From: an uncultured Actinomycetota bacterium
Lineage (GTDB): Bacteria; Actinomycetota; Actinomycetes; CAWDCV01
Reading direction: 5' to 3'
Length of the DNA stretch: 64,000 bases
NCBI GenBank assembly: GCA_963801015.1
Contig: CAWDCV010000002.1
Span: 1,060,118 to 1,124,117, forward strand
Shown: positions 1 to 64,000 of the stretch, piece by piece
Numbering within the stretch: position 1 is the first letter of the stretch
Layout of the letters: each line of letters starts with the position of its first letter
Position numbers and translations under genes: made by a program
The notes under the pieces: generated by a model
The model's input: the letters and a program-made list of their open reading frames with translations, nothing else
The model's database searches: none
What the model was told of the DNA's origin: nothing

Positions 1-1012
1 AGCCGAAGACGTCGCGCATGTAGTCCTCGCGCGGATGGCAGTGCACCGACAGGTTGCCACCGTCGACGGTGTCCAAGTAGTCGAAGCGGATCGGGAACGA
101 CGTGCCGAACATGTCGTGCACCGCAGCACCGAGGATGTCGACCGGATGGCGCGCAACGATCGCCTGGAACGGCAGCTCCACAGCGCCTGCAGCGTTACCG
201 CAGAGGACGCCGCTCTCCGGTGCGATCAGCTCGTACCCGAGCGCGGTGTTGGGCGCGTCCGTGTTCATGTCCAGCTGGCGCTGCCCCCAGTGGCCGCCCC
301 AGGGCGTGGTGTTGAACGTGGGCCGAGTCCGGAAAGGTCGGCGCACGAGCGCCTCCACGGTCTGCTGCAGCGTCGACCGATCGATGGACGCCGGCATCGA
401 CGGCTGCTGCAGATCGAACCAACGATCGACACGCGGCCAGATCTCGTCGCGATGCCGATCGAGCAGCGGCCAGTCGATGTAGAACAGCCGCTTGGTGGTC
501 GCCGGACCGTCCGCCGCAGACCTGCCGAGGTTGACGCCACCGCCCGCTGAGATCGCTGCCTCGGCAAAGCGTTTCGGCAGATCGACGTACCACAGCACGT
601 GGTGCGGAGCCAGTGCGGCGCCCGGACCGAACGCAATGGTGAGGCCTGCGTCTGGCGGTTGCGGCGCCGGGAGCCGGTCGAAGAGCTGCGCGAGATCACC
701 CGTCGCGAGGTGATCGAAGTCGGGGTCGTCCGCAAGGGCGACGGATGCTGTTCTGCGCACCAGCTCTGGCCACGGAACCAGGCAGCGCCGGACGTCAAAC
801 CACGTCACGGCCAGGCCCGGTGTCGCTCGACCGACCTCCTCGACGAGGTGATCCCAGTCGACAGCGGCCGGACCGTCAATGGCGAGCGTCGTGGGACCGC
901 TGCCCACCATCGAGGAGAGCTCGGCGATCGGCATATCCCAGCCGGTCGTCACCGACCCACCGACCGTCGGGTAGTGCGGGTTCGGCTCGTACGGTGGGGG
1001 GACGGTCGGCAT
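1..1012 (-). CDS. cupin-fold sugar isomerase-like protein (C-terminal part resembles class I mannose-6-phosphate isomerase; ~230-aa N-terminal extension); 3' end lies beyond window start
   Basis: The minus-strand frame is open from the window edge up to an ATG at 1010-1012 (MPTVPPYEPNPHYPTVGG...) with a stop just upstream; GC3 is ~80%. The distal part ...TPWGGHWGQ..ALGYELIAPESGVLCGNA..FPIRFDYLDTVDGGNLSVHCHP matches the PMI type I N-terminal region including the (Q/H)VHP metal motif. It is absent from the ORF track only because it runs off the edge. Confidence 0.5.
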   Translation of the reverse strand, partial: MPTVPPPYEPNPHYPTVGGSVTTGWDMPIAELSSMVGSGPTTLAIDGPAAVDWDHLVEEVGRATPGLAVTWFDVRRCLVPWPELVRRTASVALADDPDFDHLATGDLAQLFDRLPAPQPPDAGLTIAFGPGAALAPHHVLWYVDLPKRFAEAAISAGGGVNLGRSAADGPATTKRLFYIDWPLLDRHRDEIWPRVDRWFDLQQPSMPASIDRSTLQQTVEALVRRPFRTRPTFNTTPWGGHWGQRQLDMNTDAPNTALGYELIAPESGVLCGNAAGAVELPFQAIVARHPVDILGAAVHDMFGTSFPIRFDYLDTVDGGNLSVHCHPREDYMRDVFG

Positions 1013-1129
1013 CACCGGCCATTCGATCACCGGCTCTCATGCGTCAACAAGGATCACCAGCTCTCAAACCCAACCGATGAAGGGAGTCGTCGTATCGACG
1101 GCCATGCTGTTCGTACTGTTCGGGACCAG

Positions 1130-2299
1130 GTGCGGCGCCTCATGGACGCGCACTGGCTCGAGGACCGCGGGTACTGCGTGCCCAACCCGGCGGTCTACCC
1201 GCACCTGTGGCTGTGGGACTCCTGCTTCCACGCCATCATCTGGGCGCACCTGGGCGACGATCGCGCTCCGCGAGAGCTGGCTGCCGTCCTCGACGGTCAA
1301 CTGCCCGACGGGCTCGTGCCGCACATGCGTTATGGCGGAGAACCGCCCGACACCTGGCTCGGCCCGCGGGCCGCGACGTCCTCGCTGGCGCAGCCGCCGA
1401 TCTTCGGGCACACCATCCGCGTCCTGATGGACTCCGGTTTCGACGTGTCCTCGCAGGTGTTCGGCAAGGCTCGCCGCGGGCTCGACTGGCTCTGGTCGCA
1501 CCGCCGCACGGAGCAGGGTCTGATCTACGTCGTCCATCCGTGGGAGGCGGGCAACGATCACTCGCCGCGCTGGGATGACTGGGGAGCACCGGGGCAGACC
1601 CCTGCCGGCTACGACCGCTTGGCGCGGACTTCGTGGAACAAGGCCCTCATGCACGACGTGACGTTCACCGCGGACGGCGCCGCGGCCTGGTCATCGCGAC
1701 TGGTGGCCTGCCCGGCCGGGTTCAATGCCTACGTCGCCTTTGCCATGGCGGAGTTGGGAGAAGCGCTCGCCGACGAGGAGCTCACGAGCAGGGCGCGCAG
1801 CGTGAGCGCCGCCATGGACCGACACCTCTGGAACGACGACGAGCAGCTGTGGGACGACCTTGCGGTCGTCGGCGGCGGTCCGTCCGTCAGCGTGCCGATC
1901 AGCGACGGAGTGATGGGGGCGCTGGTCACCGATGACCCGAAGCGAGCGATCGCCGCGCTCGACCAGCTCGACCGGCCCGACCGGTTCGGTGCCGAGTTCG
2001 GGCCGGCCAACGTCGCGCGCACCCATCCGGCGTACGACCCAGTCATGTACTGGCGCGGTCCGACGTGGCCGCAGCTCAACTACCTGCTCTGGCTGGCGCA
2101 GCGGCGCTGGGGACGAGTACCGCAGGCCGACGACCTGGCCGCGCGGACGGTCGCTGGCGCGCAGATGAGTGGCCTGGCGGAGTACTGGCAGGCCGAGACC
2201 GGTCGCGGACTGGGTGCGATCCCTCAGTCCTGGACCGGACTCATCGTCACGATGGGTGCATCGGCGGCAGACGGAGAGGCTCTGGCCTCCGACCGCTAG
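1130..2299 (+). CDS. glycoside hydrolase family 63-like (mannosylglycerate/glucosylglycerate hydrolase-like, MGH family)
   Basis: Translation ...YPHLWLWDSCFHAIIWAHLGDD...VVHPWEAGNDHSPRWD...YWRGPTWPQLNYLLWLA is typical of GH63/MGH (alpha/alpha)6 hydrolases. The 5' 500 nt of the 599..2299 track ORF is not protein-like and overlaps the opposite-strand gene; start taken at GTG 1130 (ATG 1142 is an alternative). Confidence 0.7.
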   Translation: MRRLMDAHWLEDRGYCVPNPAVYPHLWLWDSCFHAIIWAHLGDDRAPRELAAVLDGQLPDGLVPHMRYGGEPPDTWLGPRAATSSLAQPPIFGHTIRVLMDSGFDVSSQVFGKARRGLDWLWSHRRTEQGLIYVVHPWEAGNDHSPRWDDWGAPGQTPAGYDRLARTSWNKALMHDVTFTADGAAAWSSRLVACPAGFNAYVAFAMAELGEALADEELTSRARSVSAAMDRHLWNDDEQLWDDLAVVGGGPSVSVPISDGVMGALVTDDPKRAIAALDQLDRPDRFGAEFGPANVARTHPAYDPVMYWRGPTWPQLNYLLWLAQRRWGRVPQADDLAARTVAGAQMSGLAEYWQAETGRGLGAIPQSWTGLIVTMGASAADGEALASDR

Positions 2300-2351
2300 C
2301 AAGACTAAAGTCGACGCGGACGCGACAGAAGCATCCGTCCTTTAGCGCTTA

Positions 2352-3566
2352 TTGACAGGGAGCCCGGTGCCTCGTGCCGGTGTCACCACATCCGCCGGGC
2401 ACATCGTGCAGATGGTGCGTTCCGGCGAGGTGCGCACGCGCCGGGAAGTCCAGGAAGCGACCGGACTGTCCCGGTCGACGGTGTTCGTCCGGCTCGCCGA
2501 ACTCATGGCCGCGGGGTACCTGCGTGAGTCCGGCTCACGCCCCGGCGCTGCGGGCCGGCCATCCGGCATCCTGTCGTTCGACGAGAGCGACAAGCTGGTC
2601 CTCCTCGCCGACCTCGGCGCCACCCACAGCCGGCTCGCGCTCCAGGACGCCGGCGGCGAGGTGCTCGCCGAGTCGACCAAGGAGATGCTCATCGATTCCG
2701 GGCCTGAGCCGGTGCTGCACGCTGTGCGGGACGGGTTTCGAGCTCTGTTCCGTAAGAGTGGGCGGCCCCTGACGCAGCTGCAGGGCATCGGTGTGGGACT
2801 GCCCGGACCGGTCGACTTCGCGACCGGCCGCCCGAACCAGCCGCCACTCATGCCCGGCTGGCACGACTATCCGGTACCGCAGGCGCTCCAGCAGTGGTTC
2901 CACGTTCCTGTCATCGTCGACAACGACGCCAACCTCATGGGTCTCGGCGAGGCCCGCAGCCGCTTCCCGGACGTCCCGAGCCTGCTGTTCGTCAAGGTGG
3001 GTACGGGCATCGGGGCCGGGGTCATCCTGCACGGTCGCCCCGAGCGCGGCCTCGCCGGCGGCGCTGGGGACATCGGCCACATCCGCATCGCACATCCCGA
3101 CGGGCCGCGGCGCTGCGCCTGCGGTTCGGTCGGCTGCTTGGCCGCGCACGCCAGCGGCGGCGCCCTTGCACGTCAGCTCACCGAGCGCGGCGTACCCGCG
3201 GCATCGAGCAGGGACGTGGTGAACCTCGTCCATGCCGGGCACCCCGAAGCCATCGCCCTGGTGCGTACCGCCGGCCGGCTGCTCGGCGAGGTTCTCGCGA
3301 CGGCGGTGGCGCTGCTCAACCCCGGCGTGGTCGTCCTCAGCGGTGACATGGCCAACACGCACGAGCACTTCCTCGTCGGCGTACGGGAGGTGTTGTACGA
3401 GCGCACGCTGCCACTCGCGACCCGAGACCTCGTCATCACCACCAGCGCACTCGGCAGTCAGGCGGGCGTGGAGGGCGCCCGCCGGCTGGTGCTCGATTCC
3501 GTCTTCTCTGCCGAGGCGATCGACGATCGACTACGAGGAGCAGCAGCGGAGCGCCTGACATCCTGA
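2352..3566 (+). CDS. ROK family transcriptional regulator (NagC/XylR-type)
   Basis: N-terminal wHTH (VRTRREVQEATGLSRSTVFVRLAELMAAGYL), ROK sugar-kinase-like core (LGIGVGLPGPVD, DNDANLMGLGE) and the CxCGxxGC zinc motif (RRCACGSVGCL). Confidence 0.85.
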   Translation: MTGSPVPRAGVTTSAGHIVQMVRSGEVRTRREVQEATGLSRSTVFVRLAELMAAGYLRESGSRPGAAGRPSGILSFDESDKLVLLADLGATHSRLALQDAGGEVLAESTKEMLIDSGPEPVLHAVRDGFRALFRKSGRPLTQLQGIGVGLPGPVDFATGRPNQPPLMPGWHDYPVPQALQQWFHVPVIVDNDANLMGLGEARSRFPDVPSLLFVKVGTGIGAGVILHGRPERGLAGGAGDIGHIRIAHPDGPRRCACGSVGCLAAHASGGALARQLTERGVPAASSRDVVNLVHAGHPEAIALVRTAGRLLGEVLATAVALLNPGVVVLSGDMANTHEHFLVGVREVLYERTLPLATRDLVITTSALGSQAGVEGARRLVLDSVFSAEAIDDRLRGAAAERLTS

Positions 3567-3570
3567 AGGC

Positions 3571-4986
3571 ATGACAGCGCACCCAGAGCGCCGCGTCATC
3601 ACGGTCGCCGATCGCCGCGGCTACGAGTCACTGCTCGACCGGAGCGTGCCGCGCAGCGAGCGCTACGCATTGGGGCGCGCACTCCGTAAGCAGGTGCCGC
3701 GCTCGTCGCTGTCGACCTGGGCATCGCTGCCTGCTCGGGAGGACGCCGTCGAGCAGGTCCTCCGCGCTCACGAGGATCGGCTCGACTGGCTCATTCCCGT
3801 CCGAATCGGCCGCATGATCGCGTCGCCGTACGCGTTCCTGCGCGGGACCGCCGGCATCATGGCGACGGACTTCGCCGATCTCCCGGTCACCGGCATCACA
3901 CCCGTCATCTGCGGTGACGCGCACCTCGGCAACTTCGGCTTCTACGCCTCTCCGGAGCGCGACCTCGTCTTCGATCTCAACGACTTCGACGAGGCGCATC
4001 CGGGTCCGTGGGAGTGGGACCTGCGCCGCCTCACCGCCAGCGTCTGGGTTGCCGGGCGACAGAACGGTTCGCGTGAGGACGATTGCGCCACCGCCGTCCG
4101 CACCTGCCTGCGGACCTACCGCCAGCACATCCGGCACCTCGCTCAGGAACCGCTGCTCATCCGCTCGTACGAACGGCTCGACGTCGACCGCTTCCAGCAG
4201 GCGACATCTGATCGTCGACTGCAGAACGAGATCGAGCGCGCCGCCCGACGAGCCCGCACCCGCACGAGCGACCGTGCCCTGCCACGGCTGACCGAGCAGC
4301 GCGACGGGCGATTGCGCATCGTCGAGCAGCCGCCGCTCATCACGCGCGTCAGTGACGCCGACGCGGCGCTGATCGGCGAGGCACTCGACGCGTACCTGCG
4401 CACGCTGCCACTGCAATGGCGGCGCATCCTGGCTGGCTACACGGTGATCGACATCGCGCACAAGGTCGTCGGCGTGGGCAGCGTCGGGTTGCGCGCCTAT
4501 GTGGCCCTGTGCGAAGGCAGCAGCCCGGATGACGTCGTCTTCCTGCAGTTGAAGCAGGCGCGCCGATCAGTCGTCGCGCCGTACGTCCACGGCGAGTCGG
4601 CACTGCACGCGCACCAGGGCCAGCGCGTCGTCGAGTACCAGCAGGCGCTGCAGACCGTCAGCGACCCGCTGCTCGGGTGGACCACCGTCGAGGACCGGCA
4701 GTACTACGTGCGCCAATTCCGCGACATGAAGGGCGCGATCTCCGTCGATGGGATCGACCCATCAACCCTGGCCGACTACGCCGGTGTCTGCGGCCAGCTG
4801 CTCGCCAAGGGCCATGCGCGGACCACCGGCGCGTCGATGATCGCCGGGTACGTCGGGAAGTCGTCGAAGCTCGACGTGGCGCTATCGCGCTTCGCCCGGT
4901 CGTACGCCGACCAGACCGAGCGCGACTACCAGGCGATGGTCGATGCGGTCCGTCGTGGCCAGCTCCCGGCCGAACGCTCCACCTGA
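3571..4986 (+). CDS. DUF2252 domain-containing protein
   Basis: 471-aa ORF with DUF2252 hallmarks (ICGDAHLGNFGFY, FDLNDFDEAHPGPWEWDLRRL); ATG start 4 nt after the ROK stop. Confidence 0.75.
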   Translation: MTAHPERRVITVADRRGYESLLDRSVPRSERYALGRALRKQVPRSSLSTWASLPAREDAVEQVLRAHEDRLDWLIPVRIGRMIASPYAFLRGTAGIMATDFADLPVTGITPVICGDAHLGNFGFYASPERDLVFDLNDFDEAHPGPWEWDLRRLTASVWVAGRQNGSREDDCATAVRTCLRTYRQHIRHLAQEPLLIRSYERLDVDRFQQATSDRRLQNEIERAARRARTRTSDRALPRLTEQRDGRLRIVEQPPLITRVSDADAALIGEALDAYLRTLPLQWRRILAGYTVIDIAHKVVGVGSVGLRAYVALCEGSSPDDVVFLQLKQARRSVVAPYVHGESALHAHQGQRVVEYQQALQTVSDPLLGWTTVEDRQYYVRQFRDMKGAISVDGIDPSTLADYAGVCGQLLAKGHARTTGASMIAGYVGKSSKLDVALSRFARSYADQTERDYQAMVDAVRRGQLPAERST

Positions 4987-5004
4987 CGATTTCGAGGTCG
5001 ACGC

Positions 5005-5109
5005 ATGAGTTCACTGGCCGGGCGGCGCTGGATGCGAGCGCTCGGCACCGGGTTGATCAACGGCCTGCTGGGTCTGGTGGTCGTCCTGCTCGAGGCGAGC
5101 CTGCAGTGA
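5005..5109 (+). CDS. hypothetical small membrane peptide (34 aa)
   Basis: ATG ORF MSSLAGRRWMRALGTGLINGLLGLVVVLLEASLQ containing one TM helix, located in the intergenic gap; speculative. Confidence 0.2.
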   Translation: MSSLAGRRWMRALGTGLINGLLGLVVVLLEASLQ

Positions 5110-5137
5110 CTCGTACGACCCCTGCTTTTCCGACGGG

Positions 5138-5677
5138 ATGGCAGCGTGGAATCATCCGAACGTGAGCTACCAGCCGAGCATGAACGATCCCAACTATCCC
5201 GGCAACGACTCCACGCAGCCGCGGGCGGTCCTCGAGGCCGGTCGGCTGTGGACGGGCGGCGTGGCCACCGCCATCGTGGCGGCGCTCATCGCCGTCCTCG
5301 GCGTCCTGGTCGTTCGCGGGGTCCTTGACGTCCCACTCCTCGCGCCCACCGAAGCCGGGACCCTCGGCGACTCGAGCACGCTCATGCTCGCGCTGCTCGC
5401 CGCGCTCGCGGCGCTGCTGGCGACCGGCCTCATGCACGTGCTGCTGCTGTCCACGCCCCGACCGTGGCAGTTCTTCAACGCGATCATCACCCTGCTGACG
5501 CTGATTGCCGCCGTGCTGCCGTTCCTCAGCGGAGCCGAGCGCGCGTCGAAGGTGGCGACTGCCGTCATCATCATCGTCATCGGCGCGACGATCGGGGCGC
5601 TGCTCAACGGAGTGGCGCGCAGCGCGGTCAAGGTGCGTCGCGCGGCGCCGCCGAACTATCCCCCGACGGGTTACTGA
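5138..5677 (+). CDS. hypothetical integral membrane protein (4 predicted TM segments)
   Basis: 179-aa ORF with an N-terminal NDPNYPGNDSTQP region followed by four hydrophobic helices and strong GC3 bias; the true start may be ATG 5180 (MNDPNYPG). Confidence 0.6.
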   Translation: MAAWNHPNVSYQPSMNDPNYPGNDSTQPRAVLEAGRLWTGGVATAIVAALIAVLGVLVVRGVLDVPLLAPTEAGTLGDSSTLMLALLAALAALLATGLMHVLLLSTPRPWQFFNAIITLLTLIAAVLPFLSGAERASKVATAVIIIVIGATIGALLNGVARSAVKVRRAAPPNYPPTGY

Positions 5678-5715
5678 GCGCCCATAACTGCCGAGTCACC
5701 GTTAACCTCAGGGGT

Positions 5716-5983
5716 ATGTGCCGCAACATCACTGCCCTGCGCGGGCTCGAGCCGTCGGCGACGCCCGAGGAGATCAGCGCTGCTGCGCTGCAGTACGTCC
5801 GCAAGGTCGCGGGGATCTCCACCGTGACGCCGCAGCACCGCCGACGCCGTCGATCGCGCCGTGCGCCGCATCGCCGAGGCGACTGTCGACCTGATCGAGG
5901 AGCTGCCGGAGCGCCGCACTCCGCCGCCCACCGAGCCGCCCATGCGACGCCGCGCGGATCATCGCCACGCGGTGACTGCCTGA
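5716..5983 (+). pseudogene. DUF2277 family protein, frame disrupted (apparent -1/+1 indel near 5830-5845)
   Basis: MCRNITALRGLEPSATPEEISAAALQYVRKVAGIS is the conserved DUF2277 N-terminus. The conserved C-terminus (ADAVDRAVRRIAEATVDLIEELPERRTPPPTEPP...TA*) continues in a different frame ending TGA 5981-5983, whereas the original frame runs into an Arg-rich nonsense tail. Confidence 0.7.
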
Positions 5984-5990
5984 CGATCAC

Positions 5991-7705
5991 TCACCGCACG
6001 ACACGTCGATAGACGCGGGCCTCCCACGGCCGCAGCTCGATCGCGCCACTGCTGCCTGCCTCTTCGGGCGCCGAATAGTTGCCGAGGATGAGCTCTTCCC
6101 GCGCCCAAGATGCGGCGGCCGGGACCGGAGCCTCGACGGTGCCGGCGGAGAAGTTGCCGAGCACGAGCAGCGTGACGTCGTCGAGGGAGCGGGTGAATGC
6201 GTAGACGTTGTCGTCGTCCGGGAGCAGCATCTGGAAGTCGCCCTCCGCGACGACCGGCTCGCTGTGACGCAGCGCGATCACCCGCCGGTAGTGATGCAGC
6301 ACCGAGTCCGGGTCGCCCATGGCGTCGGAGACATTGATCTCGGGAAAGTTCGGCTGGACGGGGATCCATGGCGTTGCGGTGCTGAATCCCGCGTTCGGCG
6401 TGTCGTCCCAGTGCATCGGCGTGCGCGCGTTGTCGCGACTCATCGTTCGCAGACTTCTGAGTACGGTGTCGGGCGCTTCGCCAAGAACACCGACGGCATC
6501 GGCATAGTGGTTCAGCGACTCGACGTCCCGGAAGTCATCGATGCTGTCGAATGCGGCATTCGTCATGCCGATCTCTTCACCTTGATAGACATACGGCGTT
6601 CCGCGATGTAAGTGCAGCACCGTCGCCAGCAGCTTCGCTGACTCGACGCGATAGCGCCCGTCGTCGCCGTACCGCGAGACCGCCCGCGGTTGGTCGTGGT
6701 TGTTCCAGTACAGCGAGTTCCAACCAACGTCCGCGAGACCGACCTGCCAGCGCCCGAACGTCGCCTTGAGATCCCGCATGAGCAATGGGTGGACGTCCCA
6801 CTTGGTCGCACCTGATCGAGGCGAACGTGCTCGAAGTGGAAGACCATGTCGATCTCGTGTCGAGCGGGGTCGGTGAACAGCCGTGCCTCTTCGACGGTGA
6901 CGCCCGGCATCTCCCCGACGGTGAGGTACGCATTCGCCCGATCCGCGAAGACCTCCCGGTGCAGCTCCTGAACGAACTCGTGCAGTCGCGGACCGCCGAT
7001 GTAGTACGGCGAGCCGTCAGCGAAGCGACCGCCACCGATCATGCGACCGTCCGGAAGGCTGGGCTCCTTCGAGATGAAGTTGATGACGTCCATGCGGAAG
7101 CCGTCGACGCCGCGGTCGAGCCACCAGCGCATCATCGCGTAGACGGCTTCGCGTACCTGCGGGTTCTCCCAGTTGAGGTCGGGCTGCTTGCGCGTGAACA
7201 CGTGCAGGTAGTACTCGCCGCTCGACTCGTCGAATTCCCAGGCGGAGCCGGAGAAGACGGACGCCCAGTTCGTCGGCGCGGCTCCCGGTGCGCCGGGCTC
7301 CATGCCTTCGCGCGGTGGCCGCCACCAGTACCAATCGCGCTTCGCCGACGAGCGCGAGGACCGGCTCTCGACGAACCACGGATGCTCGTCGGAGGTGTGG
7401 TTGACGACGAGATCCATCACCAGCCGCATCCCTCGGTCGTGCACGCCGGCGAGAAGCTCGTCGAAGTCGCCCAAGGTCCCGAACGTCGGCTCGATGTCCT
7501 GGTAGTTGCTGATGTCGTAACCCATGTCGTCCTGCGGCGATGCGTACACCGGCGACAACCACAGAACGTCGACACCGAGCCAGGCGAGATAGTCGAGATG
7601 CGCGGTGATGCCCGCGAGGTCACCGATGCCGTCACCGTTCGCGTCGGCGAAGCTGCGCGGCCAGATCTGATAGACGACAGCTGAATGCCACCATGCTTGA
7701 GTCAT
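5991..7705 (-). pseudogene. GH13 alpha-glucosidase (oligo-1,6-glucosidase/trehalose-6-phosphate hydrolase-like), apparent frameshift near 6811
   Basis: The N-terminal 300 aa (MTQAWWHSAVVYQIWPRSFADANGDGIGDLAGI...GFRMDVINFISK...MVFHFEHV) lies in frame 6563..8122. The C-terminal 264 aa (KWDVHPLLMRDLKATFGRWQ...NHDQPRAVSRYGDD...) lies in frame 5991..6785. The junction sits at a cc run (6811-6812) where ccc is expected. Confidence 0.8.
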
Positions 7706-7715
7706 TCGACCTGCC

Positions 7716-9959
7716 CTACGAGATTCGCTCGACGTCGAGGAGCACGAGGCGTTCGGGAAACAGCGTCGGAGCCTGGACGCCGACCTCGGCGAGCGCGCGG
7801 CCCGGCAGCTCCGGCTGCGTTGCCCACCACAGCAGCGGCGCGGTCGTCGGGCCCTCCGGGGCGTTGCCCGGCTCCAGCGGTGTGAGCCGGTACCTTCCGT
7901 CCGGGTCGAGACCGGGCAGCCGTACACGCCCTGCGGGCGATTGCACGCTGGTGCCGAGCTGGACGAGCGCGAAGATGCCGCGTGACCGGTCCGAGCTGAC
8001 GACTCCGTGCACCCACAGCTGCGGATCCGCGGCGTCGGCTCGGACGATGTCGCCGGTATGCAGCAGGTCGCGTACGTCCTTGTACAGCCCGATCCAGCGA
8101 GCGAGTTCGGCGCGCTCCGCATCGGTCGCCAGCGTGAGGTCCCATTCGATACCGAAGTGCCCGAACAGTGCGGTACCTGCGCGGAAGCCGAGCGTGTGCT
8201 GGCGACCGGTCGTATGTGAGACGGGCGATCCGACGTGGGCGCCGATCATCTCCGGCGGGACGAGCAGTGCGGTCCAGCGCTGGATGTGTTGCCGCTCCAG
8301 CGCGTCGATACAGTCCGACGCCCAGATCCGATCCGTCCGATCGAGGATGCCGAGGTCGACACGTCCCCCGCCGGAGGAGCAGGACTCGATTTCCAGCTGC
8401 GGGTGACGGGCGCGCAACTCGTCGATGAGCCGATAGACGGCGAGCGTCTGCTCGTGGACGCCGGCGGCTCCGTGCGGGCTGTGGCCCGCTTCGACGAGAT
8501 CGCGGTTGTGATCCCACTTGAGGTAATCGATGCCGTACTCGGTGACGAGTGCGTCCAGCCGCTCGAGGATGTAGTCGTACGCGTGAGTGTGCGCGAGGTC
8601 GAGAACCTGCTGCTGACGCGCTTCCGGCGGCAGTCGGTTTGCCGTTGCCATGATCCATTCCGGATGGCTGCGGGCCAGATCCGAATCCGGGTTGACCATT
8701 TCCGGCTCGACCCAGAGCCCGAACTGCAGTCCGACCTTGCGGACCCGCTCGACCAGCGGATGCAGCCCATCGGGCCACACGGTCTCGTCGACGTACCAGT
8801 CACCGAGGCCGGCGTTGTCGCTGCGGCGGCGGCGAAACCAGCCGTCGTCGACGACGAAACGCTCGGCTCCGACGTCGCCTGCCGCCTCAGCCAGCGCCGA
8901 CAACCGGTCGAGGCTCTGGTCGAAGTACACGGCTTCCCAGGTGTTGAGCGTCACCGGCCGCGGCGTACGCGGATGATGCGGGCGAGCTCGCAGGTACCGG
9001 TGGAAGCGCGCCGTCACCGCGTCGAGGCCGATGCCGTACGCGCCGAAGACCCACGGACTCGTGTACGTCTCCCACGCCGCCAGCCGGACCTCGCCGGGCA
9101 GGAGGAGCTCGCCGCCAGCGAGCAGCGATGTCCCCGCCGGCGTGCGCTCCGCGAGCAGCCGGTGGTTGCCGCTCCACGCGACGTGCACGGCCCAGATCTC
9201 ACCGCTGCGGAAGGCGAAGCCGGGCGTACCGGTGGCGAGGACAAGCGACGCGTCCGTCCCGGTACGGCCGCGCCGGTTCTCGCGCAGGTGAGTCCCGAGG
9301 GTGAAGTCGTGGCGCTGCGGGCTGCGCTCACGCAAGTGGCGTCCGGTGAGATCGAGCAGTTGGGTCGCCTCCGCCGGCACCCGAAGGGTGAGCAACACCG
9401 CGTCGAGAGAGAAGGCGCTCTCCGCTGTGTTCTGAACGGTGGCTCGCTGCCGAACCAGTCCGCTGCACGTAAGCTCGATCTCCAGCCGGAGCGCGAGGCC
9501 CGCGGTGGTGTCGGCAGCATCGATGACCAGGGAGTGCTGCACCAGCTCGTCAGCCGGTTCCGTGACGTCGAGACTGCGCAGCCGAAACGACGTGGAGAAA
9601 TCTGCGCCGTCGCGGTGTCCGGCGATCCCCGGAGTGCCCAGCCACCCGGTCGACAGTTCCGGGATAACGCTGAGTTGGACGACCTCGTCGAGGGTGTTCG
9701 TGACCAGCTGCGGCATCGAGACGTGCAGCAACGCTGCCAGGTCGTCGTCGGACAGCTCGCCGAGATCAGCACCCCAGTGCAGGACCCGCGGGAGCAGAGT
9801 CCCGCCGCAGTCGAGGAGCAGGCTCGTGCCGGCCGCCCGCAGGTGGACAAGACCGGTCGTGGACACGCCGTCATTCAAGCGGACGCCATCGAACGCGCGA
9901 GCGGTGCCGGTTGCCATCAGGATGAAGAAGTGAGCCCGCCAGTCGTGCGCGATCGACAC
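7716..9959 (-). CDS. alpha-galactosidase, GH36 family
   Basis: 747-aa ORF with GH36 motifs (VDDGWF, YLKWDHNRD, CSSGGGR); its stop lies 10 nt upstream of the GH13 start on the same strand, suggesting an operon. An alternative start is ATG 9917. Confidence 0.85.
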   Translation of the reverse strand: MSIAHDWRAHFFILMATGTARAFDGVRLNDGVSTTGLVHLRAAGTSLLLDCGGTLLPRVLHWGADLGELSDDDLAALLHVSMPQLVTNTLDEVVQLSVIPELSTGWLGTPGIAGHRDGADFSTSFRLRSLDVTEPADELVQHSLVIDAADTTAGLALRLEIELTCSGLVRQRATVQNTAESAFSLDAVLLTLRVPAEATQLLDLTGRHLRERSPQRHDFTLGTHLRENRRGRTGTDASLVLATGTPGFAFRSGEIWAVHVAWSGNHRLLAERTPAGTSLLAGGELLLPGEVRLAAWETYTSPWVFGAYGIGLDAVTARFHRYLRARPHHPRTPRPVTLNTWEAVYFDQSLDRLSALAEAAGDVGAERFVVDDGWFRRRRSDNAGLGDWYVDETVWPDGLHPLVERVRKVGLQFGLWVEPEMVNPDSDLARSHPEWIMATANRLPPEARQQQVLDLAHTHAYDYILERLDALVTEYGIDYLKWDHNRDLVEAGHSPHGAAGVHEQTLAVYRLIDELRARHPQLEIESCSSGGGRVDLGILDRTDRIWASDCIDALERQHIQRWTALLVPPEMIGAHVGSPVSHTTGRQHTLGFRAGTALFGHFGIEWDLTLATDAERAELARWIGLYKDVRDLLHTGDIVRADAADPQLWVHGVVSSDRSRGIFALVQLGTSVQSPAGRVRLPGLDPDGRYRLTPLEPGNAPEGPTTAPLLWWATQPELPGRALAEVGVQAPTLFPERLVLLDVERIS

Positions 9960-10339
9960 TGCGGTCCGGTCCCCGAGGAGGCGTGGCTCGCCGATGCCGA
10001 GCCCAGGTCACGGGGACGCCGCAGCGCATCCGGCGCTGGGTCGACACTTCCTCGGCCGCTGAGGGCGATCCGGGATGAGCTTCGTCCGCTGGCCGACCTC
10101 GGCGCAGCGGTGGAAGCGTCCGGTCTCGGCCTGACCTGGTTCCGTCAGGTGAGCATCGACGACACGTGTCGGCGATCTGGTTCAAGCACCGCTCCGAGTT
10201 CGGCCAGCTGAACCACTGAGCGACACGGTCGAGAATCGGTCATCGATGGACCGATGAGTACTGCCGCTCGGCGTCGTTCCATCCTTCGACAGCGTTACAT
10301 CGACTCGCGGCGACCGTCGCGGCTGAAGGAGTGAGAAAG

Positions 10340-10756
10340 ATGGATTGGAAGCTCGAGCTGATCGTCGTGCCGGTGGCGGACGTCGACCGCGCCAAGGCCT
10401 TCTACACCGAGCAGATGGGATTCCGGCTCGACGTCGATCACGCAGCAGGAGACGCGTTCCGTGTCGTGCAGATGACACCGCCCGGCTCAGCCTGCTCGAT
10501 CACGATCGGCATCAACGTCGGTGCTGGCGAGCCGGGGACGACCAAGGGCCTGCACCTCGTCGTCGACGACATCCAGGCAGCGCACAAGCAGCTCGAGGCC
10601 GCCGGGGTAGAGAACAGCGGCGTGCAGCACTTCGAGAATGGCGCCATGCGACCGGGGCCGGATCCTGACGACCAGGACTACGGATCGTTCATCTTCCTCA
10701 GCGACCCGGACGGCAACACCTGGGCCGTCCAGCAGGTGAAACCCCGCGCGTCATGA
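10340..10756 (+). CDS. VOC family protein (glyoxalase/bleomycin-resistance fold)
   Basis: GAAGGAG RBS 8 nt upstream of ATG 10340; protein MDWKLELIVVPVADVDRAKAFYTEQMGFRLDVDH... is typical of the VOC family. Confidence 0.8.
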   Translation: MDWKLELIVVPVADVDRAKAFYTEQMGFRLDVDHAAGDAFRVVQMTPPGSACSITIGINVGAGEPGTTKGLHLVVDDIQAAHKQLEAAGVENSGVQHFENGAMRPGPDPDDQDYGSFIFLSDPDGNTWAVQQVKPRAS

Positions 10757-11721
10757 GCGTGCTGCTGGACGGCGACTCTCAGACTGGCGACTTCGAGACC
10801 AGCACCTCGGCGTACCGCCGCGAGCTGCACGTGCACTGCTACCGCATGCTCGCGTCGTACGACGAGGCCGAGGACGCCGTGCAGGAGACGTACCTGCGCG
10901 CCTGGCGAGGCTGGGAGCGCTTCTCGCGCGAGCACGTCCGCGCCTGGCTCTACCGCATCGCGACCAACGTGTGCGTGGACTTGATCCGCGCCCGCGGGCG
11001 GCAAGTCGCGCGGATGCGGTCGTACGCCGAGATCGGCTGGCTCGCGCCGTACCCCGACCGTCTCCTCGACCAGGTGGCACCGGTCGAGGACGAGCCGGAG
11101 GTGGTCGCCGTATCCAAGGAGACGATCGAGCTCGCATTCCTCGCGGCGCTGCAGGTGCTGCCACCGCGCCAGCGCGCGGCTCTGCTCGCCCGTGAGGTCC
11201 TCGGCCTACCGGCGGAAGACATGGCGTCGATGCTCGAGGTGAGCGTGCCCGCAGCCAACAGCGCACTCCAGCGGGCACGGTCGACGATGCGCAAGCACCT
11301 ACCGTCGCATCGCAGCGACTGGAGCGCGCAGCCGCCGAGCCCGGCCGAGCGGGAGCTGCTCGACGCGTTCATCGACGCCCACGAGCGGTGTGACGCGGCA
11401 GCCGCCGTGGCCATCGCCGCGCAGGACCTGCGCGTCACCATGCCTCCCAACCCGCAGTACTTCGACGGACTCGACAACATCCGCCCGCTGCTGGAGCGCG
11501 CCTTCGGACCCGACCGGGACGGCGACTGGCGCCTCCTGCCGACGCGAGCCAACCGCATGCCTGCCGCGGCCAGTTATCTCCGGCGCCCGGGCGACAGCGA
11601 ATTCCGCGGTTTCAAACTCGACGTCCTGCGCGTCGAAGGAGATCTCGTCGCCGAGATCACGACCTTCGGCTGGTCACATTTCGAGCGGCTGGGTTTACCA
11701 CTCATTCTTACGGAGACATGA
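10753..11721 (+). CDS. RNA polymerase sigma-70 factor, ECF subfamily (ECF41-like with SnoaL-like C-terminal extension)
   Basis: Sigma-2 region (YRRELHVHCYRMLASYDEAEDAVQETYLRAW), sigma-4 region (LPPRQRAALLAREVLGLPAEDMASMLEVS) and a ~120-aa C-terminal extension; the start overlaps the VOC stop (ATGA). Confidence 0.85.
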   Translation: MSVLLDGDSQTGDFETSTSAYRRELHVHCYRMLASYDEAEDAVQETYLRAWRGWERFSREHVRAWLYRIATNVCVDLIRARGRQVARMRSYAEIGWLAPYPDRLLDQVAPVEDEPEVVAVSKETIELAFLAALQVLPPRQRAALLAREVLGLPAEDMASMLEVSVPAANSALQRARSTMRKHLPSHRSDWSAQPPSPAERELLDAFIDAHERCDAAAAVAIAAQDLRVTMPPNPQYFDGLDNIRPLLERAFGPDRDGDWRLLPTRANRMPAAASYLRRPGDSEFRGFKLDVLRVEGDLVAEITTFGWSHFERLGLPLILTET

Positions 11722-11727
11722 CTTGGG

Positions 11728-13052
11728 CTATCCATCCGGTGGCGGAATCGGTAATTCGGGGTCGTGAAACACCGAATTGATTCTCGGTCGACGAGCGGGA
11801 TCGACCCACATCGGTGGGTTGCACCACACCCGCCCGCCTCGGCGTTGCAGTGTCCATTCGCCGAAGCGGTGGTGGTGGTAGTCGCAACCCAGCGCGAGGT
11901 TGTCGATGTTGGTGGGCCCGCCCTTGACCCAGTCGTGCAGGTGCATCACTTCACACCGGGTCGCTGGGACGTCGCAGCCGGGGTAGACGCAGCCCTTGTC
12001 CATGATGGTGAGCACGTGCCGCTGGTGCGCGGACGCGAGCCGGTTGCCTGGCCGACCCACAGCGGTGCGCCGTCGGTGTCGAACACCGCCGGCACCAGCC
12101 TGGCGTTCGCCGCGAGGCGGAGCACGTCGCGGATCGGGAGCAGGCCGCCGTGCGCGGTCGAGACGTGCCCGGTCTTGCGTTCGAGGTCGTCGAGCTTCGC
12201 GGTGATGATCAGGGTGGTGGGCACCCCGGCCTGGGACGGCAGGTCACCGGAGCCGAGCATGAGTTTCGCGGCGTCGCGAACCGCGTCGTGCATCCGCTGC
12301 GACACGGTCCGCATGTCGCGTTCCTGCGCGGTGTGCCGCGGTGCGGCGAGCGGTTCGAGCGCCGCCTGAGCAGCGCGCCGGTCTCCGGGTCGAGGAGACC
12401 CTGCACCGGGTACATGCCGTGCCGATCCTGCCGGCCGATCGTGAAGGCCCGCTGCCGCCGCCGCTCGTCGTCCGTGGAACCGAGGGATCCGTCCGGGTCC
12501 AAGCACATCAGCATCCGCGACGCACGCGTGCTTCAACTGGTCCGGGTCCAGATCGCGCGCGTGCGCGACGAGGTCGTGTTCGGCCTTGTCCCGGGTCGGC
12601 TGATCCACGGTGTTCGGGATGCGGCGCATCGTCTGCCGGATCAGCCGCACCTGCTCGGCGCCGAGATCACCGTCCGCGACCGCAGCAGCGAGCGCCGGCA
12701 GTTTCGGCGGGAGCAGCTCACCCGAAGTCATCGACCGGCCAGGGACCAGATCATCGGCCAGCGCCAGCCGCGACCCCGCCTCCGCCGCGGAACAGTTCAG
12801 CAGCTGCCGCAGGAACGCCGCCGCCGTCCGGCAGCCGTGCTGCTCCGGCAGGCCCCGCGTCTTCACCTCGCTCAGAGCGCCGCCGCGCCGGGCGGGTGCC
12901 TGCCGATCCACCCGGTCCATACGGCGCACCCCGTCGAGCAGCTTCTCGTTGGTCACGACCGTCCAGTCGAACTCGCGTAACCCGCGCGCCCCCTCCTCGA
13001 ACATGCGCAAGTGAATCTCCAACTCACTGCTCAGCTCGAGATCGGCGGCCAT
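11728..13052 (-). pseudogene. DUF222 domain / HNH endonuclease protein (REP13E12-type repeat family), apparent frameshift near 12055-12075
   Basis: The DUF222 N-terminal region lies in frame 11946..13052. The HNH C-terminus (GRPGNRLASAHQRHVLTIMDKGCVYPGCDVPATRCEVMHLHDWVKGGPTNIDNLALGCDYHHH) lies in frame 11728..12060. The shift between the two is +1 at around 12060. Confidence 0.8.
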
Positions 13053-13254
13053 ACGGAAATTCTAGACCTGGCCGCCGACAATTCCGCAGCCGTCCCCAGG
13101 GGAATTACCGGAGGCCGGGTAAAGCAATTCTTGACGATGCTTCTGTGGATAACGCCGAACGCAGAAGTATTTTTGTCAGACCGTTCTGATAGCCGCACGA
13201 CGGCGACGTGACACCTGCCCCGGCGACCTCAAAGCCCATGGCAACCTGGCACGC

Positions 13255-13827
13255 ATGTCCTTGCCCAGCCCGACACTGCTGACCGCTCGCCTGCGGTTGC
13301 GCCCGTTCACCAGTGCAGACGCGGACGCCCTCTTCGCGCTGCACAGCAGCGCCTACGTGCTGCGCTACTGGGATGCGCCGCCCTGGAGCGAACGGTCGCA
13401 GGCCGAGCGCTTTATCGCGGCTTGCAGGCGCATGGCGGAGGAAGGCAGCGGGACACGGCTGGCCATGAACCGTGTTTCTGACAAGGCGTTCATCGGCTGG
13501 TGCGGTCTGATCCGGTGGAATCCTGACTACCGCAGCGCGTCGATGGGCTACTGCCTTGACGATGCGGCGTGGGGTCACGGCTACGCGACGGAGGCCGCGG
13601 GCGCCTTGCTGCAGTGGGCATTTGACACGCTGGACCTGAATCGAGTCCAGGCCGAGACCGATACACGCAACGCGGCTTCTGCCCGCGTCCTGGAGAAGCT
13701 CGGATTCGTGCGCGAAGGGACGTTGCGGGAAGACTGCATCGTGAACGGCGAGGTGTCGGACTCGTGGGTATACGGACTGATCAAGCGTGAGTGGCGGCCG
13801 CCGTCCGGGCCACATCTTGATCGCTAG
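13255..13827 (+). CDS. GNAT family N-acetyltransferase (RimJ/RimL-like)
   Basis: Characteristic layout (LRLRPFTSADADALFALHS...RVQAETDTRNAASARVLEKLGFVREG). Confidence 0.8.
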   Translation: MSLPSPTLLTARLRLRPFTSADADALFALHSSAYVLRYWDAPPWSERSQAERFIAACRRMAEEGSGTRLAMNRVSDKAFIGWCGLIRWNPDYRSASMGYCLDDAAWGHGYATEAAGALLQWAFDTLDLNRVQAETDTRNAASARVLEKLGFVREGTLREDCIVNGEVSDSWVYGLIKREWRPPSGPHLDR

Positions 13828-13920
13828 AGGCTTTCAGCGGAAGCTATAAGCGAGCCCGACCTCTGAACACGAGAGTCTGCCTGTCGACCAAGGTCACTGC
13901 ACCGTCGACTTTGTGCCGAT

Positions 13921-15159
13921 GTGCCCACACCGTCGGCGATGTCGCATGAAGTCATGAGTCTGCGACTGTCAGAGCAGATCGGCGCAACCCCGGTGACTGA
14001 GCGGTCCCTGGCGCCCGATCTGGCCCGCGGCTTCATGCTGCTGTGGATCGCGCTGGCGAACTCGCACTACTTCCTGACCGGTGGCTCGACCGGGAACGGC
14101 GTCCTCGGCGGGTTCCCGAGAGACGGCTCCTCGCTCGATGCCGCGGTCACCTGGCTCATCTCGACCTTCGTCGACGGCCGCGCCTATCCCATGTTCGGGC
14201 TGCTGTTCGGGTACGGCGTCGCCCAGATCGTTCGGCGTCAGGCAGACGCGAGTCCTCGCGCGGTCCAAAAGCTGCTGTGGCGACGAAGCGGCGTTCTCGT
14301 GCTGGTCGGGTTCCTGCACGGCTTGTTGCTCTACGTCGGCGACATCCTGACTGCGTACGGAGTCCTGCTGTTCCTCGCAGCGTGGACGGTGCGCTGGCGG
14401 GATCGCGCGTTGCTCGTGCTTGCCGCGTGCTTCTTCGTACTGACCAGCCTGCCCGGCCGTGGCTCGCTCTCGACGAGTGCGGCCCCGCCCGATCCGGCCA
14501 TGCTTCCGCCGAACTTGGCGGCGATGCTCACCAGCCGGCCCCCCATCCAGCTCTTCATCGCGCTGATCGGGCCGATCGGGTTCGCCTGCCCCTTCCTGGT
14601 CGGATTATGGGCCGGTCGCCGCCAACTGCTCGCAGACCCGGCACAGCACCGGACCCTGCTGCGCCTCACCGCCGTCCTGGGTCTGAGCGCAGCCGTGCTG
14701 GGTGCCCAGCCGGTGTCTCTCATGCTCGCCGGCGTACGTCCCGTGCCGGACCCCGCAACGCTCGACATCATCGGAGCGCTGCACGATGCGACCGGCGTGC
14801 TGGGTGGATTTGGGTACGCAGCGCTCATCGCGCTGATCGCAGCACGCATCGAGGATCGACGCAGCCCGTCCGTCCTCGCTATTGCCGCGACCGGCCAGCG
14901 GTCGATGACCTGCTACGTCATGCAGTCAGTCGTGTGGGCGCTGGCGTTCACTCCGTTCCTGCTCGACCTGTCCGGCACGCTGACGGTCGCCACGACCGCA
15001 TTGCTCGCGACGGCCACCTGGTTGGCCACCGTGGTGGTCGCGGATCGGATGCGTCGGTCGGGACTGCGCGGCCCCTTCGAGACCCTGATTCGTCGGGTCA
15101 CGTACCGCGTCAGGCGGGGATCCGGCATGACGCCTGATCCGCCGCCAATCTCTGGCTGA
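13921..15159 (+). CDS. DUF418 domain-containing membrane protein (YeiB-like)
   Basis: 412-aa polytopic membrane protein with LARGFMLLWIALAN... and a C-terminal DUF418-like region (MTCYVMQSVVWALAF); the start is more likely ATG 13939 or 13954. Confidence 0.7.
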   Translation: MPTPSAMSHEVMSLRLSEQIGATPVTERSLAPDLARGFMLLWIALANSHYFLTGGSTGNGVLGGFPRDGSSLDAAVTWLISTFVDGRAYPMFGLLFGYGVAQIVRRQADASPRAVQKLLWRRSGVLVLVGFLHGLLLYVGDILTAYGVLLFLAAWTVRWRDRALLVLAACFFVLTSLPGRGSLSTSAAPPDPAMLPPNLAAMLTSRPPIQLFIALIGPIGFACPFLVGLWAGRRQLLADPAQHRTLLRLTAVLGLSAAVLGAQPVSLMLAGVRPVPDPATLDIIGALHDATGVLGGFGYAALIALIAARIEDRRSPSVLAIAATGQRSMTCYVMQSVVWALAFTPFLLDLSGTLTVATTALLATATWLATVVVADRMRRSGLRGPFETLIRRVTYRVRRGSGMTPDPPPISG

Positions 15160-15164
15160 GCGCG

Positions 15165-15452
15165 ACGAAGGAAGCCATCGCGCACGGATGGGTCGACAGT
15201 CAACCGAGGAAGCTCGACGACGTGGAGAACCTCGTCGAGCCAGCGGACTTGCCGACGCAGCTGGATGCGGATGCGGATGCGCGTCGCTACTGGGACGCGT
15301 TCCCACGCTCTACCAAGCGCGCGATCCTCGAGTGAACCGGTACGGCGAAGACGGATGCGACGCGCGACAAACGCATCGAGGAGACCGCTCGACTCGCAGC
15401 GAAGGACATCCGGGCCAACCAACCCCGTCAGCCCAAGCGCTCCGCACGGTAG
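15165..15452 (+). pseudogene. C-terminal fragment of YdeI/OmpD-associated family protein (remnant)
   Basis: The frame reads ...EAIAHGWVDSQPRKLDDVENLVEPADLPTQLDADADARRYWDAFPRSTKRAILEWTGTAKTDATRDKRIEETARLAAKDIRANQ*, which matches only the C-terminal ~95 aa of YdeI-family proteins. There is no N-terminal half and no start context; the upstream part overlaps the DUF418 3' end. Confidence 0.35.
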
Positions 15453-15499
15453 GCGAGCGCGCCATTCTGGCCGCGATGTCCATTCGGCGAGTCACGGCA

Positions 15500-16030
<531 letters not shown>

Positions 16031-16082
16031 ACCCACCCACTCCCGAGTGCTCCCACGTATGCACCGCAGCAAACGGGGTATT

Positions 16083-16158
16083 TGGCGCGCCCGAAGGGAT
16101 TCGAACCCCTAACCTTCTGATCCGTAGTCAGATGCTCTGTCCGTTGAGCTACGGGCGC
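16083..16158 (-). tRNA. tRNA-Arg (anticodon ACG)
   Basis: Reverse complement GCGCCCGTAGCTCAACGGACAGAGCATCTGACTACGGATCAGAAGGTTAGGGGTTCGAATCCCTTCGGGCGCGCCA folds as a cloverleaf: 7-bp acceptor, GTTCGAATC T-loop, anticodon loop CTACGGA, encoded CCA. Confidence 0.9.
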
Positions 16159-16218
16159 TGGTCGCGAGAACGCGAGCCGTCGCCCGAGTGTAGCGGCTTC
16201 GTCGGGACCCTTATCCGT

Positions 16219-16272
16219 CGTGGATCTTGAGACCTGACGTCACTGAAACGACAACGAGGCTCAAGATCCACG
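16219..16272. terminator. 13-bp perfect inverted repeat (cgtggatcttgag ... ctcaagatccacg, 28-nt loop); probable terminator of the minus-strand lipoprotein gene, upstream of tRNA-Arg
   Basis: Seen directly in sequence; it starts 17 nt after the lipoprotein stop (16289) on the minus strand. Confidence 0.5.
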
Positions 16273-16288
16273 GGGCGAGGGCCGGCTT

Positions 16289-16449
16289 CTAGAACGGGTC
16301 GAGGTAGGTGCAGGTCGGCCTGTCGGCGACCGGCGGGCGCGGCGCGGCGCTGTCCTGGGCGTACGCCGAGCTATCACACGCGACGAGGGTGAGGGCGCTG
16401 AGACGCCTGCTCCGGCGAACATGGCAACGCGCAGACGAACGGAACGCAT
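16289..16449 (-). CDS. small secreted lipoprotein (about 52 aa), apparent +1 indel in a C/G run near 16394
   Basis: ATG 16449: MRSVRLRVAMFAGAGVS in one frame, then LTLVACDSSAYAQDSAAPRPPVADRPTCTYLDPF* in the neighbouring frame. Joined they form a classic signal peptide plus lipobox (LVAC). Either frame alone is non-protein-like. Confidence 0.45.
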
Positions 16450-16602
16450 GATGGTGCTCCAACCGGGAGGTTCGAGAGATTCGGAGCAGATGTCCCCGAG
16501 GTACGGCGCCGCGCCGGGGTCGCAGCGCCGTACCCGCGACCACCTCCACGCACAACACGGCCCGCCGGTTCGCGCGGCAGCGGAATCGGGTACACAGACC
16601 GG

Positions 16603-17448
16603 ATGGACACCTCTCGGTCCGCGCGGATGCGGTACCGGATCTGGGAAGTGGCCATCGGCGAGACCTGCATGGCACTCGCGGTCCTGCTCACGGCGTTCGT
16701 CATCGCGAAGGTGTCGCCAATCGACGCGCTGGACGTGCGCTGGGCGACGTGGCTCGCCGACCATCGCAGCGAGCTGATCGAGGACGCCTCGGTGTGGCTC
16801 GGCCTGCTCGGTGGTGGCGGCGTGATGTGGCCGGTGATCGGCGTGATCGTCGTCGGCCTGGCCTACACCCGTCGATCGGAATCACTCGTCGTCTTCGGGC
16901 TGACCGTCTCGACGGCGCAGCTGTTCATCGGACCGCTCAAAGCGATCGTGGCGCGCGCGCGGCCAGACGACGCGCTGATGGTGACCAGCGGGCTGTCGTT
17001 CCCGTCCGGCCACACCGTGACCGCCGCCGCCTTCTCCTTCGGACTCGTCGTGGCGATGACGCCACTCACGCGGACCCGCGTGGTCTGGTACGCCCTCGCG
17101 CTCGTCTGGACGGTGTGCATGGGCCTGAGCCGTACCGTCGTCGGCGCGCACTGGCTGTCCGACACGATCGGCGGCGCGCTGTACGGCATCGGCTTGGCGT
17201 GCCTGTGGTCCGGTGTCGTCGGCCTGATCGTGCTGCGCCGGTACCCCTCCGTGCAGCCGCCGGCGACGCGACTGCCCGCGCTGGACCAGCCGGAGGCTCC
17301 CGAAACGTCGCTGGAGGATGTGCTCGCTCACGGCAGCTCCGCCGACGGGTCGGGGCGCTCACTCCCCGAACGGTTGGGGGGCGCGTCCACGAGTGCGGAG
17401 GCTCCGGGATTTGAACCCGGGAGGGGCGATAAACCCCAACCGCATTAG
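16603..17448 (+). CDS. PAP2 superfamily phosphatase (phosphatidic acid phosphatase type 2 / undecaprenyl-PP phosphatase-like)
   Basis: Membrane protein with the PAP2 motifs KxxxxxxRP (KAIVARARP), PSGH and SRxxxxxHxxxD (SRTVVGAHWLSD). Its 3' 50 nt overlap antisense with tRNA-Ser. Confidence 0.8.
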   Translation: MDTSRSARMRYRIWEVAIGETCMALAVLLTAFVIAKVSPIDALDVRWATWLADHRSELIEDASVWLGLLGGGGVMWPVIGVIVVGLAYTRRSESLVVFGLTVSTAQLFIGPLKAIVARARPDDALMVTSGLSFPSGHTVTAAAFSFGLVVAMTPLTRTRVVWYALALVWTVCMGLSRTVVGAHWLSDTIGGALYGIGLACLWSGVVGLIVLRRYPSVQPPATRLPALDQPEAPETSLEDVLAHGSSADGSGRSLPERLGGASTSAEAPGFEPGRGDKPQPH

Positions 17449-17485
17449 CAGTGCGGCGCCATAGACCGGACTAGGCGAAGCCTCC
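17396..17485 (-). tRNA. tRNA-Ser (anticodon GCT)
   Basis: Reverse complement GGAGGCTTCGCCTAGTCCGGTCTATGGCGCCGCACTGCTAATGCGGTTGGGGTTTATCGCCCCTCCCGGGTTCAAATCCCGGAGCCTCCG: 7-bp acceptor, anticodon loop CTGCTAA, long variable arm typical of Ser, GGTTCAAATCC T-loop; CCA not encoded. Confidence 0.85.
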
Positions 17486-17554
17486 TGGCGGCCATCGGCC
17501 GCGTCGAGTCAGAGTACCGGTTCATGCAGGACGCATCGACGGAAGGAGTCAGTA

Positions 17555-18178
17555 GTGGGGGTGACCGCCCGGCCGGTGACGGCGGCACGGTGGGACGACT
17601 TCGCCGCGTTCGCAGGGCCGAGTGGGCTCTACTCGGGGTGCTGGTGCACGTACTTCCGCAGAAAGGGCGCGGAGTTCGACGCCGGCTGCCGCAACAAAGG
17701 TGTGGGCAATCGCGAGTTCCTGGCGCGGCTGACCGAGGAGGGCCGGGTGCCCGGCCTGCTGGCGTACGGCGATGAGGGCGACCCCATCGGTTGGGTGTCG
17801 GTAGGTCCGCGCTCGGACTTCGGTCGCGTCCTGCGCTCCCCGATCCTCAAGCCGGCTGCCGAGGAATCGGCCGAGCCGAACGTCTGGTCGGTGGTCTGCT
17901 TCTACATCGCCCGGTCCGCTCGGCGCTCGGGTGTCGCGACGGCACTGCTCGATGCCGCGATGATGCACGCGATCCACCACGGCGCGCACGTGATCGAGGG
18001 CTACCCGGTTGACACAGGTGGCCGGCGACGCCCCTCAGCCGAGCTCTACACCGGCACCCTCGACCTGTTCACTCGAGCCGGCTTCACCGAGGCGTTCCGC
18101 AGATCTCCCCATCGGCCGGTGGTCCGTTTCGAGGTCACGTCCGCAGAAAGTCGCGCAAAGCAGCGTCGCCGTCCTTGA
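17555..18178 (+). CDS. GNAT family N-acetyltransferase
   Basis: GGAAGGAG RBS then GTG 17555; protein with acetyl-CoA binding region (VVCFYIARSARRSGVATALLDAAMMHA). Confidence 0.7.
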   Translation: MGVTARPVTAARWDDFAAFAGPSGLYSGCWCTYFRRKGAEFDAGCRNKGVGNREFLARLTEEGRVPGLLAYGDEGDPIGWVSVGPRSDFGRVLRSPILKPAAEESAEPNVWSVVCFYIARSARRSGVATALLDAAMMHAIHHGAHVIEGYPVDTGGRRRPSAELYTGTLDLFTRAGFTEAFRRSPHRPVVRFEVTSAESRAKQRRRP

Positions 18179-19671
18179 ATGTCTTCGTGAGCCCGTCCCC
18201 CGACAACGACGTCGACACGCGTGCGCGCCGGCCTCGTCGGCGCCGCCGGGGTCGCACGGTGGGCGAAGCGCTGCTGCTGACTGCGGCGGGAGTGTTGCTG
18301 CCCGGTGCGCCGCACCGCGCGGCGGGTCGGCGGCGGCTCGGACTGCTCATCAACATCAGTGTTGCCGTCGTCGTCGTTGTCGCGATCCTGTGGGTCGTCA
18401 CCCGCTCCAGGCAGGATTTCCTCCAGCTCGCCGTCGACCCGGACGCGCTCGCCATCTTGCTGGTCGTCGCCGGGCTGCTGGCATTCGTGTGGCCAGCGTC
18501 TGTGGTCGCCGGGTGGCTCGCGGTACGCCCACGGCAGCTCTCCGGGGCGTCGCGACTAGCGGCGTATGCGACCGTGGCCGTGCTGTGCCTCGCGATCGCC
18601 GCCCCGCTCGCGGTTGCCACGCGGTACGCCTACGTCCAGCGCGATCTCGTCCTCACCGTGTTCGACGACGACGCGGGCGCGCTGGCCAGCGGAGACAAGG
18701 TCCAGCCGGAGGAAGTCGACCCGTGGGCGGGCACGCCGCGGGTCAATGTCCTGCTGCTCGGCGGCGACGCCGGCCCCGATCGTCGCGGGTTGCGCACCGA
18801 CACCGTGATCCTCGCCAGCATCGACACCGCCACTGGCAACGCGGTGCTGTTCAGCTTGCCGCGCAACCTCGAGCGGGCGCCGTTCCCACCGGGAAGCGAG
18901 CTGGCCCAGAAATACCCGCGCGGTTTCCCGGACTTCCTCAACGCGATCTACCCGACCGTCAGCGATAGCCCGAACCTGCTGGCCGGCGTCCCGGACAAGG
19001 GGATCCGCGCGGTCAAGGACGCAGTCGGCGAGATCCTGGGGCTGCCGGTCGACTACTACATGATGGTCGACCTCGAAGGCTTCCGCGAGGTCGTCGACGC
19101 GCTCGGCGGGATCACCGTGAACGTCAAGGAGCGAGTGTCGTACGGCGCGATCAAGGCCAGCGGCGCCATCGGTCGGTCGCAGGGATTCATCGAACCGGGG
19201 CTACAGCAGATGGACGGCGAGACGGCACTGCTGTACGCCCGGTCGCGCGACTTCGCCACCGACTACGACCGCATGGCCCGCCAGCGCTGCGTGGTGAACG
19301 CCATCGTCGACACGGCTGATCCGGTCACCGTGTTCCGCAGCTACCCGCAGATCGCCGGGACGCTGCGCGAGCACCTCCAGACCGACATCCCGGCGGCGCT
19401 GCTTCCCGCGTTCGTCGACCTCGGCGACCGGATCAAGGCTGGTACGCAGACGAGCGTGGCGTTCGTGCCCCCGCTGATCACGTCGGCCAATCCGGACTTC
19501 GCGCTGATCCGGCAGACCGTCACGCAGGCACTTATTCCGGTACCGCCGGAGGTTCCGGCTGCCGAGGAGAGCACGCCCACCCCGGCGATCCCGAGCGAAC
19601 CGGCCGAGACCGTCACACCGACGCCGGAAGCGATAACGGGGCAGCCGGCGAACCTCGATACCGTCTGCTAG
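18175..19671 (+). CDS. LCP family protein (LytR-CpsA-Psr cell-wall glycopolymer transferase)
   Basis: N-terminal TM anchor, LCP catalytic domain (VNVLLLGGDAG...RTDTVILASID, LPRNL, GGITVNVKERV) and a Pro/Thr-rich C-terminal tail; ATGA overlap with the upstream GNAT gene. Confidence 0.85.
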   Translation: MNVFVSPSPDNDVDTRARRPRRRRRGRTVGEALLLTAAGVLLPGAPHRAAGRRRLGLLINISVAVVVVVAILWVVTRSRQDFLQLAVDPDALAILLVVAGLLAFVWPASVVAGWLAVRPRQLSGASRLAAYATVAVLCLAIAAPLAVATRYAYVQRDLVLTVFDDDAGALASGDKVQPEEVDPWAGTPRVNVLLLGGDAGPDRRGLRTDTVILASIDTATGNAVLFSLPRNLERAPFPPGSELAQKYPRGFPDFLNAIYPTVSDSPNLLAGVPDKGIRAVKDAVGEILGLPVDYYMMVDLEGFREVVDALGGITVNVKERVSYGAIKASGAIGRSQGFIEPGLQQMDGETALLYARSRDFATDYDRMARQRCVVNAIVDTADPVTVFRSYPQIAGTLREHLQTDIPAALLPAFVDLGDRIKAGTQTSVAFVPPLITSANPDFALIRQTVTQALIPVPPEVPAAEESTPTPAIPSEPAETVTPTPEAITGQPANLDTVC

Positions 19672-19946
19672 GAGCCCACCCGAACGGGCCCGCGCCGACG
19701 TCTGTTCGGGGGACCGATGTCTGGTCGTGAGGCCGCTGCATTCCGCGGCCCCATCGGTTACGAATGTGGGACGGTGCCGGAGTCGGTGAGGGGTTGCGCA
19801 GGCGTGTGCTTTGATGGCAAGGCGCATGCTCCGGTCCGTCGGCGTGGCCGCGCCACTCCGATGACGCCGCCTCCCCTCCCGGGCGACGCCGGTGCACTCC
19901 GGGGAACCACACCGGAGCTACGTGCTGTACGCAGGGAGGATGCTCG

Positions 19947-22939
19947 GTGAGCGGCAACCGGTCAGAGCGGCGGTCGTTGAGCGACCTGCTGGCTGAGCGG
20001 CACGGCAGCGAGCCAGCGGGTAGCGCCGAGGCTTTCCAGGCTCCTCCTCCGGACGAGGAGACCGCCGCTGAGGAGACGGCGCCAGGCAACCGTGCAACGC
20101 CCGTCGGCCGCCCCGGATCCATGGCCGCGCGGCTGGCCGCGACCCGGAAAGCCCAGCAGGAACGTCGCAGGCAGCGTCCGCCACGCGGCGAAACAGACAC
20201 AGCGGACGCGTCCACCGCGCCGACCGATGAGCCGGCGGCGCACGGTGTCAACGGGGTGACACAGGAGGCGCCCGCCGCTCCCGAATCGGCCACTCCCGAA
20301 TCAGCCAAATCAGCCGCTCCCGAATCAGCCGCTCCCGACGAGGAAGCGCCGGTACGCCCTCGACCCGGCTCGGCGGCGGCCCGACTGGCCGCCGCGCGGC
20401 GCGCCCGCCAAGCTCGCCGGGAGGCCGCTCGCGAGCAGCGCGAGGCGACCGCAACGCCGGTGGCGCCGGCTGCGCCGGCTGCGCCGCCGCCGAGCCAGCC
20501 AAACCCCCCAAGCCAGCCGAGCCAGCCAAATCCCCCAAGCCAGCCGAGCCAGCGGCGGAGGCATCGCCGAAGCCAGCTGCGTCGCCCGAGCGGGCTGCGC
20601 CACCCGAGCCTGGCCGCCGACAAGCCCGGAGCTCGACATCGCCGACGCCCGTCCCGCCCGAGCGGGCTGCGCCACCCGAGCCTGCCGCCGACAAGCCCGT
20701 GAGCTCGACATCGCCGACGCCCGTCCCGCCCAAGCCCGCTGCGGCGACACCGCCCGCTGCACCCAAGCCCACTGCACCCAAGCCCACTGCACCCAAGCCA
20801 GCGGCGCCCAAGCCCGCTGCGGCGAAGCCCGCCGCGCCGAAGCCGAAGCCACCGGACGCACCTCAGCCCGCCGATGCACCGCCGGCAGCGCGCCCGACCC
20901 CAGAACCCGCGCCGCCGAAGACTGCTGCGCCGAAACCGAAGCCGGCAGTGTCCGCAACGCCACAACCCGCGCCGGCACCGCCACCACCGGCAGTCACGCC
21001 GGAGCCCATCGCCGCCCGGACGGCACAACCACCGCCCGCGTCCGCTCCAGCTGGTCCCGCTGTTGACTTGCCGAACTTTGGCGTCGTCGCGACGGTCATC
21101 GCGTTGATCGCTGCAGCCATCCTGCCCCTCCTCGCTCTCGGCGCCGCGTCGAGCGCAACGATTGCCGAAGGTGGCTACGTCGTCCGCGCCTTCGCCGCTT
21201 CCGAGATCCCCGGCGCGCTCGCGTCGACGTCCGTGGCAGATCGCCTGCTCGGTGCCTATGCCAGCGCCACCGGCGCCTTCACCGGTGACGGCAGCCCGGT
21301 GCTCGCTGGCCGCGTCCCCATGCTCCTCGCGGCAGCGGTCGGTGTCGGACTCGTCTACCTGCTCGGCCGCCACCTGACCCACTCGCGCGTCACCGCGGTC
21401 GTAGCGGCGGTCCTGTTCGGGCTATCGCCGCTGTCGATCACGCTGCACCGCATGGTCGATCCGGCGAATCTCGCCATCCCGTGCATGCTCGCGGCGATCC
21501 TGCTCGCCGCGTCCGCGACGAAGCCCAGCGTCACGCGACGGGGACGTTTCCTCGTGGTCGGCCTTGCTGCCGTCCTCGCGCTGCTCGCGCTGCTCATTGC
21601 TCCCATGCTGCTCGTTGTCGTGCCCACGGTGAGCTGGTTCGCCTGGGAGGCGCTGCGACCGACGATCCGCGATCGCGTCGTCGATGCCGTCGCGCCCGCC
21701 GTGATGGCCGTCGCGTGGCTCGTGACCTACCTCTTGGTCCGTTCCGGCGTCGGATCGACTGGACTCGGCAGCGGCGCCGAGAGCATCTCGCTGGACGTCC
21801 TGATCGGGCCCGACCCGGTGTTCGTCGTGCTTTCGATCCTCACTGCGTCGGGTGCGCTGTTGCTCGGACGGCTGCGCGTCGTCTCGGCGACGCTGCTCGT
21901 GCTCGTGCTGCTCTGCTTCTTCCCTGGGTCAGCCTCGCGCGTCAGTGCCGCGATCGCGGCCGTCCCGTTCGCTGCCCTGGTCATCCCGAGCGCGGTCGAA
22001 GCCGCCTGGCTGCACTGGCGCGAGGTCACCTCCGAGGAGTCCGCGCGGCTGCGTCGACTCGGTCCAGCCATCGTCGTCGGCCTGCTCGTCGTTCTCGCGC
22101 TGCCGATCTGGCTGGTCCGCCTGGGTCCCGAGGTCGCCTCCCGATCCGACGGCGATCCGGCCCGCGCTGTCGCTGATTTCCTCGACAGCGAGGTCTCCGA
22201 CGACGAGGCCGTCCTCGTTGACGACGCGACCTGGGTCGTCCTCGCCCGCGCCAGCGACGACCTGGCCGCGCGGATGCCGTACGACGCCGTGCGCTCCGGT
22301 GGCGCATTCGTACGATCGGGTCTCGATCCGTCCCTCGCGGTGGCCGCCGAAGGCGTCCGTGACGAGCGGTTGCGCGATTTCCTCGACCGCTCGCGCCCGC
22401 TGGCCGCATTCGGCCCGCTGGTCATCCGCCAGGTGACCCAGTCGGCCACGCAGAACCGCCCGTCCAGCCAACCCACGCCGAGCGAGACACCGCTGCTGTC
22501 ACCCGAACAGGAGCGAGCAGATCCGCTGCCTGCCGAGGAGCTCGCCGAACGGCGTGCGGCCGGTGCCGACCTGCTCCGCAACAGCAAGCTCATCGCCGAG
22601 CCACCAGCGGTCGCTGCGCTCGAACAGGGTCAGGTCGATCCCCGGTTGCTGTCGGTGCTGGTCTCCGCGATCTTCAGCCAGACGATCCGGGTCGCCGACT
22701 TCCCGGCCGCTCGTGGCGAGGAGGGCACCGACGCCGCGCGGCGCACCGCGATCATCACCCAGATCGACGGAGCGCCGGTCGATGCGAACGGGGAGGCCAC
22801 CGAGAAGCTCGTGCGCTTCCTCCAGGCACAGCTGCCGACGTACCGCCCGGCTGACGTGTCCGTCTCGTTGACCGGTTCCAGCTTGACCATCCGCTATGAC
22901 GCCCCGAGCCCCGTAGGACTCCTCGCGAGGGGGACCTGA
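19947..22939 (+). CDS. large Pro/Ala-rich repeat protein with C-terminal polytopic membrane domain (GT-C/PMT_2-like glycosyltransferase fold suspected); apparent frameshift near 20481-20492
   Basis: Frame 0 (19947..) encodes the N-terminus with internal repeats (GSMAARLAATRKAQQERRRQ / GSAAARLAAARRARQARREA). From ~20490 the adjacent frame encodes natural PAxxPK repeats (AEPAKPPKPAEPAKSPKPAEP...PKPTAPKPTAPKPAAPKPAAAKPAAPKPKPP) and runs without a stop into the 746-aa ORF 20699..22939 (>10 TM helices plus a soluble C-terminal domain). Frame 0 itself becomes an Arg-rich nonsense tail. Confidence 0.6.
20460..20830 (+). repeat. in-frame coding tandem repeats (30-bp SQP/PKPAEP unit x2-3; ~75-bp unit x2 at ~20583-20735; 15-bp aagcccactgcaccc unit x3)
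   Basis: Direct repeats visible in sequence. The two ~75-bp copies differ by a +1 and a -1 indel that compensate each other (PEPGRRQARSSTSP versus PEPAADKPVSSTSP). Confidence 0.7.
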
Positions 22940-22968
22940 TGCTCACCAGAAAGAGAAGGGGAGGAATA

Positions 22969-23874
22969 GTGAAATCTCGTATGCGCGCCATGGCATCGGC
23001 AGGAGCCGCCGCCGTCGCGCTTCTCGCGGCCTCATGGGCAGGTGCTGCCCCGGCGGTCGCTCAAACGGACTCGGTCGTCCCGACGTCCACCGGCTGGGTG
23101 CGGCTTGCCCACCTGTCCCCGGACACGCCGAACGTCGACGTCTACCTCACCTCGTTCGACCGACCCGATTTCCGCGAGGTGTTTCCCGGCGTCGGCTACG
23201 GCGTCGTCTCCGACTACCAGCGACTCGAGCCGGGCCGCTACAACGTCGAGATGCGGCCGGCAGGTGCCGCCGAGAGCACGCCGCCGGTGATCTCCGCAGC
23301 CGCGGACGTCCAGGGCGGCCTCGCGTACACCGTGGCGGGTCTCGGCCAAAATGCGCAGCTGCAGCTCAAGGTGCTGTCGGACGACCTGTCGCTGCCGCCC
23401 TCGGGGCAGGCCAAGGTGCGAATCGTCAACGCCTCGCTCAACGCGCCGCTCGTCGACGTGTCGGTGCAGAACGGGCCGACCGTAGCGACGGGCGTGGCGT
23501 TCGCCAACTCGTCGCAGTACGGCTCCGTCCCGGCCGGTTCGTGGACGCTGTCGGTCACGCCCAAGGAGGGGGCGACGACACCCTCCACCGGCAACGTCGA
23601 CCTCGCCGCGGGCAGCGTGTACTCGGTGCTGCTCCTGGACGAGGCGGATGGAACCGTCGAGGTCGTCACCCACACCGACGCATCGGCGGCTGGAGCCGCA
23701 GCGGCTGGCGGCGTCGCCACCGGGCTCGGTGGTACGGCCGGAGGCAGCTCCTCGCTGCCGCTAACCGTGTTGGCGATCGGCGCCGGTGTGCTACTCGCCG
23801 GTGCGCTCGGGCTGCGCCGCATGCTCGTCCCGGCTCGTGGCCGCTACGTCGCGTCCCACCGGATGCCCGGCTGA
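22969..23874 (+). CDS. DUF4397 domain-containing secreted/surface protein with C-terminal membrane anchor
   Basis: AGGGGAGGAA RBS then GTG 22969. Signal peptide MRAMASAGAAAVALLAASWAGAAPAVA, then DUF4397 repeats (VRLAHLSPDTPNVDVYL..., KVRIVNASLNAPLVDVSV...). The C-terminus reads GGTAGGSSSLPLTVLAIGAGVLLAGALGLRRM... Confidence 0.75.
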   Translation: MKSRMRAMASAGAAAVALLAASWAGAAPAVAQTDSVVPTSTGWVRLAHLSPDTPNVDVYLTSFDRPDFREVFPGVGYGVVSDYQRLEPGRYNVEMRPAGAAESTPPVISAAADVQGGLAYTVAGLGQNAQLQLKVLSDDLSLPPSGQAKVRIVNASLNAPLVDVSVQNGPTVATGVAFANSSQYGSVPAGSWTLSVTPKEGATTPSTGNVDLAAGSVYSVLLLDEADGTVEVVTHTDASAAGAAAAGGVATGLGGTAGGSSSLPLTVLAIGAGVLLAGALGLRRMLVPARGRYVASHRMPG

Positions 23875-24461
23875 ATCGCTCCATCCAGCTGCTCGCCGCC
23901 GCGGTGCTCCTTGCCGCGGCGGCGGGCTGTGGGACGCGCTCCGACTCCGGGACCGCGTCCGCGCCTCGGCAGGAATCGCCGCCCCCAACGATCTCGTCGA
24001 CAATGATCCCGGTGCTGCGGTCAGCAGCGCCGGTCTCGCTGACGATCCCCAAGCTCGACCTGGCCGTCGACCTCGAGCGCCTAGGCCTCGACGATGCCGG
24101 GGCGCTCATTCCGCCGCAGGACTTCGCTCGACCCGGCTGGTACGTCGACAGCGCGGTCCCCGGTGACGTCGGCCCCGCTGTGATCGCCGGCCACGTCGAC
24201 TCGCGCAACGGGCCCGCCGTCTTCTACGACTTGCGCGAGCTAGCGCCAGGAGACGTCGTCGACGTCGGCCGTGAGGACGGCAGCACGGCCCGCTTCAGCG
24301 TCCTCGGCACCGAGCAGTACCCCAAGGACGAGTTCCCGACCCAGGCGGTCTACGGCCCCACGCCGGATGCGGAACTGCGCCTCATCACCTGCGGCGGCGT
24401 GTTCGACCGGGCGGCGCGCTCGTATCGCGACAACGTCGTCGTCTACGCGGTCGCCGCCTGA
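23871..24461 (+). CDS. class F sortase (transpeptidase); start codon unresolved
   Basis: Catalytic domain motifs: TIPKLDLAVDLERLG...GWYVDSAVPGDVGPAVIAGHVD...LRLITCGGVFD...NVVVYAV. The in-frame N-terminus LNRSIQLLAAAVLLAAAAGCG has no ATG/GTG; an ATG at 23863 (MPG) is one base out of frame, a possible homopolymer indel. Confidence 0.75.
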   Translation: MNRSIQLLAAAVLLAAAAGCGTRSDSGTASAPRQESPPPTISSTMIPVLRSAAPVSLTIPKLDLAVDLERLGLDDAGALIPPQDFARPGWYVDSAVPGDVGPAVIAGHVDSRNGPAVFYDLRELAPGDVVDVGREDGSTARFSVLGTEQYPKDEFPTQAVYGPTPDAELRLITCGGVFDRAARSYRDNVVVYAVAA

Positions 24462-24492
24462 CCTGCGCTGCGGACAATGGCGCGAGGGCCGG

Positions 24493-25722
24493 CTACCAGG
24501 TCGGACGCAGCGGCATTCCCGACGTGCCGTCGTCGGAGGTTCGCACGCCGAGCACCTGATGCAGCTCGATCTGGTCGCGATCGAACCCCAGCCGGGACGC
24601 CGCCATGTACAGACGCCACACCCGCGCTCGTCCCTCGCCGACCTCCCGCACCGACTCGTCCCAGTGCTCGTCGAGGTTGGCCACCCAGGCGCGAACCGTG
24701 CGCGCGTAATGCTCCCTGAGGTTCTCCTCGTGCCGCACCTCGAGCCCGCTGTCCTGCATCGCCGACACCAGCGTGCCGACGCCTTCGAGCTCGCCGTCGG
24801 GGAAGACGTACCGACTGATGAACTTGCCTGCCTGGGCGGGCGCCGTCGTCGTCGGACGGGTGATGCAGTGATTGAGCAGCCGACCCTCGGGACGCAGCTT
24901 CGCCCGCAGGAAACTGAAGTACGCGGCCAGCTGGCCCTTGCCGACGTGCTCCGTCAAACCGATCGACGACACGGCGTCGTACGACATGCCGGGAGCGTCG
25001 CGGTAGTCGAGGAAGCGCACATCCGCCCGATCGGACAGGCCTCGCTCGGCGATCGCCTTCTGCGCCCACTCCGCCTGCCGCCGGGACAGCGTGACACCGA
25101 GAGCCTGGACGCCGTAGTGCTCGGCAGCATGCATCACCATGCCGCCCCAGCCACAGCCGACGTCGAGTAGACGCTCGCCCTCCTTCAGGTCGAGCTTTCG
25201 CGCCACGAGATCGAACTTCTCGTGCTGCGCCTCCTCGAGCGTGGCGTCCGGACGCGGATACACAGCGCACGTGTACGCCATCGACGGCCCGAGGAACATC
25301 TCGTAGAAGCGGTTGGATACGTCGTAGTGGTGCGCGATCGCCTCCGCGTCGCGCCGACGCGAATGACGCTGTCCGCGCAGCTTCACCTCTTCGCGCGGTC
25401 GCGGCACGGGGCGCAGTAGTCCGGGGCCGAAATCGCGCACGAGCTGGGCTCGCTCGCGGATCGAGAGACGTCCCAATCGCGGATCGCTGAGCGCGCGCAA
25501 TGCGTCGTAGAGGTCACCGTGCACGTCCAGTTGGCCGGTGACGTACGCCCGTGCGAGTCCGAGCTCGCCGGGCGACGTGGCGATGTATCTGACAGCCAGC
25601 GGCGTACGAATGTCGATACACACTGGAGCATCGGACGGGCCCGTGGCGCTCCCGTCATAGGCCTCGAAGCGGACGGGGACGTCCGACTCCATCACCCGCG
25701 TGAACACGTCGGAGAGCTTCAT
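24493..25722 (-). CDS. bfaB: cyclopropane-fatty-acyl-phospholipid synthase family SAM-dependent methyltransferase (10-methylene-stearate forming, BfaB-like)
   Basis: GGAGG RBS 9 nt before ATG 25722; MKLSDVFTRVMESDVPVRFEAYDGS..., LDVGCGWGGM SAM motif, CFA-synthase C-terminal region; 5 nt downstream of the FAD oxidoreductase gene on the same strand. Confidence 0.8.
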   Translation of the reverse strand: MKLSDVFTRVMESDVPVRFEAYDGSATGPSDAPVCIDIRTPLAVRYIATSPGELGLARAYVTGQLDVHGDLYDALRALSDPRLGRLSIRERAQLVRDFGPGLLRPVPRPREEVKLRGQRHSRRRDAEAIAHHYDVSNRFYEMFLGPSMAYTCAVYPRPDATLEEAQHEKFDLVARKLDLKEGERLLDVGCGWGGMVMHAAEHYGVQALGVTLSRRQAEWAQKAIAERGLSDRADVRFLDYRDAPGMSYDAVSSIGLTEHVGKGQLAAYFSFLRAKLRPEGRLLNHCITRPTTTAPAQAGKFISRYVFPDGELEGVGTLVSAMQDSGLEVRHEENLREHYARTVRAWVANLDEHWDESVREVGEGRARVWRLYMAASRLGFDRDQIELHQVLGVRTSDDGTSGMPLRPTW

Positions 25723-25727
25723 GGCAG

Positions 25728-27104
25728 TCACCTCCTGCGTACGCACTTCTCGTACAGATCGAGTAGTCGACCGTCGGGATCGTAGGTCTTCTTCAGCAGG
25801 TCGTAGGCCGAGCCACCGTAGAGCTCCCAGAAGTGATCCTCCTCGTAGAAAGCCGTGCTGTAGAGCGATTTCCGGCCGCCGAGCTCCTCCACCTTCTCCT
25901 CGATGCGTCGGTTGTAGGTGCCCTCCGCCTCGTCCGGCTGCAACGGTACGGAGGACCAGAAGCCGAAGTTGACGTACAGCTTCGACGGGTCGAGAGAGTA
26001 GAGGTCCCAGGTGACATCGGCGCTGCGCTGCCGTAACGGACACGCCCACACCGGCGAGATGCCGATCTCGTTGACGAAGAACTCGTGGAACTCGGCTGCC
26101 TTCTCGATCGGCACCTCGATGTCCTGCACGACCGTCTCGCGCGCTGGACGGCCGCGCAGCCGGTCGTACCGGGCCGAAAGCTGGTAGCGCCGATCCCACC
26201 CGACGATGCGCCAGTAGGTATCGGATCGCAGCCGATCCTTGGGCCACAGCCGGCGCAGCCACGGTTGCTGCGCGCCGAACGCCCGCGAGCACCAGAACCA
26301 GTCGGTGTCCCATCGCCACAGGTAGTCGTGGGTGGTGAGCACATCGTGCGTTCGGCGCTGGATCGACCGGTAGTAAACGTCCATCCCCGTGTAGTCGCTG
26401 ACAGCATCAGCAGTCGACACAAAGCGCCCGATCGTCAAGTAGAGCTCGCCGCGGCTGAACAGCGTGGCGTCGACGAAGTCGCCCGAGGGTTCGGCGCACG
26501 CCTCGTCCATGGCGGCGAAGAGGTCGGTCGCTGTGCTGAATCGGCGGTGCTGCAGCTCGACGTACGGCTGCACGGGCTCGAGCTCGATGGTGAGCCGCAG
26601 CGCGTAGCCGAGCGTCCCGTAGGAGTTGGGGAAGCCGTAGTACAGCGCGCGGTGCTCATGCGTCTTCGCCCCTCCAGGAGCGGAGTCAGGGGTGGCGACG
26701 ATCACGCGTCCATCGCCGGTCATCACCTCGAGCTCGAGGACGGACTCGTGCGGCAAGCCGTTGCGGAACGACGATGATTCGATGCCGAGGCCGGTGACCG
26801 CGCCGCCGAGGGTGATGGTGCGAAGCTGTGGGACGACGCGCGGCATGAGTCCGTACGGCAACGTGGCGGCGACGAGGTCCTCGTACGTTGTCATGCCCTG
26901 CACGTCAGCGGTTCGACGCTCCGGATCGACGGACAGCACACCGCTGAAGTCGTGGACCCGCAGACCAGGGGCAGTGGTGGCGGCACGAGTTCGGAACAGG
27001 TTCGACGTCTGCTTCGCCAGCCGGACCGGAGCGTCTGCCGGGAGGGCGGCGTAGTCCGCCTGCACTCTGGACCGTCGTTCCTCGTACGCGTCGTACGCCC
27101 CCAT
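25728..27104 (-). CDS. bfaA: FAD-binding oxidoreductase (BfaA-like partner of the Cfa-family methyltransferase; tuberculostearic acid pathway)
   Basis: 458-aa PCMH-type FAD-binding domain protein (TLGGAVTGLGIESSSFRNG) immediately upstream of the cfa-like gene on the same strand; this gene pairing is the one described for 10-methyl branched fatty acid synthesis in mycobacteria. Confidence 0.7.
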   Translation of the reverse strand: MGAYDAYEERRSRVQADYAALPADAPVRLAKQTSNLFRTRAATTAPGLRVHDFSGVLSVDPERRTADVQGMTTYEDLVAATLPYGLMPRVVPQLRTITLGGAVTGLGIESSSFRNGLPHESVLELEVMTGDGRVIVATPDSAPGGAKTHEHRALYYGFPNSYGTLGYALRLTIELEPVQPYVELQHRRFSTATDLFAAMDEACAEPSGDFVDATLFSRGELYLTIGRFVSTADAVSDYTGMDVYYRSIQRRTHDVLTTHDYLWRWDTDWFWCSRAFGAQQPWLRRLWPKDRLRSDTYWRIVGWDRRYQLSARYDRLRGRPARETVVQDIEVPIEKAAEFHEFFVNEIGISPVWACPLRQRSADVTWDLYSLDPSKLYVNFGFWSSVPLQPDEAEGTYNRRIEEKVEELGGRKSLYSTAFYEEDHFWELYGGSAYDLLKKTYDPDGRLLDLYEKCVRRR

Positions 27105-27819
27105 GAAGCATCACGGTATCGGGCGGATCAAGATGGGCGGTATGACGCTTCCCACTCCTCCCGTCGGCACCATCGCGGTGTGGAGCGACATCGGCTGCCC
27201 CTGGGCGACGCTCGCCCTACATCGTCTGTACGGCGCTCGCGCGCGCCTCGGTCTGGACGACCGGGTCGTTGTCGACCACGGCTTGTTCCTGCTCGAAGAC
27301 GTGAACGAAGCACCGACGCGCCGTTCGACCCACGATGCCGAGATCCCGGTGATCGGCACTCGGGCGCCGGAGCTCGAGCTGACGCTGTGGCATGCCGACG
27401 TCTCGGCCTGGCCGGTGAGCACCGCGCTGGCGAACGAAGCCGTGCACGCCGCCAAGTCCCAGTCGCTGAGTGCAGCGGAGCAGCTGGACATGGCCCTGCG
27501 GCTAGCCTTCTTCCGCGACAGTCGCTGCATCAGCTTGCTGCACGAAGTCATCGCCGTTGCCGAAACGTGCTCCCGAGTCGACGTCGCGGCACTGCGTGCC
27601 GCACTCGACGACGGAAGCGCTCGCGGCCCGATGATGCGCCGCTATCGGACGCATGCCGGCGACGTGCAGGGCAGCCCACACTTCGTCCTTCCGAATGGTT
27701 ACGAGGTTCACAATCCTGGGATGTCTCTGCGCTGGCTCGGCAAGGCCGGCGGCTTTCCGGTGATCGACGAGGACGACCCGTCGGTGTACGACGACCTGGT
27801 GAGACGCGCCGCCGCCTGA
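27103..27819 (+). CDS. DsbA family (FrnE-like) thioredoxin-fold oxidoreductase
   Basis: CPWA active-site motif (VWSDIGCPWATLA) in a DsbA-like thioredoxin domain; the start is more likely ATG 27133 or 27142. Confidence 0.7.
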   Translation: MKHHGIGRIKMGGMTLPTPPVGTIAVWSDIGCPWATLALHRLYGARARLGLDDRVVVDHGLFLLEDVNEAPTRRSTHDAEIPVIGTRAPELELTLWHADVSAWPVSTALANEAVHAAKSQSLSAAEQLDMALRLAFFRDSRCISLLHEVIAVAETCSRVDVAALRAALDDGSARGPMMRRYRTHAGDVQGSPHFVLPNGYEVHNPGMSLRWLGKAGGFPVIDEDDPSVYDDLVRRAAA

Positions 27820-27869
27820 CCCTCACCGGCGATGCTGACCGACACCGAACTCGGCGGTTGCCCACCGAG

Positions 27870-29153
27870 TCAGGTGCTTTGCTCGATGGCCTCGACGACG
27901 GCTGACGTCAGCGCCTTCGTGTCCGCTTCATCGACGATGTACGGCGGCATGAGGTAGACGAGCCTTCCGAACGGGCGAACCCAGACGCCGAGATCGACGA
28001 GCAACGGCTGGATCACGCGCATGTCGACGGGTTGGCGCATCTCCACGACACCGATCGCGCCGAGCACCCGAACGTCGGCGACGCCGGGGAGCCCCGCGGC
28101 CGGGCTGAGACCCTGGCGGAGCCGCTGCGACAGCGTGTCGACCGTGCTCTGCCACGACGATGCGAGCAGCACCTCGATGCTCGCGCGCGACACGGATGCA
28201 GCAAGCGGATTACCCATGAACGTCGGGCCGTGCATGAACGCGCCGCCCTCACCGCTGCAGATCACTTCGGCTACTGACGACGTGCACAGCGTCGCCGCCA
28301 TGGATACGTACCCGCCGGTCATCGCTTTCCCGAGGCAGAGGATGTCCGGGACGACCCCGGCGTGGTGGCTGGCGAAGAGTCTGCCGGTGCGGCCGAACCC
28401 GGTCGCGATCTCATCGAAGATGAGCAGTGCGTCGTAGGCGTCGCACAGTTCACGCAGTCGAGGTAAATAGCCAGGTGTGAAGAAGCGCATGCCGCCCGCA
28501 CCTTGCACGATCGGCTCGAGAACAACACCGGCTATCTCGTCACGGTGGATGACAAGCAGACGCTCGAACTCCTCGATCCAGCCGTCCTCAACCTCTGCGT
28601 CATACCCGGGCGGCGGAGCGGGAGCGAAAACCTGCCGCGCCAGCATCGCCGAGAACAGGTGGTGCATCCCCGTGACCGGATCGCAGACCGACATGGCGCC
28701 AGACGTGTCCCCGTGGTAGCCACTGCGGACCGTGAGAAAGCGTGTCCGGCGCGGGTAGCCGCGCGCGTGCTCGTGCTGCACCGCCATCTTCAGGGCTATC
28801 TCGACGGCAACCGACCCGGAGTCGCAGAAGAACACCTTCGTCAGCGGTTCGGGGGTGATGTCGACGAGAAGCTGCGCGAGCTGTACCACGGGCTCGTGCG
28901 TCAGCCCGCCGAGCATCACGTGCGCCATGGAGTCGAGCTGGGTACGTACCACCTCGTCGAGCACCGGGTGCGCGTAGCCGTGGATGGCCGCCCACCACGA
29001 CGACATGCCGTCGATCAGCTCACGGCCGTCGGCTAGCACCAGCCGCACCCCGCGAGCTCGGACGACCGGCTGAACGGGCAGCGGGTCGACCATCGAGGCG
29101 TACGGGTGCCACACGTGCGCACGGTCGGCGGCGAGTAGGTCTTCGACGTTCAT
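27870..29153 (-). CDS. bioA: adenosylmethionine-8-amino-7-oxononanoate aminotransferase
   Basis: MNVEDLLAADRAHVWHPYASM..., class III PLP aminotransferase motifs (LIFDEIATGFGRTG, CLGKAMTGGY); ATG 29153 placed in preference to the long upstream in-frame extension of the track ORF. Confidence 0.85.
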   Translation of the reverse strand: MNVEDLLAADRAHVWHPYASMVDPLPVQPVVRARGVRLVLADGRELIDGMSSWWAAIHGYAHPVLDEVVRTQLDSMAHVMLGGLTHEPVVQLAQLLVDITPEPLTKVFFCDSGSVAVEIALKMAVQHEHARGYPRRTRFLTVRSGYHGDTSGAMSVCDPVTGMHHLFSAMLARQVFAPAPPPGYDAEVEDGWIEEFERLLVIHRDEIAGVVLEPIVQGAGGMRFFTPGYLPRLRELCDAYDALLIFDEIATGFGRTGRLFASHHAGVVPDILCLGKAMTGGYVSMAATLCTSSVAEVICSGEGGAFMHGPTFMGNPLAASVSRASIEVLLASSWQSTVDTLSQRLRQGLSPAAGLPGVADVRVLGAIGVVEMRQPVDMRVIQPLLVDLGVWVRPFGRLVYLMPPYIVDEADTKALTSAVVEAIEQST

Positions 29154-30583
29154 GATGCAGCCAGGGGTGCGAGCAGCCCGCGCGGGGGTACGGACAGCAC
29201 CGGCTCGCGCCCGACACCCTCGCTTGCCAGGATGTCGTTCGCAGCGAGGACGCCCGACGCTGCCGCCCGCTCCATGAGTGCGGTCGGGAAGTCGAGATGG
29301 ATCCAGTCGCCCGCCAGTCGCAGTCCGTCGGCGCGAGTGGTCACGCGGGGACGGTGCGCCGAAGCGCCGGTAGCAAACAGCGGGGCGTTGGTCAGGATGC
29401 GCGATCGGACATCGACAACGTGCAACGACGACGTCTCCGGCCACAGGGCGGCGAGCTCAGCGCGCATGCGGGACACGATCTGTTCGCTGCCGAGGCCGCG
29501 CTCCGTGCCGTACGCATGCAGCTCGACGACCGAGCCTCCGGTCCGTGCCCCCCACACGCGGGCGCCGTCCTCGAGCCGGCTGTAGACCGAGATCGAATCG
29601 AGCGTCGGCTGTCGTGACACCCCGGTGAACGGCGCCCGCTCGGGAGCGACGTCGCGATCGAACCAGAACCGGGCAACGGCGTACGGGCCTGCCGGTTGCA
29701 GCGCCGGCGACGTGGGGTCGAGCAGCGGCTCTGCGGCAACAATGCTCGGCGATGCAACGAGCAGCGGACCCAGGGCAGCAACATCGGTCGCGAGGATGCA
29801 GTGTGGTGCCGACACCGTCGAACCGTCATCGCAGGTTATGTGCCACTCCGTGTTTCGGTTGATAGCGACCGCACGGGTGTTGAGGCGGACGTCGACGTGC
29901 CGCTTGCGCAGCGCTGCCTCTACCGGCTCCCAGATACACGTCGAGTAGTCAGTGTTCGGCGCGTCGAACAGCAACCCTTCGGGATTGCCAAGGAAATAGA
30001 AGTGGAACAGCGCGATCATCTCGGCGGCAGACATCTCGTCCTCGCTGTTGAAGAACGAGTGTGCGAAGACCTCGAACAGCATCGCGCGGGCCCGGTCGCC
30101 GAGGCGCAGCGAATCGAGCAGCTCCCGGGCCGAGACGTCGTCGAACTCGCGATAGGTGCTGTCGGCGTCATACGCCAGCAGCGGTGTCGCCGCCTTGCCG
30201 TCCATCGTGCGGAGGTCACCGAGGGTGATGCTCGGTGACCGCTGCACCAGCCGGATCACGTTGAGCGGTGCCCGCCGCGGCAGGCCGGCGAAGCTCTCGT
30301 CGGGCCAGTCGACGGCCGCCACCGGATAGTCCGCTATCGGCTGCAGGAACGACAGCGTCGGATCGAGGCGTCTTAGCCACGAGCGCAGCGTGTAGTACTG
30401 CCGGAAGAACGCATGGAAGCCATGCTCGACGATCTGCTGCGACCCATCTGGCAGCCGATGAGGTCGAGCGGAGAGCCGGCCACCGAGTACCTCGTCCGCC
30501 TCGAGCAGGGTGACCCGTACGCCGCGTTCGGCGAGCACCGTGGCCGCGACGCAGCCGGCGATACCGCCTCCGACGACGACCAC
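29150..30583 (-). CDS. FAD-dependent oxidoreductase, amine oxidase/phytoene desaturase (CrtI/HpnE) family
   Basis: Rossmann motif VVVVGGGIAGCVAATVLAERGVRVTLLEADEVLGGRL; GTG start at 30583 just before the GxGxxG motif; the stop overlaps the bioA start by 4 nt. Confidence 0.7.
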   Translation of the reverse strand: MVVVGGGIAGCVAATVLAERGVRVTLLEADEVLGGRLSARPHRLPDGSQQIVEHGFHAFFRQYYTLRSWLRRLDPTLSFLQPIADYPVAAVDWPDESFAGLPRRAPLNVIRLVQRSPSITLGDLRTMDGKAATPLLAYDADSTYREFDDVSARELLDSLRLGDRARAMLFEVFAHSFFNSEDEMSAAEMIALFHFYFLGNPEGLLFDAPNTDYSTCIWEPVEAALRKRHVDVRLNTRAVAINRNTEWHITCDDGSTVSAPHCILATDVAALGPLLVASPSIVAAEPLLDPTSPALQPAGPYAVARFWFDRDVAPERAPFTGVSRQPTLDSISVYSRLEDGARVWGARTGGSVVELHAYGTERGLGSEQIVSRMRAELAALWPETSSLHVVDVRSRILTNAPLFATGASAHRPRVTTRADGLRLAGDWIHLDFPTALMERAAASGVLAANDILASEGVGREPVLSVPPRGLLAPLAAS

Positions 30584-30772
30584 GGAGACCTCGCCGCGTA
30601 CGCGAAACGGGCGATGCCCCTCGGGGGCGACGACAATGTGCGGACGAGCCAGGACGGCCTGACCCGCGCGAGCAGCGACTGCGCTCGCGGTCTTGGTCAC
30701 CACGCTCGGATGGAACGGCACCACTCGGCCTCTTCCTGTTCTTTGGCGCGAACCGGCCAGTAAAGTCCCTGG

Positions 30773-32020
30773 GTGGCCGCGTCGGACATCCTCGCGCCCC
30801 TTCTCGCCCGAGTGCACGACATGGCGCCCAGCGCTCTGGCGTCCGTCGTCAGCGAGGAGGGACGCTCGCTGGGTGCGTCCGAGCTGGTGATCTACCTCGT
30901 CGACTACGCACAGACCGTGCTCGTTCCTATTCCGTGTTCGGATGCGTCCGATAGGCACGAGCTCACCCTGGAGGGAACGCTCGCCGGGCGGGCATTCCGC
31001 TCATCAACGCCCCTCGAGTCGGCCGACGCTGACGGCCACCGCATCTGGATGCCCGTGGTGGACGGCGTCTCGCGGGTCGGCGTCCTCGAGGTGCTGTTCC
31101 CTCAGGGGGAGCCGAGCGCCGAGGTACGAGAGGCGCTGCACCGCTATGCAGGGCTCGTCGGCCACCTCGTCGTCATCAAGGGTGAGTACGGCGACGTCTT
31201 CGAGTTCGTCCGCCGTCGGGCCCCGATGAGCGTCGCCGCCGAGCTGCAGTGGTCGCTGTTACCACCGTTGACGTTCGGTACGGAAGGCATCGTCATCTCC
31301 GGCCTGCTCGAGCCGGCGTACGAGGTCGGCGGCGACTCCTTCGACTACGCCGTGAACGGAGATCACGCCTACCTCGGCCTGTTCGACATGATGGGGCACG
31401 GCCTTGAAGCAGCGTCCCTGAGCAGCGTCGTGGTCGGGGCCTACCGGAGTGCCCGGCGCAAGCTGCTCGACCTGCCGGAAACCTATGTCCAGATCGACCG
31501 AGCGCTGCTGGAGCTGACCGGCGGCGAAGGTGGCTTTGCCACAGGTCTGCTTGCCGAACTGCGACTCGACGAGGGGCTCTTCAGCTTCATCAGTGCTGGT
31601 CACCTCTCTCCCCTGCTGTTGCGCGAGGGCAAGGTCGTGAAGAACCTGACCGCCCGACCGGCGCTACCGTTCGGCTTCGCTAACCTCGTTGCGACCGGAC
31701 ACTCGCCGGAGGCGATTCCCGTCAGCACCGAGCAGTTGCAACCGGGCGACCGAATCATCGCCTTCACCGACGGCGTCGTGGAAGCGCGCCGAGGTATGGA
31801 GTTCTTCGGCGTGGATCGCCTCGGCGACTTCGTCGCTAGGGAGGACTCGGCAGGACAGATCGCACCCGAGACGCTACGGCGGTTGATGCAGGCGATCCTC
31901 GAGCACCAGGACGGGGCCCTCCAGGACGACGCGACCGCGATGCTCATCGAGTGGCGTGGGCGTGGCCCGGCGCCGCTGCGCCCCGACCGTCCTCCGCCCA
32001 GCCGCCACGCGCGCACGTAG
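30773..32020 (+). CDS. GAF domain-containing PP2C-family (SpoIIE/RsbU-type) protein serine/threonine phosphatase
   Basis: N-terminal GAF-like region plus PP2C/SpoIIE motifs (GGDSFDY, LFDMMGHGLEAAS, IAFTDGVVEAR). Confidence 0.8.
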   Translation: MAASDILAPLLARVHDMAPSALASVVSEEGRSLGASELVIYLVDYAQTVLVPIPCSDASDRHELTLEGTLAGRAFRSSTPLESADADGHRIWMPVVDGVSRVGVLEVLFPQGEPSAEVREALHRYAGLVGHLVVIKGEYGDVFEFVRRRAPMSVAAELQWSLLPPLTFGTEGIVISGLLEPAYEVGGDSFDYAVNGDHAYLGLFDMMGHGLEAASLSSVVVGAYRSARRKLLDLPETYVQIDRALLELTGGEGGFATGLLAELRLDEGLFSFISAGHLSPLLLREGKVVKNLTARPALPFGFANLVATGHSPEAIPVSTEQLQPGDRIIAFTDGVVEARRGMEFFGVDRLGDFVAREDSAGQIAPETLRRLMQAILEHQDGALQDDATAMLIEWRGRGPAPLRPDRPPPSRHART

Positions 32021-32132
32021 CACGGCGCCGACGGCGGTTTGCCGCCGAATCGCGGGGTAGCGGCGCTGGCACGAAAATTCTCATCGTGGGCGATAACCAC
32101 CGAACCCACCCATCTCGTGCCAAGGAGGCCGC

Positions 32133-32597
32133 GTGAGCAACGTTACCGAGTCCATCGACGTCGACGTTCCCGTCAGCACGGTGTACGACCAGTGGACGCA
32201 GTTCGAGACCTTCCCCCAGTTCATGGAGGGCGTCGAGCGCATCGACCAGATCACCGACACCAAGACCCACTGGGTCACCAAGATCGGCGGTGTGGAACGC
32301 GAGTTCGACGCCGACATCACCGAGCAGCACCCGGACGAGCGGGTTGCCTGGAAGTCCACGACCGGAGCCGACCAGGCCGGCGTCGTGACGTTCCACCGTC
32401 TGTCGGACACCACCACCCGGGTGACCGTGCAGATGGATTACGAGCCTGAGGGCGTCGTGGAGAACGTCGGGGACAAGCTCGGCATCGTCAAGCGCCGGGT
32501 GACCGGCGACCTCGAGCGGTTCAAGCAGTTCATTGAGGCGCGCGGCACCGAGACCGGTGGCTGGCGGGGCGACGTGGACGCAGCTCCGCAGGTCTGA
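32133..32597 (+). CDS. SRPBCC family protein (polyketide cyclase/dehydrase-like)
   Basis: AAGGAGG RBS then GTG 32133; SRPBCC fold signature (VDVPVSTVYDQWTQFETFPQFMEGV); followed by an 8-bp hairpin at ~32608-32631. Confidence 0.75.
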   Translation: MSNVTESIDVDVPVSTVYDQWTQFETFPQFMEGVERIDQITDTKTHWVTKIGGVEREFDADITEQHPDERVAWKSTTGADQAGVVTFHRLSDTTTRVTVQMDYEPEGVVENVGDKLGIVKRRVTGDLERFKQFIEARGTETGGWRGDVDAAPQV

Positions 32598-32728
32598 CTC
32601 ACCCGGTACGTCCCGGATCCCGCTCGCAGCCTACGAGCGGGGTCCGTGCATGTTGCGGGAAGAGTGCGGGCAGGAGAAGAGTCGGGAGGGCCTAACAGCA
32701 CGCGGCATCGTGACCGGAGGGGCGGATC

Positions 32729-33319
32729 ATGGCTGGTGACGCACACGACGAGCTCAGCCCGACGATCACGCGGTACCACCGCGAGATCGAGCACCTGCTC
32801 GACCTGATCGACGAGCGCCCGCCCGGCGATAGGCGGCGTGAGGAGCTCATCGAGAAGCTGTTCGTCGAGGTCATGCGCCATCAGGTGGCAGAGGTGACAT
32901 TCCTCGATCCACTGATCCGCATGCGCCTCGACAACGGCGACGAGACCGCGACAGCCATGCTCACCCAGCACGAGCAGCTGGAGACCTCGTTGCGCGGTTT
33001 CGAGCGACTGGAGGACGGAACCGACGAGTTCGACGCCGCGCTGAAGAGCCTGCGCGCGGCGCTCGACGACCACGCCCGTCACCAGGAGCACGAGGTGCTG
33101 CCGACCCTGCAGTCGTCGATCGACACCCATGATCTCGATGACGTGGCGGCCCGCATGGTGCCGACGCAACAGGCGGGCGCGACGATGTCGCATCCGTCGC
33201 AACCTGGGGAAGGGACGATGTCGACCGAGCGCCGCAGCGGACTCACCGACCGGGTGCGGGATGCCTTCCTCGTGACCGAGGGCGTGCGGGTGGTGGGCGG
33301 GAGCGAAGACCCGTCGTGA
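32729..33319 (+). CDS. hemerythrin domain-containing protein
   Basis: HHE cation-binding pattern (HREIEHLL...MRHQVAEVTFLDPL...HARHQEHEVLP). Confidence 0.75.
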   Translation: MAGDAHDELSPTITRYHREIEHLLDLIDERPPGDRRREELIEKLFVEVMRHQVAEVTFLDPLIRMRLDNGDETATAMLTQHEQLETSLRGFERLEDGTDEFDAALKSLRAALDDHARHQEHEVLPTLQSSIDTHDLDDVAARMVPTQQAGATMSHPSQPGEGTMSTERRSGLTDRVRDAFLVTEGVRVVGGSEDPS

Positions 33320-33858
33320 CACAGGAGCAGGTACGCGACGACAAAGCCGATCGGTCAACGGAGAAACAAGACGAGCGCGACTCCAACGACCGCCACGAGA
33401 CTGAGGGTCAGCGCCTCGATCGCAACGTCGATGAGATGCTGCAGGAGCTGCGGGTCGCCCAGACCGGTGTCCAGATCCTATTCGCATTCCTGCTGACGAT
33501 CACGTTCCAGCAACGCTTCTCCGAGATCACGACTTTTCAACGGAATGTCTACGTCACGACGCTGATCCTCGTTGCCCTCGCCACCGCCCTTCTCATTGCA
33601 CCGGTGTCGTTCCACCGCATCGTCTTCGGGCAGCGCCAGAAGCGGAGTCTGGTCAAAGCGACTAACCGGCTCGCGATTGGCGGCCTTGTGCTGCTGCTGC
33701 TCGCTGTCTGTGGTGCCGTGCTGCTGATCCTCGACGTGGTAGTCGGCACGCGTGCAGCTGTCGTCGGCACCGGTGGTGTCGCGATCTGGTTCGTCATTTT
33801 CTGGTACGCCATCCCGCTGCGCATACGCCGGCAGCCGCCGGAGACGTACGAGCGCTGA
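33316..33858 (+). CDS. DUF6328 family membrane protein
   Basis: MLQELRVAQTGVQILFAFLLTITFQQRF plus two further TM helices; ATGA overlap with the hemerythrin gene. Confidence 0.7.
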   Translation: MTQEQVRDDKADRSTEKQDERDSNDRHETEGQRLDRNVDEMLQELRVAQTGVQILFAFLLTITFQQRFSEITTFQRNVYVTTLILVALATALLIAPVSFHRIVFGQRQKRSLVKATNRLAIGGLVLLLLAVCGAVLLILDVVVGTRAAVVGTGGVAIWFVIFWYAIPLRIRRQPPETYER

Positions 33859-33886
33859 AGCTGTTCCTGTGTCGAGGAGGCCCAAC

Positions 33887-34306
33887 ATGCCCGCCAAGAA
33901 AGACATGCCGTCGACGATTCAGCGGTCATCCAAGAAGGCCCAGGACACCTGGGGTGACACGCACGATTCAGCCGTCGAAAGCTACGGCGACGGCGAGCGC
34001 GCACACCGTACGGCGTTCTCCGCGCTCAAGCACTCCTTCGAGAAGGTGGGCGACCACTGGGAGGAAAAGGAGGGCGGGCGCAGGGGACCGTCCGACAAGC
34101 AGGCGGCGGCGTCGGGGAGTCGGGCCCGTCGCGGCAAGGGCGGCGACACCAAGGGCGGCGTCGACGCGAACGCGACGAAGAAGCACCTGATGGACCTGGC
34201 TCGCCGCCTCGACGTCAAGGGCCGCAGCACCATGACCAAGGACGAGCTCGCCGACGCCATCAACAAGGCGAACAACCGGCAGACCGCAAAGGCGCGCCGC
34301 TCCTGA
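33887..34306 (+). CDS. ChaB family protein with C-terminal Rho_N-like domain
   Basis: GAGGAGG RBS then ATG 33887; MPAKKDMPSTIQRSSKKAQDTWGDTHDSAVESYGDGERAHRTAFSALKHSFEKVGDHWEEKE matches ChaB; the C-terminus TMTKDELADAINKANN matches the Rho termination factor N-terminal motif. Confidence 0.75.
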   Translation: MPAKKDMPSTIQRSSKKAQDTWGDTHDSAVESYGDGERAHRTAFSALKHSFEKVGDHWEEKEGGRRGPSDKQAAASGSRARRGKGGDTKGGVDANATKKHLMDLARRLDVKGRSTMTKDELADAINKANNRQTAKARRS

Positions 34307-34316
34307 CCGACCCTGA

Positions 34317-34742
34317 CTACTCCAGGAGCGAACGAATCGCGCTTACCTTGGCGCGCGCATCGGTGAGCCGCTCGTCGGTGAGCGACCAGGTCTCGAGCCA
34401 CTCGCTGTCGTCCTCGCCGACTCGATCGAGCGCCTCCGCCGCGAGCGTCGGCAGGTCATCGGACAGGTCGAAGTCGGTCGATGCCAGCCAGTCGACGACC
34501 GCGTCGTCGTCGATGCCGGCGTCGTCCGGGTCGGCTGCGACCGACGCAATCACGGCAACGATCGATGCCGCCGCGACACCGCGATTGGCGTCGATCAGAT
34601 CGAGGTAGCCCTCGTTCGCCGTCACATCGAGCAACGCGTCGCGAAGCGTTCTGGGGACGTCTGCGGGGTCGAGCGGTTCCAGAATGTGAAAGAAGTCCAT
34701 GGCGTCGTCATTGCCGAACGGTGCTGCGCTCCAGGTGGCCAC
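34317..34742 (-). CDS. DUF4259 domain-containing protein
   Basis: (M/V)ATWSAAPFGNDDAMDFFHILE... is the DUF4259 N-terminal signature; acidic protein. Confidence 0.7.
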   Translation of the reverse strand: MATWSAAPFGNDDAMDFFHILEPLDPADVPRTLRDALLDVTANEGYLDLIDANRGVAAASIVAVIASVAADPDDAGIDDDAVVDWLASTDFDLSDDLPTLAAEALDRVGEDDSEWLETWSLTDERLTDARAKVSAIRSLLE

Positions 34743-34796
34743 GGAGGAATTCTCCAGGAGAAGTTACGGGGGTCGGTCATCGGGTACGGCGCTCCC

Positions 34797-36272
34797 GTGC
34801 GGAGCCTGTCCTCGCTGCTGGCCAGTGTCGCCGACGAGCGGATCGTCGTGGTCGGCGACGCCGTCCTCGACGCCTGGCTTTCGGGCCCCGCACACCGGCT
34901 ATGCCGCGAGGCGCCGGTCCCGGTAGTGAGCGTCGACCAGCGCATCACCGCTCCGGGTGGCGCGGCGAACACCGCGGCCAATGCCTCAGCGCTCGGGGCG
35001 GACGTCAGGTTCGTGTCTTTCGTGGGGCAGGACGACGACGCGCTCGCCCTGCGGCACGCGCTCGCCGTGCACGGCGTCGCGGACTCCGCGCTCCTGGGCG
35101 TACCCGGCCGCCGCACCCAGGCGAAGCGGCGGATCCTGTCCAACGGTCAGGTGCTCGCGCGCTTCGACGAGGGCGATGCCGGCGAGCCGTCCGAGCAGGT
35201 CCAGGCCGACCTGGTCGATGCGCTCCACCTTGCGCTCGCGGCGCCCGACGGCGGAGTGGACGCGCGGGTCGTGCTCGCGGCCGACTACGGCGCGGGCACG
35301 CTGACCGCGCGCGTCCGTGAGCGGCTGACGGCACTGCGCGACGAGCACGATCTCCTGCTCGTGGTCGACGCCCACGACGTGCGCCCCTGGCGCGACGTAC
35401 GGCCGACAGCCGTCACCCCGAACTGGCCGGAGACCGCCGCCCTGCTCGGCATCTCGCCGAACGTGCCGGATCGAGCGGCCTACGTGGAGGCGCACGCCGA
35501 CGACCTGCTCGCCGCGAGTGGGGCCTCGCTTGTCGTGGTCACGTTGGACGAGGACGGCGCGGTGCTGCTCGAACGGGGCCGCCCGCCGCACCGCGCGTAC
35601 ACCGAACGCATCGACCGCCCGTCGACGACCGGTGCCGGCGACTCGTTCGCCGCGGCCTTCACGCTCGCGCTCGGCGCGGGCGCCGACAGCATTACAGCGG
35701 TGGAGATCGGCGTCGCAGCAGCCTCCGTCGTCGTCCGCGAGCGCGGCACAGCCGTATGCGACATCAGCGAGCTCCAGCGTTCGCTCGGGCTCGTCGAGCG
35801 CTCGTTGCTCAGCGAGGCGGAGATGGCGTCGGCGATTGCTATGCACCGGCAGGCCGGGCGGCGCATCGTCTTCACCAACGGCTGCTTCGACGTGCTGCAT
35901 CGCGGCCACGTGACGTATCTGGAGCAGGCCAAGCGCCTCGGCGACGTCCTCGTCCTCGCGCTCAACAGCGACGACAGCGTGCGCCGGCTCAAGGGCGCTG
36001 ATCGGCCGGTCAACAGCGCCGAGGATCGCGCCGCGGTGCTCGCGGCCCTGTCGTGCGTCGACCATCTCGCGGTGTTCGACGAGGACAGTCCACGCCGCCT
36101 GCTCGAAGTCGTCCGCCCCGACCTCTACGTCAAGGGCGGCGACTACACGCCGCAGATGCTGCCGGAGGCGCCACTCGTCGAGCAGCTCGGCGGCAGCGTG
36201 CGGATCCTGCCCTACGTCGAGGATCGGTCGACGACGAGCCTGCTCGAGCGGATCCGCGCCAGCGCGCCCTGA
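34797..36272 (+). CDS. hldE: bifunctional D-glycero-beta-D-manno-heptose-7-phosphate kinase / heptose-1-phosphate adenylyltransferase (copy 1, unlinked to the heptose cluster)
   Basis: N-terminal pfkB-type sugar kinase domain (VVGDAVLDAW...TGAGDSFAAA) and C-terminal cytidylyltransferase-like domain (FTNGCFDVLHRGHVTYLEQA, RILPY); start taken at GTG 34797 because the upstream part of the track ORF overlaps the DUF4259 gene. Confidence 0.8.
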   Translation: MRSLSSLLASVADERIVVVGDAVLDAWLSGPAHRLCREAPVPVVSVDQRITAPGGAANTAANASALGADVRFVSFVGQDDDALALRHALAVHGVADSALLGVPGRRTQAKRRILSNGQVLARFDEGDAGEPSEQVQADLVDALHLALAAPDGGVDARVVLAADYGAGTLTARVRERLTALRDEHDLLLVVDAHDVRPWRDVRPTAVTPNWPETAALLGISPNVPDRAAYVEAHADDLLAASGASLVVVTLDEDGAVLLERGRPPHRAYTERIDRPSTTGAGDSFAAAFTLALGAGADSITAVEIGVAAASVVVRERGTAVCDISELQRSLGLVERSLLSEAEMASAIAMHRQAGRRIVFTNGCFDVLHRGHVTYLEQAKRLGDVLVLALNSDDSVRRLKGADRPVNSAEDRAAVLAALSCVDHLAVFDEDSPRRLLEVVRPDLYVKGGDYTPQMLPEAPLVEQLGGSVRILPYVEDRSTTSLLERIRASAP

Positions 36273-36288
36273 TGGTGACGCGCCTCCT

Positions 36289-36359
36289 GGTCGTGTAGAT
36301 CGTCGTGAAGCTTTAGCACGATCCCGAGCGCCGGGATGCTCACGACGATCTACACGACC
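36289..36359. terminator. 19-bp perfect inverted repeat (ggtcgtgtagatcgtcgtg ... cacgacgatctacacgacc; 33-nt loop), bidirectional terminator candidate between convergent hldE and trxB-like genes
   Basis: Seen directly; it fills the entire 88-nt convergent intergenic gap. Confidence 0.55.
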
Positions 36360-36360
36360 G

Positions 36361-38043
36361 CTACCGCGGCGCAGGAAGCGTCGCCAGGTAGCGATGCAGC
36401 AGCTGCACGGCGATCGCGCCGTCGCCGACCGCTGTCGCGACGCGCTTGACCGAGCCGCTGCGCACGTCGCCGACCGCGAACACGCCGGGCACGCTCGTCT
36501 CGAGCAGCGCCGGCGGAGGCTGCCCATCGGCGCGGACGACATCGGCGCCGCAGCGCAAGTATCCGCCCTGGTCACGCTGCAGGGCGTCGCCGAGCCAGTC
36601 GGTGTTGGGCAACGAGCCGATGAGTACGAACAACCCCGTCACCGGTTCGAAGCCGTCTGTCCCGGAATCGAGGTCGCGGATGGTGAGTCCGCCGAGCATG
36701 CCGTCTTCCTCGACGCCGCCGACAACCTCGGCGCGGTACCTGATGGTGATGTTCGGCGTACCTTCCAGCTGGCGAATCAGGTAGTCGGACATGCTCACGG
36801 CGAGCGTCGCCGAGCGGACGAGGATCGTGACGTGCGTCGCGTACTTCGCCAGGTGGATCGCCGCCTGTCCGGCGGAGTTGCCGCCACCGATGACCGCGAC
36901 CTCGCGGCCCTCCATCGCCCGTGATTCCGAGACCACGGCGCCGTAGTAGACACCGCGACCCACCAGATTCTCCAGCTCCGGGACGTCCAGCCGCCGGTAA
37001 GTCACGCCGGTGGCGATGATCACGCTACGCGCCCGTACCGTCTCCTCATCGGACAACGAGACGAGCCGCCGGTCGCCGTCCATATCGAGTCCGACGGCCT
37101 CGCGCAGCCAGAGGAACTCGGTGCCGAAGGTCCAGGCCTGCAGGAACGAGCGGAACGCGAGTTGCGCGCCGCTGATGCCGCGGGAGAAGCCCGGATAGTT
37201 GCGAATCATCGAACTGGTACCCGCCTGGCCGCCCACCGCGGCCTGCTCCACGATGACGGTGTGCAGCCCCTCGGATGCGGCGTACACGGCTGCGGCGAGG
37301 CCGGACGGACCGCCGCCGATGATGATGACGTCATACACGGTGTCCGGATCCAGCGGTTCGCCGAGTCCGAACACGTCGACGATCTCGAAGTCGGTGGGGT
37401 TGGCCAGAACGGCAGGAGGCGAGGTGAAGCGGAACACGAGGACCGGCAGCTCGGGGGAGGAGAGCCCGAGGTCCTCGAGGGCCGCCTGCCCACTCGGGGC
37501 ATCGACGTCATAGAAGCCCACGGGGATGGAATTGCGGGAGAACTGGTCCCGCAGCGTCGACGTGCGCTCGTCGTAGCGGTGGCCAATGAGGCGGACCGCC
37601 TCGAAGGCGCTGCCTTGGCCGACCTGCCAGTCGACCAGCGCGTCGTTGATGGCGGCGTGGAACTCCTCGTCGCGCGCCCGCTCGGGTCGGATGAGCGTGA
37701 GGTCAACCTGGCCAACGCCGATGGCCCGGAACACGTCTGCCGACGTGGCAAAACTGCCCCAGTTGACGGCGATCGCGCGCTTGGTCGTTCGCGAGTAGCG
37801 CGGCACGTGGGCCAGGAAGTCGATGCCGCCGCGATCCGCGTCGTTGTAGCAGGCGATGACGAGCGCTACCGGCTGGTCCTGGCGGGCGAGATCGGCGAGC
37901 AGATGCTCCGCTGCGCTGTACGTCGAGCGCGCAAGCACGGAGTACTCGACGCCGTACCGCGCCCGCAGCTCGCGCTCGAGGACGCCGCGCGACTCAGCGT
38001 CGGGCGAGGCGACGACGAGCACCGGTGTCAGCGGCTCGGTCAC
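36361..38043 (-). CDS. FAD-dependent pyridine nucleotide-disulfide oxidoreductase, thioredoxin-reductase-like C-terminal domain fused to a ~240-aa N-terminal domain of unknown function
   Basis: The C-terminal 310 aa carry TrxR-like motifs (YDVIIIGGGPSGLAAAVYAA, GGGNSAGQAA, GVFAVGDV). The N-terminal domain (MTEPLTPVLVVASPDAESRGVLERELRARYG...) resembles a receiver-like / alpha-beta fold. Confidence 0.7.
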   Translation of the reverse strand: MTEPLTPVLVVASPDAESRGVLERELRARYGVEYSVLARSTYSAAEHLLADLARQDQPVALVIACYNDADRGGIDFLAHVPRYSRTTKRAIAVNWGSFATSADVFRAIGVGQVDLTLIRPERARDEEFHAAINDALVDWQVGQGSAFEAVRLIGHRYDERTSTLRDQFSRNSIPVGFYDVDAPSGQAALEDLGLSSPELPVLVFRFTSPPAVLANPTDFEIVDVFGLGEPLDPDTVYDVIIIGGGPSGLAAAVYAASEGLHTVIVEQAAVGGQAGTSSMIRNYPGFSRGISGAQLAFRSFLQAWTFGTEFLWLREAVGLDMDGDRRLVSLSDEETVRARSVIIATGVTYRRLDVPELENLVGRGVYYGAVVSESRAMEGREVAVIGGGNSAGQAAIHLAKYATHVTILVRSATLAVSMSDYLIRQLEGTPNITIRYRAEVVGGVEEDGMLGGLTIRDLDSGTDGFEPVTGLFVLIGSLPNTDWLGDALQRDQGGYLRCGADVVRADGQPPPALLETSVPGVFAVGDVRSGSVKRVATAVGDGAIAVQLLHRYLATLPAPR

Positions 38044-38062
38044 CTGTCAGAGTGTGCCGGAA

Positions 38063-38338
38063 CTACCCGCCTTCGGGGCGCTCCTGGTCGCCCTCCTCTT
38101 CCGGCATGGCGGGCTCGCGGAACTCGGGCGCACCCTCTGCTCCGGCGTCCGGCGCCCGCAACGCGTCCAGCGTCGTGTCGTCGTCAGCGGCTTCGAAGGC
38201 CGCTTCGGTGTCCTCGACGGCTGTCTCTCCGGACGCTGTGGGGTGGGGCGGCGTTTCGGGCGGTGGATCGCTGCCCGGCACGGACTGGTCGCCGGGATCG
38301 CCGTCCCCGCCGCTGCGCATTCCCCCGGGTGCAGTCAT
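38063..38338 (-). CDS. hypothetical acidic Pro-rich small protein
   Basis: 91-aa ORF between two minus-strand genes, D/E/P-rich; low support. Confidence 0.25.
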   Translation of the reverse strand: MTAPGGMRSGGDGDPGDQSVPGSDPPPETPPHPTASGETAVEDTEAAFEAADDDTTLDALRAPDAGAEGAPEFREPAMPEEEGDQERPEGG

Positions 38339-38773
38339 TTATGCCGGCGACGCATCGGCCTGTGGCTGGGCGATGTTGACCAGCCAGTCGATGCCGTACT
38401 TGTCGGTGAACATGCCGAACTTGTCACCCCACGGCGACACGTCGAGGGGCACGGTGATGCGACCGCCTGCGGAGAGCTTCTCGTAGTAGCCGGTGAGCAG
38501 GTCGTCGTCATCTCCGCTGAGTGACATCGCCATCTGCGTCCCGATGCGGTACTCCATGCTCGCGGGCGTGTCGGCACCCATGAAGACGATGCCGTTGTCG
38601 GCGGTCAGCTGAGAATGCATGATCTTGTCGTCTTCGCTGGGGTCCTCGGACGCGTCGAACTCCTTGAACGTATTTATGTCGAGCTGGCCGCCGAAGACGC
38701 TCTGATAGAACTGCATCGCCTCGCGGGCGTTGCCCTTGAAGTTGATGTACGGGTTGAGCTTGCTCGCCATCAC
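38339..38773 (-). CDS. VOC family protein (PhnB-like glyoxalase fold)
   Basis: MMASKLNPYINFKGNAREAMQFYQSVFGG...ITVPLDVSPWGDKFGMFTDKYGIDWLVNI is typical of PhnB/VOC. Confidence 0.75.
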   Translation of the reverse strand: MMASKLNPYINFKGNAREAMQFYQSVFGGQLDINTFKEFDASEDPSEDDKIMHSQLTADNGIVFMGADTPASMEYRIGTQMAMSLSGDDDDLLTGYYEKLSAGGRITVPLDVSPWGDKFGMFTDKYGIDWLVNIAQPQADASPA

Positions 38774-38803
38774 TCCTCCTGTGCTTGCTAAGTGGGTGTT
38801 GGG

Positions 38804-39313
38804 TCAGCTCGGATCGAGCTGCAGGCGACAGTACGCCAGTTGAAGTGCGTCACTTCCGGCGAGGGCTGAGAACACCGCGGCGACAACGCGGGTCTGGCGC
38901 GGGGCCACCACGAGCCCAGCAACGAATCCGGTGGCGATCCACTGGCCTAGGCAGAACGGGCACGTGAGCAGCTCGCCGATCACGTGCTGGTGCCCGTCGC
39001 CGCGCGCCTCCTCGGACAGCTCCGCGGGCCCGCCGACGCCGCGGTAGCGCGTGAACGGCGCCCGCAACGGGCTCGTGATGTTGGCCCGGCTGATGAGGCG
39101 ACTGAGCTTGTGCGTCGCCACGGTGACGAGGGCCAGGTCCCAGGGGCGGATGGTCTCTGGAGCGCGTACGCCGGCCTGCCGAGCGGCGGCGGCCGCCGCG
39201 GCAACCAGACCGAGGTACGTGGCCATCGCGGCGGTGTACGACGCCAGCGGCCGGTCCTCGTCCGGAGAGTAGTTGTGCGTCACGTCCTGGAGCCGGCCAG
39301 CGAGCTGTGTCAT
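38804..39313 (-). CDS. DUF1360 domain-containing membrane protein
   Basis: VATHKLSRLISRANITSPLRAPFTRY and two TM helices; DUF1360 signature. Confidence 0.65.
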   Translation of the reverse strand: MTQLAGRLQDVTHNYSPDEDRPLASYTAAMATYLGLVAAAAAAARQAGVRAPETIRPWDLALVTVATHKLSRLISRANITSPLRAPFTRYRGVGGPAELSEEARGDGHQHVIGELLTCPFCLGQWIATGFVAGLVVAPRQTRVVAAVFSALAGSDALQLAYCRLQLDPS

Positions 39314-39414
39314 GAGCCGACTTCCGTCGAAGGCACTGTCATGAGCGCACCTGTACCCGTGGCCGGAGGATGTCGAACGACCGGCGGGGCAGCTTCCCTG
39401 ACACGGATGAGGCC

Positions 39415-39439
39415 ACTGGTTCGAATCCAGTATCGCCCA
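39415..39439 (+). other. tRNA 3'-end remnant (T-arm plus acceptor 3' strand: ACTGGTTCGAATCCAGTATCGCCCA) without a matching 5' half; possible integration-site scar
   Basis: Canonical G-TTCGAAT-C T-loop with a 5-bp stem followed by a 7-nt acceptor strand and discriminator A. No complementary GGGCGAT 5' strand within 120 nt upstream; it lies in a 243-nt intergenic gap. Confidence 0.55.
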
Positions 39440-39556
39440 CTGATAGTCGGCCTTGTCAGGCCGCGTTGCCGGACTACCGGTCCTCCTGGATCCGTAAAGG
39501 TGCAGCCGATGGCTCGCTTGGTGCCCTCCGGTAGAGAACCAGCTTTGATTATCAGG

Positions 39557-39982
39557 TCAGGTCGTCCCGGTGTACTCGTGATCGGTGACGTGCTCGAGCC
39601 AGGTCACGACCCGGCCGTGGTCGTCGGCTTCCTGCATGGCGACGTGGGCCATGAACCGGTCGGGTGTGGCGCCGTGCCAGTGCTCCTCGTCGGGTTCGAT
39701 GTAGACGACGTCTCCGGGTCGGATCTCGACGATCTCGCCGCCTCGGTAGGAGACGAGCCCGATCCCGTCGGTGACGTACAGCGTCTGACCCTTGGGATGG
39801 GAGTGCCAGGCGGTGCGGGCGCCTGGGGTGAACCGGACGTGGGCGCAGCCGATGGCGGACTGGTCGTCGGGGTTCCGGATGGTGTCGATGTAGACGTCTC
39901 CGGTGAACCAGTCAGCCGGCCCTTCTCCGGTCTGTCCTCCGCTGTGCGTGATCTTCACGTGCGTCTCCTGGTGGGCTGGCAA
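39557..39982 (-). CDS. cupin domain-containing protein
   Basis: Cupin motifs (AWHSHPKGQTLYVTDG...PGDVVYIEPDEEHWHGA). Confidence 0.75.
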   Translation of the reverse strand: MPAHQETHVKITHSGGQTGEGPADWFTGDVYIDTIRNPDDQSAIGCAHVRFTPGARTAWHSHPKGQTLYVTDGIGLVSYRGGEIVEIRPGDVVYIEPDEEHWHGATPDRFMAHVAMQEADDHGRVVTWLEHVTDHEYTGTT

Positions 39983-40001
39983 AGCGACGGGGCCAGAGGT
40001 C

Positions 40002-40375
40002 TTACTGGGCGGTGTAGCCGCCGTCGACGGGGAGGGCGACGCCGATGACGAAGCCGGCCCCCGGACTGCTCAGCCACAGCACCGAGGCCGCGATCTCCTC
40101 AGACGTGCCGAGCCGGTTGATGGGCTGGTTCGCCTTGGCGACCTCAAGGTCAAGTTCGCCTTTGTCGATCATGTCAGTGACCATCGGGGTGGCGATGGTG
40201 CCGGGACAGATAGCGTTGATCAGGATTCCGCGGGGGGCGTACTCGAGGGCCGCGCTGCGGGTGAGGCCGATGACGCCGTGCGGGCGGCGGCCAGACCCAT
40301 GCCGGAGCTGGCGCCGGTCACCAGCGCGACCTGGCCGGAGAAGTCATACGTCGGGTTCATCATCGAGCCTCTCAG
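40002..40375 (-). pseudogene. SDR family oxidoreductase remnant with internal deletion (~120 codons missing, frame broken)
   Basis: N-terminus MMNPTYDFSGQVALVTGASSGMGLAAAR (Rossmann TGxxxGxG) is joined directly, in a different frame, to the C-terminal ...HGVIGLTRSAALEYAPRGILINAICPGTIATPMVTDMIDKG...GRLGTSEEIAASVLWLSSPGAGFVIGVALPVDGGYTAQ*. The catalytic middle region is absent. Confidence 0.75.
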
Positions 40376-41403
40376 CTGGGTGCGGGTGAGGGTTGGAGGA
40401 GGACCTTGATGGCCTGACGCTGGTCCATGGCGGTGTAGGCGTCGGCGGCCTGGTCCAGCGGCAGGGTGAGGTCGAAGACCCGGCCGGGGTTGATCGTGCG
40501 GTTCCAGATCCGGTCGATCAGGTCGGGTAGGAACCGGCGGATTGGGGCGGGGCCGCCGTGGACGTGGACGTGGGTCATGAAGATGTCGTCGCCGGCGATG
40601 GCGACGTCATGGAGGACGCCGACGAAGCCGAGGTGCCCGCCGGGGCGGGTGGCGCCGATGGCCTGCATCATCGACTCCTGCGTTCCGACGGCCTCGACGA
40701 CCGAGTGTGCGCCGAGTCCGTCGGTGAGCTCCTTGACCTTGGCGATCCCGGCTTCGCCGCGTTCCTCGACGATGTCGGTGGCGCCGAACTCCCGCGCGAG
40801 GGCCTGCCGGTCGGCGTGCCGGGACATGGCGATGATGCGCTCGGCGCCGAGCTCCTTGGCGGCCAGGACGGCGAGCAGCCCGACGGCCCCGTCACCGACC
40901 ACGGCGACGGTCTTGCCCGGTCCGGCCTCGGCCGCCACGGCCCCGAACCAGCCGGTGCCCAGCACATCGGAGGCGGCCAGCAGGCTGGGAATCAGGTCCG
41001 CATCCGGCTGGCCCGGGGTGGCGACGAGCGTGCCGTCGGCCAACGGCACCCGCATCAGCTGCGCCTGCGACGGACCCGGGAAGTCGCGGTGGACGCAGTT
41101 GGTCTGATAGCCGGCCTGGCAGATCTCGCAGGTGTTGTCGGAGGCGAAGAACGACCCGACCACGAAGTCGCCGACCTTGACCTGCTCGACCTGGTCGCCG
41201 ACCTGCTCGACGACACCGACGTACTCATGCCCCATCGGTTTCGGCTCGTTGACGGCGTCGGCGCCGCGGTAGGGCCACAGGTCCGATCCGCAGACACACG
41301 CCGCGGCGAGCCGGATGATCGCATCCGTCGGCTGCTGGATCGTCGGCTCGGGCAGGTCCTCGACCCGGACATCACCGGGGGCATGCATCACAACACCACG
41401 CAT
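40372..41403 (-). CDS. zinc-dependent alcohol dehydrogenase family protein (MDR superfamily; formaldehyde/threonine dehydrogenase-like)
   Basis: GHEYVGVV zinc site, structural-zinc Cys cluster (CEICQAGYQTNC), VVGDGAVG NAD-binding motif. Confidence 0.8.
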   Translation of the reverse strand: MRGVVMHAPGDVRVEDLPEPTIQQPTDAIIRLAAACVCGSDLWPYRGADAVNEPKPMGHEYVGVVEQVGDQVEQVKVGDFVVGSFFASDNTCEICQAGYQTNCVHRDFPGPSQAQLMRVPLADGTLVATPGQPDADLIPSLLAASDVLGTGWFGAVAAEAGPGKTVAVVGDGAVGLLAVLAAKELGAERIIAMSRHADRQALAREFGATDIVEERGEAGIAKVKELTDGLGAHSVVEAVGTQESMMQAIGATRPGGHLGFVGVLHDVAIAGDDIFMTHVHVHGGPAPIRRFLPDLIDRIWNRTINPGRVFDLTLPLDQAADAYTAMDQRQAIKVLLQPSPAPS

Positions 41404-41475
41404 CAGCGGGCCAACTCCTTGAAAGATCGGATTTGTGCGGGAACTGACCCCCAGTCAACCCCCGCCGACGACGAT

Positions 41476-41517
41476 GTGGGATGCCCTGTCGTGGGGTGTA
41501 CCACCAGGGCATCCCAC
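41476..41517. promoter_or_regulatory. 13-bp perfect palindrome arms (gtgggatgccctg N16 cagggcatcccac) in the divergent promoter region between the ADH gene and the MmyB-like regulator; candidate operator
   Basis: Seen directly; 33 nt upstream of the regulator start codon. Confidence 0.4.
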
Positions 41518-41549
41518 GTTCACGGCCCGGCGTCGTAGCGTCGTATGTC

Positions 41550-42431
41550 GTGGACAACCGTGACGAGGTCCGCGAGTTCCTCATCTCGCGGCGAGCCAAG
41601 ATCACCCCGGCTGAAGCCGGCCTGCCGACCCACGGCGCTCGGCGGGTACCCGGGCTGCGCCGGGCCGAGGTTGCGGCGCTGGCCGGGGTCAGCGTCGAGT
41701 ATTACGCCAAGCTCGAACGCGGCACGATCGCCGGTGCCTCCGCGTCCGTGCTCGACGCGATCGCCCGCGCCCTCCGGCTCGACGACGCTGAACGCGCCCA
41801 CCTGTTCCATCTCGCCCACGCCGCCGACGGCACCATCGCCAGCATGCGGCCCCGCCGAACCCCGAAACGCTGGCAACCCCGGCCGAGCCTGCAATGGGTG
41901 CTCGATGACTTCACCGCCCCGGCGATCGTCCGCAACGGCCGGATGGACCTGCTCGCCGCCAACCACCTCGGCCGAGCCATGCACGCCACCGTCTACGAGG
42001 CGACGGGCGACCCGGTGCCGAACTTCGTCCGGTTCACCTTCCTGCACCTCGACGACGCCGACGACTTCTACTCCGACTGGGACCTCGCCGCCGACACCAG
42101 CGTCGCCATCCTGCACACCGAAGCCGGCCGCGACCCGCACGACAAAGATCTGCACGACCTCGTCGGCGAGCTGTCCACCCGCAGCGACGACTTCCGGCGC
42201 CGCTGGAGCAGCCGCAACGTCCGCAGCCACGGCGCCGGCACCAAACAGTTCCACCACCGCGACGTCGGCGACCTCGAGCTCGCCTACGAGAGCCTGGACA
42301 TGATCGCCGATCCCGGACTCACCCTCACCCTCTACGCCGCCGAACCAGGCTCGCCCACCGCCAGCGCCCTCGCCCTGCTGGCTTCCTGGTCCAGCCCCAC
42401 CGTCACACCGTCACCGACCGCCACCTTGTGA
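41550..42431 (+). CDS. MmyB-like helix-turn-helix transcriptional regulator
   Basis: VDNRDEVREFLISRRAKITPAEAGLP...RRVPGLRRAEVAALAGVSVEYYAKLERG (XRE HTH) plus the MmyB-like ligand-binding C-terminal domain (AIVRNGRMDLLAANHLGRA...). Confidence 0.8.
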   Translation: MDNRDEVREFLISRRAKITPAEAGLPTHGARRVPGLRRAEVAALAGVSVEYYAKLERGTIAGASASVLDAIARALRLDDAERAHLFHLAHAADGTIASMRPRRTPKRWQPRPSLQWVLDDFTAPAIVRNGRMDLLAANHLGRAMHATVYEATGDPVPNFVRFTFLHLDDADDFYSDWDLAADTSVAILHTEAGRDPHDKDLHDLVGELSTRSDDFRRRWSSRNVRSHGAGTKQFHHRDVGDLELAYESLDMIADPGLTLTLYAAEPGSPTASALALLASWSSPTVTPSPTATL

Positions 42432-42569
42432 GATCCGCGCCGCGGGCTGGGTGTACCAGCGGTACGTGCCAGGCCAGGGTGTTCCTCACCACATGGGACG
42501 CTCCTGGCGTCGACGACGTGTGCTTCAGCACCCAGGCGAGCGCGATGGCCGCCATGGAGGGCTGTGTAC

Positions 42570-43340
42570 CTCAGGCTTGCGAGGTGGGCATGGCCCACAG
42601 CTCGGCCACCGACGAGCGGCGGGGTCGGGTGACCATGTAGGTGATGCCATCGGCGATATCCTCGGGCTGCAGCGGTTCGGGATGTTCTCGGCGTCGGAGG
42701 CGGCGAGGTTGTCACGGATCTGCTGGTTGTTGTGGGAGACAAGCTCGGTAGCCACGGCGCCGGGCTCGAGGACGCCGACGCGTACGTGCTTCTTCGTGAC
42801 CTCTTGACGGAGGGCCTCGGTGAAGCCGTTTACGCCGAACTTCGTCATGTTGTAGACGCCGAAGTTCGCCCAGGCCTGGCGGCCGGCGATCGAGGAGATG
42901 TTCACGATGTCGGCGACTCCGCGCGGCCCGTCCTGTGCTGCGGTCAGCAGGTGCGGGAGGGCGGCGTGGGTGACGTAGAGCAGGCCTTTCTGGTTGATCG
43001 CGATCATCCGTTCCCATTCCTCGATGTCGGCGCTGGCTACAGGGCCCAGCAGCATTAGTCCGGCGTTGTTGATGAGGATGTCGAGCCGGCCGAAACGGTC
43101 CACGACGGTTTGTACGGCCTGCTCGGCCTGGGCCCGGTCGGTGATGTCCGCCTCGACGGCCAACACCGTCGCGCCGGTCGCCTCGATCTCGGACACGAGG
43201 GTGTCCAGCCGGTCTTTGCGGCGAGCGAGGACGGCGACGCTCGCGCCGTGCTCGGCGAGCCGGCGAGCGGTCGCCTCCCCGATGCCGCTGCTGGCCCCGG
43301 TCACGATCGCGACCGTCCCGGTCAGCGTGGTGATGTTCAT
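42570..43340 (-). pseudogene. SDR family oxidoreductase with apparent frameshift near 42679 (C-terminal ~35 aa in the adjacent frame)
   Basis: MNITTLTGTVAIVTGASSGIGEA..., YxxxK active site (YNMTKFG); the expected C-terminus EPLQPEDIADGITYMVTRPRRSSVAELWAMPTSQA* is read in the -1 frame after a ccc/ggg run where one more base is expected. Confidence 0.75.
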
Positions 43341-44182
43341 GAGGCGTCGTAAGCCAGCGAGGCCGACAGGTCGCGGTGGGCGTCGATCTGGCCCTGGATC
43401 GTTGCCAGGTTCTGCTCGACCCCGGTCATCACATCGGCGCCGGCGAGGAAGCGCAGTGGCAGGTCGCCGGAGTCGGACAGGGTGACGAGTGCGGAGGCGA
43501 GCTTGCTCGGGTCGCCGCCCTGCTGGCCGTTCATTCCTTTCCACGCCGTGATGGTCTGTGCGGTGCGCTCGGCGTAGTCCGCGATGTCCAGCTCGGGCCA
43601 GATCGTCGACGACCCCTCGACCAGCAGTTCGGTGCGGAAGAAGCCGGGCTCGACCGCCATCGTCGTGATGCCGTACGGGGCGACGTCGTAGCGCAGCGAC
43701 TCCATCCAGCCCTCGAGGGCGAACTTCGACGGGGCGTACGCGGCGCAGAACTCCTGCCCCATCAGCCCGGCGGCCGAGGTCACCGTGATCACCTGCCCGG
43801 AACGCTGTGCACGCATGATCGGCAGGACCGCCCGGGTGACGTTGAGCGGACCGAAGAAGTTGGTCTCCATCTGCGCCCGCAGCTGCTCGGGGCTGATGTT
43901 CTCGAAGTAGCCGGCGTAGAAGTTGCCTGCGTTGTTCACCAGGACGTCGATACGTCCGAAACGCTCGACCGCCGCCTGGACGGCCGCGTCGATCGTGGCC
44001 GGGTTGGTGACGTCCAGGGCGACGGCGAACAGCTCCTCATGCTCACCGACCGCAGCCCGCACCTTGTCGGCATCACGGCCGGTCGCGACCACGGCGTGGC
44101 CGCCGGCCAGCGCGGCCCGCACGATGTCGACGCCCAGGCCACGGCTGGAGCCGGTGACGAACCAGACCTTCTTCTCACTCAT
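43337..44182 (-). CDS. SDR family oxidoreductase
   Basis: MSEKKVWFVTGSSRGLG..., NNAG motif, YAPSKFA catalytic Tyr/Lys; the stop overlaps the start of the downstream SDR by 4 nt. Confidence 0.8.
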   Translation of the reverse strand: MSEKKVWFVTGSSRGLGVDIVRAALAGGHAVVATGRDADKVRAAVGEHEELFAVALDVTNPATIDAAVQAAVERFGRIDVLVNNAGNFYAGYFENISPEQLRAQMETNFFGPLNVTRAVLPIMRAQRSGQVITVTSAAGLMGQEFCAAYAPSKFALEGWMESLRYDVAPYGITTMAVEPGFFRTELLVEGSSTIWPELDIADYAERTAQTITAWKGMNGQQGGDPSKLASALVTLSDSGDLPLRFLAGADVMTGVEQNLATIQGQIDAHRDLSASLAYDAS

Positions 44183-44344
44183 AGGTTGTCCTTCAGCTGG
44201 TGAAGGTCGGTGTCTGGATGACGCCCGACCCCGACCGGTGGGTGCTTTCAGTGAATCCGCTCGCATCACGTCGAGGGAGACCCGCGTTATAGGGGTACTC
44301 CTGGTGACCCCTTCGGCTCGGACTGCCGCCGTAGGCTCCCGGAC

Positions 44345-45250
44345 ATGGACGTCCGGCAGGACCTGCGCGAGTTCCTCACCACGAGGCGTGCCCGGCTCGC
44401 TCCGCAGGACGTGGGGCTGCCCGACTTCGGCGGACGTCGCCGCGTCCCCGGCCTGCGACGCGAGGAGGTCGCGCTGGTGGCCGGAGTGAGCGTCGAGTAC
44501 TACGTCCGCCTCGAACGCGGCAACGCCACCGGGATCTCAGAATCCGTGCTCGACGGCGTCGCCCGAGCCCTCCAGCTCGACGACGCCGAACGCGCCCACC
44601 TGTACGGACTCGTCCGGGCCGCGAACGACGGCGCCCACCCCAGCAAGCGTCGCACCCGTCCCCGATCCCAACCGGTCCGTCCCGGCGTGCAGCAGCTGCT
44701 CGACGCCATCGAGAACGTGCCCGCGATCGTGCAGAACGGACGCCTGGACGTCCTCGCGGCCAACCGGCTCGGACGGACCCTATTCTCCGAGCTCCACGAA
44801 CACGCGCCGGCCAACTTCGCCCGCTACGTCTTTCTCGACCCGCGCGCCCAGATCTTCTACCGCAGTTGGCCCGACGCCGCCCAGCAGACCGCCGCCATCC
44901 TCCGCACCGAAGCCGGACGGGTGCCGCACGACCGCGCGCTTAGCGACCTCGTCGGCGAACTCGCCACCCGCAGCGAGGACTTCCGGGCCCTCTGGGCCTC
45001 CCACGACGTCCGCGACCACCGCACCGGCAGGAAGTCGATCACCCACCCAGTCGTCGGCGACCTCGACCTCGACTACGAGCTGATGGACCTGACCACCGAC
45101 CGCGGACTCACCCTCATCACCTACACCGCAGCGCCTGGCTCCGCGTCGCACGATGGACTCCGACTCCTCAGCAGCTGGACCATGCCCGATCACGCGACCA
45201 GAAGGGACCAGACGACGCCCGTCGACGGGAGCCGACTCGAGAGCCAATGA
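44345..45250 (+). CDS. MmyB-like helix-turn-helix transcriptional regulator (paralog)
   Basis: MDVRQDLREFLTTRRARLAPQDVGLPDFGGRRRVPGLRREEVALVAGVSVEYYVRLERG; about 45% identical by eye to the regulator at 41550. Confidence 0.8.
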   Translation: MDVRQDLREFLTTRRARLAPQDVGLPDFGGRRRVPGLRREEVALVAGVSVEYYVRLERGNATGISESVLDGVARALQLDDAERAHLYGLVRAANDGAHPSKRRTRPRSQPVRPGVQQLLDAIENVPAIVQNGRLDVLAANRLGRTLFSELHEHAPANFARYVFLDPRAQIFYRSWPDAAQQTAAILRTEAGRVPHDRALSDLVGELATRSEDFRALWASHDVRDHRTGRKSITHPVVGDLDLDYELMDLTTDRGLTLITYTAAPGSASHDGLRLLSSWTMPDHATRRDQTTPVDGSRLESQ

Positions 45251-45660
45251 CTATGGCCCTGGTCGACTGCAGGCGAACGTTGCCGTACGGAATCTGGCGG
45301 ACGGGTTTTGCGCCCACCGCAACAGAGGCGTCGCTTACACGGAAGAGCCTGTTCGAACAGCTGCCGGAGGCCACCTTGGCTGCGGTCGTGATCGCAGCCG
45401 TCATCGAGCTCGTCGACATCCCCGCCCTGGTGCGGCTGTACCGAGTCTGGACCGGCAACCTCGGCGGCATCTACGGCTGGGCTGCCCGGGCGGACGTCCT
45501 CTCAGCGCTGGCCGCGATGCTCGGCGTGCTGGTCTTCGACACCCTCCCCGGCCTGTTCATCGGCATCGGCGTCTCACTGCTCCTGCTGCTCTACCGGGCT
45601 TCCCGACCCACGTTGCCCGCCTCGTCCGCGGTGGGGAGCCCGGTATCTGGGTCGACCTCC
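45247..45660 (+). pseudogene. SulP-family anion transporter fragment (internal TM region only)
   Basis: ...LPEATLAAVVIAAVIELVDIPALVRLYRVWT...VLSALAAMLGVLVFDTLPGLFIGIGVSLLLLLYRASRP matches the distal TM helices of SulP permeases. There is no N-terminal core and no STAS domain; the downstream continuation of the ORF is antisense to the LLM gene. Confidence 0.4.
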
Positions 45661-45678
45661 AGCCCAGCCCGCCGCCGA

Positions 45679-46587
45679 TCAGCCGCGGCGCAGCTGGCTC
45701 AGCAGCGGGAGCTGGCGGAGCGGTTCGTCGTCGGTGTTCCAGTAGATGTGCTCGATACCCAGTCGCGCGGCCCGGTCGAGGTCGGCGGCAACCTGGTCGG
45801 GCGACCCGAGCAGCGGTCCGCGCTCGTCCAGTGGCTCAGCGGTGACGTTGCCGTTCACCTGAAGCATGACCGGCAGCGTGTCGGGATCGTGACCGGCGTC
45901 CCTGGCCGCGGCACGGAAGGTCTCGACGCTGGCCTCGACCGCGTCCCAGTCGAAGATCACCAGGGTGAGTCCGACACCGAGACGCCCGACGCGCTCGAGC
46001 GCCGCCGGTGAACCGGCGCCCAACACCAGGCGTGGGCCATCACGGTGGACCGGCTTCGGTCCGATATCAGCTTCGGGGATGCGGTAGAAGCGGCCCTCGA
46101 AGCGCACCGGATCAGGGCCCCAGATCGCTCGCATGGCCGACAGATGCTCCTCGAAGCCTGCGCCGCGCCGCCGCATCGAGACGCCGGCGGCCTCGAACTC
46201 CTGCTCCATCCAGCCCTGACCGATACCGGCGATGAGTCGACCGTCGCTCAACCGGTCCAGCGTGGCGAGCCGACGAGCAAGGATGACCGGGCTCTGAAAC
46301 AGCGCGTCAAGCACGCTGGTGCCCACGGTGATGCGGTGGGTCCGAGCCGCGACGTAGCTGAGCGTCTCGATCGGGTCGTACACGGTCCCGAAGTCCTCGG
46401 GCGCCTCCATCACCGGCCCGCCCTCGCCCCCCATGGCGATCGGGACGGTCGGCCGCATGAGACGCTCCCAGGACCACACCGAGTCCAACCCGATCCGTTC
46501 GGCCTCCTCCGCGACCTGCGCGATGGCTTCCGGTGAGGCACCGCGCCCCGCCACCGGAAGGTGCACGCCCAGCTTGATCGACGACAT
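45679..46587 (-). CDS. LLM class F420-dependent oxidoreductase (luciferase-like monooxygenase family)
   Basis: GAGGAGG RBS then ATG 46587; MSSIKLGVHLPVAG... TIM-barrel LLM signature. Confidence 0.8.
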   Translation of the reverse strand: MSSIKLGVHLPVAGRGASPEAIAQVAEEAERIGLDSVWSWERLMRPTVPIAMGGEGGPVMEAPEDFGTVYDPIETLSYVAARTHRITVGTSVLDALFQSPVILARRLATLDRLSDGRLIAGIGQGWMEQEFEAAGVSMRRRGAGFEEHLSAMRAIWGPDPVRFEGRFYRIPEADIGPKPVHRDGPRLVLGAGSPAALERVGRLGVGLTLVIFDWDAVEASVETFRAAARDAGHDPDTLPVMLQVNGNVTAEPLDERGPLLGSPDQVAADLDRAARLGIEHIYWNTDDEPLRQLPLLSQLRRG

Positions 46588-46693
46588 CTGGTCCTCCTCG
46601 TCGTTTCCTACTGCGGAAGACCTGCTCCGCCGCCGCTTCTCATCGGTCCGCGCCGCCCTGGAAGCTGAATCGTGGTGGACCATACTGGGGTTC

Positions 46694-46903
46694 ATGACCC
46701 ACCCCGTCCCTCCCGGGCCAGATCCGGGTCCTGTCCCACCCTCGCCGGTGCCACCGGGCCCCCCAGGACCACCTGTTCCCGACCCCACGCCGCCCACCCC
46801 GACGCCGCCGATGCCGGGGCCGGGTCCTGACCCGATCCCGCCGGATCCGCTGCCGCCGCAGCCCGGTCCTGAGCCGGGGCCGTCGCCGGTTCCGGGGTTC
46901 TAG
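46694..46903 (+). CDS. hypothetical proline-rich small protein (69 aa)
   Basis: ATG ORF MTHPVPPGPDPGPVPPSPVPPGPPGPP...; its stop lies 11 nt before the downstream FAD-oxidoreductase start. It may be an artefact of GC-rich low-complexity DNA. Confidence 0.25.
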   Translation: MTHPVPPGPDPGPVPPSPVPPGPPGPPVPDPTPPTPTPPMPGPGPDPIPPDPLPPQPGPEPGPSPVPGF

Positions 46904-46914
46904 GGCGAACCGCG

Positions 46915-48507
46915 ATGTACGACGCTGACGCGGTCGTCGTCGGTGCCGGCCAGAACGGGTTGGTTGCCGCCAACCTGCTGGCCGATGCCGGGTGGAAGGT
47001 CACCGTCCTCGAGGAGCAGCCGCTTCCGGGCGGCGCTGTGCGCAGCGCCGACGATGTGACGGCGCCCGGCTATTCGACCGACCTCTTCAGTGCGTTCTAC
47101 CCACTCGGCGCCGCGTCGCCGGTGCTGCGCGAGCTGCACCTCGAGGCGTACGGCCTCACCTGGCGGCACGCGCCCCTCGTCCTCGCCCACGCCTTCGAGG
47201 ACGGGCGCGCCGCGCTGCTGAGCCGCGACCCGGAGGAGACCGCAGCCTCGCTCGAGACCTTTGCTGCATCCGATGGTGAGACGTGGATGCGGCTCGTCGA
47301 CCAATGGGCAGAGATCGGTCCGACCGTGGTCGAGGCGCTGCTGCGACCGTTCCCGCCGGTGCGGCCGGTAGCGTCGCTGGCGCGACGACTGGGGGTCGCC
47401 GACGGGATCCGGCTCGCGCGGCTCGGAATCACCCCGGTGCGCTCGTACGCCCAGGAGGAGTTCGCTGGCGAAGGCGCCCGGGTTTTGCTGGCCGGCAACG
47501 CGCTGCACAGCGACATGTCGCCGGAGAACGCGGGCAGTGGGTTTCTCGGTTGGCTGCTCACGTTGCTCGGCCAGGACGTCGGCTTCCCCGTGCCGGAAGG
47601 CGGCTCGAGCCGGATCATCGATGCGCTGGTGCAGCGGCTAGCCGCGCGCGGGGTCACCGTGCAGTGCTCGACGCCGGTGCGGGGAGTGATCGTTCGAGAC
47701 GGACGAGCCGTCGGCGTCCGCGTGGCCGACGGCTCCGAGGTGCGGGCCCGGCGGGCAGTGCTTGCCGATGTCACGGCGCCGGCGCTGTTCCGCGACCTGG
47801 TGGGCTACGACCTCCTGCCGAGCCGGTTCGTGTCCGACCTGCGTCGTTTCCAGTGGGACAGCGCAATTCTCAAGGTGAACTGGGCGCTGTCCGGGCCGAT
47901 CCCCTGGAAGGCGTCGGAGGTCTCTCGCGCGGGAACCGTCCATCTCGGCGCCGACTTCGACTCGCTCACTGACTTCGCGGCGGACCTGTCGATCGGGCGG
48001 ATCCCGCGTGATCCGTTCCTGCTGTTCGGCCAGATGACCACCTCCGACCCGACTCGCTCGCCGGCCGGGACGGAGTCGGCGTGGTCGTACACGCACCTGC
48101 CGCACCAACGCACCTTGACGTCGGACGAAGTCGCGGGGCACGCCGATCTCATGGAGACGGTCGTCGAGCGGGTGGCGCCGGGGTTTCGCGACCTGATCGT
48201 CGGCCGGTACGTCCAGGGCCCTGGAGACCTGCAGTCGGCCGACGCCAACCTGTCCGGTGGCGCCGTCAATGGGGGGACAGCAGCGCTGCACCAGCAGCTG
48301 GTGTTCCGTCCGGTGCCCGGCCTGTCGCGTCCGGAGACGCCGATCGACGGGTTGTTCCTTGCCAGCGCCTCGGCGCATCCGGGCGGGGCGGTGCACGGAG
48401 CCTGCGGGGCGAACGCCGCGCACGCGGCCCTGGCGCGAGCGAAGTGGTACGGCCGCGCCTACAACGCCGGTTGGCGTGCGGCCGGCCGGGCCGTCTGGGG
48501 CCGCTGA
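46915..48507 (+). CDS. NAD(P)/FAD-dependent oxidoreductase (phytoene desaturase/amine oxidase family)
   Basis: MYDADAVVVGAGQNGLVAANLLADAGWKVTVLEEQPLPGGAVRS Rossmann motif and a CrtI-like C-terminal region. Confidence 0.8.
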   Translation: MYDADAVVVGAGQNGLVAANLLADAGWKVTVLEEQPLPGGAVRSADDVTAPGYSTDLFSAFYPLGAASPVLRELHLEAYGLTWRHAPLVLAHAFEDGRAALLSRDPEETAASLETFAASDGETWMRLVDQWAEIGPTVVEALLRPFPPVRPVASLARRLGVADGIRLARLGITPVRSYAQEEFAGEGARVLLAGNALHSDMSPENAGSGFLGWLLTLLGQDVGFPVPEGGSSRIIDALVQRLAARGVTVQCSTPVRGVIVRDGRAVGVRVADGSEVRARRAVLADVTAPALFRDLVGYDLLPSRFVSDLRRFQWDSAILKVNWALSGPIPWKASEVSRAGTVHLGADFDSLTDFAADLSIGRIPRDPFLLFGQMTTSDPTRSPAGTESAWSYTHLPHQRTLTSDEVAGHADLMETVVERVAPGFRDLIVGRYVQGPGDLQSADANLSGGAVNGGTAALHQQLVFRPVPGLSRPETPIDGLFLASASAHPGGAVHGACGANAAHAALARAKWYGRAYNAGWRAAGRAVWGR

Positions 48508-48521
48508 CCGGCGACTCGGCG

Positions 48522-49139
48522 CTAGTCGTACATGTCGAGCGCGATCAGCCCCTGGACCTGGATGTGCTGACGCTGGTCGCGCATCTGCTGCGCCCCTTCC
48601 TCCGCAGTCACGCCGACCTCCTGGGGAAAGTTCGAGGGCGTCGCCACCACGCGACCGACGAACGACACGATGTCGCCAGGCTCGACCTTGTACGGCGACT
48701 CGACACCAACGTCGACCAGCTGCACCCAGACCCGGTTAGTCGTGTTGTCGCCGAGCCAGAAGCCCTCGTTGGCCGGCACCGACTCCACCCGGACCCGGTC
48801 GGCGACGGCCTCGCCACCGGCGAAGCGGGACAGATCGCCGCCCGGCCCGGCGTACTCGGCCAGCGGAAACACCGGCTCGCCGTCCACCGTCAGCCTCCCG
48901 GTCTCCCCTGGCACGATCACCGCAGGCGCCGACGTCGGGCTGACAATCGACGTCACCGTGGGCTCGGGGTCCGGCTGCACGACCACCTCGTCGCCACGGC
49001 GGGTCAGCGAGATCAGCCAGAGCAGGAGCAGCGCGAGCAACAGCAAGAGAAAGATGACAGCTGCGGCCGGGCGATCGTCATACTCGTCCTCCTCGGTCGT
49101 CGTGACAACGACGTCGGGATCGCGCCGGAAGAGGCTCAC
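48522..49139 (-). CDS. hypothetical membrane-anchored protein (single N-terminal TM helix, extracytoplasmic domain)
   Basis: 205-aa ORF with an acidic N-terminus, TM helix AAVIFLLLLLALLLLWLISL and a beta-rich C-terminal domain. Confidence 0.55.
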   Translation of the reverse strand: MSLFRRDPDVVVTTTEEDEYDDRPAAAVIFLLLLLALLLLWLISLTRRGDEVVVQPDPEPTVTSIVSPTSAPAVIVPGETGRLTVDGEPVFPLAEYAGPGGDLSRFAGGEAVADRVRVESVPANEGFWLGDNTTNRVWVQLVDVGVESPYKVEPGDIVSFVGRVVATPSNFPQEVGVTAEEGAQQMRDQRQHIQVQGLIALDMYD

Positions 49140-49145
49140 GAGGCG

Positions 49146-49616
49146 TCAGTCCGTCGGGTGCTCGGCGCGTCCGGCCCGGCCCGCCGCGAGCGCCGCCAGC
49201 CGGACGGTCATCTCGGACAGCCGCTGCCGCAGCAGCGCGTCGAACAGCGGGTTGTTGAGCCAGGCCCCGGGTCCGCTCGTCGGCGTCTCCTCGAGCCGGA
49301 GCAGGCAGCGCACGCCTCGCTGCTCTGCGCTGATCGCTATCCGGGCTTCGCCGAGCGGCCAGCCGCGGGCGCGGACGACCAGCCGCGATGGCTCGATCGA
49401 CTCGAGGACCTCGGTGTAGTCCTCGATGAGCATTGGCCACGCGCCCACCGAATGGTGTATACGCGTCCCCACCTGCGGCCAGGCGGGGTCGACGGAGCGG
49501 ATCTTCGAGGTGCCGACCACCCACGCGGAGTAGGTCCACCCGTCCGACAGCACGGCCCAGATCTCGGTTGCGCTCGCCTCGACTTCGCGTTCGACGCTCG
49601 CCATGGCACCTCCCAC
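49146..49616 (-). CDS. SRPBCC family protein (polyketide cyclase/dehydrase-like)
   Basis: MASVEREVEASATEIWAVLSDGWTYSAWVVGTS... is a typical SRPBCC signature. Confidence 0.7.
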   Translation of the reverse strand: MGGAMASVEREVEASATEIWAVLSDGWTYSAWVVGTSKIRSVDPAWPQVGTRIHHSVGAWPMLIEDYTEVLESIEPSRLVVRARGWPLGEARIAISAEQRGVRCLLRLEETPTSGPGAWLNNPLFDALLRQRLSEMTVRLAALAAGRAGRAEHPTD

Positions 49617-49883
49617 CGTCTCCCTCGCTCCTACCCCGCCGCGATGATCCCATGATCGCCCACGCCGGCTTTACGAGAAGTTCTCGGCGAAAGCGTTTCC
49701 CCGAAACGTTCGCGGGGCACGACTTCTTCTCGGCAGTTCTTCTCGGCACATCCACGGCGGTACCGCTTCGGACATAGGCGCTCCGCGACGCAATTGGCCT
49801 CACGAGGGCGCTTGACCACGGAGAACGCATTGGCGCAGCCGAATACATGCGGGGCGGCCGGGGCGCGGCCGCGGCCACAGCTC

Positions 49884-50393
49884 GTGCTGTTCGATCGCGA
49901 TGGCACGCTCGTTCACGACGTCCCCTACAACGGGGATCCGGAGCAGGTGCAGCCGGTACGCGGGGCAGCCGAGGCGCTGCGCCGCTTGCGGGAGCGCGGG
50001 ATCGCCACCGGTATCGTCAGCAACCAGTCCGGAATCGCCCGCGGGCTGCTGACCGTCGACGACGTCGAGGCCGTTACGGAGCGCGTCGAGCAGCTGCTGG
50101 GCCCGTTCGACACTCGCCAGTACTGCCCCCACGGCGCCGACGATGGGTGCGGGTGCCGCAAGCCCGCGCCCGGCATGATCATCGATGCCGCTGCAGATGT
50201 CGGCGTGCCGCCGAGTGAGTGCGCCGTCATCGGCGACATCGGCAGCGACGTTTCGGCGGCTCTTGCCGCCGGCGCCCGAGCCATCCTCGTCCCCACGCCC
50301 GTCACCCGCCGGGACGAGGTCGCGGCCGCGCCTGAGGTAGCCAGCGACCTGGGTGAGGCGGTCGACCTCCTACTGCTCAGCGCGTGCCGATGA
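49884..50393 (+). CDS. gmhB: D-glycero-beta-D-manno-heptose-1,7-bisphosphate 7-phosphatase (HAD-IIIA)
   Basis: LFDRDGTLV (HAD motif I), GIVSNQSG, the zinc-binding CxHxxxxxCxC cluster (CPHGADDGCGC) and IGD motifs; the start is ambiguous (GTG 49884; an out-of-frame ATG at 49854 sits within G-runs). Confidence 0.8.
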   Translation: MLFDRDGTLVHDVPYNGDPEQVQPVRGAAEALRRLRERGIATGIVSNQSGIARGLLTVDDVEAVTERVEQLLGPFDTRQYCPHGADDGCGCRKPAPGMIIDAAADVGVPPSECAVIGDIGSDVSAALAAGARAILVPTPVTRRDEVAAAPEVASDLGEAVDLLLLSACR

Positions 50394-51412
50394 GACGCGT
50401 CCTGGCCGTTCGTCTCGACAGCGACGGTGACGTCCTGCTCGCCGGCCCGGCGATCCGCGCCCTGGCGGCGGCCGGCAGCGTCACGCTGCTGTGCAGCCCG
50501 CGCGGCCGGCAAGCCGCCGAGCTCCTTCCCGGCGTCGACGGCGTCGTGGTGTGGCGCTGCCCGTGGATCGAGGCACAGCCGGACCCCGTCGACCGGGCTG
50601 CCATCGACGCGCTCGTCACTCGGCTCCGGGTAGCCGACCTGGACGAGGCGGTCGTCTTCACCTCGTTCCACCAGTCGGCGCTGCCTACAGCCCTCCTGCT
50701 CCGGCTCGCTGGGGTACGGCGAATCAGCGCGATCAGCGAGGACTATCCCGGAGCGCTGCTCGACGTCCGTCACCGCATCGACGACAGCACCCCGGCATCG
50801 GACGTTCCAGAGTCCGAGCGCGCGCTCTCCCTCGCCGCGGCGGCCGGCTTCCCGCTGCCCACGCAGGATGACCGGCGGTTGGCCGTACGACGACCGTTAC
50901 CGGCGACGACGTCGCTGACGGGCGCTGAGCCGTACGTCGTCCTTCACCCGGGCGCATCCGTCCCGGCGCGCGCCTGGCCCGCGCATCGTGCCGCCGAGAC
51001 AGTCGTCGCTCTCGCCGAGCGCGGCGTGCGCGTCGTCGTCACCGGAAGCCGGGACGAGAAGGAACTGACCGCCGGCGTGGCGGGCGTCGACGCCGTCGAC
51101 CTCGGCGGCCGGACGACGTTCGCTGAGTTGGCGGGCGTGCTCGCCGGCGCCGAGGCCGTGATCGTTTCGAACACCGGCCCGGCCCACCTGGCCGCCGCGG
51201 TCGGCACTCCGGTCGTGTCCCTGTTCGCGCCGACCGTCCCCGCGGCGCGCTGGGCACCGTACGGCGTTCCCGCTGTCGTGCTTGGCGACCATGCCGCGCC
51301 CTGCCGCGGCAGCCGCGCGACGACGTGCCCGGTGCCCGGTCACCCGTGCCTGTCGTCCGTCACGGCGGCCGACGTCCTGGCCGCTCTCGATCGATTGCGT
51401 GCGGGCCCATGA
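50390..51412 (+). CDS. glycosyltransferase family 9 (ADP-heptose-dependent heptosyltransferase, WaaC/WaaF-like)
   Basis: MRRVLAVRLDSDGDVLLAGPAIRAL... and a C-terminal GT-B half with VSNTGPAHLAAAVGTPVVSLFAPT; overlaps the gmhB stop. Confidence 0.8.
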   Translation: MRRVLAVRLDSDGDVLLAGPAIRALAAAGSVTLLCSPRGRQAAELLPGVDGVVVWRCPWIEAQPDPVDRAAIDALVTRLRVADLDEAVVFTSFHQSALPTALLLRLAGVRRISAISEDYPGALLDVRHRIDDSTPASDVPESERALSLAAAAGFPLPTQDDRRLAVRRPLPATTSLTGAEPYVVLHPGASVPARAWPAHRAAETVVALAERGVRVVVTGSRDEKELTAGVAGVDAVDLGGRTTFAELAGVLAGAEAVIVSNTGPAHLAAAVGTPVVSLFAPTVPAARWAPYGVPAVVLGDHAAPCRGSRATTCPVPGHPCLSSVTAADVLAALDRLRAGP

Positions 51413-52371
51413 GGGTCCTGCTCTGGCACGTGCACGGCTCGTGGACGACATCGTTCGTCCAAGGCCCGCACACCTACCTCGTCCCGGTGACCGCCGACCG
51501 CGGGCCGGACGGGCTCGGCCGGGCCCGGACGTACGACTGGCCGGCCTCCGTGGTCGAGGTCACGGCCGCCCAGTTGCGACAGGAGGACGTCGACGTCGTC
51601 GTCCTGCAACGTCCGCACGAGGCCGGACTCGCTGAGGGTTGGCTCGGCCGGCGGCCCGGACGCGACGTGCCGGCGGTCTACGTCGAGCACAACACGCCCA
51701 AGGGCGAGATCCTCGCGGCGCGGCATCCGGTCGCCGACCGCGATGACCTCACTCTCGTCCACGTCACCCACTTCAACCGGCTGTTCTGGGACAACGGGCG
51801 CGCACCGACCACCGTCATCGAACACGGCGTCGTCGACCCGGGCGCTCGCTACACCGGCGAGCTTCCCCGGGCTGCAGTCGCCATCAACGAGCCGATCCGC
51901 CGCTGGCGCGTCACCGGTACTGACCTGTTGCCCGCGTTCGCCGCCGCCGCGCCGGTCGACGTTTTCGGGATGCGAACTGCAGACCTCGCGGAGACACTTC
52001 AGCTCGGGCCGGACCGGCTCGCGACCTACGACCTGCCGCAGGAGGAACTGCACGACCAGATGGCGCAGCGCCGGGTCTACATCCACCCCATCCGGTGGAC
52101 CTCGCTCGGCCTGTCGCTGCTCGAGGCGATGCACCTCGCCATGCCCGTCGTGGTGCTTGCCAGCACGGAAGCGGTCGAGGCGGTCCCGCCTGACGCCGGC
52201 GTGATCTCGACGCGCCTTGATGTGCTTACCGCGGCCGTCCGCGCCTACGTCGCTGACCCAGACCACGCCAGGGAGATGGGGCAGCAGGCGCGGCGCGCGG
52301 TCCTCGCCCGGTACTCCCTTCAGCGATTCCTGGACGACTGGGAACTGCTGCTCAAGGAGGTGACTCGATGA
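51409..52371 (+). CDS. glycosyltransferase (GT-B fold, GT4/GT1-like)
   Basis: MRVLLWHVHGSWTTSF...LGLSLLEAMHLAMPVVVLAST; ATGA overlap with the GT9 stop. Confidence 0.7.
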   Translation: MRVLLWHVHGSWTTSFVQGPHTYLVPVTADRGPDGLGRARTYDWPASVVEVTAAQLRQEDVDVVVLQRPHEAGLAEGWLGRRPGRDVPAVYVEHNTPKGEILAARHPVADRDDLTLVHVTHFNRLFWDNGRAPTTVIEHGVVDPGARYTGELPRAAVAINEPIRRWRVTGTDLLPAFAAAAPVDVFGMRTADLAETLQLGPDRLATYDLPQEELHDQMAQRRVYIHPIRWTSLGLSLLEAMHLAMPVVVLASTEAVEAVPPDAGVISTRLDVLTAAVRAYVADPDHAREMGQQARRAVLARYSLQRFLDDWELLLKEVTR

Positions 52372-53606
52372 AGATCGCGATGGTCTCCGAACATGCCAGC
52401 CCGCTGGCGACCCTGGGGGGCGTCGACGCGGGCGGGCAGAACGTGCACGTGAGCGAGCTGGCGCAAGCACTCGCCCGCAGGGGCCATGCGGTGACGGTCT
52501 ATACCCGTGACGAGGGAACGTTCCCCGATCGGCGCATCCTCATGGCGCCGGGTGTCACGATCGAGCACGTGCCCGCCGGGCCGCGCGCCGTCCTCTCCAA
52601 GGACGAATTGCTGCCTCATATCGGCGATTTCGGCCGCTACCTCGCCGCCGCCTTCGACCGCGAGCGCCCCGACATCGTGCACGGCCACTTCTGGATGTCG
52701 GGGCTCGCCTGCTTGATGGCGACCAAGGACACGTCGGTGCCGGTCGTGCAGACCTTTCACGCGCTCGGCGTCGTCAAGCGTCGCCACCAGGGCGTTCGCG
52801 ACACCAGTCCGGAACATCGGCTGCGCCTCGAGCAGGGCGTCGCCCGTGGGGTCGATCGAGTCATTGCGACCGCCTCCGACGAGGTGTTCGAGCTGATGCG
52901 GATGGGGGTAAGGCGGCCGGAAATCAGCGTGGTGCCCTGCGGGGTCGACGTCGACCACTTCCAGCCTGACGGCCCGACCCTGCCGCGAGGCGAGCTGCAC
53001 CGCCTCGTGATCGTGGGTCGCCTCGTCCAGCGCAAGGGCGTCGACGACGTGATCCGCGCCCTCGCGCTCGTACCGCGGACTGAGCTGCTGATCGCAGGCG
53101 GTCCCGACGTGGCCGAGCTAGGCGATGACTCCGAGGTACGGCGGCTCATCCTGCTCGCGGCGAAGATGCGCGTGCTTGATCGGGTGAGGTTGCTCGGCCG
53201 CGTCTCGCGGTCCGAGCTCCCGGCGCTGCTGAGGTCCGCCGACATCGTCGTCTGCATGCCCTGGTACGAGCCGTTCGGCATGGTGCCGCTGGAAGCCATG
53301 GCGTGCGGGCGTCCCGTCGTGGCGTCGGCCGTCGGCGGCATCGTCGACACCGTCGTCGACGGCGCGACCGGAACGCTGGTCCGGCCGCAACGCCCGGACA
53401 TGCTCGCCCACGCGCTGCGGCGGCTGCTCGCCGATCCGGTGCGGCGCGCGGGGTACGGCCTCGCCGGGCGAGAACGCGCGGCCATGCGCTACCGCTGGGA
53501 CCGCATCGGCGCCGAGACCGAGTCGGTGTACGCGTCCGTACTGGGACTCGATGCTGACATGGCATCCGCACCGGACGCTGACGAGATGATCGAGGTGGCC
53601 CGATGA
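52368..53606 (+). CDS. glycosyltransferase family 4 (MshA/PimA-like retaining GT)
   Basis: MKIAMVSEHASPLATLGGVDAGGQNVHVSELAQALARRGHAVTVYT..., EPFGMVPLEAMACGRPVVAS; ATGA overlap. Confidence 0.8.
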   Translation: MKIAMVSEHASPLATLGGVDAGGQNVHVSELAQALARRGHAVTVYTRDEGTFPDRRILMAPGVTIEHVPAGPRAVLSKDELLPHIGDFGRYLAAAFDRERPDIVHGHFWMSGLACLMATKDTSVPVVQTFHALGVVKRRHQGVRDTSPEHRLRLEQGVARGVDRVIATASDEVFELMRMGVRRPEISVVPCGVDVDHFQPDGPTLPRGELHRLVIVGRLVQRKGVDDVIRALALVPRTELLIAGGPDVAELGDDSEVRRLILLAAKMRVLDRVRLLGRVSRSELPALLRSADIVVCMPWYEPFGMVPLEAMACGRPVVASAVGGIVDTVVDGATGTLVRPQRPDMLAHALRRLLADPVRRAGYGLAGRERAAMRYRWDRIGAETESVYASVLGLDADMASAPDADEMIEVAR

Positions 53607-54241
53607 CCGCGGTCGGAGGGATGGCCCGAACCCCGTTGCCGCTCGGCGCCGCCCACGTGACGGCGCTCTCGGATGCGCTGCTCCGGTTCGGCGATTGCGT
53701 GGACACCGCGCAGCGCTGGGGTGAGCAGCTCGCCCAGATGCTGGCGGGTGGCGCCCGGTTGCTGGCCGTCGGCAATGGTGGCAGTGCCGCTCAGGCCCAG
53801 CACCTGACCGCGGAGCTCGTCGGTCGCTATCGCGACGACCGGCCGCCGTTCTCGGCCATCGCGCTCCACGCGGAGACGTCGAGCTTCACCGCCATCGCCA
53901 ACGACTACGGCATGCAGGAGGTGTTCGCCCGGCAGGTGCTCGCGCACGGTCGCCGCGGCGATGTCCTGGTCGCGCTCTCAACGAGTGGCACCTCGCCCAA
54001 CGTGGTCGCCGCCGTTCGCGCCGCGCGCGACCTCGACATCACGACCTGGGCGATGACGGGACCCGTGCCGAACCCACTGGCCGGGCTCGCCGACGACGCG
54101 CTCAGCGTGGATGCCGCGGCGACCGCGACGGTGCAGGAGCTGCACCTGGTCGCCGTCCATCTCGTCTGCGCGGCGTTCGACTGGGCACTGGCGTGCTCCG
54201 ATGGCGACTACCAGACCAACGGGAAGGGGGTCGTCGCGTGA
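53603..54241 (+). CDS. gmhA: D-sedoheptulose-7-phosphate isomerase (SIS domain)
   Basis: SIS motifs (LLAVGNGGSAAQAQHLTAEL, DVLVALSTSGTSPNVV); ATGA overlap upstream and GTGA overlap downstream. Confidence 0.85.
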   Translation: MTAVGGMARTPLPLGAAHVTALSDALLRFGDCVDTAQRWGEQLAQMLAGGARLLAVGNGGSAAQAQHLTAELVGRYRDDRPPFSAIALHAETSSFTAIANDYGMQEVFARQVLAHGRRGDVLVALSTSGTSPNVVAAVRAARDLDITTWAMTGPVPNPLAGLADDALSVDAAATATVQELHLVAVHLVCAAFDWALACSDGDYQTNGKGVVA

Positions 54242-55602
54242 GGGATGCACCTCTGGTCGTCGTCGGCGACCTGCTACTCGACCGCGACCTCGATGGAACG
54301 GCGCGCCGGCTGAGCCCGGACGCGCCTGTTCCCGTGGTGGACCGGCCGACCGAACAGGTCCGAGCCGGCGGAGCCGGGCTTGCCGCCACGCTCGCGGCGA
54401 ATGACGGGCGCGACGTAATCCTCGTCGCGGCGGTGGCCGACGATGCGGCCGGCGCGACGGCACGGTCCCTGCTCGCCGAGCGCGGCGTACGCCTGATCGC
54501 CGTACCCCGGACCGGTGGAACGCCGGAGAAGGTGCGTATCCGCGCCGACGGTCACCCGCTCGCTCGCGTCGACCATGGCGGGGATGGCGTGCCGACGGAG
54601 CTGCCCGATGCGGGGAAAGATGCCCTGCTCTCGGCGGCGGCCGTGCTGGTGTCCGACTATGGCTACGGAACGGCCGCCCTTCCGGCGCTGCGCGAGCTGC
54701 TGGGTCGACCGTCACGGACGCCGGTGATCTGGGACCCGCATCCGCGAGGGCCCGGACCCGTATCGGGGGTCCGGCTGGCGACGCCCAGCGATGCCGAGGC
54801 GAGGCACTTCAGTGGTGAAACGGACGGCCACGACCTCGCCTCGGTCACCGCTCGGGCGGCACGCCTGGTCGCGGATTGGCAGGCAGCCGCGGTCGCGATC
54901 ACTCTCGGACGGCGCGGCGCGCTGCTGTCGACCGGTGATGGCACGCCGCTGGTGATTCCCGCACCGGCGGTGACGTGCGTCGACCCCTGCGGCGCGGGCG
55001 ACCGGTTCGCCGCGAGCGCGGCCGGCCTGCTGGCCGATGGCGCGCTGCCGTCGGAGGCGGTGCACGGCGCGGTCTTCGCAGCCGCGGCATTCGTCGCAGC
55101 AGGCGGCGCGTCGGCAGCTCTCCGCGACGTGCCGGATCCCGCGTCAGCGGTCGGCGAGGACGTCGTTGCTGCCGTACGGCGACGCGGCGGTGTCGTCGTG
55201 GCGACCGGCGGATGCTTCGACCTGCTCCACGCGGGGCACGTGGCAAGTCTGGAAGCCGCCCGGTCACTCGGCGACTGCCTCGTCGTCTGCCTCAACTCCG
55301 ACGCGTCTATCCGCCGGCTCAAGGGACCGTCGAGACCGGTGGTGACGCAGGAGGACCGGCAGCGCGTCCTGGCGGCGCTGTCGTGCGTCGATGCGGTCGT
55401 CATCTTCGACGAGGACACGCCGGAGCGGCTGCTCGGCGAACTCCGTCCGGACATCTGGGCGAAGGGTGGCGACTACGCCGAGCGCGCGCTTCCCGAATCT
55501 CGCCTGGTCGCCGGCTGGGGGGGCCAGGCCGTCGTCCTGCCGTACCTCGACGGTCGATCGACCACCCGACTCCTCGAGCTCTCTATGAAGGGACCCCAAT
55601 GA
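54238..55602 (+). CDS. hldE: bifunctional heptose-7-phosphate kinase / heptose-1-phosphate adenylyltransferase (copy 2, in the cluster)
   Basis: pfkB kinase half (VVGDLLLDRD...GAGDRFAASA) plus adenylyltransferase half (ATGGCFDLLHAGHVASLEAA, VVLPY); paralog of 34797..36272. Confidence 0.85.
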   Translation: MRDAPLVVVGDLLLDRDLDGTARRLSPDAPVPVVDRPTEQVRAGGAGLAATLAANDGRDVILVAAVADDAAGATARSLLAERGVRLIAVPRTGGTPEKVRIRADGHPLARVDHGGDGVPTELPDAGKDALLSAAAVLVSDYGYGTAALPALRELLGRPSRTPVIWDPHPRGPGPVSGVRLATPSDAEARHFSGETDGHDLASVTARAARLVADWQAAAVAITLGRRGALLSTGDGTPLVIPAPAVTCVDPCGAGDRFAASAAGLLADGALPSEAVHGAVFAAAAFVAAGGASAALRDVPDPASAVGEDVVAAVRRRGGVVVATGGCFDLLHAGHVASLEAARSLGDCLVVCLNSDASIRRLKGPSRPVVTQEDRQRVLAALSCVDAVVIFDEDTPERLLGELRPDIWAKGGDYAERALPESRLVAGWGGQAVVLPYLDGRSTTRLLELSMKGPQ

Positions 55603-55666
55603 CTCTGCATCCCGCCTACCTCCATCGACTGCGCTCCAGCTGTGTGCTCGCGACGGAGGTCGGCTC

Positions 55667-56350
55667 ATGACAACCGGCACCGTCCTCGTGACCGGTGGCT
55701 CCTCCGGCCTCGGCGCTGCCACCGTGGCTGCCATCGCGGCGGCCGGCGGCCGGCCCGTCGTCTTGGATCGCCAGCCACCGCCCTCCGATACCGACTTCGA
55801 GCTCGTCGACCTCGCTGACGCCCGGGCCGCCGAGGTGTCGACTCGCGCGCTCGCCGATCGCGTGGGCGGCCTGGACGGCGTCTTCACTGCGGCCGGCGTC
55901 GATCGCTGCGGCATGCTCGCCGACGTCCCCGGCGACGAGTGGGACTGGGTGATCAAGGTCAACCTGCTCGGAACCGCCGCCGTGGTCCGGGCCGCCCTGC
56001 CGTACCTGCTGCGTTCCCACGGCCGGGTCGTGACCTGCGCCTCGACCCTCGGCCTGCGCGCCGTGAGCGACGCGACGGCGTACTGCGCGTCGAAGTTCGG
56101 CGTCGTCGGGTTCACCCGCGCGCTCGCCACGGAGACGCAGGGCACCATCGGAGTCACGATGCTCGTGCCAGGCGGCATGCACACGTCGTTCTTCGACGAC
56201 CGCGAGGAGAAGTACCGCCCACCGGCTGACGCGAAGCTGAACCGGCCCGAGGACGTCGCGCAGGCCGTGGTGTTCGCGCTGTCGCAGCCGTCCGGCTGCG
56301 AGGTGCGCGAGCTGGTCGTCACGCCGTCGCGCGAGTCGTCCTGGCCGTGA
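55667..56350 (+). CDS. SDR family oxidoreductase (classical short-chain, 227 aa)
   Basis: VLVTGGSSGLGAA Rossmann motif, YCASKFG catalytic motif; embedded in the heptose/GT cluster. Confidence 0.75.
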   Translation: MTTGTVLVTGGSSGLGAATVAAIAAAGGRPVVLDRQPPPSDTDFELVDLADARAAEVSTRALADRVGGLDGVFTAAGVDRCGMLADVPGDEWDWVIKVNLLGTAAVVRAALPYLLRSHGRVVTCASTLGLRAVSDATAYCASKFGVVGFTRALATETQGTIGVTMLVPGGMHTSFFDDREEKYRPPADAKLNRPEDVAQAVVFALSQPSGCEVRELVVTPSRESSWP

Positions 56351-57303
56351 CAGGCGGTCGAGTTCTCGTCCTTCGCGCCCTCGGCCTGGGGGACCTGCTC
56401 ACGGCCGTACCCGCGCTGCGCGGACTGCGTCGAGCGCTGCCCGCCGCCGAAATCGTCCTCGCCACCGACCCTGCTCTCCAGCCGCTCGTGGACCTCAGCG
56501 GGGCGGTCGACGTCGTGCTGCCGGCGCGCGGGCTGGGCCGGCTGTCGTGGTTGGGTCCCCCACCGGCAGTGGCGGTCAACCTGCACGGCTGCGGTCCGCA
56601 GAGCCACGACACGCTCGCTGCGCTACAGCCGGACGAGTTGTGGGCGTTCGCGACCGGGTCGTACCCAGGGCCACCGTGGCAACCCCCGGACGGCGAAGAG
56701 CATGAAGTCGAAAGGTGGTGCCGGCTGCTCGCGGCGTACGGCGTTGCGACTGACCCCGCTGACTTCGACCTGGACCGGCCGGTGGGCGTCGAGAGCCCCG
56801 CGCCCGGAGCAGTGGTGATCCACCCGGGAGCGGGTTACGCCAGCAAGCGGTGGCCGGCAGAGCGGTTCGCGACGGTGGCGCGCAGCCTTCGCTCGCGCGG
56901 GTGCCGCGTCGTGATCACCGGCTCGCGGCACGAGCTGCCCATCGCCACGCAGGTCGCGCACCTCGCGGGCCTCACGCACGAGGACATGCTGGCGGGGAAG
57001 ACGTCAATCGCGTCGTTGGCCGCGCTCGTCGCTGACGCCTCGCTCGTGGTGTGCGGCGACACCGGCATCGGCCACCTGGCCACGGCGTACGCGACCCCAT
57101 CGGTGCTGCTGTTCGGACCATCGTCGATCGCCGAATGGGGGCCGCCGCCGTCCCGATCGGCGCACGTGGTGCTGCGCCACCCGACCGCCGGAAGCGTGGA
57201 CCCACGCGGCGACACAGTCGATCCAGGCCTGCTCGCGCTCACCGTCGACGATGTCCTTGAGGCTGCGCCGCTGGCCGGGCTGCTTGAGGGGGCAGTCAGC
57301 TAG
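56347..57303 (+). CDS. glycosyltransferase family 9 (heptosyltransferase-like), second copy
   Basis: MTGGRVLVLRALGLGDLLTAVPALRGLRRALPAAEIVL... and VCGDTGIGHLATAYATPSVLLFGP; GTGA overlap with the SDR gene. Confidence 0.8.
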   Translation: MTGGRVLVLRALGLGDLLTAVPALRGLRRALPAAEIVLATDPALQPLVDLSGAVDVVLPARGLGRLSWLGPPPAVAVNLHGCGPQSHDTLAALQPDELWAFATGSYPGPPWQPPDGEEHEVERWCRLLAAYGVATDPADFDLDRPVGVESPAPGAVVIHPGAGYASKRWPAERFATVARSLRSRGCRVVITGSRHELPIATQVAHLAGLTHEDMLAGKTSIASLAALVADASLVVCGDTGIGHLATAYATPSVLLFGPSSIAEWGPPPSRSAHVVLRHPTAGSVDPRGDTVDPGLLALTVDDVLEAAPLAGLLEGAVS

Positions 57304-57324
57304 GCGAGCCGCCGATGCTCGTGG

Positions 57325-57723
57325 TCATGGTGCAACAACGAGAAGGCCAGTGTGGCTGGCGAGCAGCTCGAAGTCGCGGTCGGCGTGGAGTACCTGGAGT
57401 TCCGCGCGGTGCGCCACCGCCGCGATGAGGCAATCGGACAACGCGCGGACGGTGGCTCCGCCGCGTCGGCAGCGGCGGTAGAGAGCGGCAGCTTCCTCAA
57501 AGTCGGCGAGTCCCTCGACAGGGACGAGATGGCAACGCGCCAGCATCCGGCGCAGTCGCTGGAGATGCACGTCGTCGCGAGCTCCCGCCAGCATCTCCAT
57601 GACGATCACGTCGGTGGTCGCGACCGGCACCTCGTCCTCAACGAGCTGGCGAACGGCGTGATGTGTTGCTGTGCCCGTCGCCCGAAGGAACTCCACCCAG
57701 GCGGAGGTGTCAATGAGAATCAC
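57325..57723 (-). CDS. vapC: type II toxin-antitoxin system VapC family toxin (PIN domain RNase)
   Basis: MILIDTSAWVEFLR...D..E...ADRDFE acidic PIN residues; 4-nt overlap with the upstream antitoxin gene. Confidence 0.85.
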   Translation of the reverse strand: MILIDTSAWVEFLRATGTATHHAVRQLVEDEVPVATTDVIVMEMLAGARDDVHLQRLRRMLARCHLVPVEGLADFEEAAALYRRCRRGGATVRALSDCLIAAVAHRAELQVLHADRDFELLASHTGLLVVAP

Positions 57724-57947
57724 GGTGCGCGATGCGCTCGATCGGTCCTCAGCTGCGCGAGGTCGCTATCCCACCCACTGCCTTCCATGTCCAGCGCCTC
57801 ATCACGGGTCAACGCTTCTCCCACCAGCCGGCGAAGCGCTAGCTCGACGGCGGCTCGCTTGGACGGCAGGCTGTAGCGCCGCATCGCCTCCTCCACCAGC
57901 ACATCGTCGATCTCGATATTGGTGCGTGTCACGACACCACGATACAC
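57720..57947 (-). CDS. vapB: type II toxin-antitoxin system VapB family antitoxin
   Basis: (V)TRTNIEIDDVLVEEAMRRYSL... matches the VapB/DUF2191-like antitoxin N-terminus; the true start is probably the GTG at about 57932. Confidence 0.8.
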   Translation of the reverse strand: MYRGVVTRTNIEIDDVLVEEAMRRYSLPSKRAAVELALRRLVGEALTRDEALDMEGSGWDSDLAQLRTDRAHRAP

Positions 57948-58018
57948 CTTAAGGTGTAGAGATGGCGGCTCGTTCTGTACAGCGCATGGCCGGCGCAGCG
58001 GCGGGGTAGGTCGTCACC

Positions 58019-58375
58019 GTGACGAATCAGAGCGGCGGCATTCCGGGGACCCAATTGAGCGACGAAGACCTCATGCGCGAGATGCAGCACCTCCACGAGA
58101 CGCGGCACGACGCGGTGCTGCACGCTAGCGACGACGCGCTCGAGACGCACACCCGCCGGATGCACGAGCTGGAGGACGAGTACGTGCGCCGTGATCCGGG
58201 TCGCGACATCGACCCGGACCGGCTGCGCAGCGGCGCCCGGGAGAGATCGGGCCAGCAGGCTCAGCCGCAAGCTCTGCAGCACACAGAAGACGATGCCTAC
58301 TCGTCCCTGCACGACATGGGCGGCGACATCGGCCCGGCGTCGATCGCCGGCTCCGGGGATCGACGCGACATCTGA
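58019..58375 (+). CDS. DUF6158 family protein (conserved actinobacterial hypothetical)
   Basis: LSDEDLMREMQHLHETRHDAVLHASDDALETHTRRMHELEDEYVRRDPGRDIDPDR signature. Confidence 0.65.
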   Translation: MTNQSGGIPGTQLSDEDLMREMQHLHETRHDAVLHASDDALETHTRRMHELEDEYVRRDPGRDIDPDRLRSGARERSGQQAQPQALQHTEDDAYSSLHDMGGDIGPASIAGSGDRRDI

Positions 58376-58544
58376 CCCCGGCCCGCCGGCGTGGCTCCCC
58401 TCTTTCAACGATCATGGACTGATGGCACGCGACACGCCGGTGAGCGGGCGCCGTCGAGGTGGATGTCTCCATGATCGTTGCTGATGGGGACGGCGGGACC
58501 GTTCTGTCGGTATGTCGTGATGGGGTCGTTCCCGGAGGGATGCG

Positions 58545-58922
58545 ATGACCCCACAGGATGTGGTGCAGAGATTCTGGGCCGCGATTGCGGCGCGCGACTG
58601 GGCGAGCATGGCCGACCTGCTCCACCCCGACGTCGTCGTCGAGTGGCCGGCGAGCGGTGAGCGCATCGTCGGACGAGACAACGTCGTAGCCGTCAACCGT
58701 GAGTACCCCGAAGGCTGGGCCATCGACGTGCTCCGGGTGATCGGTGACGACGACGTGGTCGTCTCTGAGGTCGAGGTGCCGCACCAAGGGCTCGGCGTGT
58801 TCCGGGCCGCATCGTTCTGGACAGTCCGCGACGGGTTGATCGTCTCGGGGCGGGAGTACTGGATCGGCGTCGGCGCCGAGGAGCCGCCGGCGTGGCGGTC
58901 TGCGTACGCCGAGAAGGTGTGA
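58545..58922 (+). CDS. nuclear transport factor 2 family protein (SnoaL-like)
   Basis: MTPQDVVQRFWAAIAARDWASMADLLHPDVVVEWPASGERIVGRDNV... is a SnoaL-like signature. Confidence 0.75.
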   Translation: MTPQDVVQRFWAAIAARDWASMADLLHPDVVVEWPASGERIVGRDNVVAVNREYPEGWAIDVLRVIGDDDVVVSEVEVPHQGLGVFRAASFWTVRDGLIVSGREYWIGVGAEEPPAWRSAYAEKV

Positions 58923-58960
58923 GTCGTTTGCGGCCGGCAGGCAGGGGTACGCGGCGCCCT

Positions 58961-59989
58961 ATGCGGATCGTGGTGACGGGCGCGAGCGGCAACGTGGGCA
59001 CAGCGCTGCTGCGGCGGGCCGCAGCCGATGGCGATGTCGATGTCGTCGGTATCGCGCGTCGTCGTCCCGACGAGTCGGCGGCGCCGTACGCGGGCGCCAC
59101 CTGGGTGACGTGCGACGTCGGTGAATCCACCTCGATCAGCACACTCATCGACGCGATGCGGGGCGCCGATGCGGTTGTCCATCTCGCCTGGCAGATCACG
59201 CCCTCGCGCGATGAGCCGGCGATGCGGCGGACCAACGTCCACGGCTCGCGGCAGGTCGCGACAGCAGCGGTGTCCGCCGACGTCCCTCACCTCGTGCACA
59301 TGTCGTCAGTCGGTGCGTACTCGCCAGGGCCGCATGCCCGCCGAGTCGACGAATCGTGGCCGACCGATGGCGTCGAGACGTCTACGTACAGCCGCCACAA
59401 GTCGACCGCCGAGCGCCACCTCGACACCGTCGAGCGCGACAACCCCGAGCTCGTCGTAACGCGCGTCCGACCGTCACTGATCTTCCAGCGGGACGCGGGC
59501 AGCGAAGTTGGCCGCTACTTCCTCGGCCCGGTGCTCGCTGCCGCCGCCTCGCCGCTGCTCAAACTGTCGACGCCGATCCTGCCGGTGCCTGCGCGGCTAC
59601 GGCTGCAAGCGGTCCACGCCGACGACGTCGCCAGCGCACTCGTGCAGATCGTCCGCCGCCGCGCCGGGGGCGCGTTCAACCTGGCGTCGGAGCCGGTCGT
59701 CCGGGCCGTGGATCTCGCCCAGCTGCTGGGTGCGCGGCTGGTCGATACGTCACCAGCCGTCGTCCGGCGCGCGGCCGACCTGTCGTTCCGTACGCATATT
59801 CAGCCGACCGAGGCCGGTTGGTTCGACATGGCCATGTCAGCGCCGCTGCTCGACACGACCCGTGCCCGCGAGGCGCTGGAGTGGACGCCGACCGTCGACG
59901 CCAAGGATGCGGTGAAGGAGATCCTCACCGGGGTGGCCGAAGGCGAGGGCGCCGATAGCGCACCGATGGAGCCCCGCGGCGACGCGTGA
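58961..59989 (+). CDS. NAD-dependent epimerase/dehydratase family protein
   Basis: MRIVVTGASGNVGTALL Rossmann motif, YSRHK catalytic motif; start placed at ATG 58961 inside the longer track ORF. Confidence 0.75.
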   Translation: MRIVVTGASGNVGTALLRRAAADGDVDVVGIARRRPDESAAPYAGATWVTCDVGESTSISTLIDAMRGADAVVHLAWQITPSRDEPAMRRTNVHGSRQVATAAVSADVPHLVHMSSVGAYSPGPHARRVDESWPTDGVETSTYSRHKSTAERHLDTVERDNPELVVTRVRPSLIFQRDAGSEVGRYFLGPVLAAAASPLLKLSTPILPVPARLRLQAVHADDVASALVQIVRRRAGGAFNLASEPVVRAVDLAQLLGARLVDTSPAVVRRAADLSFRTHIQPTEAGWFDMAMSAPLLDTTRAREALEWTPTVDAKDAVKEILTGVAEGEGADSAPMEPRGDA

Positions 59990-60280
59990 TGCCGCCTACT
60001 CCCGTTGCTATGTCGTGCCCTTGGGTACGCCCGGGGCGAGCTCAATGGCCCGCCGGCGGTTGATACGCGCCGGCCGCGCCGGTCGACAGCATGGCCGCCG
60101 CGCGACCGGCCGCGCTGTCCCCGATGAAGACCCGCCGCACAGCGTCCATCGGGACGTGCAGATCGACCACGGAATCCCACGCAGAACCGCACGCCAAGCA
60201 CGCGCTGCCGCCATCATGCCGGGACTGAGCATGCCGGACTCAGACTCCAGCGCGACGCATCGGCCAGATGTCGGGGGGCG

Positions 60281-60694
60281 TTAAGCCCGGTGGTGTTCGG
60301 TGGCGCCGCCGAGCGACTCCCACACCTCGTTCACGTTCTGGTACTCGCGGCCGTCGGGTAGCCGCTGCAGCGTGTTCAGCACCGCATCCGGCGCGTTGTT
60401 GTCGCTTGCCACGTCCACGAGGATCTGCCGGTTACCAGGGAAGGCAGCTATCCCGAGATAGCGCGCGAGCTCGCTGCGGCCCGCGACATCGCCCGCGCTC
60501 ATGTCCATCCCGGCCCCGCTCGCCCCGTCGGCGTTGGGGATCAGGTCGACGTCGGGCTCGTCCTCCCCGGACGGCTCCGGGTCCAGCCATTCCTCAGCGC
60601 GCGTGCTGTGACCGCTGCGCACCATGCCCTCGGTCTGGGCCTTGAGTTTGTCGTCCTCGAGCGGGCCATGCTTGTCGCTCTGCTGCTGGCTCAT
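60281..60694 (-). CDS. DUF2795 domain-containing protein
   Basis: C-terminal ...LARYLGIAAFPGNRQILVDVASDNNAPDAVLNTLQRLPDGREYQNVNEVWESLGG matches DUF2795; start at ATG 60694. Confidence 0.7.
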   Translation of the reverse strand: MSQQQSDKHGPLEDDKLKAQTEGMVRSGHSTRAEEWLDPEPSGEDEPDVDLIPNADGASGAGMDMSAGDVAGRSELARYLGIAAFPGNRQILVDVASDNNAPDAVLNTLQRLPDGREYQNVNEVWESLGGATEHHRA

Positions 60695-60793
60695 GCCTCG
60701 GCCGCTACCCGCGCCCGCCAAGGCGAAACAGAGGTGAAACGGTGGCGGCAGCATGGCGGCATGAGACCTCGACGAACGGGAAGGCGTGTGGGC

Positions 60794-61885
60794 ATGGATC
60801 TCAGCAGGCTCTCGTCGGTGTACGACGTCCCCGGGCCCTTCGCCACGGCTTACCTCGATACCAGCCGCGACTCGGAGAACGCGGCTCACGAGATCGAGCT
60901 GCGCTGGCGAGCGGCGCGCCAGGAGCTGGAGGAGCAGGGCGCCCCGGCCAGCGCTCTCGACGCGATGGCAGCCGCGATCGGCGAGGACCGCGGCGTTCCC
61001 GGACGGCACGGTCGGGTGCTCGTAGCCGCCGGCGACGACATCGTCCTCGACCTCGTCATGCCGAGTCCGCCGCGCCGCGAGATCGCGCGGTTCGCTCCGC
61101 TCCCCCACCTCATGCCGCTCATCGCGCAGGCGGGCGCGTCCGTGCCTCACGTCGTCGTCGTCGCCGACCGCGTGGGTGCCGAGGTGCGCGTGGTCGGCCC
61201 CGGAGCGCAGGAGGATGACCACGAGGTCCGTGGCAACGACTTCGACATCCACAAGGTGAAGGCCGGCGGGTGGGCGAACAAGAAGTACCAGCAGTCGGCC
61301 GAGAACACGTGGGAGAAGAACGCAAAGCTGGTTGCGGAGGACGTGACGCGGGCAGTACGCCGTACCGGAGCCGCGGTGGTCGCCGTCACCGGGGACGTCC
61401 GCGCGGTCACTGACCTGCGGGACGAGCTACCTGAGGAGGTCGCCGGCCTCGTCCAGGTCGTCGAGGAGCCATCACAGCTGGACGAGCGCGTCGCCGACAT
61501 GGTGGCGTCGTACGAGCTGAACAACACCGGACAGGTCCTCGACGAGTACGAACGCGAACGCGGCCGGCACGAAGCGGCGGCCGACGGCCTCGCCGCGACA
61601 GTCGCCGCCTTACGGCAGGCACAGGTCGAGACGCTGCTACTCGTCGACCACCCAGACGCCGACGGCCGGGCGTGGATCGGTCCCGACCCGACCCTGCTCG
61701 CCCTGACCGAGCAGGAGCTGCGCGACCTGGGCGTCGAGGAACCGCAGCAGGATCGGATGGATGCTGCTCTCGTACGAGCCCTCGTCGGCACGGACGCCGC
61801 AATCGCAGTGCTGACCCAGGACACCGTCGAGCTCGACGGCGGTGTGGGCGCGGTGCTGCGCTACCCAAACCGGAGTGAGGCGTGA
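60794..61885 (+). CDS. Rv2629-like protein (bacterial eRF1/Vms1-type peptidyl-tRNA hydrolase-like domain, baeRF2 family)
   Basis: GGGAAGG RBS then ATG 60794; MDLSRLSSVYDVPGPFATAYLDTSRDSENAAHEIELRWRAARQELEEQGA... resembles the mycobacterial Rv2629 family. Confidence 0.65.
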   Translation: MDLSRLSSVYDVPGPFATAYLDTSRDSENAAHEIELRWRAARQELEEQGAPASALDAMAAAIGEDRGVPGRHGRVLVAAGDDIVLDLVMPSPPRREIARFAPLPHLMPLIAQAGASVPHVVVVADRVGAEVRVVGPGAQEDDHEVRGNDFDIHKVKAGGWANKKYQQSAENTWEKNAKLVAEDVTRAVRRTGAAVVAVTGDVRAVTDLRDELPEEVAGLVQVVEEPSQLDERVADMVASYELNNTGQVLDEYERERGRHEAAADGLAATVAALRQAQVETLLLVDHPDADGRAWIGPDPTLLALTEQELRDLGVEEPQQDRMDAALVRALVGTDAAIAVLTQDTVELDGGVGAVLRYPNRSEA

Positions 61886-62865
61886 CAAACACGCGATTCG
61901 GCTACTTTCTCTCCACCGAGGAGCAGGGGCCGGCGGAGCTGGTGACTCAGGCGCGGTTGGCGCAGGACGCGGGTTTCGAGGCGCTGTGGATCAGCGATCA
62001 CTACCACCCATGGAACGACGAGCAGGGCCAATCACCGTTCGTCTGGTCCGTCATTGGTGCGCTGTCCGAGGCCGTGACGATCCCGGTCACCACGGCGGTG
62101 ACGTGTCCGACGGTCCGCATCCATCCCGCCGTCATCGCCCAGGCTGCCGCCACTGCCGCCGTTCAGTTGGACGGCAAGTTCGTCCTCGGCGTCGGCAGCG
62201 GTGAGAACCTCAACGAGCACGTCACCGGCGCTCGGTGGCCGGAGACGGATGTACGGCTGGAGATGCTCGAAGAGGCCGTTGACATCATTCGAAAGCTGCA
62301 CCACCACGGCGAGTTCGTCAGTCACCACGGCACGCACTACACGGTCGAGAGCGCGCGTATCTACACGCTGCCCGCCGAGCCAGTGCCGATCTACATGTCT
62401 GGCTTCGGGCCCAAGGCGATCAAGCTTGCTGGCCGAATAGCCGACGGCTTCGTCTCCACGAGCCCCGATGCCGATGCTGTCAAGCTGTTCCGCGATAGCG
62501 GTGGCCTCAGCAAGCCGACGCAGGCCGGGACGAAGGTCTGTTACAGCACCGATCGCAAGGAAGCCATCAAGACTGCTCACCGACTCTGGTCGAACTCCGG
62601 CCTGCCCGGCGAGCTGTCGCAAGAGCTGCCAAGTCCACGTCACTTCGAGCAGGCGTCGCAGATCGTCACCGAGGAGATGACGGCCGACGCCGTCGTCTGT
62701 GGCGACGACATCGACGAGCATGTGGAGCTGCTGCAGGAGTACGTCGACGCGGGCTTCGACGAGGTGTACGTCGGTCAGATGGGTCCAACGTCCGAAGAGT
62801 TCTTCCGCTTCTACTCCGAGAAGGTGCTGCCTCGATTGAATACGGCACGGTTGAGTACGGCGTGA
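61882..62865 (+). CDS. LLM class F420-dependent oxidoreductase (glucose-6-phosphate dehydrogenase-like subfamily)
   Basis: MTNTRFGYFLSTEEQGPAELVTQARLAQDAGFEALWISDHYHPW... matches the F420-dependent G6PD-like subfamily of LLMs; GTGA overlap with the upstream gene. Confidence 0.8.
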   Translation: MTNTRFGYFLSTEEQGPAELVTQARLAQDAGFEALWISDHYHPWNDEQGQSPFVWSVIGALSEAVTIPVTTAVTCPTVRIHPAVIAQAAATAAVQLDGKFVLGVGSGENLNEHVTGARWPETDVRLEMLEEAVDIIRKLHHHGEFVSHHGTHYTVESARIYTLPAEPVPIYMSGFGPKAIKLAGRIADGFVSTSPDADAVKLFRDSGGLSKPTQAGTKVCYSTDRKEAIKTAHRLWSNSGLPGELSQELPSPRHFEQASQIVTEEMTADAVVCGDDIDEHVELLQEYVDAGFDEVYVGQMGPTSEEFFRFYSEKVLPRLNTARLSTA

Positions 62866-64000
62866 CAGAACGCGTCGATGAGGCGACACGAATCGCGCAT
62901 GACGTCTTTGGTTGGGAGGCCCTTCGAGTCGAGCAGGAGCAAGGCGTCGGCGCGCTCCTCAGTGGCCGCGACGCACTCGTCGTCATGCCGACGGGTTCGG
63001 GTAAGTCGGCGATCTACCAGGTAGCAGCACTCCTGCTCGACGGTCCCACGGTCGTGGTCTCGCCGCTGCTGGCTTTGCAGCGTGATCAGCTCCGCGCCCT
63101 GCTTGCGCGCGGCGACTCGACCGGCGGCGCAGTGCGCGTCAGCTCGCACGAGCGCGGCAGCGAACGGGCGGCTGCGTACGAGGCGCTGCGCGCGGGCGAG
63201 GCCGAGTTCTTCTTCGTCACCCCCGAGCAGCTGGCAAGGGACGAAGTCCTCTCGTCCGTCGCCACGGCGAAACCCTCCCTGTTCGTCGTCGATGAGGCGC
63301 ATTGCGTCTCGGCGTGGGGTCACGACTTCCGGCCCGACTACCTCCGGCTCGGTGCAGCAGCCGATGCTGTCGGCCGCCCGCCGCTGCTCGCGCTCACCGC
63401 CACGGCGTCGCCACAGGTCCGCGAGGAGATCGTCGCGCGCCTGCACATGCGCGACCCTGCCGTCATCGTGTCCGGCTTTGACCGACCCAACATCTTCCTC
63501 GACGTGACTCGACCGCTGAGCGCAGCCGAGCACAAGGAGTCAGTGCTGCTGCGTACCGTCGCAGCGACGAAGCCGGCGATCCTGTACGCGCCGACGCGGG
63601 CGACGACCGAGGAGTACGCCGAGCAGGTCGACGATGTCGGGCTGAGTGCCGTGGCATACCACGGCGGGATGAACGGCCGACGGCGCGAAGCTGCACAGCA
63701 AGCCTTCATGGATGGGACAGCCGATGTTGTCGTTGCCACGTCGGCATTCGGGATGGGCATCGACAAGCCGGACGTCCGTACGGTGCTGCATGCGTCGGTT
63801 ACGTCGTCTTTGGACACCTACTACCAGGAGATTGGGCGCGCCGGCCGAGACGGCGAGGCGGCCGAAGCGGTGCTGTTCTATCGACCCGAGAACTTCGGCC
63901 TCCGAGAGTTCCTCGTCACCGCTCCAGCAAAGGCGCAGGACTTGTACGCCACCGTGGCCGCGCTCGAAGCCGGCATCGATGCAACCGATCGCAGAGCGCT
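62862..64000 (+). CDS. recQ: RecQ family ATP-dependent DNA helicase (5' part; continues beyond window end)
   Basis: GTG 62862 overlaps the LLM stop. VTERVDEATRIAHDVFGWEALRVEQEQGVGALLSGRDALVVMPTGSGKSAIYQ (helicase motif I), FVVDEAHCVSAWGHDFRPDY (DEAH, motif II), and further on VATSAFGMGIDKPDVR and YYQEIGRAGRDG. Confidence 0.85.
   Translation, partial: MTERVDEATRIAHDVFGWEALRVEQEQGVGALLSGRDALVVMPTGSGKSAIYQVAALLLDGPTVVVSPLLALQRDQLRALLARGDSTGGAVRVSSHERGSERAAAYEALRAGEAEFFFVTPEQLARDEVLSSVATAKPSLFVVDEAHCVSAWGHDFRPDYLRLGAAADAVGRPPLLALTATASPQVREEIVARLHMRDPAVIVSGFDRPNIFLDVTRPLSAAEHKESVLLRTVAATKPAILYAPTRATTEEYAEQVDDVGLSAVAYHGGMNGRRREAAQQAFMDGTADVVVATSAFGMGIDKPDVRTVLHASVTSSLDTYYQEIGRAGRDGEAAEAVLFYRPENFGLREFLVTAPAKAQDLYATVAALEAGIDATDRRA

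Follow-up and report, generated by a model that had tools for sequence, protein, structure and literature searches.

Recurrent single-base frameshifts in a metagenome contig of a soil actinobacterium are probably consensus errors of long-read assembly

The window, the whole stretch of 64,000 nucleotides analyzed here, comes from an Acidothermales-like soil actinobacterium, and its proteins appear in the NCBI/ENA record of a MAG contig of 1,848,131 bp (1.85 Mb). Between 5.7 and 42.7 kb, six genes are broken by small indels, at least eight of which have to be reversed to obtain family-typical proteins. The affected genes are as follows.

5716..5982, plus strand: DUF2277 gene, one extra base within 5833-5839
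5991..7705, minus strand: GH13 oligo-1,6-glucosidase (alpha-glucosidase) gene, one base missing at 6811-6812
11728..13052, minus strand: DUF222/HNH endonuclease gene, frame changes at ~12520 (+1), ~12369 (-1), and ~12051 (-1)
16289..16449, minus strand: 53-aa lipoprotein gene with lipobox LVAC, one base missing at 16403 (GG to G)
19947..22939, plus strand: Pro/Ala-rich membrane protein gene, N-terminal part out of register with the PA-rich and TM part
42571..43340, minus strand: classical SDR gene (YdfG-like), G4 run short of one base

The window was compared with five metagenome contigs of 93-99% identity from ENA assemblies with Flye-style names (e.g., contig_7801). For DUF2277, GH13, and DUF222/HNH, the comparison included three relatives each, for the SDR two, and for the lipoprotein one (L081); a search of the GTDB species-representative genomes with the GH36 protein found nothing closer than 71% identity. 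The five relatives keep the affected genes intact at the window's shift sites, and the pinned shifts were absent from every relative comparable at the given site, each indel being private to the window.

In the DUF2277 gene, the Pfam PF10041 match is divided between two frames (profile positions 1-39 and 42-73), and the insertion is private to the window relative to L081, L082, and L083. The restored protein of 88 aa differs by 2 to 5 residues from the relatives' 88-aa genes. The GH13 lesion reads CCC to CC on the plus strand, i.e., GGG minus one G on the coding strand, and splits PF00128 at profile positions 276/287, with matches 1-276 and 287-446 that are complete only when the two frames are joined. 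It was found in none of the three relatives compared, and the restored 571-aa protein is 97% identical to the 571-aa relative P0001 over 100% of the query. The substitution counts in both genes were too small for judging codon-position constraint. PF00106 (adh_short) matches the SDR, whose last 35 aa at the C terminus are read in a different frame; the site shows GGG at 42679-42681 in the window versus GGGG in L087 and L091. The restored SDR of 256 aa aligns end to end with homologues of 255-256 aa, and the motif at the junction, IPEPL, does not vary. The independent contig L091 (1390 bp, from run ERR12916211) is identical to the window at 1387 of 1390 positions (99.8%), and the differences are two substitutions and the missing G of the SDR, the only indel.

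For these three genes, the first-pass annotation had placed the indels at ~5830-5845, at cc 6811, and at ggg 42679, and all three placements held. Its expectation that automated annotation truncates such genes was borne out by the public calls of the contig, in which GH13 is reduced to a stub of 191 aa (P0130) and the SDR, at 271 aa, ends in a nonsense tail (P0423). The restored ORFs contain no internal stops, in agreement with its claim that secondary stops are absent. In the other three genes, the damage was proposed correctly and its position or extent was revised. The lipoprotein gene is frameshifted, but at 16403 and not at the ggg of 16394, as the alignment to L081 indicates; the restored protein of 53 aa shows 4 residue differences from the 53-aa gene of L081. 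In the DUF222/HNH gene, a single shift had been expected at ~12060; three were found, at ~12051, ~12369, and ~12520. For the Pro/Ala-rich gene, the parts are in different frames as described, but the supposed indel at ~20485 corresponds to a net offset of +2 nt that can be assigned only to ~20470-20700.

By three-frame translation, the DUF222 motif runs from frame 2 to frame 0 and back to frame 2, followed by HNH in frame 1; the PF02720 (DUF222) match covers 5-289, and the HNH part sits in another frame. None of the three relatives compared shares these indels. Window-private substitutions in the restored frame, counted by codon position across all three shifts, gave 12:7:35. This ratio suggests purifying selection on the window's own branch, with a coding constraint that persists across the shifts, and an old neutral pseudogene was rejected on this bias.

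In the Pro/Ala-rich gene, the N-terminal part follows the frame of 19947 and the PA-rich and TM part that of 20699, and the third-position substitution pattern changes frame between ~20400 and 20700, within a repetitive tract (~20470-20700) where no single base is assignable and GC3 frame plots are unreliable. The gene is one continuous ORF in L086, and not so in the window, L084, and L085. The net offset between the window and L086 is 137 nt (3n+2). Reading the two ORFs (19947-20702 and 20699-22939) as coupled genes with a GTGA overlap was rejected on the single ORF of L086 and on the nonsense-like character of the ~60 last residues of ORF 19947-20702. The 851-aa ORF of L085 was rejected as an intact copy, its N-terminus being out-of-frame Arg-rich text. 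The N-terminal part had only two homologues in an exhaustive profile search, and since one of these is riddled with frame changes, the search is silent on the gene architecture.

These two genes, one hypervariable (DUF222/HNH) and the other with a repetitive tract (Pro/Ala), are the likeliest places for real lesions if the damage is of mixed origin, with mostly consensus errors and real lesions or length variation at one or two loci. Such a mixture is unlikely, though several observations are in its favor. The four assemblies compared all have a broken DUF222/HNH gene, at differing places, and three of the four have a broken Pro/Ala gene; real 3n length variation occurs in the Pro/Ala tract, where the window carries a 72-nt tandem duplication; and HNH/DUF222 genes of actinobacteria are often multi-copy and decaying. 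Against it stand the purifying selection indicated for the restored DUF222/HNH frame, the single Pro/Ala ORF of L086, and the fact that long-read consensus fails precisely at repeats and paralogues.

Two further genes had been suspected of affected starts, and neither suspicion was upheld.

24003..24461, plus strand: sortase gene, not affected, same 152-aa gene called in L084 and L085
49812..50393, plus strand: gmhB-like HAD phosphatase gene, not affected, HAD-family Pfam matches from residues 24-25

No window-private indel was present between 20.7 and 27.8 kb, the sortase region, in the comparison with the relatives, and no window-private indel of 1-2 nt in 45.7-57.3 kb. In the 193-aa gmhB-like product, the Hydrolase_6 match begins at its profile position 1. 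The differing lengths of DUF4259 (127 versus 141 aa) and hldE (528 versus 491 aa) and the apparent truncation of the SDR at 55.7 kb were attributed to the start-codon choice of a crude gene caller and not to frameshifts. The other window genes checked had full-length domain matches or lengths equal to those of the relatives' genes.

The relatives are themselves damaged. Each breaks other genes by its own private 1-nt indels, including GH36, DUF2252, ROK, sigma-70, bioA, amine oxidase, CMAS, hemerythrin, and DUF6328, all intact in the window, and four 1-nt insertions in a stretch of 20 nt produce an SDR-SDR fusion. In the contig behind L083 and L085, 71 private 1-2-nt indels were coding and 9 intergenic, which equals its coding fraction (0.86-0.95), so these indels are unfiltered by selection and random with respect to coding. 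Over ~13,600 codons of three or four relatives, more than 100 private coding indels were counted versus one in-frame stop made by substitution; over ~13,650 codons compared in the window, the counts were at least eight indels versus no such stop. The window's own private 1-2-nt indels were about equally coding and intergenic, and this even split, a point against consensus error, implies that some of them are real variants.

On the sequence comparisons, most or all of the frameshifts are probably indel errors made at the consensus stage of a long-read metagenome assembly (a probability of roughly 75%), and the organism's own mutations are probably not their source. The preference of the first-pass annotation for sequencing or consensus error over old pseudogenes is thus supported by the shifts private to the window and by sister assemblies with private shifts of their own. 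A contig of 1.85 Mb from soil implies long reads, and the platform would probably be Nanopore, with Flye as the assembler and light polishing. At consensus calling, a base would have been lost in about six cases and gained in about two. Errors may cluster at low read depth or where co-occurring strains or paralogues diverge, and such error-prone spots would be the DUF222/HNH gene, which is hypervariable, the repeats of the Pro/Ala tract, and the accessory SDR island. Gene callers would then truncate or split the shifted genes. The reads would presumably not support the indels.

Consensus indels of Nanopore data are a documented source of frameshifted gene calls, bins below ~40x coverage need polishing, and the fragmentation of gene calls in long-read (meta)genomes has been assessed with the IDEEL full-length-protein test (PMC9262707). 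The window resembles that pattern in single-base shifts that are private to one assembly and split conserved genes, in sister assemblies hit at other random places, in the near absence of nonsense mutations, and in the truncated calls P0130 and P0423. It differs in that classic long homopolymers were not seen (runs of 1-4 nt) and in that the shifts are clustered and not uniform, the platform and coverage being presumed here.

The sequence context fits consensus error less well. Siting in short homopolymers, as the first-pass annotation had it, was found for GH13 (CCC to CC) and the SDR (GGGG to GGG), but the other pinned sites lie in shorter runs. The six disrupted genes stand, the homopolymer attribution is right only in part, and DUF222/HNH carries three shifts, not one. 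Within 2 nt of each of the seven pinned sites, the longest run measured 2, 2, 2, 1, 1, 1, and 3 (background mean, 2.07), and in the intact state only two of the seven lay in a run of at least three. Homopolymers, the classic context of Nanopore errors, thus appear not to be enriched, which counts against consensus error. So does the clustering: at least six of the eight shifts fall within 5.8-20.7 kb and none in 45.7-57.3 kb, and three shifts inside 470 bp of one gene are not what a uniform error rate would give. The motif CCTG/CAGG occurs within 5 nt of three of the seven sites (post hoc P about 0.02), and if the shifts were real, the indels might stem from a sequence-specific hot spot of this kind.

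The clustering also bears on a very unlikely origin of the six genes as genuine, very recent, strain-specific pseudogenes, made by real 1-nt indels after the split from the closest sampled relatives. It would fit them, as would the gene types, which are non-essential (a sugar hydrolase, an HNH element, an accessory SDR, and small proteins of unknown function). Each affected gene could plausibly be dispensed with, as is expected of real pseudogenes, and this too counts against consensus error. Real gene loss nearby is indicated by genuine deletion remnants, of which the first-pass annotation had listed several; it was partly right, with an SDR C-terminal stub (40002-40184) and a SulP fragment (~45247-45671) seen, both within the strain-variable island. 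Weighing against pseudogenes, six of ~62 genes are broken by small indels alone with no nonsense mutation, and the SDR is intact in DNA that differs by 2 substitutions in 1390 bp. Given the third-position bias of DUF222/HNH, all three of its shifts would necessarily be very recent. The sister assemblies carry the same type of damage, denser and random with respect to coding, which cannot be biology and shows that such data generate such indels. Of the signs of relaxed constraint, an even codon-position spread was not seen in DUF222/HNH and secondary stops were not seen in the restored ORFs, and the lesion spectrum comprised the two deletion remnants of the variable island and no nonsense mutation in the window codons compared.

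Frameshift pseudogenes are known from decaying bacterial genomes, e.g., Mycobacterium leprae, and from recent host-restricted lineages. The window shares with the M. leprae type the cutting of conserved genes by 1-nt indels and the co-occurrence of deletion remnants. Unlike that type, it lacks nonsense mutations and secondary stops, retains codon-position bias on its own branch, has intact near-identical relatives, and shows full-length genes elsewhere among those checked. Were the shifts real, a reading of correspondingly low probability, they would amount to a very recent and unusually rapid indel-driven loss of accessory functions in a free-living Acidothermales-like soil actinobacterium, and the lost functions would be the alpha-glucosidase, DUF2277, the HNH element, the lipoprotein, the Pro/Ala-rich envelope protein, and the SDR.

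That the shifts are functional, through programmed ribosomal frameshifting, transcriptional slippage, or phase variation at short runs, is barely credible. Two sites do lie in G/C runs of 3-4, and a one-base change in a G/C run that disables a gene (GH13, SDR) resembles slipped-strand phase variation. Slippage of this type usually needs runs far longer than the 1-4 nt seen here; moreover, the tracts of 3-4 nt lie in ordinary metabolic genes, most sites are outside runs, and the switch sites are not conserved. In the relatives, each of these proteins is read from a single unbroken frame, no slippery heptamer was seen in the junction sequences inspected by eye, and the six affected genes are unrelated.

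With consensus error as the preferred reading, the finding is mainly a matter of data quality and would hold no new biology unless reads confirm the indels. The sister assemblies are far worse, with about two private indels per kb in one contig, so claims of gene decay for such MAGs need read-level checks. About one gene in ten in this public MAG stretch would be mis-annotated as split or truncated, and such mis-annotation would skew the counting of pseudogenes, presence/absence calls in pangenomes, and metabolic inference, an example being an alpha-glucosidase seemingly lost from a GH36-GH13 sugar operon.

The first-pass annotation had reported six genes disrupted by single-base frameshifts. 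All six were broken in the sequence as given, by at least eight frame-changing indels, and its remark that secondary stops are absent was borne out, since all ORFs restored by undoing the indels were free of internal stops.

5716-5982, + strand: DUF2277 gene, one extra base within 5833-5839 against three relatives
7705-5991, - strand: GH13 gene, one G of GGG missing (CC at 6811-6812 on the + strand)
13052-11728, - strand: DUF222/HNH gene, private indels at ~12520 (+1), ~12369 (-1) and ~12051 (-1)
16449-16289, - strand: lipoprotein gene, one base missing at 16403 (GAGGAC to GAGAC)
19947-22939, + strand: Pro/Ala-rich protein gene, N- and C-terminal parts out of register
43340-42571, - strand: SDR gene, GGG at 42679-42681, one G short

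The Pfam match of the DUF2277 gene to PF10041 was broken up, with profile positions 1-39 and 42-73 lying in successive frames, and deletion of the extra base gave an 88-aa product with 2-5 residue differences from the 88-aa genes of the relatives. In GH13, the PF00128 match was split at profile positions 276/287, and the coding strand read CAG GTG CGA in the window versus CAG GGT GCG in the relatives; along its whole length, the restored 571-aa protein shared 97% identity with the 571-aa homologue P0001. Substitutions private to the window branch were too few in these two genes for a codon-position judgement. The restored lipoprotein (53 aa, signal peptide and lipobox LVAC) differed at 4 residues from the 53-aa gene of locus L081, the sole comparison for this shift, and its indel lay at 16403, not in the GGG at 16394 where it had been placed.

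The proposed location of the indels at C/G runs held in the intact state for GH13 (run of 3) and SDR (run of 4) but not for most sites. Longest runs around the seven sites located to a base or few bases were 2, 2, 2, 1, 1, 1, and 3, indistinguishable from the window background mean of 2.07, so attribution to C/G runs was no better than chance at most of them. The motif CCTG/CAGG occurred within 5 nt of three of these seven coding indels (6812, 12051, and 12369; background 8.6%, post hoc P ~0.02) and also at 27869; it could be a methylation motif behind systematic miscalls, or chance. Recoding or phase variation had negligible probability, given orthologues in one frame and tracts of 1-4 nt. 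The sortase and gmhB starts, also suspected earlier, proved unaffected by comparison with relatives, Pfam, and the small-indel survey. Frameshift readings of DUF4259, hldE, and the SDR at 55.7 kb were rejected as start-codon choices of a crude gene caller.

With a probability of roughly three in four, most or all of the frameshifts would be consensus errors of a long-read assembly, the platform being inferred from the large contig, the contig_N naming, and the behavior of the sister assemblies. The earlier preference for errors over old pseudogenes was supported by private, coding-blind indels in sister assemblies, an intact SDR in locus L091, and the codon bias of DUF222/HNH. Frameshifts in gene calls are documented to arise from Nanopore consensus indels, and short-read polishing is needed for metagenomic bins with less than ~40-fold coverage (PMC9262707). 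A large terrestrial long-read MAG project, which puts its assemblies and MAGs in ENA, used Flye --meta and one Medaka round, stated to lower indel errors (PMC12313526); its MAG contigs share the contig_N naming of the relatives, a resemblance and no proof of origin.

The window has 69% G+C across its 64 kb and densely packed actinobacterial genes. Residue-for-residue copies of its proteins (P0130, a 191-aa GH13 stub; P0423, a 271-aa SDR with a nonsense tail; P0255, P0388, P0389, P0404, and P0421) all lie on one 1,848,131-bp NCBI/ENA contig. The nearest named relatives were MAGs labelled Acidothermales or Actinomycetes bacterium, and the GH36 protein had no match above 71% identity among GTDB species representatives. 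Cluster members of the window proteins led to five contigs of ENA metagenome assemblies, all named contig_N, 219 kb to 1.59 Mb long, and syntenic with the window at 93-99% identity.

Contigs and loci of the relatives:
ERZ25039541 contig_17525: L081, L090
ERZ25039547 contig_7801: L082, L084, L087
ERZ25039456 contig_5861: L083, L085
ERZ25039576 contig_66356: L086, L089
ERZ25039494 contig_22890: L088

Every pinned frameshift comparable with several relatives was private to the window, and the relatives, each with its own set, break genes that are intact there. L083/L085 split or truncate GH36, DUF2252, ROK, sigma-70, acetyltransferase, bioA, amine oxidase (in three pieces), CMAS, hemerythrin, and LytR; in L086, DUF6328 is split and ChaB truncated; in L087, an MmyB-like regulator is truncated. 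At L087 11600-11660 (window 43333-43352), where the stop of one SDR gene overlaps the start of another, a 20-nt stretch holds four single-base insertions that fuse the two into the 538-aa ORF P0424; errors of this sister assembly plainly cluster here. Private 1-2-nt indels numbered 80 in the 219-kb contig (~38 kb compared), 17 in the 1.59-Mb contig, and 15 in the window. These counts loosely follow contig size, which might roughly stand in for depth; intermediate-size contigs, compared over one region each, gave no clean ordering. In the worst contig, 71 private indels were coding and 9 intergenic, which equals its coding fraction, so no selective filtering had acted on them. The same comparisons held one substitution-made in-frame stop in the relatives (~13,600 codons, three or four relatives) and none in the window codons compared, whereas private coding indels exceeded 100. 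Such a spectrum, nearly all indels, changing from one assembly to the next and indifferent to coding sequence, is characteristic of consensus error and not of gene decay.

At the SDR junction the window reads ATC CCG AAC, where ATC CCC GAA is expected. The restored 256-aa protein aligned end to end with 255-256-aa homologues, with the junction IPEPL invariant. L091, a 1390-bp contig of an independent assembly (run ERR12916211, Logan collection), was identical to the window at 1387/1390 positions; two substitutions and a single indel, the G missing from the window SDR, made up the difference, and its 256-aa product differed from the restored SDR by one residue.

The single shift near 12060 proposed for DUF222/HNH was right as to disruption and wrong as to number: in a three-frame view, the diagnostic DUF222 stretch LDPDGSLGSTDDERRRQRAFTIGRQDRHGMYPVQGLLDPETGALL differs in frame from the flanking sequence on both sides, and the HNH domain lies in the third frame. 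Three shifts within 470 bp, in a gene broken in four of four assemblies, had prompted the reading as an old neutral pseudogene, which was rejected on codon-position bias. Of 54 substitutions confined to the window branch, counted in the restored frame through all three shifts, codon positions 1:2:3 took 12:7:35, and third positions were likewise favored in each segment in pairwise comparisons; the gene was thus under coding constraint for most of the window branch. Slow decay fits this less well than a cluster of local errors at a hypervariable and possibly multi-copy gene. The locus (11728-13052) is far more divergent than its neighbors (window-private substitutions 4.2% versus ~0.8% in GH36), and its 5' part is strongly different in L082 and L083, which suggests a possible allelic replacement or paralogue exchange.

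In the Pro/Ala-rich gene, substitutions among four genomes fell on third positions of the 19947 frame to ~20400 and of the 20699 frame from ~20700. The N-terminal part, Pro/Ala linker, and membrane domain form a single unbroken ORF in L086 but not in the window, L084, or L085. Against L086 the window has a net offset of 3n+2, which falls within a repetitive tract whose length truly varies; the reported shift stands, at a site compatible with ~20480 but not pinnable to the base. A mixed origin, with some real lesion at the DUF222/HNH or Pro/Ala loci beside the consensus errors, is unlikely, though less so than pseudogenization throughout. At ~20556-20700 the window alone has a 72-nt (24-codon) tandem duplication; its first copy (PEPGRRQARSSTS) is set apart from the second (PEPAADKPVSSTS) by a +1 and a -1 indel with a spacing of 18 nt, perhaps another two consensus errors that offset each other. 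Downstream, the DUF4397 protein (22939-24461 region) has a C-terminal hydrophobic tail of LPLT type SLPLTVLAIGAGVLLAGALGLRR and is encoded immediately ahead of a small sortase, a likely substrate-sortase pair by prediction.

That all six are genuine recent pseudogenes is improbable. At least six of the eight shifts are clustered at 5.8-20.7 kb and not spread over the window, every broken gene is of dispensable type, and about half of the window-private small indels are intergenic (17542, 13857, 10169, 34794, 32042, and 27869), so that some of them reflect true variation, as strains that differ by 2-3% should show. Two real deletion remnants, both noted earlier, also lie in a variable island:

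40002-40184, - strand: SDR remnant, 60-aa C-terminal fragment, adh_short_C2 positions 184-236 only
~45247-45671, + strand: SulP remnant, C-terminal fragment, aligning at 97% with a portion of the complete 578-aa SulP of L088

Against this stands the indel-dominated, coding-blind damage in the sister assemblies. The island (39314-45678), flanked by the DUF1360 gene on one side and a luciferase-like monooxygenase on the other, differs in gene content in every relative:

Window: cupin, SDR stub, Zn-ADH, two MmyB-like regulators, two SDRs, SulP fragment
L087: two SDRs and one regulator only
L088: SfLAP, alkyl-sulfatase, sigma factor, full 578-aa SulP
L089 and L090: YCII and sigma factor

Two insertions are window-specific against all three relatives, one intergenic (4993-5059, 67 nt) and one in sequence variable among relatives (15435-15487, 53 nt). 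From 45.7 to 57.3 kb, comparison with relatives found no window-private 1-2-nt indel at all. Two hldE-like bifunctional kinase/adenylyltransferase genes, a gmhA-like SIS, a gmhB-like HAD, two GT9 heptosyltransferase-like and two GT4 genes (34686-36272 and 49812-57303) form a predicted heptose-nucleotide glycosylation cluster in an actinobacterium, conserved and without window-private small indels in the assemblies compared.

For most or all of the frameshifts as probable consensus errors, the significance lies in annotation quality, and the biological interest is low unless read-level data confirm the indels.

Follow-up and report, generated by a model that had tools for sequence, protein, structure and literature searches.

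A dedicated class F sortase and its predicted DUF4397 substrate, with a G-V-x-T-G sorting signal, in an actinomycete gene cassette

SrtB and IsdC form a dedicated sortase-substrate pair that uses the variant motif NPQTN. Variant motifs are also found with sortases of class D (LPNTA) and class E (LAXTG) (PMC8225981). In the account given in PMC8225981, which draws on Di Girolamo 2019, SrtF of P. (Cutibacterium) acnes is named as the only biochemically characterized class F sortase, a housekeeping enzyme that recognizes LPXTG in several substrates. Actinoplanes missouriensis mutants in which all four of the class F sortases had been deleted showed no phenotype (PMC13251363). In the LcpA-GspA-SrtA system of Actinomyces oris, one surface protein is the target of both an LCP enzyme and a sortase (PMC6381275), and AlgF, which functions in alginate O-acetylation in Pseudomonas, is the periplasmic partner of polytopic membrane enzymes (10.1101/2023.07.25.550544). 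NCBIfam lists a C-terminal signal, NF058571 (GVDTG_CTERM), by name only, and the literature searched yielded neither a description of the GVDTG motif, its enzyme, or its cargo nor an experimental test of a DUF4397-sortase F pair.

We analyzed a 64,000-nucleotide stretch of DNA (the window) from an uncultured actinobacterium, in which genes for a GNAT acetyltransferase, an LCP (LytR-CpsA-Psr) glycopolymer transferase, a large polytopic protein, a DUF4397 protein, and a class F sortase lie on the plus strand, as do the coding features of the window described below. The LCP, DUF4397, and sortase genes are at the positions assigned by an initial annotation. That annotation had treated the last four of the five genes as consecutive members of one envelope module. 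All four are in place, but they belong to two units. The GNAT gene (17555 to 18178; Pfam Acetyltransf_1, 3.2e-08), which serves here as context only, has a stop codon that overlaps the LCP start (TTGA), an overlap also present in L001. The LCP gene (18175 to 19671) was correctly recognized, matching Pfam LytR_cpsA_psr (2.8e-26) and TIGR00350 (79 bits; cut-off, 62.3), and its product has three hydrophobic segments at the N-terminus. A 275-nt intergenic gap (19672 to 19946), in which an Rfam search gave no match and no consensus promoter or terminator was found, separates this unit from the remaining genes. L001 and L002, the two closest relatives, are the only loci in which the LCP gene adjoins the cassette, and no LCP gene was found within 8 kb of the cassette in the other 79 genome loci. 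Its proposed membership in a sortase module was thus not borne out: the LCP gene is a neighbor of the cassette, not a component, and belongs to the separate GNAT-LCP unit. Positions 19947 to 24461 are a three-gene operon, of which the conserved core comprises a sortase and the substrate dedicated to it.

These findings bear on the reading of the locus as an envelope module of four genes. On that reading, a polymer would be made or attached by an LCP ligase together with an active GT-C glycosyltransferase, and sorting of the DUF4397 protein would depend on LPLTV, an LPXTG-like signal with Val in place of Gly. Consecutive genes on one strand, the GT-C fold of the large protein, and the precedent of an LCP enzyme that glycosylates a sortase substrate in A. 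oris (PMC6381275) speak for such a module. Set against them are the restricted linkage of an LCP gene that overlaps the GNAT gene and lies 275 nt from the operon, the confinement of LPLTV to a few closest relatives beside a near-universal GVxTG, and the loss of Asp-Asp from the DDE motif of the large protein. This reading is very improbable and is largely refuted by ortholog comparison.

The DUF4397 gene (22969 to 23874) encodes a 301-aa protein that matches Pfam over two stretches (5.6e-41) and, in agreement with the initial annotation, has a signal peptide, which ends in APAVA/QTD. Its GTG start at 22969 follows a GGGAGG Shine-Dalgarno sequence and is shared by L002; an alternative ATG at 22939 overlaps the stop codon of the large gene. 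Two tandem AlgF-like beta-sandwich domains (23089 to 23685) were modeled by AF2 with pLDDT values above 90 across residues 50 to 250. The PDB structures matched by the model were the PepT1/2 extracellular domain and the N- and C-domains of AlgF, and DUF4397 homologs have PF11182 (AlgF) as a co-match. Lower-scoring structural matches to pilins and adhesins, together with the tandem beta-sandwiches, would fit polymerization of the protein into a pilus-like fiber, the way class C sortases assemble beta-sandwich pilins. However, a 45-sequence DUF4397 alignment contained no invariant or near-invariant Lys that could serve as a pilin nucleophile, there is one cargo gene with one sortase, and AlgF and the PepT extracellular domain outrank pilins among the fold matches, all of which make a fiber extremely unlikely.

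Linkage between the DUF4397 and sortase genes was examined in both directions. In 72 of 81 genome loci, the gene immediately after DUF4397, on the same strand, encodes a sortase F homolog (43 to 80% identity); since 8 of the 9 others end at a contig end within 170 nt, the sortase directly follows the DUF4397 gene in 72 of 73 informative loci. Its canonical start overlaps the DUF4397 stop (NTGA) in 46 of the 72. L065 keeps the sorting motif and lacks the sortase, and both genes are frameshifted in L055. When the search began from the sortase, 54 of 80 metagenome loci had an ORF ending in the same C-terminal signal, which in L145 and L133 is carried by cargo other than DUF4397. This indicates that the signal itself, not the DUF4397 domain, is tied to this group of sortases. 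Hundreds of actinomycete genomes contain the DUF4397-sortase pairing. As judged from 72 of 73 loci and 46 of 72 stop-start overlaps, the neighboring sortase very probably has the DUF4397 protein as its dedicated substrate, as had been proposed.

The predicted sorting motif of the DUF4397 protein is GVATG (23710 to 23724), to which the NCBIfam GVDTG_CTERM model aligns. A hydrophobic helix (TVLAIGAGVLLAGALGL) and a basic RRM stop-transfer sequence follow (23764 to 23823); in the AF2 model, GVATG lies within a disordered linker (residues 253 to 275), and the helix spans residues 276 to 295. In DUF4397 homologs the C-terminus typically runs from G-x-[VI]-x-T-G-x-G-G through a spacer and a hydrophobic helix to RRR, and 119 of 120 homologs fit the pattern G-x-[VILM]-x-[TAS]-G-x-G-[GADS], with a hydrophobic helix about 10 to 15 residues further on and then a basic cluster. 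In the 45-sequence alignment, G257, G262, G264, and R294 are invariant, and T261 is present in at least 90% of sequences. Homologs scored 43.3, 45.1, 39.9, and 34 bits with NF058571, whose cut-off is 29, and the window protein scored 19.3 bits, below that cut-off. The LPXTG-like signal originally proposed, LPLTV (in SSSLPLTV; 23755 to 23769), belongs to the spacer and the start of the helix, is not conserved, and lies 15 residues past GVATG; counterparts (MPLTV and MPMAV) occur only in a few closest relatives. LPLTV was therefore rejected as the sorting motif, since GVxTG is near-universal among homologs and LPLTV is not. These comparisons indicate that the conserved sorting signal of DUF4397 proteins, as predicted from sequence, is G-V-x-T-G, matching GVDTG_CTERM. 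The original statement that the system is not a described one holds for the motif in the literature searched, but a curated NCBIfam model, NF058571, exists.

A different possibility is that the DUF4397 helix is an uncleaved membrane anchor and that the sortase acts on other proteins, the two genes being merely coregulated. The 14 or so residues between GVATG and the helix, the 16-residue extension of the window protein past the basic cluster, and the lack of a phenotype in the A. missouriensis class F mutants would all suit a plain anchor. The invariant G..TG.GG block would be superfluous in such an anchor, however, and the same block occurs on unrelated cargo beside related sortases. In addition, the signal is found on a single ORF in the 64-kb window, with no second ORF that carries the block, and the DUF4397 stop codon overlaps the sortase start in 46 of 72 loci. 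An uncleaved anchor is accordingly quite improbable.

The sortase gene (23871 to 24461) was confirmed as class F by NCBIfam NF033748 (180.3 bits; cut-off, 166). The catalytic His (AGHVD; 24192 to 24194) and Cys (LRLITCGG; 24390 to 24392) align with those of solved sortases and are invariant, the His in 27 orthologs; among the 27 orthologs compared, no Arg was found at a fixed position past the catalytic Cys. A CTG codon at 23871 overlaps the DUF4397 TGA, and the earliest canonical start is GTG 23904. The translational coupling suggested by the initial annotation thus applies only if CTG 23871 is used. At 8 of 72 loci, the overlapping codon is likewise CTG. From GTG 23904, which is also the start in L002, only 9 residues of the signal remain. 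The N-terminus (LNRSIQLLAAAVLLAAAAGC) resembles a lipoprotein signal, and the enzyme is probably tethered as a lipoprotein.

Upstream of the pair, no single ORF corresponds to the ~1000-aa protein first described, and the span from 19947 to 22939 (2,993 nt) is not a multiple of 3. A net -1 frameshift splits the gene within a hypervariable Pro/Ala tandem-repeat stretch (20474 to 20759) of 27-nt and 72-nt units, whose first 72-nt copy contains an additional local +1/-1 pair and which cannot be aligned with L002. The frame-0 ORF (19947 to 20702; 251 aa), which has a GTG start after GGGAGG, encodes the cytoplasmic N-terminal part. Its initial 31 aa are identical to L001, the motif RPGSxAARLAAxRxA occurs twice, and the ORF is out of frame past about 20490, ending in a nonsense-looking RRRHRR tail. 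The frame-2 ORF (20699 to 22939; 746 aa), open from about 20237 with GTG 20699 as its first start, encodes the PAxxPK linker, a GT-C-fold domain with about 11 helices, and extracytoplasmic soluble domains. The large gene is one intact ORF in L001 and in L002 (948 aa), and no structure that would suggest programmed shifting was found 3' of the frameshift. This sequence owes its frameshift either to an error of assembly or to a lesion of recent date; because the closest relatives are metagenome assemblies, errors in the repeat tract are plausible.

Decay of the locus, with a pseudogenized large gene and a lost sortase start leaving the cassette nonfunctional here, would account for the net -1 frameshift and local +1/-1 pair within 20474 to 20702 and for CTG at the coupled start, and comparable decay is seen in L055. 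However, the lesions all fall in about 230 nt of repeats, and the 626 residues past them are 96% identical to P0121 with no further stops. GTG 20699 could still give complete membrane and outer domains, neighboring genes are free of frameshifts, L002 shares the GTG sortase start while its large gene is intact, and CTG recurs in 8 of 72 loci. Decay is therefore unlikely.

All of the best 27 Foldseek matches of the large protein in the PDB are GT-C enzymes (the AF2 model of the frame-2 protein has a pLDDT of 69.5), and its remote GT39/ArnT homologs share 27 to 30% identity. The frame-2 protein scored 16.4 bits with Pfam PMT, under the cut-off of 22.7. Loop 1 retains an invariant Glu (21167 to 21169) in a degenerate motif that reads IAE where DDE is canonical, and in all cassette-linked homologs DDE is reduced to xxE, with Asp-Asp lost, and YDHPPLGW is missing. 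The GT-C fold originally suggested is thus upheld by Foldseek, but an active enzyme is doubtful because of these losses. In the cassette-linked polytopic proteins, the best-conserved part is a C-terminal domain (about 130 aa; 22526 to 22924) that has no annotation, with 35 to 44% identity across lineages and a pLDDT of about 80 to 93. Sequence searches of Pfam and the PDB with this domain gave no match; it is present in 542 cluster representatives (E<=1e-3) and is C-terminal in every case. The large protein adjoins the pair in 26 of 28 loci not labeled Micromonosporaceae.

If the polytopic protein were an active lipid-carrier-dependent glycosyltransferase, it could glycosylate the DUF4397 protein or make a glycan to which that protein binds. 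Beyond the fold and the invariant Glu, this possibility draws on P0125, the closest relative, which barely exceeds the Pfam PMT_2 cut-off (26.9 against 26.1); on the N-terminal GT2 domain of the Pseudonocardiaceae large proteins (L013 and L061); and on a divergently oriented GT87 gene at 21 Micromonospora loci. Moreover, an L001 paralog is a fusion that combines, in operon order, a canonical GT39-like domain, the ~130-aa domain, and DUF4397; it keeps the motif DDEGTY and adjoins a GH8 gene. Yet both Asp residues and YDHPPLGW are missing from every cassette-linked homolog, PMT matches occur in 3 of 52 family members, and no GT-C neighbor accompanies the pair in Actinoplanes or in many other Micromonosporaceae. 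Activity is a possibility that we do not favor, and a docking or scaffold role is more likely. From its adjacency to the pair in 26 loci and the L001 fusion paralog, we infer that the large protein, with its GT-C fold and degenerate catalytic loop, is a lineage-specific partner that interacts with the DUF4397 protein.

Taken together, the initial observation was confirmed in part and its interpretation supported in part, with three details in error. By sequence criteria, the locus appears to contain a genuine cassette made up of a sortase F and its dedicated substrate, of a kind for which NCBIfam has a curated entry. The explanation that we consider probable as a whole is a GVATG-sorted DUF4397 protein with its class F sortase and a probably noncatalytic GT-C-fold partner, the LCP gene lying outside. 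Against it stand the low NF058571 score and 16-residue extension of the window protein, the CTG at the coupled sortase start, the absence of a fixed Arg past the catalytic Cys, LPXTG recognition by P. acnes SrtF, the A. missouriensis deletions, loci L065 and L055, and the frameshifted large gene. The DUF4397 protein would be exported by Sec, and its C-terminal helix, together with the RR stop-transfer sequence, would keep it membrane-bound. The membrane-tethered sortase, made from the overlapping downstream gene, would recognize G-V-A-T-G in the predicted substrate peptide (AAGGVATGLGGT) and, by analogy with LPXT/G, may cut after Thr. Transfer to a cell-wall amine, presumably lipid II/peptidoglycan, would leave the beta-sandwich protein covalently bound to the wall. 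The extracytoplasmic C-terminal domain of the GT-C-fold partner may provide a dock or scaffold for it.

The closest counterparts are the NCBIfam models. The C-terminal architecture and motif position match NF058571, and the adjacent enzyme passes the class F model NF033748, whereas the window protein differs in having GVATG, a 16-residue extension, and a score (19.3 bits) under the cut-off of 29. Like P. acnes SrtF, the sortase is a membrane-associated Cys transpeptidase of class F, but here it would serve a single adjacent G-V-x-T-G cargo encoded by an overlapping gene. Dedicated variant-motif pairs likewise place a specialized sortase beside a cargo with a T-G or T-x pentapeptide, a hydrophobic helix, and a basic tail. 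The present signal departs from theirs in having Gly-Val at motif positions 1 and 2 instead of Leu or Asn plus Pro or Ala, an extended invariant G-x-G-G past the putative cleavage site, and an AlgF-like beta-sandwich cargo. A. oris LcpA-GspA-SrtA is a precedent for an LCP-sortase association, but here the LCP linkage is not conserved and the sortase class and motif are different. With AlgF, the DUF4397 protein shares two tandem beta-sandwiches (Foldseek probability 1.0; 30% identity to the AlgF N-domain), but AlgF is soluble, Gram negative, and without sortase anchoring, and no alginate genes are present here. Finally, the large protein shares its overall fold and 27 to 30% identity with GT39/ArnT/PMT_2 GT-C enzymes, and is set apart by xxE in place of DDE, the missing YDHPPLGW, scores below Pfam cut-offs, and its additional conserved C-terminal domain.

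The window DNA is high-GC and actinobacterial (about 69% GC), and five plus-strand genes span positions 17555-24461, encoding in order a GNAT protein, an LCP transferase, a large Pro/Ala-rich polytopic protein, a DUF4397 protein, and a class F sortase. We refer to the last three genes as the cassette (19947-24461, plus strand). The initial annotation had identified the DUF4397 protein and the class F sortase from sequence features, and both assignments were borne out. The DUF4397 protein matched Pfam PF14344 at 140.3 bits (cutoff, 30.6 bits; E = 5.6e-41), and the sortase matched NCBIfam NF033748 at 180.3 bits (cutoff, 166 bits) and PF04203 at 2.4e-21. All 27 sortase orthologs compared share the catalytic His (AGHVD) and Cys (LRLITCGG), which align with those of solved sortases. 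R130 and R133 are present in the window sortase; among the orthologs, no Arg position past the Cys is conserved, and two of them (from loci L008 and L070) lack any Arg within 12 residues past the TCGG motif. Four residues N-terminal to the Cys, the orthologs share an invariant Arg. Y132, D134, and N135 are nearly invariant in the sortase domain (24030-24458 in the window) and its orthologs. A phmmer search of the sortase against the PDB gave no match and a profile search returned only class D and class E sortases (1e-5), leaving no structural template for specificity.

The sortase gene has two possible starts. CTG 23871, which overlaps the upstream stop codon, would give a lipoprotein-like signal, and GTG 23904, 33 nt downstream, would leave only MLLAAAAGC. 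The situation is the same in L002, one of the two closest-relative loci. The lipoprotein-like N terminus (..LLAAAAGC) is found in the window, in L002, in the other closest relative (L001), and in Mycobacteriales-type metagenome-assembled genomes (MAGs); in sortases of other lineages, a transmembrane anchor follows an RRHR segment.

LPLTV, within the peptide SSSLPLTVLA of the DUF4397 protein, had been proposed as an LPXTG-like sorting motif. Ortholog alignment ruled this out: LPLTV sits in the spacer and helix start and is common only to the nearest relatives, as MPLTV or MPMAV. The conserved motif is instead GVATG, contained in the peptide AAGGVATGLGGTA. Among the 120 best DUF4397 homologs, 119 carry G-x-[VILM]-x-[TAS]-G-x-G-[GADS] in the C-terminal region, with a spacer of about 10 to 15 residues, then a hydrophobic helix, and finally an Arg cluster behind the motif. 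The motif Thr is present in 114 of the 119; at position X, Glu occurs in 65 homologs, Ala in 32, and Asp in 18. Across an alignment of 45 sequences, four positions (G257, G262, G264, and R294) do not vary, and conservation reaches at least 90% at T261 and G265. An AF2 model places the motif in a disordered linker (residues 253 to 275) ahead of a helix (residues 276 to 295).

The DUF4397 protein has the architecture of a sortase substrate, with an N-terminal signal peptide and a C-terminal motif, hydrophobic helix, and basic tail, and it is the sole carrier of the signal in the 64-kb window; its motif, GVATG, is not a canonical LPXTG or LAXTG pentapeptide. Exactly this C-terminal element is modeled by NCBIfam NF058571 (GVDTG_CTERM). 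Alignment and regular-expression statistics place G-V-[DEA]-T-G in register with that family, together with the helix and the Arg cluster. The window protein scored 19.3 bits against the model (E = 0.0011), below the cutoff of 29 bits, which was passed by 6 of 10 homologs tested (best score, 45.1 bits). We also built a custom HMM of the C-terminal signal. Since its training set held close relatives of the window protein, its match to the window is not independent evidence, and only matches in independent metagenome loci were counted.

The signal and the sortase are linked across genomes. In a scan of one genome per species, relatives of the DUF4397 protein were encoded at 531 loci, of which the best 80 were kept and combined with L001. 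A class F sortase homolog (43 to 80% identity) lies directly downstream on the same strand in 72 of these 81 loci, and 8 of the 9 sortase-negative loci end at a contig boundary within 170 nt. The sortase is genuinely missing only at L065 (L065:8000-9300; M. tarensis), where the DUF4397 protein keeps GVDTG and continues into a multihelix extension. At L055:7800-9400 (Micromonospora sp. CA-246542, complete genome), frameshifts affect both genes. In 46 of the 72 loci, the DUF4397 stop is overlapped (NTGA) by a canonical start in the frame of the sortase, and CTG occupies this position in 8 loci, as it does in the window.

A reverse search from the sortase gave 80 soil-metagenome loci. An ORF with the same C-terminal signal was present in 54 of the 80, and DUF4397 was encoded upstream on the same strand in 40; most of the other loci are short contigs. 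Cargo other than DUF4397 was also found beside class F sortases, at L145 1330-2298 (no Pfam match) and at L133 2323-3771 (minus strand; DUF7482), with the signal in the form GG[VA]xTGxGGT plus helix plus RRR. This finding indicates that the signal, not the cargo fold, is tied to this sortase group. An LCP homolog lies near the L133 cargo gene. Upstream of related lipoprotein-type class F sortases, we observed a Pfam-less family (L108:130-1770, L120:1015-2763, and L141:3358-4803) whose members end in LPKGGVQTGGGGMAGSR directly before the stop; they have the motif but neither hydrophobic helix nor basic tail, which would make for an unusual format of sortase substrate.

The initial annotation had also included the LCP gene (18175-19671, plus strand) in a single envelope module. 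Its product is a bona fide LCP transferase, with an LCP domain above curated cutoffs (Pfam, 2.8e-26; TIGR00350, 79 bits against a cutoff of 62.3), but it is a neighbor of the cassette rather than a component. Junction sequences divide the locus into two transcription-type units: the GNAT and LCP genes are joined by a TTGA overlap, and after a gap of 275 nt follows the large gene, whose TGA overlaps ATG 22939, with the DUF4397 and sortase genes. For the DUF4397 gene, GTG 22969, preceded by GGGAGG, is a better start than ATG 22939. The closest relatives of the locus are MAGs, namely, L002 (an uncultured Actinomycetota bacterium with 95 to 97% protein identity to the window) and L001, and only in these two, of 81 genome loci, does an LCP gene lie within 8 kb of the cassette. 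Synteny and operon structure thus rule out the LCP protein as part of the module, and the conserved linkage of LCP to substrate that characterizes the A. oris-type LCP-sortase glycoprotein pathway is absent.

Scans for consensus promoters and terminators and an Rfam search across the locus gave no matches inside it. The sole Rfam matches in the window are two tRNA genes upstream, tRNA-Arg(acg) at 16083-16158 and tRNA-Ser(gct) at 17395-17485, both on the minus strand. The 3' end of a mechanically called PAP2 ORF (16603-17448) is overextended, since the ORF overlaps the tRNA-Ser gene. The genes 3' of the sortase gene are convergent and encode a cyclopropane-fatty-acyl-phospholipid-synthase-type methyltransferase and an FAD_binding_4 oxidoreductase (24493-27104, minus strand); the L001 orthologs carry PF02353 and PF01565. 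This pair resembles the tuberculostearic acid genes bfaB/bfaA, which would fit a Mycobacteriales-like host.

The large gene had been read as encoding a single protein of about 1,000 amino acids. The span, at 2,993 nt, cannot be divided evenly by three and comprises a frame-0 ORF (19947-20702, plus strand) ending in a nonsense-looking Arg-rich tail and a frame-2 ORF (plus strand) open from about 20237 to 22939. The gene is intact as a single ORF in L002 (948 amino acids) and L001 (about 1,140 amino acids) and is broken in the window by a net frameshift. Alignment with L002 is in frame up to 20473 and resumes at 20760 one base out of phase; the intervening segment (20474-20759) consists of 27-nt and 72-nt tandem repeats that cannot be aligned with L002. 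The reading of the repeats suggests one base missing near 20485 and, within the first 72-nt copy, a +1/-1 pair whose two shifts compensate each other. The 27-nt repeat also contains, in frame 0, a sequence of the formal X_XXY_YYZ slippery type, the heptamer C_CCC_CCA (20504-20510), where a -1 shift would restore the frame. Programmed frameshifting was nevertheless rejected because the RNA downstream of the heptamer folds no better than shuffled sequences (z = +0.86) and the L001 and L002 ORFs are intact, and the heptamer was judged coincidental. An assembly error or a very recent lesion is favored, since all of the lesions fall inside about 230 nt of repeat and the remaining 626 residues of the protein are 96% identical to a relative, P0121.

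A 31-amino-acid leader of the large protein, MSGNRSERRSLSDLLAERHGSEPAGSAEAFQ, is 100% identical in L001, against about 76% identity over the remainder of the protein. The motif RPGSxAARLAAxRxAxQxRR occurs twice in the cytoplasmic N terminus (19947-20450), and a homolog search with the N-terminal 168 amino acids of this region gave no matches.

The suggestion that the large protein (here, the partner) is a GT-C enzyme held at the level of fold and did not extend to the catalytic features. The top 27 PDB matches of its AF2 model (pLDDT, 69.5) were all GT-C enzymes (E down to 4.5e-5; TM-score, about 0.4), including AglB, STT3, PglB, ArnT, ALG12/9/3, DPY19, AftD, AftA, and Pmt4, and its remote sequence homologs are GT39/ArnT-family proteins (27 to 30% identity). 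The partner falls below the Pfam PMT cutoff (16.4 versus 22.7), only 3 of 52 full-length family members gave any match to PMT, and the relative P0125 is narrowly above the cutoff of PMT_2 (26.9 versus 26.1). In canonical relatives, the first outer loop reads DDEGTY...HYTYWYDHPPLGW; the window partner has IAEGGY in place of DDEGTY, with only the Glu kept, and lacks the second motif, HYTYWYDHPPLGW. Its first extracytoplasmic loop offers no acidic motif of the catalytic type (Asp or Asp-Glu). The same degeneration is seen in all cassette-linked homologs examined, nearly all of which retain the Glu alone. It is unlikely that the partner still transfers sugar.

The best-conserved part of the partner is a C-terminal domain of about 130 amino acids (22526-22924), which shows 35 to 44% identity across families and stands at the extreme C terminus of 542 cluster representatives. 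Pfam and PDB sequence searches with this domain returned nothing significant. A faint similarity to an ABC transporter segment, ...RALxxNPxxLLLDE... (E = 0.03 to 1), was taken as chance. With its lost catalytic Asp residues and this unannotated domain, the partner is a candidate member of a pseudoglycosyltransferase family; as far as these tools show, both the degenerate family and the domain are undescribed.

A partner homolog flanks the DUF4397-sortase pair in 26 genome loci, comprising all of the non-Micromonosporaceae-labeled loci except two, and is usually directly upstream, though downstream in a few. Pseudonocardiaceae-type partners (L013:4948-8019 and L061:1523-4390) are extended at the N terminus by a processive-synthase-type GT2 domain (PF00535 and PF13632). 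In 21 Micromonospora loci, a divergently oriented GT87-family gene stands beside the pair instead, as at L020:5973-7574 (minus strand; PF09594, 1.7e-43), which encodes a polytopic glycosyltransferase. Actinoplanes and other genera have no such neighbor. L001 also encodes an 812-amino-acid paralog (17349-19787) that fuses a GT39/PMT_2-type domain, the C-terminal domain, and DUF4397 in operon order. Its GT39-like domain keeps the canonical DDEGTY and is 28% identical to the window partner over 593 residues, and its C-terminal domain shares ...YPAPAPSGLLP with the partner. Of all the observations, this fusion hints most strongly that the polytopic and DUF4397 proteins cooperate outside the membrane. 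A GH8 gene (19819-20562) adjoins the fusion gene, and the last approximately 40 residues of the fusion look frameshifted.

Residues 50 to 250 of the DUF4397 protein form two tandem beta-sandwich domains in the AF2 model (pLDDT, >90). In Foldseek searches, the best PDB matches included the two-lobed PepT1/PepT2 extracellular domain (E down to 5e-11) and the HGSNAT luminal domain, each of which belongs to a polytopic membrane protein and lies outside the cytoplasm. Also among the best were the N- and C-domains of AlgF (probability, 1.0; 30% identity to the N-domain), and several DUF4397 homologs also matched Pfam AlgF. AlgF, which the DUF4397 protein resembles in fold, acts in the periplasm as a separate protein alongside polytopic membrane enzymes and has been described as a mediator of protein-protein interactions (10.1101/2023.07.25.550544). 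No Lys is conserved in the 45-sequence alignment of the DUF4397 protein, which argues against pilus-type polymerization, and a pilus model was set aside.

The established sortase mechanism proceeds by cleavage between Thr and Gly, a thioacyl intermediate, and resolution by a lipid II amine (PMC8225981). By analogy, the sortase would cleave the DUF4397 protein at GVAT|G and join this AlgF-like protein to the wall. The fusion in L001 and the synteny suggest that the outer domains of the partner would dock the DUF4397 protein. It is possible, at somewhat less than an even chance, that G-G-V-x-T-G-x-G-G is the signal of a large actinomycete class F sortase group whose main cargo is a covalently wall-anchored AlgF-like protein, with a catalytically degenerate GT-C-fold partner bearing the unannotated C-terminal domain, in an unpublished envelope system of hundreds of soil actinomycete genomes. 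The result for the window itself is mostly corrective, with the motif, gene structure, and module boundaries of the initial annotation revised.

Pairs of a specialized sortase and a variant-motif cargo, encoded side by side, are a well-known kind of system. The cassette offers a concrete candidate for the cognate substrate and motif of one widespread class F sortase group, and a sortase with non-LPXTG specificity could serve orthogonal protein ligation. Mycelial actinomycetes are rich in class F sortases: Streptomyces coelicolor has five and Actinoplanes missouriensis four. Deletion of four class F genes together gave no phenotype, and the 2026 study calls their physiological roles unknown (PMC13251363). 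The literature searched held no paper naming GVDTG, GVETG, or GVATG and none linking class F sortases to DUF4397. The only characterized class F enzyme uses LPXTG (PMC8225981), whereas the motif of the window cassette is GVATG, in register with the curated GVDTG_CTERM model and scoring below its cutoff. Given that curated model, the literature searches, and the LPXTG-using and no-phenotype enzymes, we file the cassette as a somewhat divergent member, and a new one, of a kind defined by curation.

Follow-up and report, generated by a model that had tools for sequence, protein, structure and literature searches.

In-frame tandem repeats and frame-breaking indels in the linker of a PMT_2-like membrane protein gene of an uncultured actinomycetotal bacterium

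We found that the Pro/Ala/Lys-rich linker of a long gene in the window (the whole 64-kb stretch of DNA that was analyzed) is a coding minisatellite with VNTR-like in-frame repeats. Alignments indicate that gain and loss of repeat units between strains are real, because in L008 (ERZ25039547, contig_7801), the closest relative, the 27-bp and the 72-bp unit each occur only once. The indels that break the reading frame in this linker are probably a consensus artefact of a Nanopore-type MAG, a reading to which we assign a probability of roughly 0.6.

The host gene and its tandem arrays

The linker is the spacer (~190 aa) of a single long gene at 19947-22939, which comprises an N-terminal domain, the linker, and a PMT_2-like membrane domain. 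From the GTG at 19947 to the stop at 22939, this conceptual gene measures 2993 nt (2 mod 3) and would need one more base to form an open frame. Like the other features described below, unless stated otherwise, it is located on the plus strand. The predicted cytoplasmic N-terminal domain (19947 to 20486) starts with this GTG and is read in the frame with codon starts divisible by 3, here termed the N-terminal frame. It contains the motif SGNRSERRSLSDLLAERHGSEP and two Arg-rich PGSxAARLAAxR-type motifs, and a search of 1.84 billion representative proteins revealed no relatives of it outside the clade. The linker, in the downstream-frame reading, extends from 20489 to 21067 and consists of 35% Pro, 26% Ala, and 9% Lys. 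It is followed by the membrane domain (21068 to 22939; 623 aa), which shows weak similarity to PMT/PMT_2 (GT-C-type glycosyltransferases) and is the sole part with public annotation.

The 623-aa product has an exact match, P0007, encoded on a 1.85-Mb NCBI/ENA MAG contig. Against Pfam PMT, the window protein scored 16.8 bits (cut-off, 22.7), and the orthologue P0004 matched PMT_2 with an E value of 2e-08; neither an NCBIfam match nor a PDB sequence match was found for the host protein. The alignment of the membrane domain was shallow, with all sequences at least 79% identical. The gene lies in a cell envelope cluster with the order PAP2, GNAT, LCP, repeat-linker gene, DUF4397, and sortase. The protein resembles PMT_2/GT-C membrane glycosyltransferases in its many membrane helices, its weak PMT match, and the position of its gene beside an LCP ligase and a sortase, but it differs from them in falling under the Pfam threshold and in its clade-specific extension of ~370 aa. 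All public gene calls for the host family begin at an internal TTG, and therefore this conserved N-terminal extension is left out. By sequence comparison, the extension (N-terminal domain plus linker) is unique to the clade, and the spacer in it is predicted to be cytoplasmic, preceding the first membrane helix.

TRF analysis revealed four in-frame tandem arrays at 20455-20844. A 9-bp array of 3.6 copies (CGCCGGCTG, encoding APA units) at 20455-20486 is followed by a 27-bp array of 2.4 copies at 20489-20553 (score 123; 97% matches), which encodes AEPAK(P/S)PKP in the downstream frame. Further downstream are a 72-bp array of 2.2 copies at 20583-20743 (score 285) and a 15-bp array of 6.2 copies at 20752-20844 (score 109), which encodes (xAPKP)n and in which copies 2 and 3 are identical. 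All these units are multiples of 3. An additional in-frame repeat of 15/24 bp, encoding (PESAx)n, was detected by TRF upstream of the linker (20274 to 20338), and all but one of the arrays with scores of ≥60 in the 64-kb window are located within 20274-20844. A 44-base pattern spanning both 72-bp copies was matched twice, versus 0 matches expected from 100 shuffles. The longest homopolymer in the region is a run of six C (20504 to 20509). An earlier, sequence-only reading had described repeat families with units of 30, ~75, and 15 bp. These families are indeed present, but two of the units are 27 and 72 bp long, the 15-bp unit occurs 6.2 times rather than 3 times, and the 9-bp array has to be added.

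The arrays resemble the VNTRs of bacterial proline-rich linker and wall proteins in that the copies are arranged head to tail, the units are multiples of 3, the copies share very high identity, and close strains carry different numbers of them. In contrast to VNTR proteins, however, the array does not belong to a surface-exposed antigen but to an N-terminal extension, predicted to be cytoplasmic, of a membrane enzyme, and the variation is known here between assemblies of strains, not within one population. A second comparison is offered by TonB, whose periplasmic spacer is a proline-rich (Glu-Pro)n-(Lys-Pro)n stretch. In composition and periodicity, the linker is similar to it, with AEPAKPPKPAEP, KPKPP, and xAPKP units and a proline content of 35%. 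The TonB spacer is periplasmic, whereas the linker precedes the first membrane helix, and we regard the likeness as a functional analogy only, with no claim of homology. By this analogy, the linker may be an extended, rigid spacer between the N-terminal module and the functional domain.

Linker variation and selection on the gene

Between the same fixed anchors, the linker length is 599 bp for the window, 462 bp in L001 and in L004, 460 bp in L008, 451 bp in L005, 508 bp in L006, and 510 bp in L007. This range of 451 to 599 bp confirmed the earlier expectation that linker length varies between strains. The strains compared are 92 to 98% identical in the flanks, yet their linkers differ in length and sequence. 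In comparison to L008, the flanks of which are ~98% identical, the window differs by blocks of 15, 9, 24, 72, and 15 nt, each a gain or loss of repeat units, and by a single 4-nt indel. The 15-bp unit is present in 3.9 copies in L008 (6.2 in the window), and the 9-bp array is 15 nt longer in the window. Furthermore, the repeat at 20274-20338 is 9 bp longer in the window than in L001, L004, and L008. Each orthologue has its own 15-bp array, with 3.5 copies in L001 and 4.2 copies of a PPTAK unit in L002.

Purifying selection on the membrane domain is strong, with a dN/dS of 0.10 relative to L008 (37 synonymous and 10 nonsynonymous changes). Across its 1.87 kb, the domain is free of stops and frameshifts in both the window and L008, and the disruptions are limited to ~250 bp of the linker. 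For the N-terminal domain, we obtained a dN/dS of 0.26 relative to L001 and of 0.38 relative to L008, the latter from only 9 synonymous and 9 nonsynonymous changes. The linker portion after the GTG at 20699 gave a value of 0.73 relative to L008. Since the values of 0.10 and 0.26 contrast with that of the linker, both flanking domains are functional coding sequences, which fits an intact gene.

The 5' frame break and the two 72-bp copies

Three-frame translation showed that the N-terminal frame gives way to the downstream frame (codon starts with remainder 2) between 20466 and 20492. DNA alignments placed the 5' frame break at ~20480-20488, where GCGCCGCC^GCCGAG lacks one base in comparison to CCACCAGCCGAG of the in-frame relatives; the window reads GCGCCGCCGCCGAG at 20478-20491. 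The switch is therefore located inside the repeat block, as had been proposed, and by homology it falls within the 9-bp array. The missing base is outside any long homopolymer. A GC3 frame plot did not discriminate between the frames in this Pro/Ala-rich stretch.

Two complete ORFs, 19947-20702 (251 aa) and 20699-22939 (746 aa), overlap at a GTGA (20699 to 20702). Its GTG is the first start available to the downstream frame, and its TGA terminates the N-terminal frame. For neither ORF product was an exact entry present in the protein collection searched. GTG or ATG start codons are conserved at the corresponding linker site of the window, L008, and L005. In L008, the GTGA is replaced by ATGA, which the N-terminal frame passes without a stop to run on to position 5999 of that sequence.

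In four clean orthologous loci (L001, L004, L002, and L010, the last being a short-read, MEGAHIT-style contig), the N-terminus, the linker, and the membrane domain are encoded in one continuous frame. This supports the earlier view that the frame arrangement in the window is abnormal. L005, L006, and L007 were left out as frame evidence, being low-coverage assemblies with 1-nt indels throughout. Over ~13 kb of flanking sequence, the window has no coding frameshifts relative to L008, L001, and L004. The nearest relative, L008, has the 5' break in common with the window and carries a further 4-nt deletion at an AGCT site, which amounts to two uncompensated shifts. Because the indels between the two sequences near the break are only multiples of 3, the window and L008 both carry the same -1.

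Copy 1 of the 72-bp unit (20583 to 20654) differs from copy 2 (20655 to 20726) by no substitution and by two indels: an extra G (GG at 20612-20613) and a missing T between 20628 and 20629. Copy 2 is in frame (PERAAPPEPAADKPVSSTSPTPVP) and is the homologue of the single L008 unit. Between the two indel sites of copy 1, 16 nt (20613 to 20628) are out of frame, so that copy 1 reads PEP-GRRQAR-SSTSP in the downstream frame, versus PEP-AADKPV-SSTSP in copy 2. The compensated +1/-1 pair with a local out-of-frame patch that the sequence-only reading had pointed out is thus seen in the copies. The GRRQAR patch was absent from every relative compared, so that the orthologues gave a mixed answer on the frame arrangement, with the 5' break shared by L008 and the patch shared by none. 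An apparent compensated patch between L001 and L004 was rejected, since it is a substitution cluster rather than an indel pair.

Both indels of copy 1 are located at positions where copy 2 and the L008 unit differ. The first site is CCTGCC in copy 2, CCGGCC in L008, and CCTGGCC in copy 1, the last of which reads as the union of the other two variants. At the second site, copy 2 has CCCGTG, L008 has CCCATG, and copy 1 has CCCG-G. According to a rough estimate, the chance that both indels coincide with strain-polymorphic positions is ~0.04.

Origin of the frame-breaking indels

The earlier reading had treated slipped-strand and assembly instability as one signature, but they are two separate things: slippage fits the changes in multiples of 3, not the 1-nt indels outside homopolymers. 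Replication slippage or unequal recombination adds and removes units of 9, 15, 27, and 72 bp, and with weak constraint on the sequence of the spacer, linker length and sequence differ even between close strains. The three 1-nt indels (-1 at ~20480-20488, +G at 20612/20613, and -T at 20628^20629; net -1) are most likely long-read consensus errors that arose at a strain-variable, GC-rich repeat in a Nanopore-type metagenome assembly, and the real gene would be intact and in a single frame. No frame anomaly lies outside the window's single tandem-repeat hotspot. Furthermore, two indels and no substitutions in a very recent 72-bp duplication are unlikely as a natural mutation spectrum, and indels at strain-polymorphic positions are the pattern expected of a mixed-strain consensus.

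The window sequence is probably of Nanopore origin, as the relatives of its contig are MAGs with Flye-style 'contig_N' names, including one from MFD. The long-read MAGs of MFD were built from Nanopore data only, with a single round of Medaka polishing (PMC12313526), and consensus indel errors are described for Nanopore-only MAGs assembled with Flye and Medaka (PMC12313526, PMC9262707). The locus is similar to such cases in that a conserved ORF on long 'contig_N' contigs is interrupted by 1-nt indels, which L005 to L007 carry throughout. It differs from them in having no long homopolymers, clean flanks, and one break that recurs in a second assembly. Indeed, the recurrence of the -1 in L008, which was assembled independently from a different sample and has equally clean flanks, counts against an artefact, since recurrence at the same site disfavors random error. 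Neither the base missing at the 5' break, outside any long homopolymer, nor the 4-nt deletion of L008 is a typical Nanopore error. Also counting against it, copies 1 and 2 have identical context, and a context-dependent basecalling error should affect both. Finally, the secondary frame disturbances (+G and -T in the window, -4 in L008) are all located upstream of the conserved GTG/ATG.

The last point is as predicted by a real split of the gene, the main alternative, which we consider possible but doubtful. Here, a heritable -1 at ~20480-20488, acquired by the last ancestor shared by the window strain and L008, would have divided the fused gene into two ORFs. ORF-A (19947 to 20702) would encode the N-terminal domain with an out-of-frame Arg-rich tail, and ORF-B (20699 to 22939) would encode the remaining linker and the membrane domain, translated by termination-reinitiation at the GTG (ATG in L008). 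The stretch from the break to the start of ORF-B, freed of frame constraint, would collect indels. The locus would then tentatively represent an early stage of gene fission, in which the repeat linker would be the fragile site and both halves would be kept by selection. The shared -1, the two assemblies free of frameshifts in their flanks, the conserved start codon, and the existing GTGA stop-start overlap speak for a split, and the dN/dS of 0.10 means that the membrane domain must have been expressed since the divergence of the window and L008. However, the four clean orthologues outside this pair are all fused in a single frame, and direct reading of the sequence before the GTG at 20699 revealed no Shine-Dalgarno-like sequence. 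The coupling geometry is not conserved, since the N-terminal frame of L008 does not end at the ATGA, and the TGA arises automatically from the codons GTG AGC. Moreover, two real 1-nt indels without a substitution in a brand-new 72-bp copy are unlikely, and the two assemblies that support a split are both long-read MAGs of one type, for which we found no short-read or isolate confirmation.

Recoding is highly improbable as an explanation. The sequence C_CCC_CCA (20504 to 20510), with its run of six C, is in the correct codon phase of the N-terminal frame and formally matches a -1 slippery heptamer that would shift ribosomes to the downstream frame; alternatively, slippage in the C run could join or detach the N-terminal domain in a phase-variable manner. 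The C run is equally long in L008 and also in L001, L006, and L007. However, orthologues with the same run are in a single frame, so the two-frame arrangement is not conserved, and L008 would require a second shift. By homology, the frames already part upstream of the run. The RNA downstream of the heptamer had an MFE of -31.4 kcal/mol, versus a shuffle mean of -34.0 (z = +0.89), and 160 of 200 shuffles folded at least as well. Against phase variation, we detected no switching of tract length between relatives, no unit that is not a multiple of 3, and no long homopolymer in frame. Six C are fewer than in typical phase-variable tracts. Decay to a pseudogene in the window lineage, to which the net -1 in the window and the two uncompensated shifts in L008 could point, is hardly credible: the membrane domain remains open and constrained in both genomes, the N-terminal domain has a dN/dS of 0.26 to 0.38, and the disruptions are confined to the linker.

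With consensus errors as the preferred reading, the locus is relevant for annotation and quality control as a site at which the consensus of a long-read MAG probably disrupts a conserved gene. Should the break be real, it would be a small, clean example of gene fission in the repeat linker of a cell envelope enzyme of an uncultured soil actinomycetotal bacterium. Either as an artefact or as a split, the feature is ordinary in kind and leaves the general understanding unchanged.

Exact protein lookups and scans of JGI metagenomes revealed no short-read copy of the linker of the window clade. The exact 72-bp unit, in either indel state, had 0 matches in JGI metagenomes, and a protein-pattern scan of them gave 0 confirmed loci; a scan of a genome collection gave one related MAG only. 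Protein word-index searches were swamped by low-complexity words, with six matches for the merged protein, none for the 174-aa N-terminus, and one partial match for the first 59 aa. No further split genes were found in the 64-kb window. An ORF at 40002-40343 was rejected as a split gene, as it is a truncated SDR remnant, and a minus-strand ORF at 19613-21382 was set aside as a GC-rich artefact. The sole short-read contig that encodes the exact DUF4397 protein of the window, a Logan contig of run SRR29483051, is 2.8 kb long and does not include the linker.

A membrane protein gene read in two frames

The ORF finder divides the conceptual gene at 19947-22939 (plus strand) into ORF-A (19947-20702; 251 aa) and ORF-B (20699-22939; 746 aa); the two share a GTGA overlap. 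Three-frame translation gave a sensible protein in two pieces: the first frame is readable up to about 20486 (...REAAREQREATATPVAPAAPAAP), and the second, one base back, starts at about 20489 (AEPAKPPKPAEPAKSPKPAEP...) and takes in the linker and then a hydrophobic membrane domain, which ends at 22939. The gene measures 2993 nt from the GTG at 19947 to its stop, one base below a multiple of 3.

In four related loci, VSGNRSERRSLSDLLAERHGSEP..., the linker, ...DLPNFGVV and the membrane domain all lie in a single uninterrupted frame. Amino acid identity is 96-97% for L001 and L004 (MAG MFD02360.bin.1.34) and 79% for L002, from JGI; the contig of the fourth locus, L010, has a MEGAHIT-style name (k133_) and therefore stems from a short-read assembly. 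All relatives are uncultured Actinomycetota, and one related protein fragment bears the name Acidothermales. The frame evidence leaves out L005, L006 and L007, whose public contigs show a 1-nt indel every 100-300 bp across the whole loci. The proteins predicted from them (P0002, P0005, P0006 and P0019) mix several reading frames; one example is an LCP protein joined to N-terminal sequence in the wrong frame. That the N-terminal part of the gene truly codes for protein is shown by its dN/dS of 0.26 against L001 (32.5 synonymous and 24.5 nonsynonymous changes). Since it is coding and four orthologous loci read in one frame, the usual, ancestral state is a single gene of about 950-1000 codons.

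The N-terminal domain (19947-20486) bears MSGNRSERRSLSDLLAERHGSEP and two copies of the motif PGSxAARLAAxRxAxQxRR, and a search of 1.84 billion representative proteins gave it no relatives beyond its own small clade. In public annotation, every call for this gene uses an internal TTG or GTG as its start and yields 618-669 aa (623 aa for the window product). A conserved N-terminal extension of 1.1-1.3 kb (19947-21067 in the window, 3025-4000 in L001, 5025-6000 in L004 and about 1999-3000 in L010), open and under purifying selection, thus goes unannotated, also at loci whose long frame is intact. Similarity of the 623-aa membrane part to PMT/PMT_2 is weak: the window protein scored 16.8 bits, under threshold, while its orthologue P0004 matched PMT_2 (E = 2e-08). 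Sequence searches of NCBIfam and PDB with the membrane part gave no match. The PMT_2-like membrane protein encoded by the gene is poorly characterised, and its extension is clade-specific. There is nothing categorically new at the locus; the practical value of the analysis is that it marks the locus for read-level checking and for start correction in public annotations.

Repeat arrays and linker length

In the window, which has a G+C content of 69%, Tandem Repeats Finder detected a 9-bp array (20455-20486; 3.6 copies), a 27-bp array (20489-20553; 2.4 copies, 97% matches), a 72-bp array (20583-20743; 2.2 copies, score 285) and a 15-bp array (20752-20844; 6.2 copies). The nested repeats described by the sequence-only reading are thus present, with unit lengths of 27 and 72 bp instead of 30 and about 75 bp, and with about six copies of the 15-bp unit, not three. 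A further in-frame repeat lies upstream in the N-terminal domain (20274-20338; 15/24-bp units encoding PESAx), where the window is 9 bp longer than L001, L004 and L008, the closest relative. With a single exception, every array in the 64-kb window with a score of 60 or more falls inside 20274-20844, its sole tandem-repeat hotspot.

The two full 72-bp units, copy 1 (20583-20654) and copy 2 (20655-20726), differ by no substitutions. In copy 1, one G is added (GG at 20612-13) and one T is missing between 20628 and 20629. The +1/-1 changes and the out-of-frame patch claimed for the pair were confirmed: in the downstream frame, copy 1 reads PEP-GRRQAR-SSTSP and copy 2 PEP-AADKPV-SSTSP.

The linker was also suspected to vary in length between strains, and it does. 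Between conserved anchors it spans 599 bp in the window, 462 bp in L001 and L004, 460 bp in L008, 451 bp in L005, 508 bp in L006 and 510 bp in L007, and the BLAST alignment to each close relative is interrupted within it. L008 (ERZ25039547 contig_7801, a 1.59-Mb contig) is about 98% identical to the window in the flanks; in the linker, the two differ by blocks of 15, 9, 24, 72 and 15 nt and one 4-nt indel. L008 has the 27-bp and 72-bp units once each and the 15-bp unit in 3.9 copies; L001 and L002 each have their own 15-bp array. With a linker dN/dS of 0.73, this pattern reflects repeat units being gained and lost in a spacer under weak constraint. The linker has the sequence-level defining features of an in-frame coding tandem repeat of an ordinary kind, set in a proline-rich spacer, and its composition (35% Pro, 26% Ala, 9% Lys) would fit an extended TonB-like connector.

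Origin of the single-nucleotide indels

The window linker contains three 1-nt indels (the 5' -1, +G and -T) within about 150 bp, with a net change of -1. The 5' break (~20480-88) falls inside the 9-bp array, where the window reads CCG CC- GCC GAG and the in-frame relatives CCA CCA GCC GAG. L008 has the same 5' -1, because only indels in multiples of 3 separate it from the window there; it also lacks AGCT (window 20576-79), which leaves it with two uncompensated shifts. Over about 13 kb outside the linker, no frameshifting coding indels were found between the window and L008, L001 or L004: isolated 1-nt indels were intergenic, and clustered ones add up to multiples of 3. The other overlapping ORF pairs of the window are separate complete genes. 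A contingency locus was ruled out, since all repeat tracts have units in multiples of 3 and the C6 run is invariant.

We favor, with a probability of roughly 0.6, a consensus artefact in an intact gene. The window product sits on a 1.85-Mb MAG contig, and its relatives come from MAGs of the Microflora Danica type with "contig_N" names. Such MAGs are assembled by Flye from Nanopore reads alone and receive a single round of Medaka polishing (PMC12313526); the window is presumably of such origin too. Purifying selection acts on both flanking domains (membrane domain against L008: dN/dS 0.10; 37 synonymous and 10 nonsynonymous changes), and two indels with no substitutions in a brand-new 72-bp duplicate would be an odd natural mutation spectrum. 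Moreover, both indel sites of copy 1 are positions where copy 2 and the L008 unit differ. At the first, copy 1 (CCTGGCC) is the union of the alleles of copy 2 (CCTGCC) and L008 (CCGGCC); at the second, copy 2 has CCCGTG, L008 CCCATG and copy 1 CCCG-G. A consensus across co-occurring strains would yield indels at such strain-variable positions; a random coincidence would have an estimated chance of about 0.04. However, the 5' break recurs in L008, an independent and otherwise clean assembly; no indel site lies in a long homopolymer; a 4-nt deletion, as in L008, is atypical of Nanopore error; and a systematic basecalling error should hit both 72-bp copies, because they share the sequence context.

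Furthermore, a start codon is conserved (GTG at 20699 in the window, and ATG in both L008 and L005), and every secondary frame-disturbing event is upstream of it. This speaks against an artefact and is what relaxed frame constraint would predict after a real split of the gene into ORF-A and ORF-B, a possibility that we hold only tentatively. Recoding that joins the two frames is very unlikely: the heptamer C_CCC_CCA (20504-10) is in phase, but no downstream RNA structure was found (z = +0.89), relatives do not share the two-frame arrangement, and two shifts would be needed in L008. The linker does not qualify as a programmed frameshift site. Pseudogene decay is least probable of all and is contradicted by the dN/dS values. 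Of the instability proposed from the sequence, the strain-to-strain variability thus stands, whereas the 1-nt indels may stem from assembly error, the likelier source, or from a real split.

Gene neighborhood and further features of the window

Gene order is kept in all related loci (window 16400-27100): PAP2, GNAT, LCP ligase, the PMT_2-like gene, DUF4397 and sortase, followed on the opposite strand, in likewise conserved order, by a cyclopropane-fatty-acyl-type methyltransferase and an FAD-binding oxidase. Near a gene boundary at 26658-26689, a cluster of small insertions makes the window about 26 nt longer than L001 and L004; the cluster is not seen in the comparison with L008.

Elsewhere, an ORF at 40002-40343 (minus strand) matches only positions 148-236 of a 236-position short-chain dehydrogenase profile and directly follows a complete 343-aa ORF (40372-41403), a predicted zinc-type alcohol dehydrogenase. 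The shorter ORF seems to be what is left of a truncated gene, not the product of a frameshift. Finally, a run of glycosyltransferase genes at 50357-57303 (GT9, GT1, GT4, a short-chain dehydrogenase and a second GT9) suggests that the window has a second envelope-glycan cluster.
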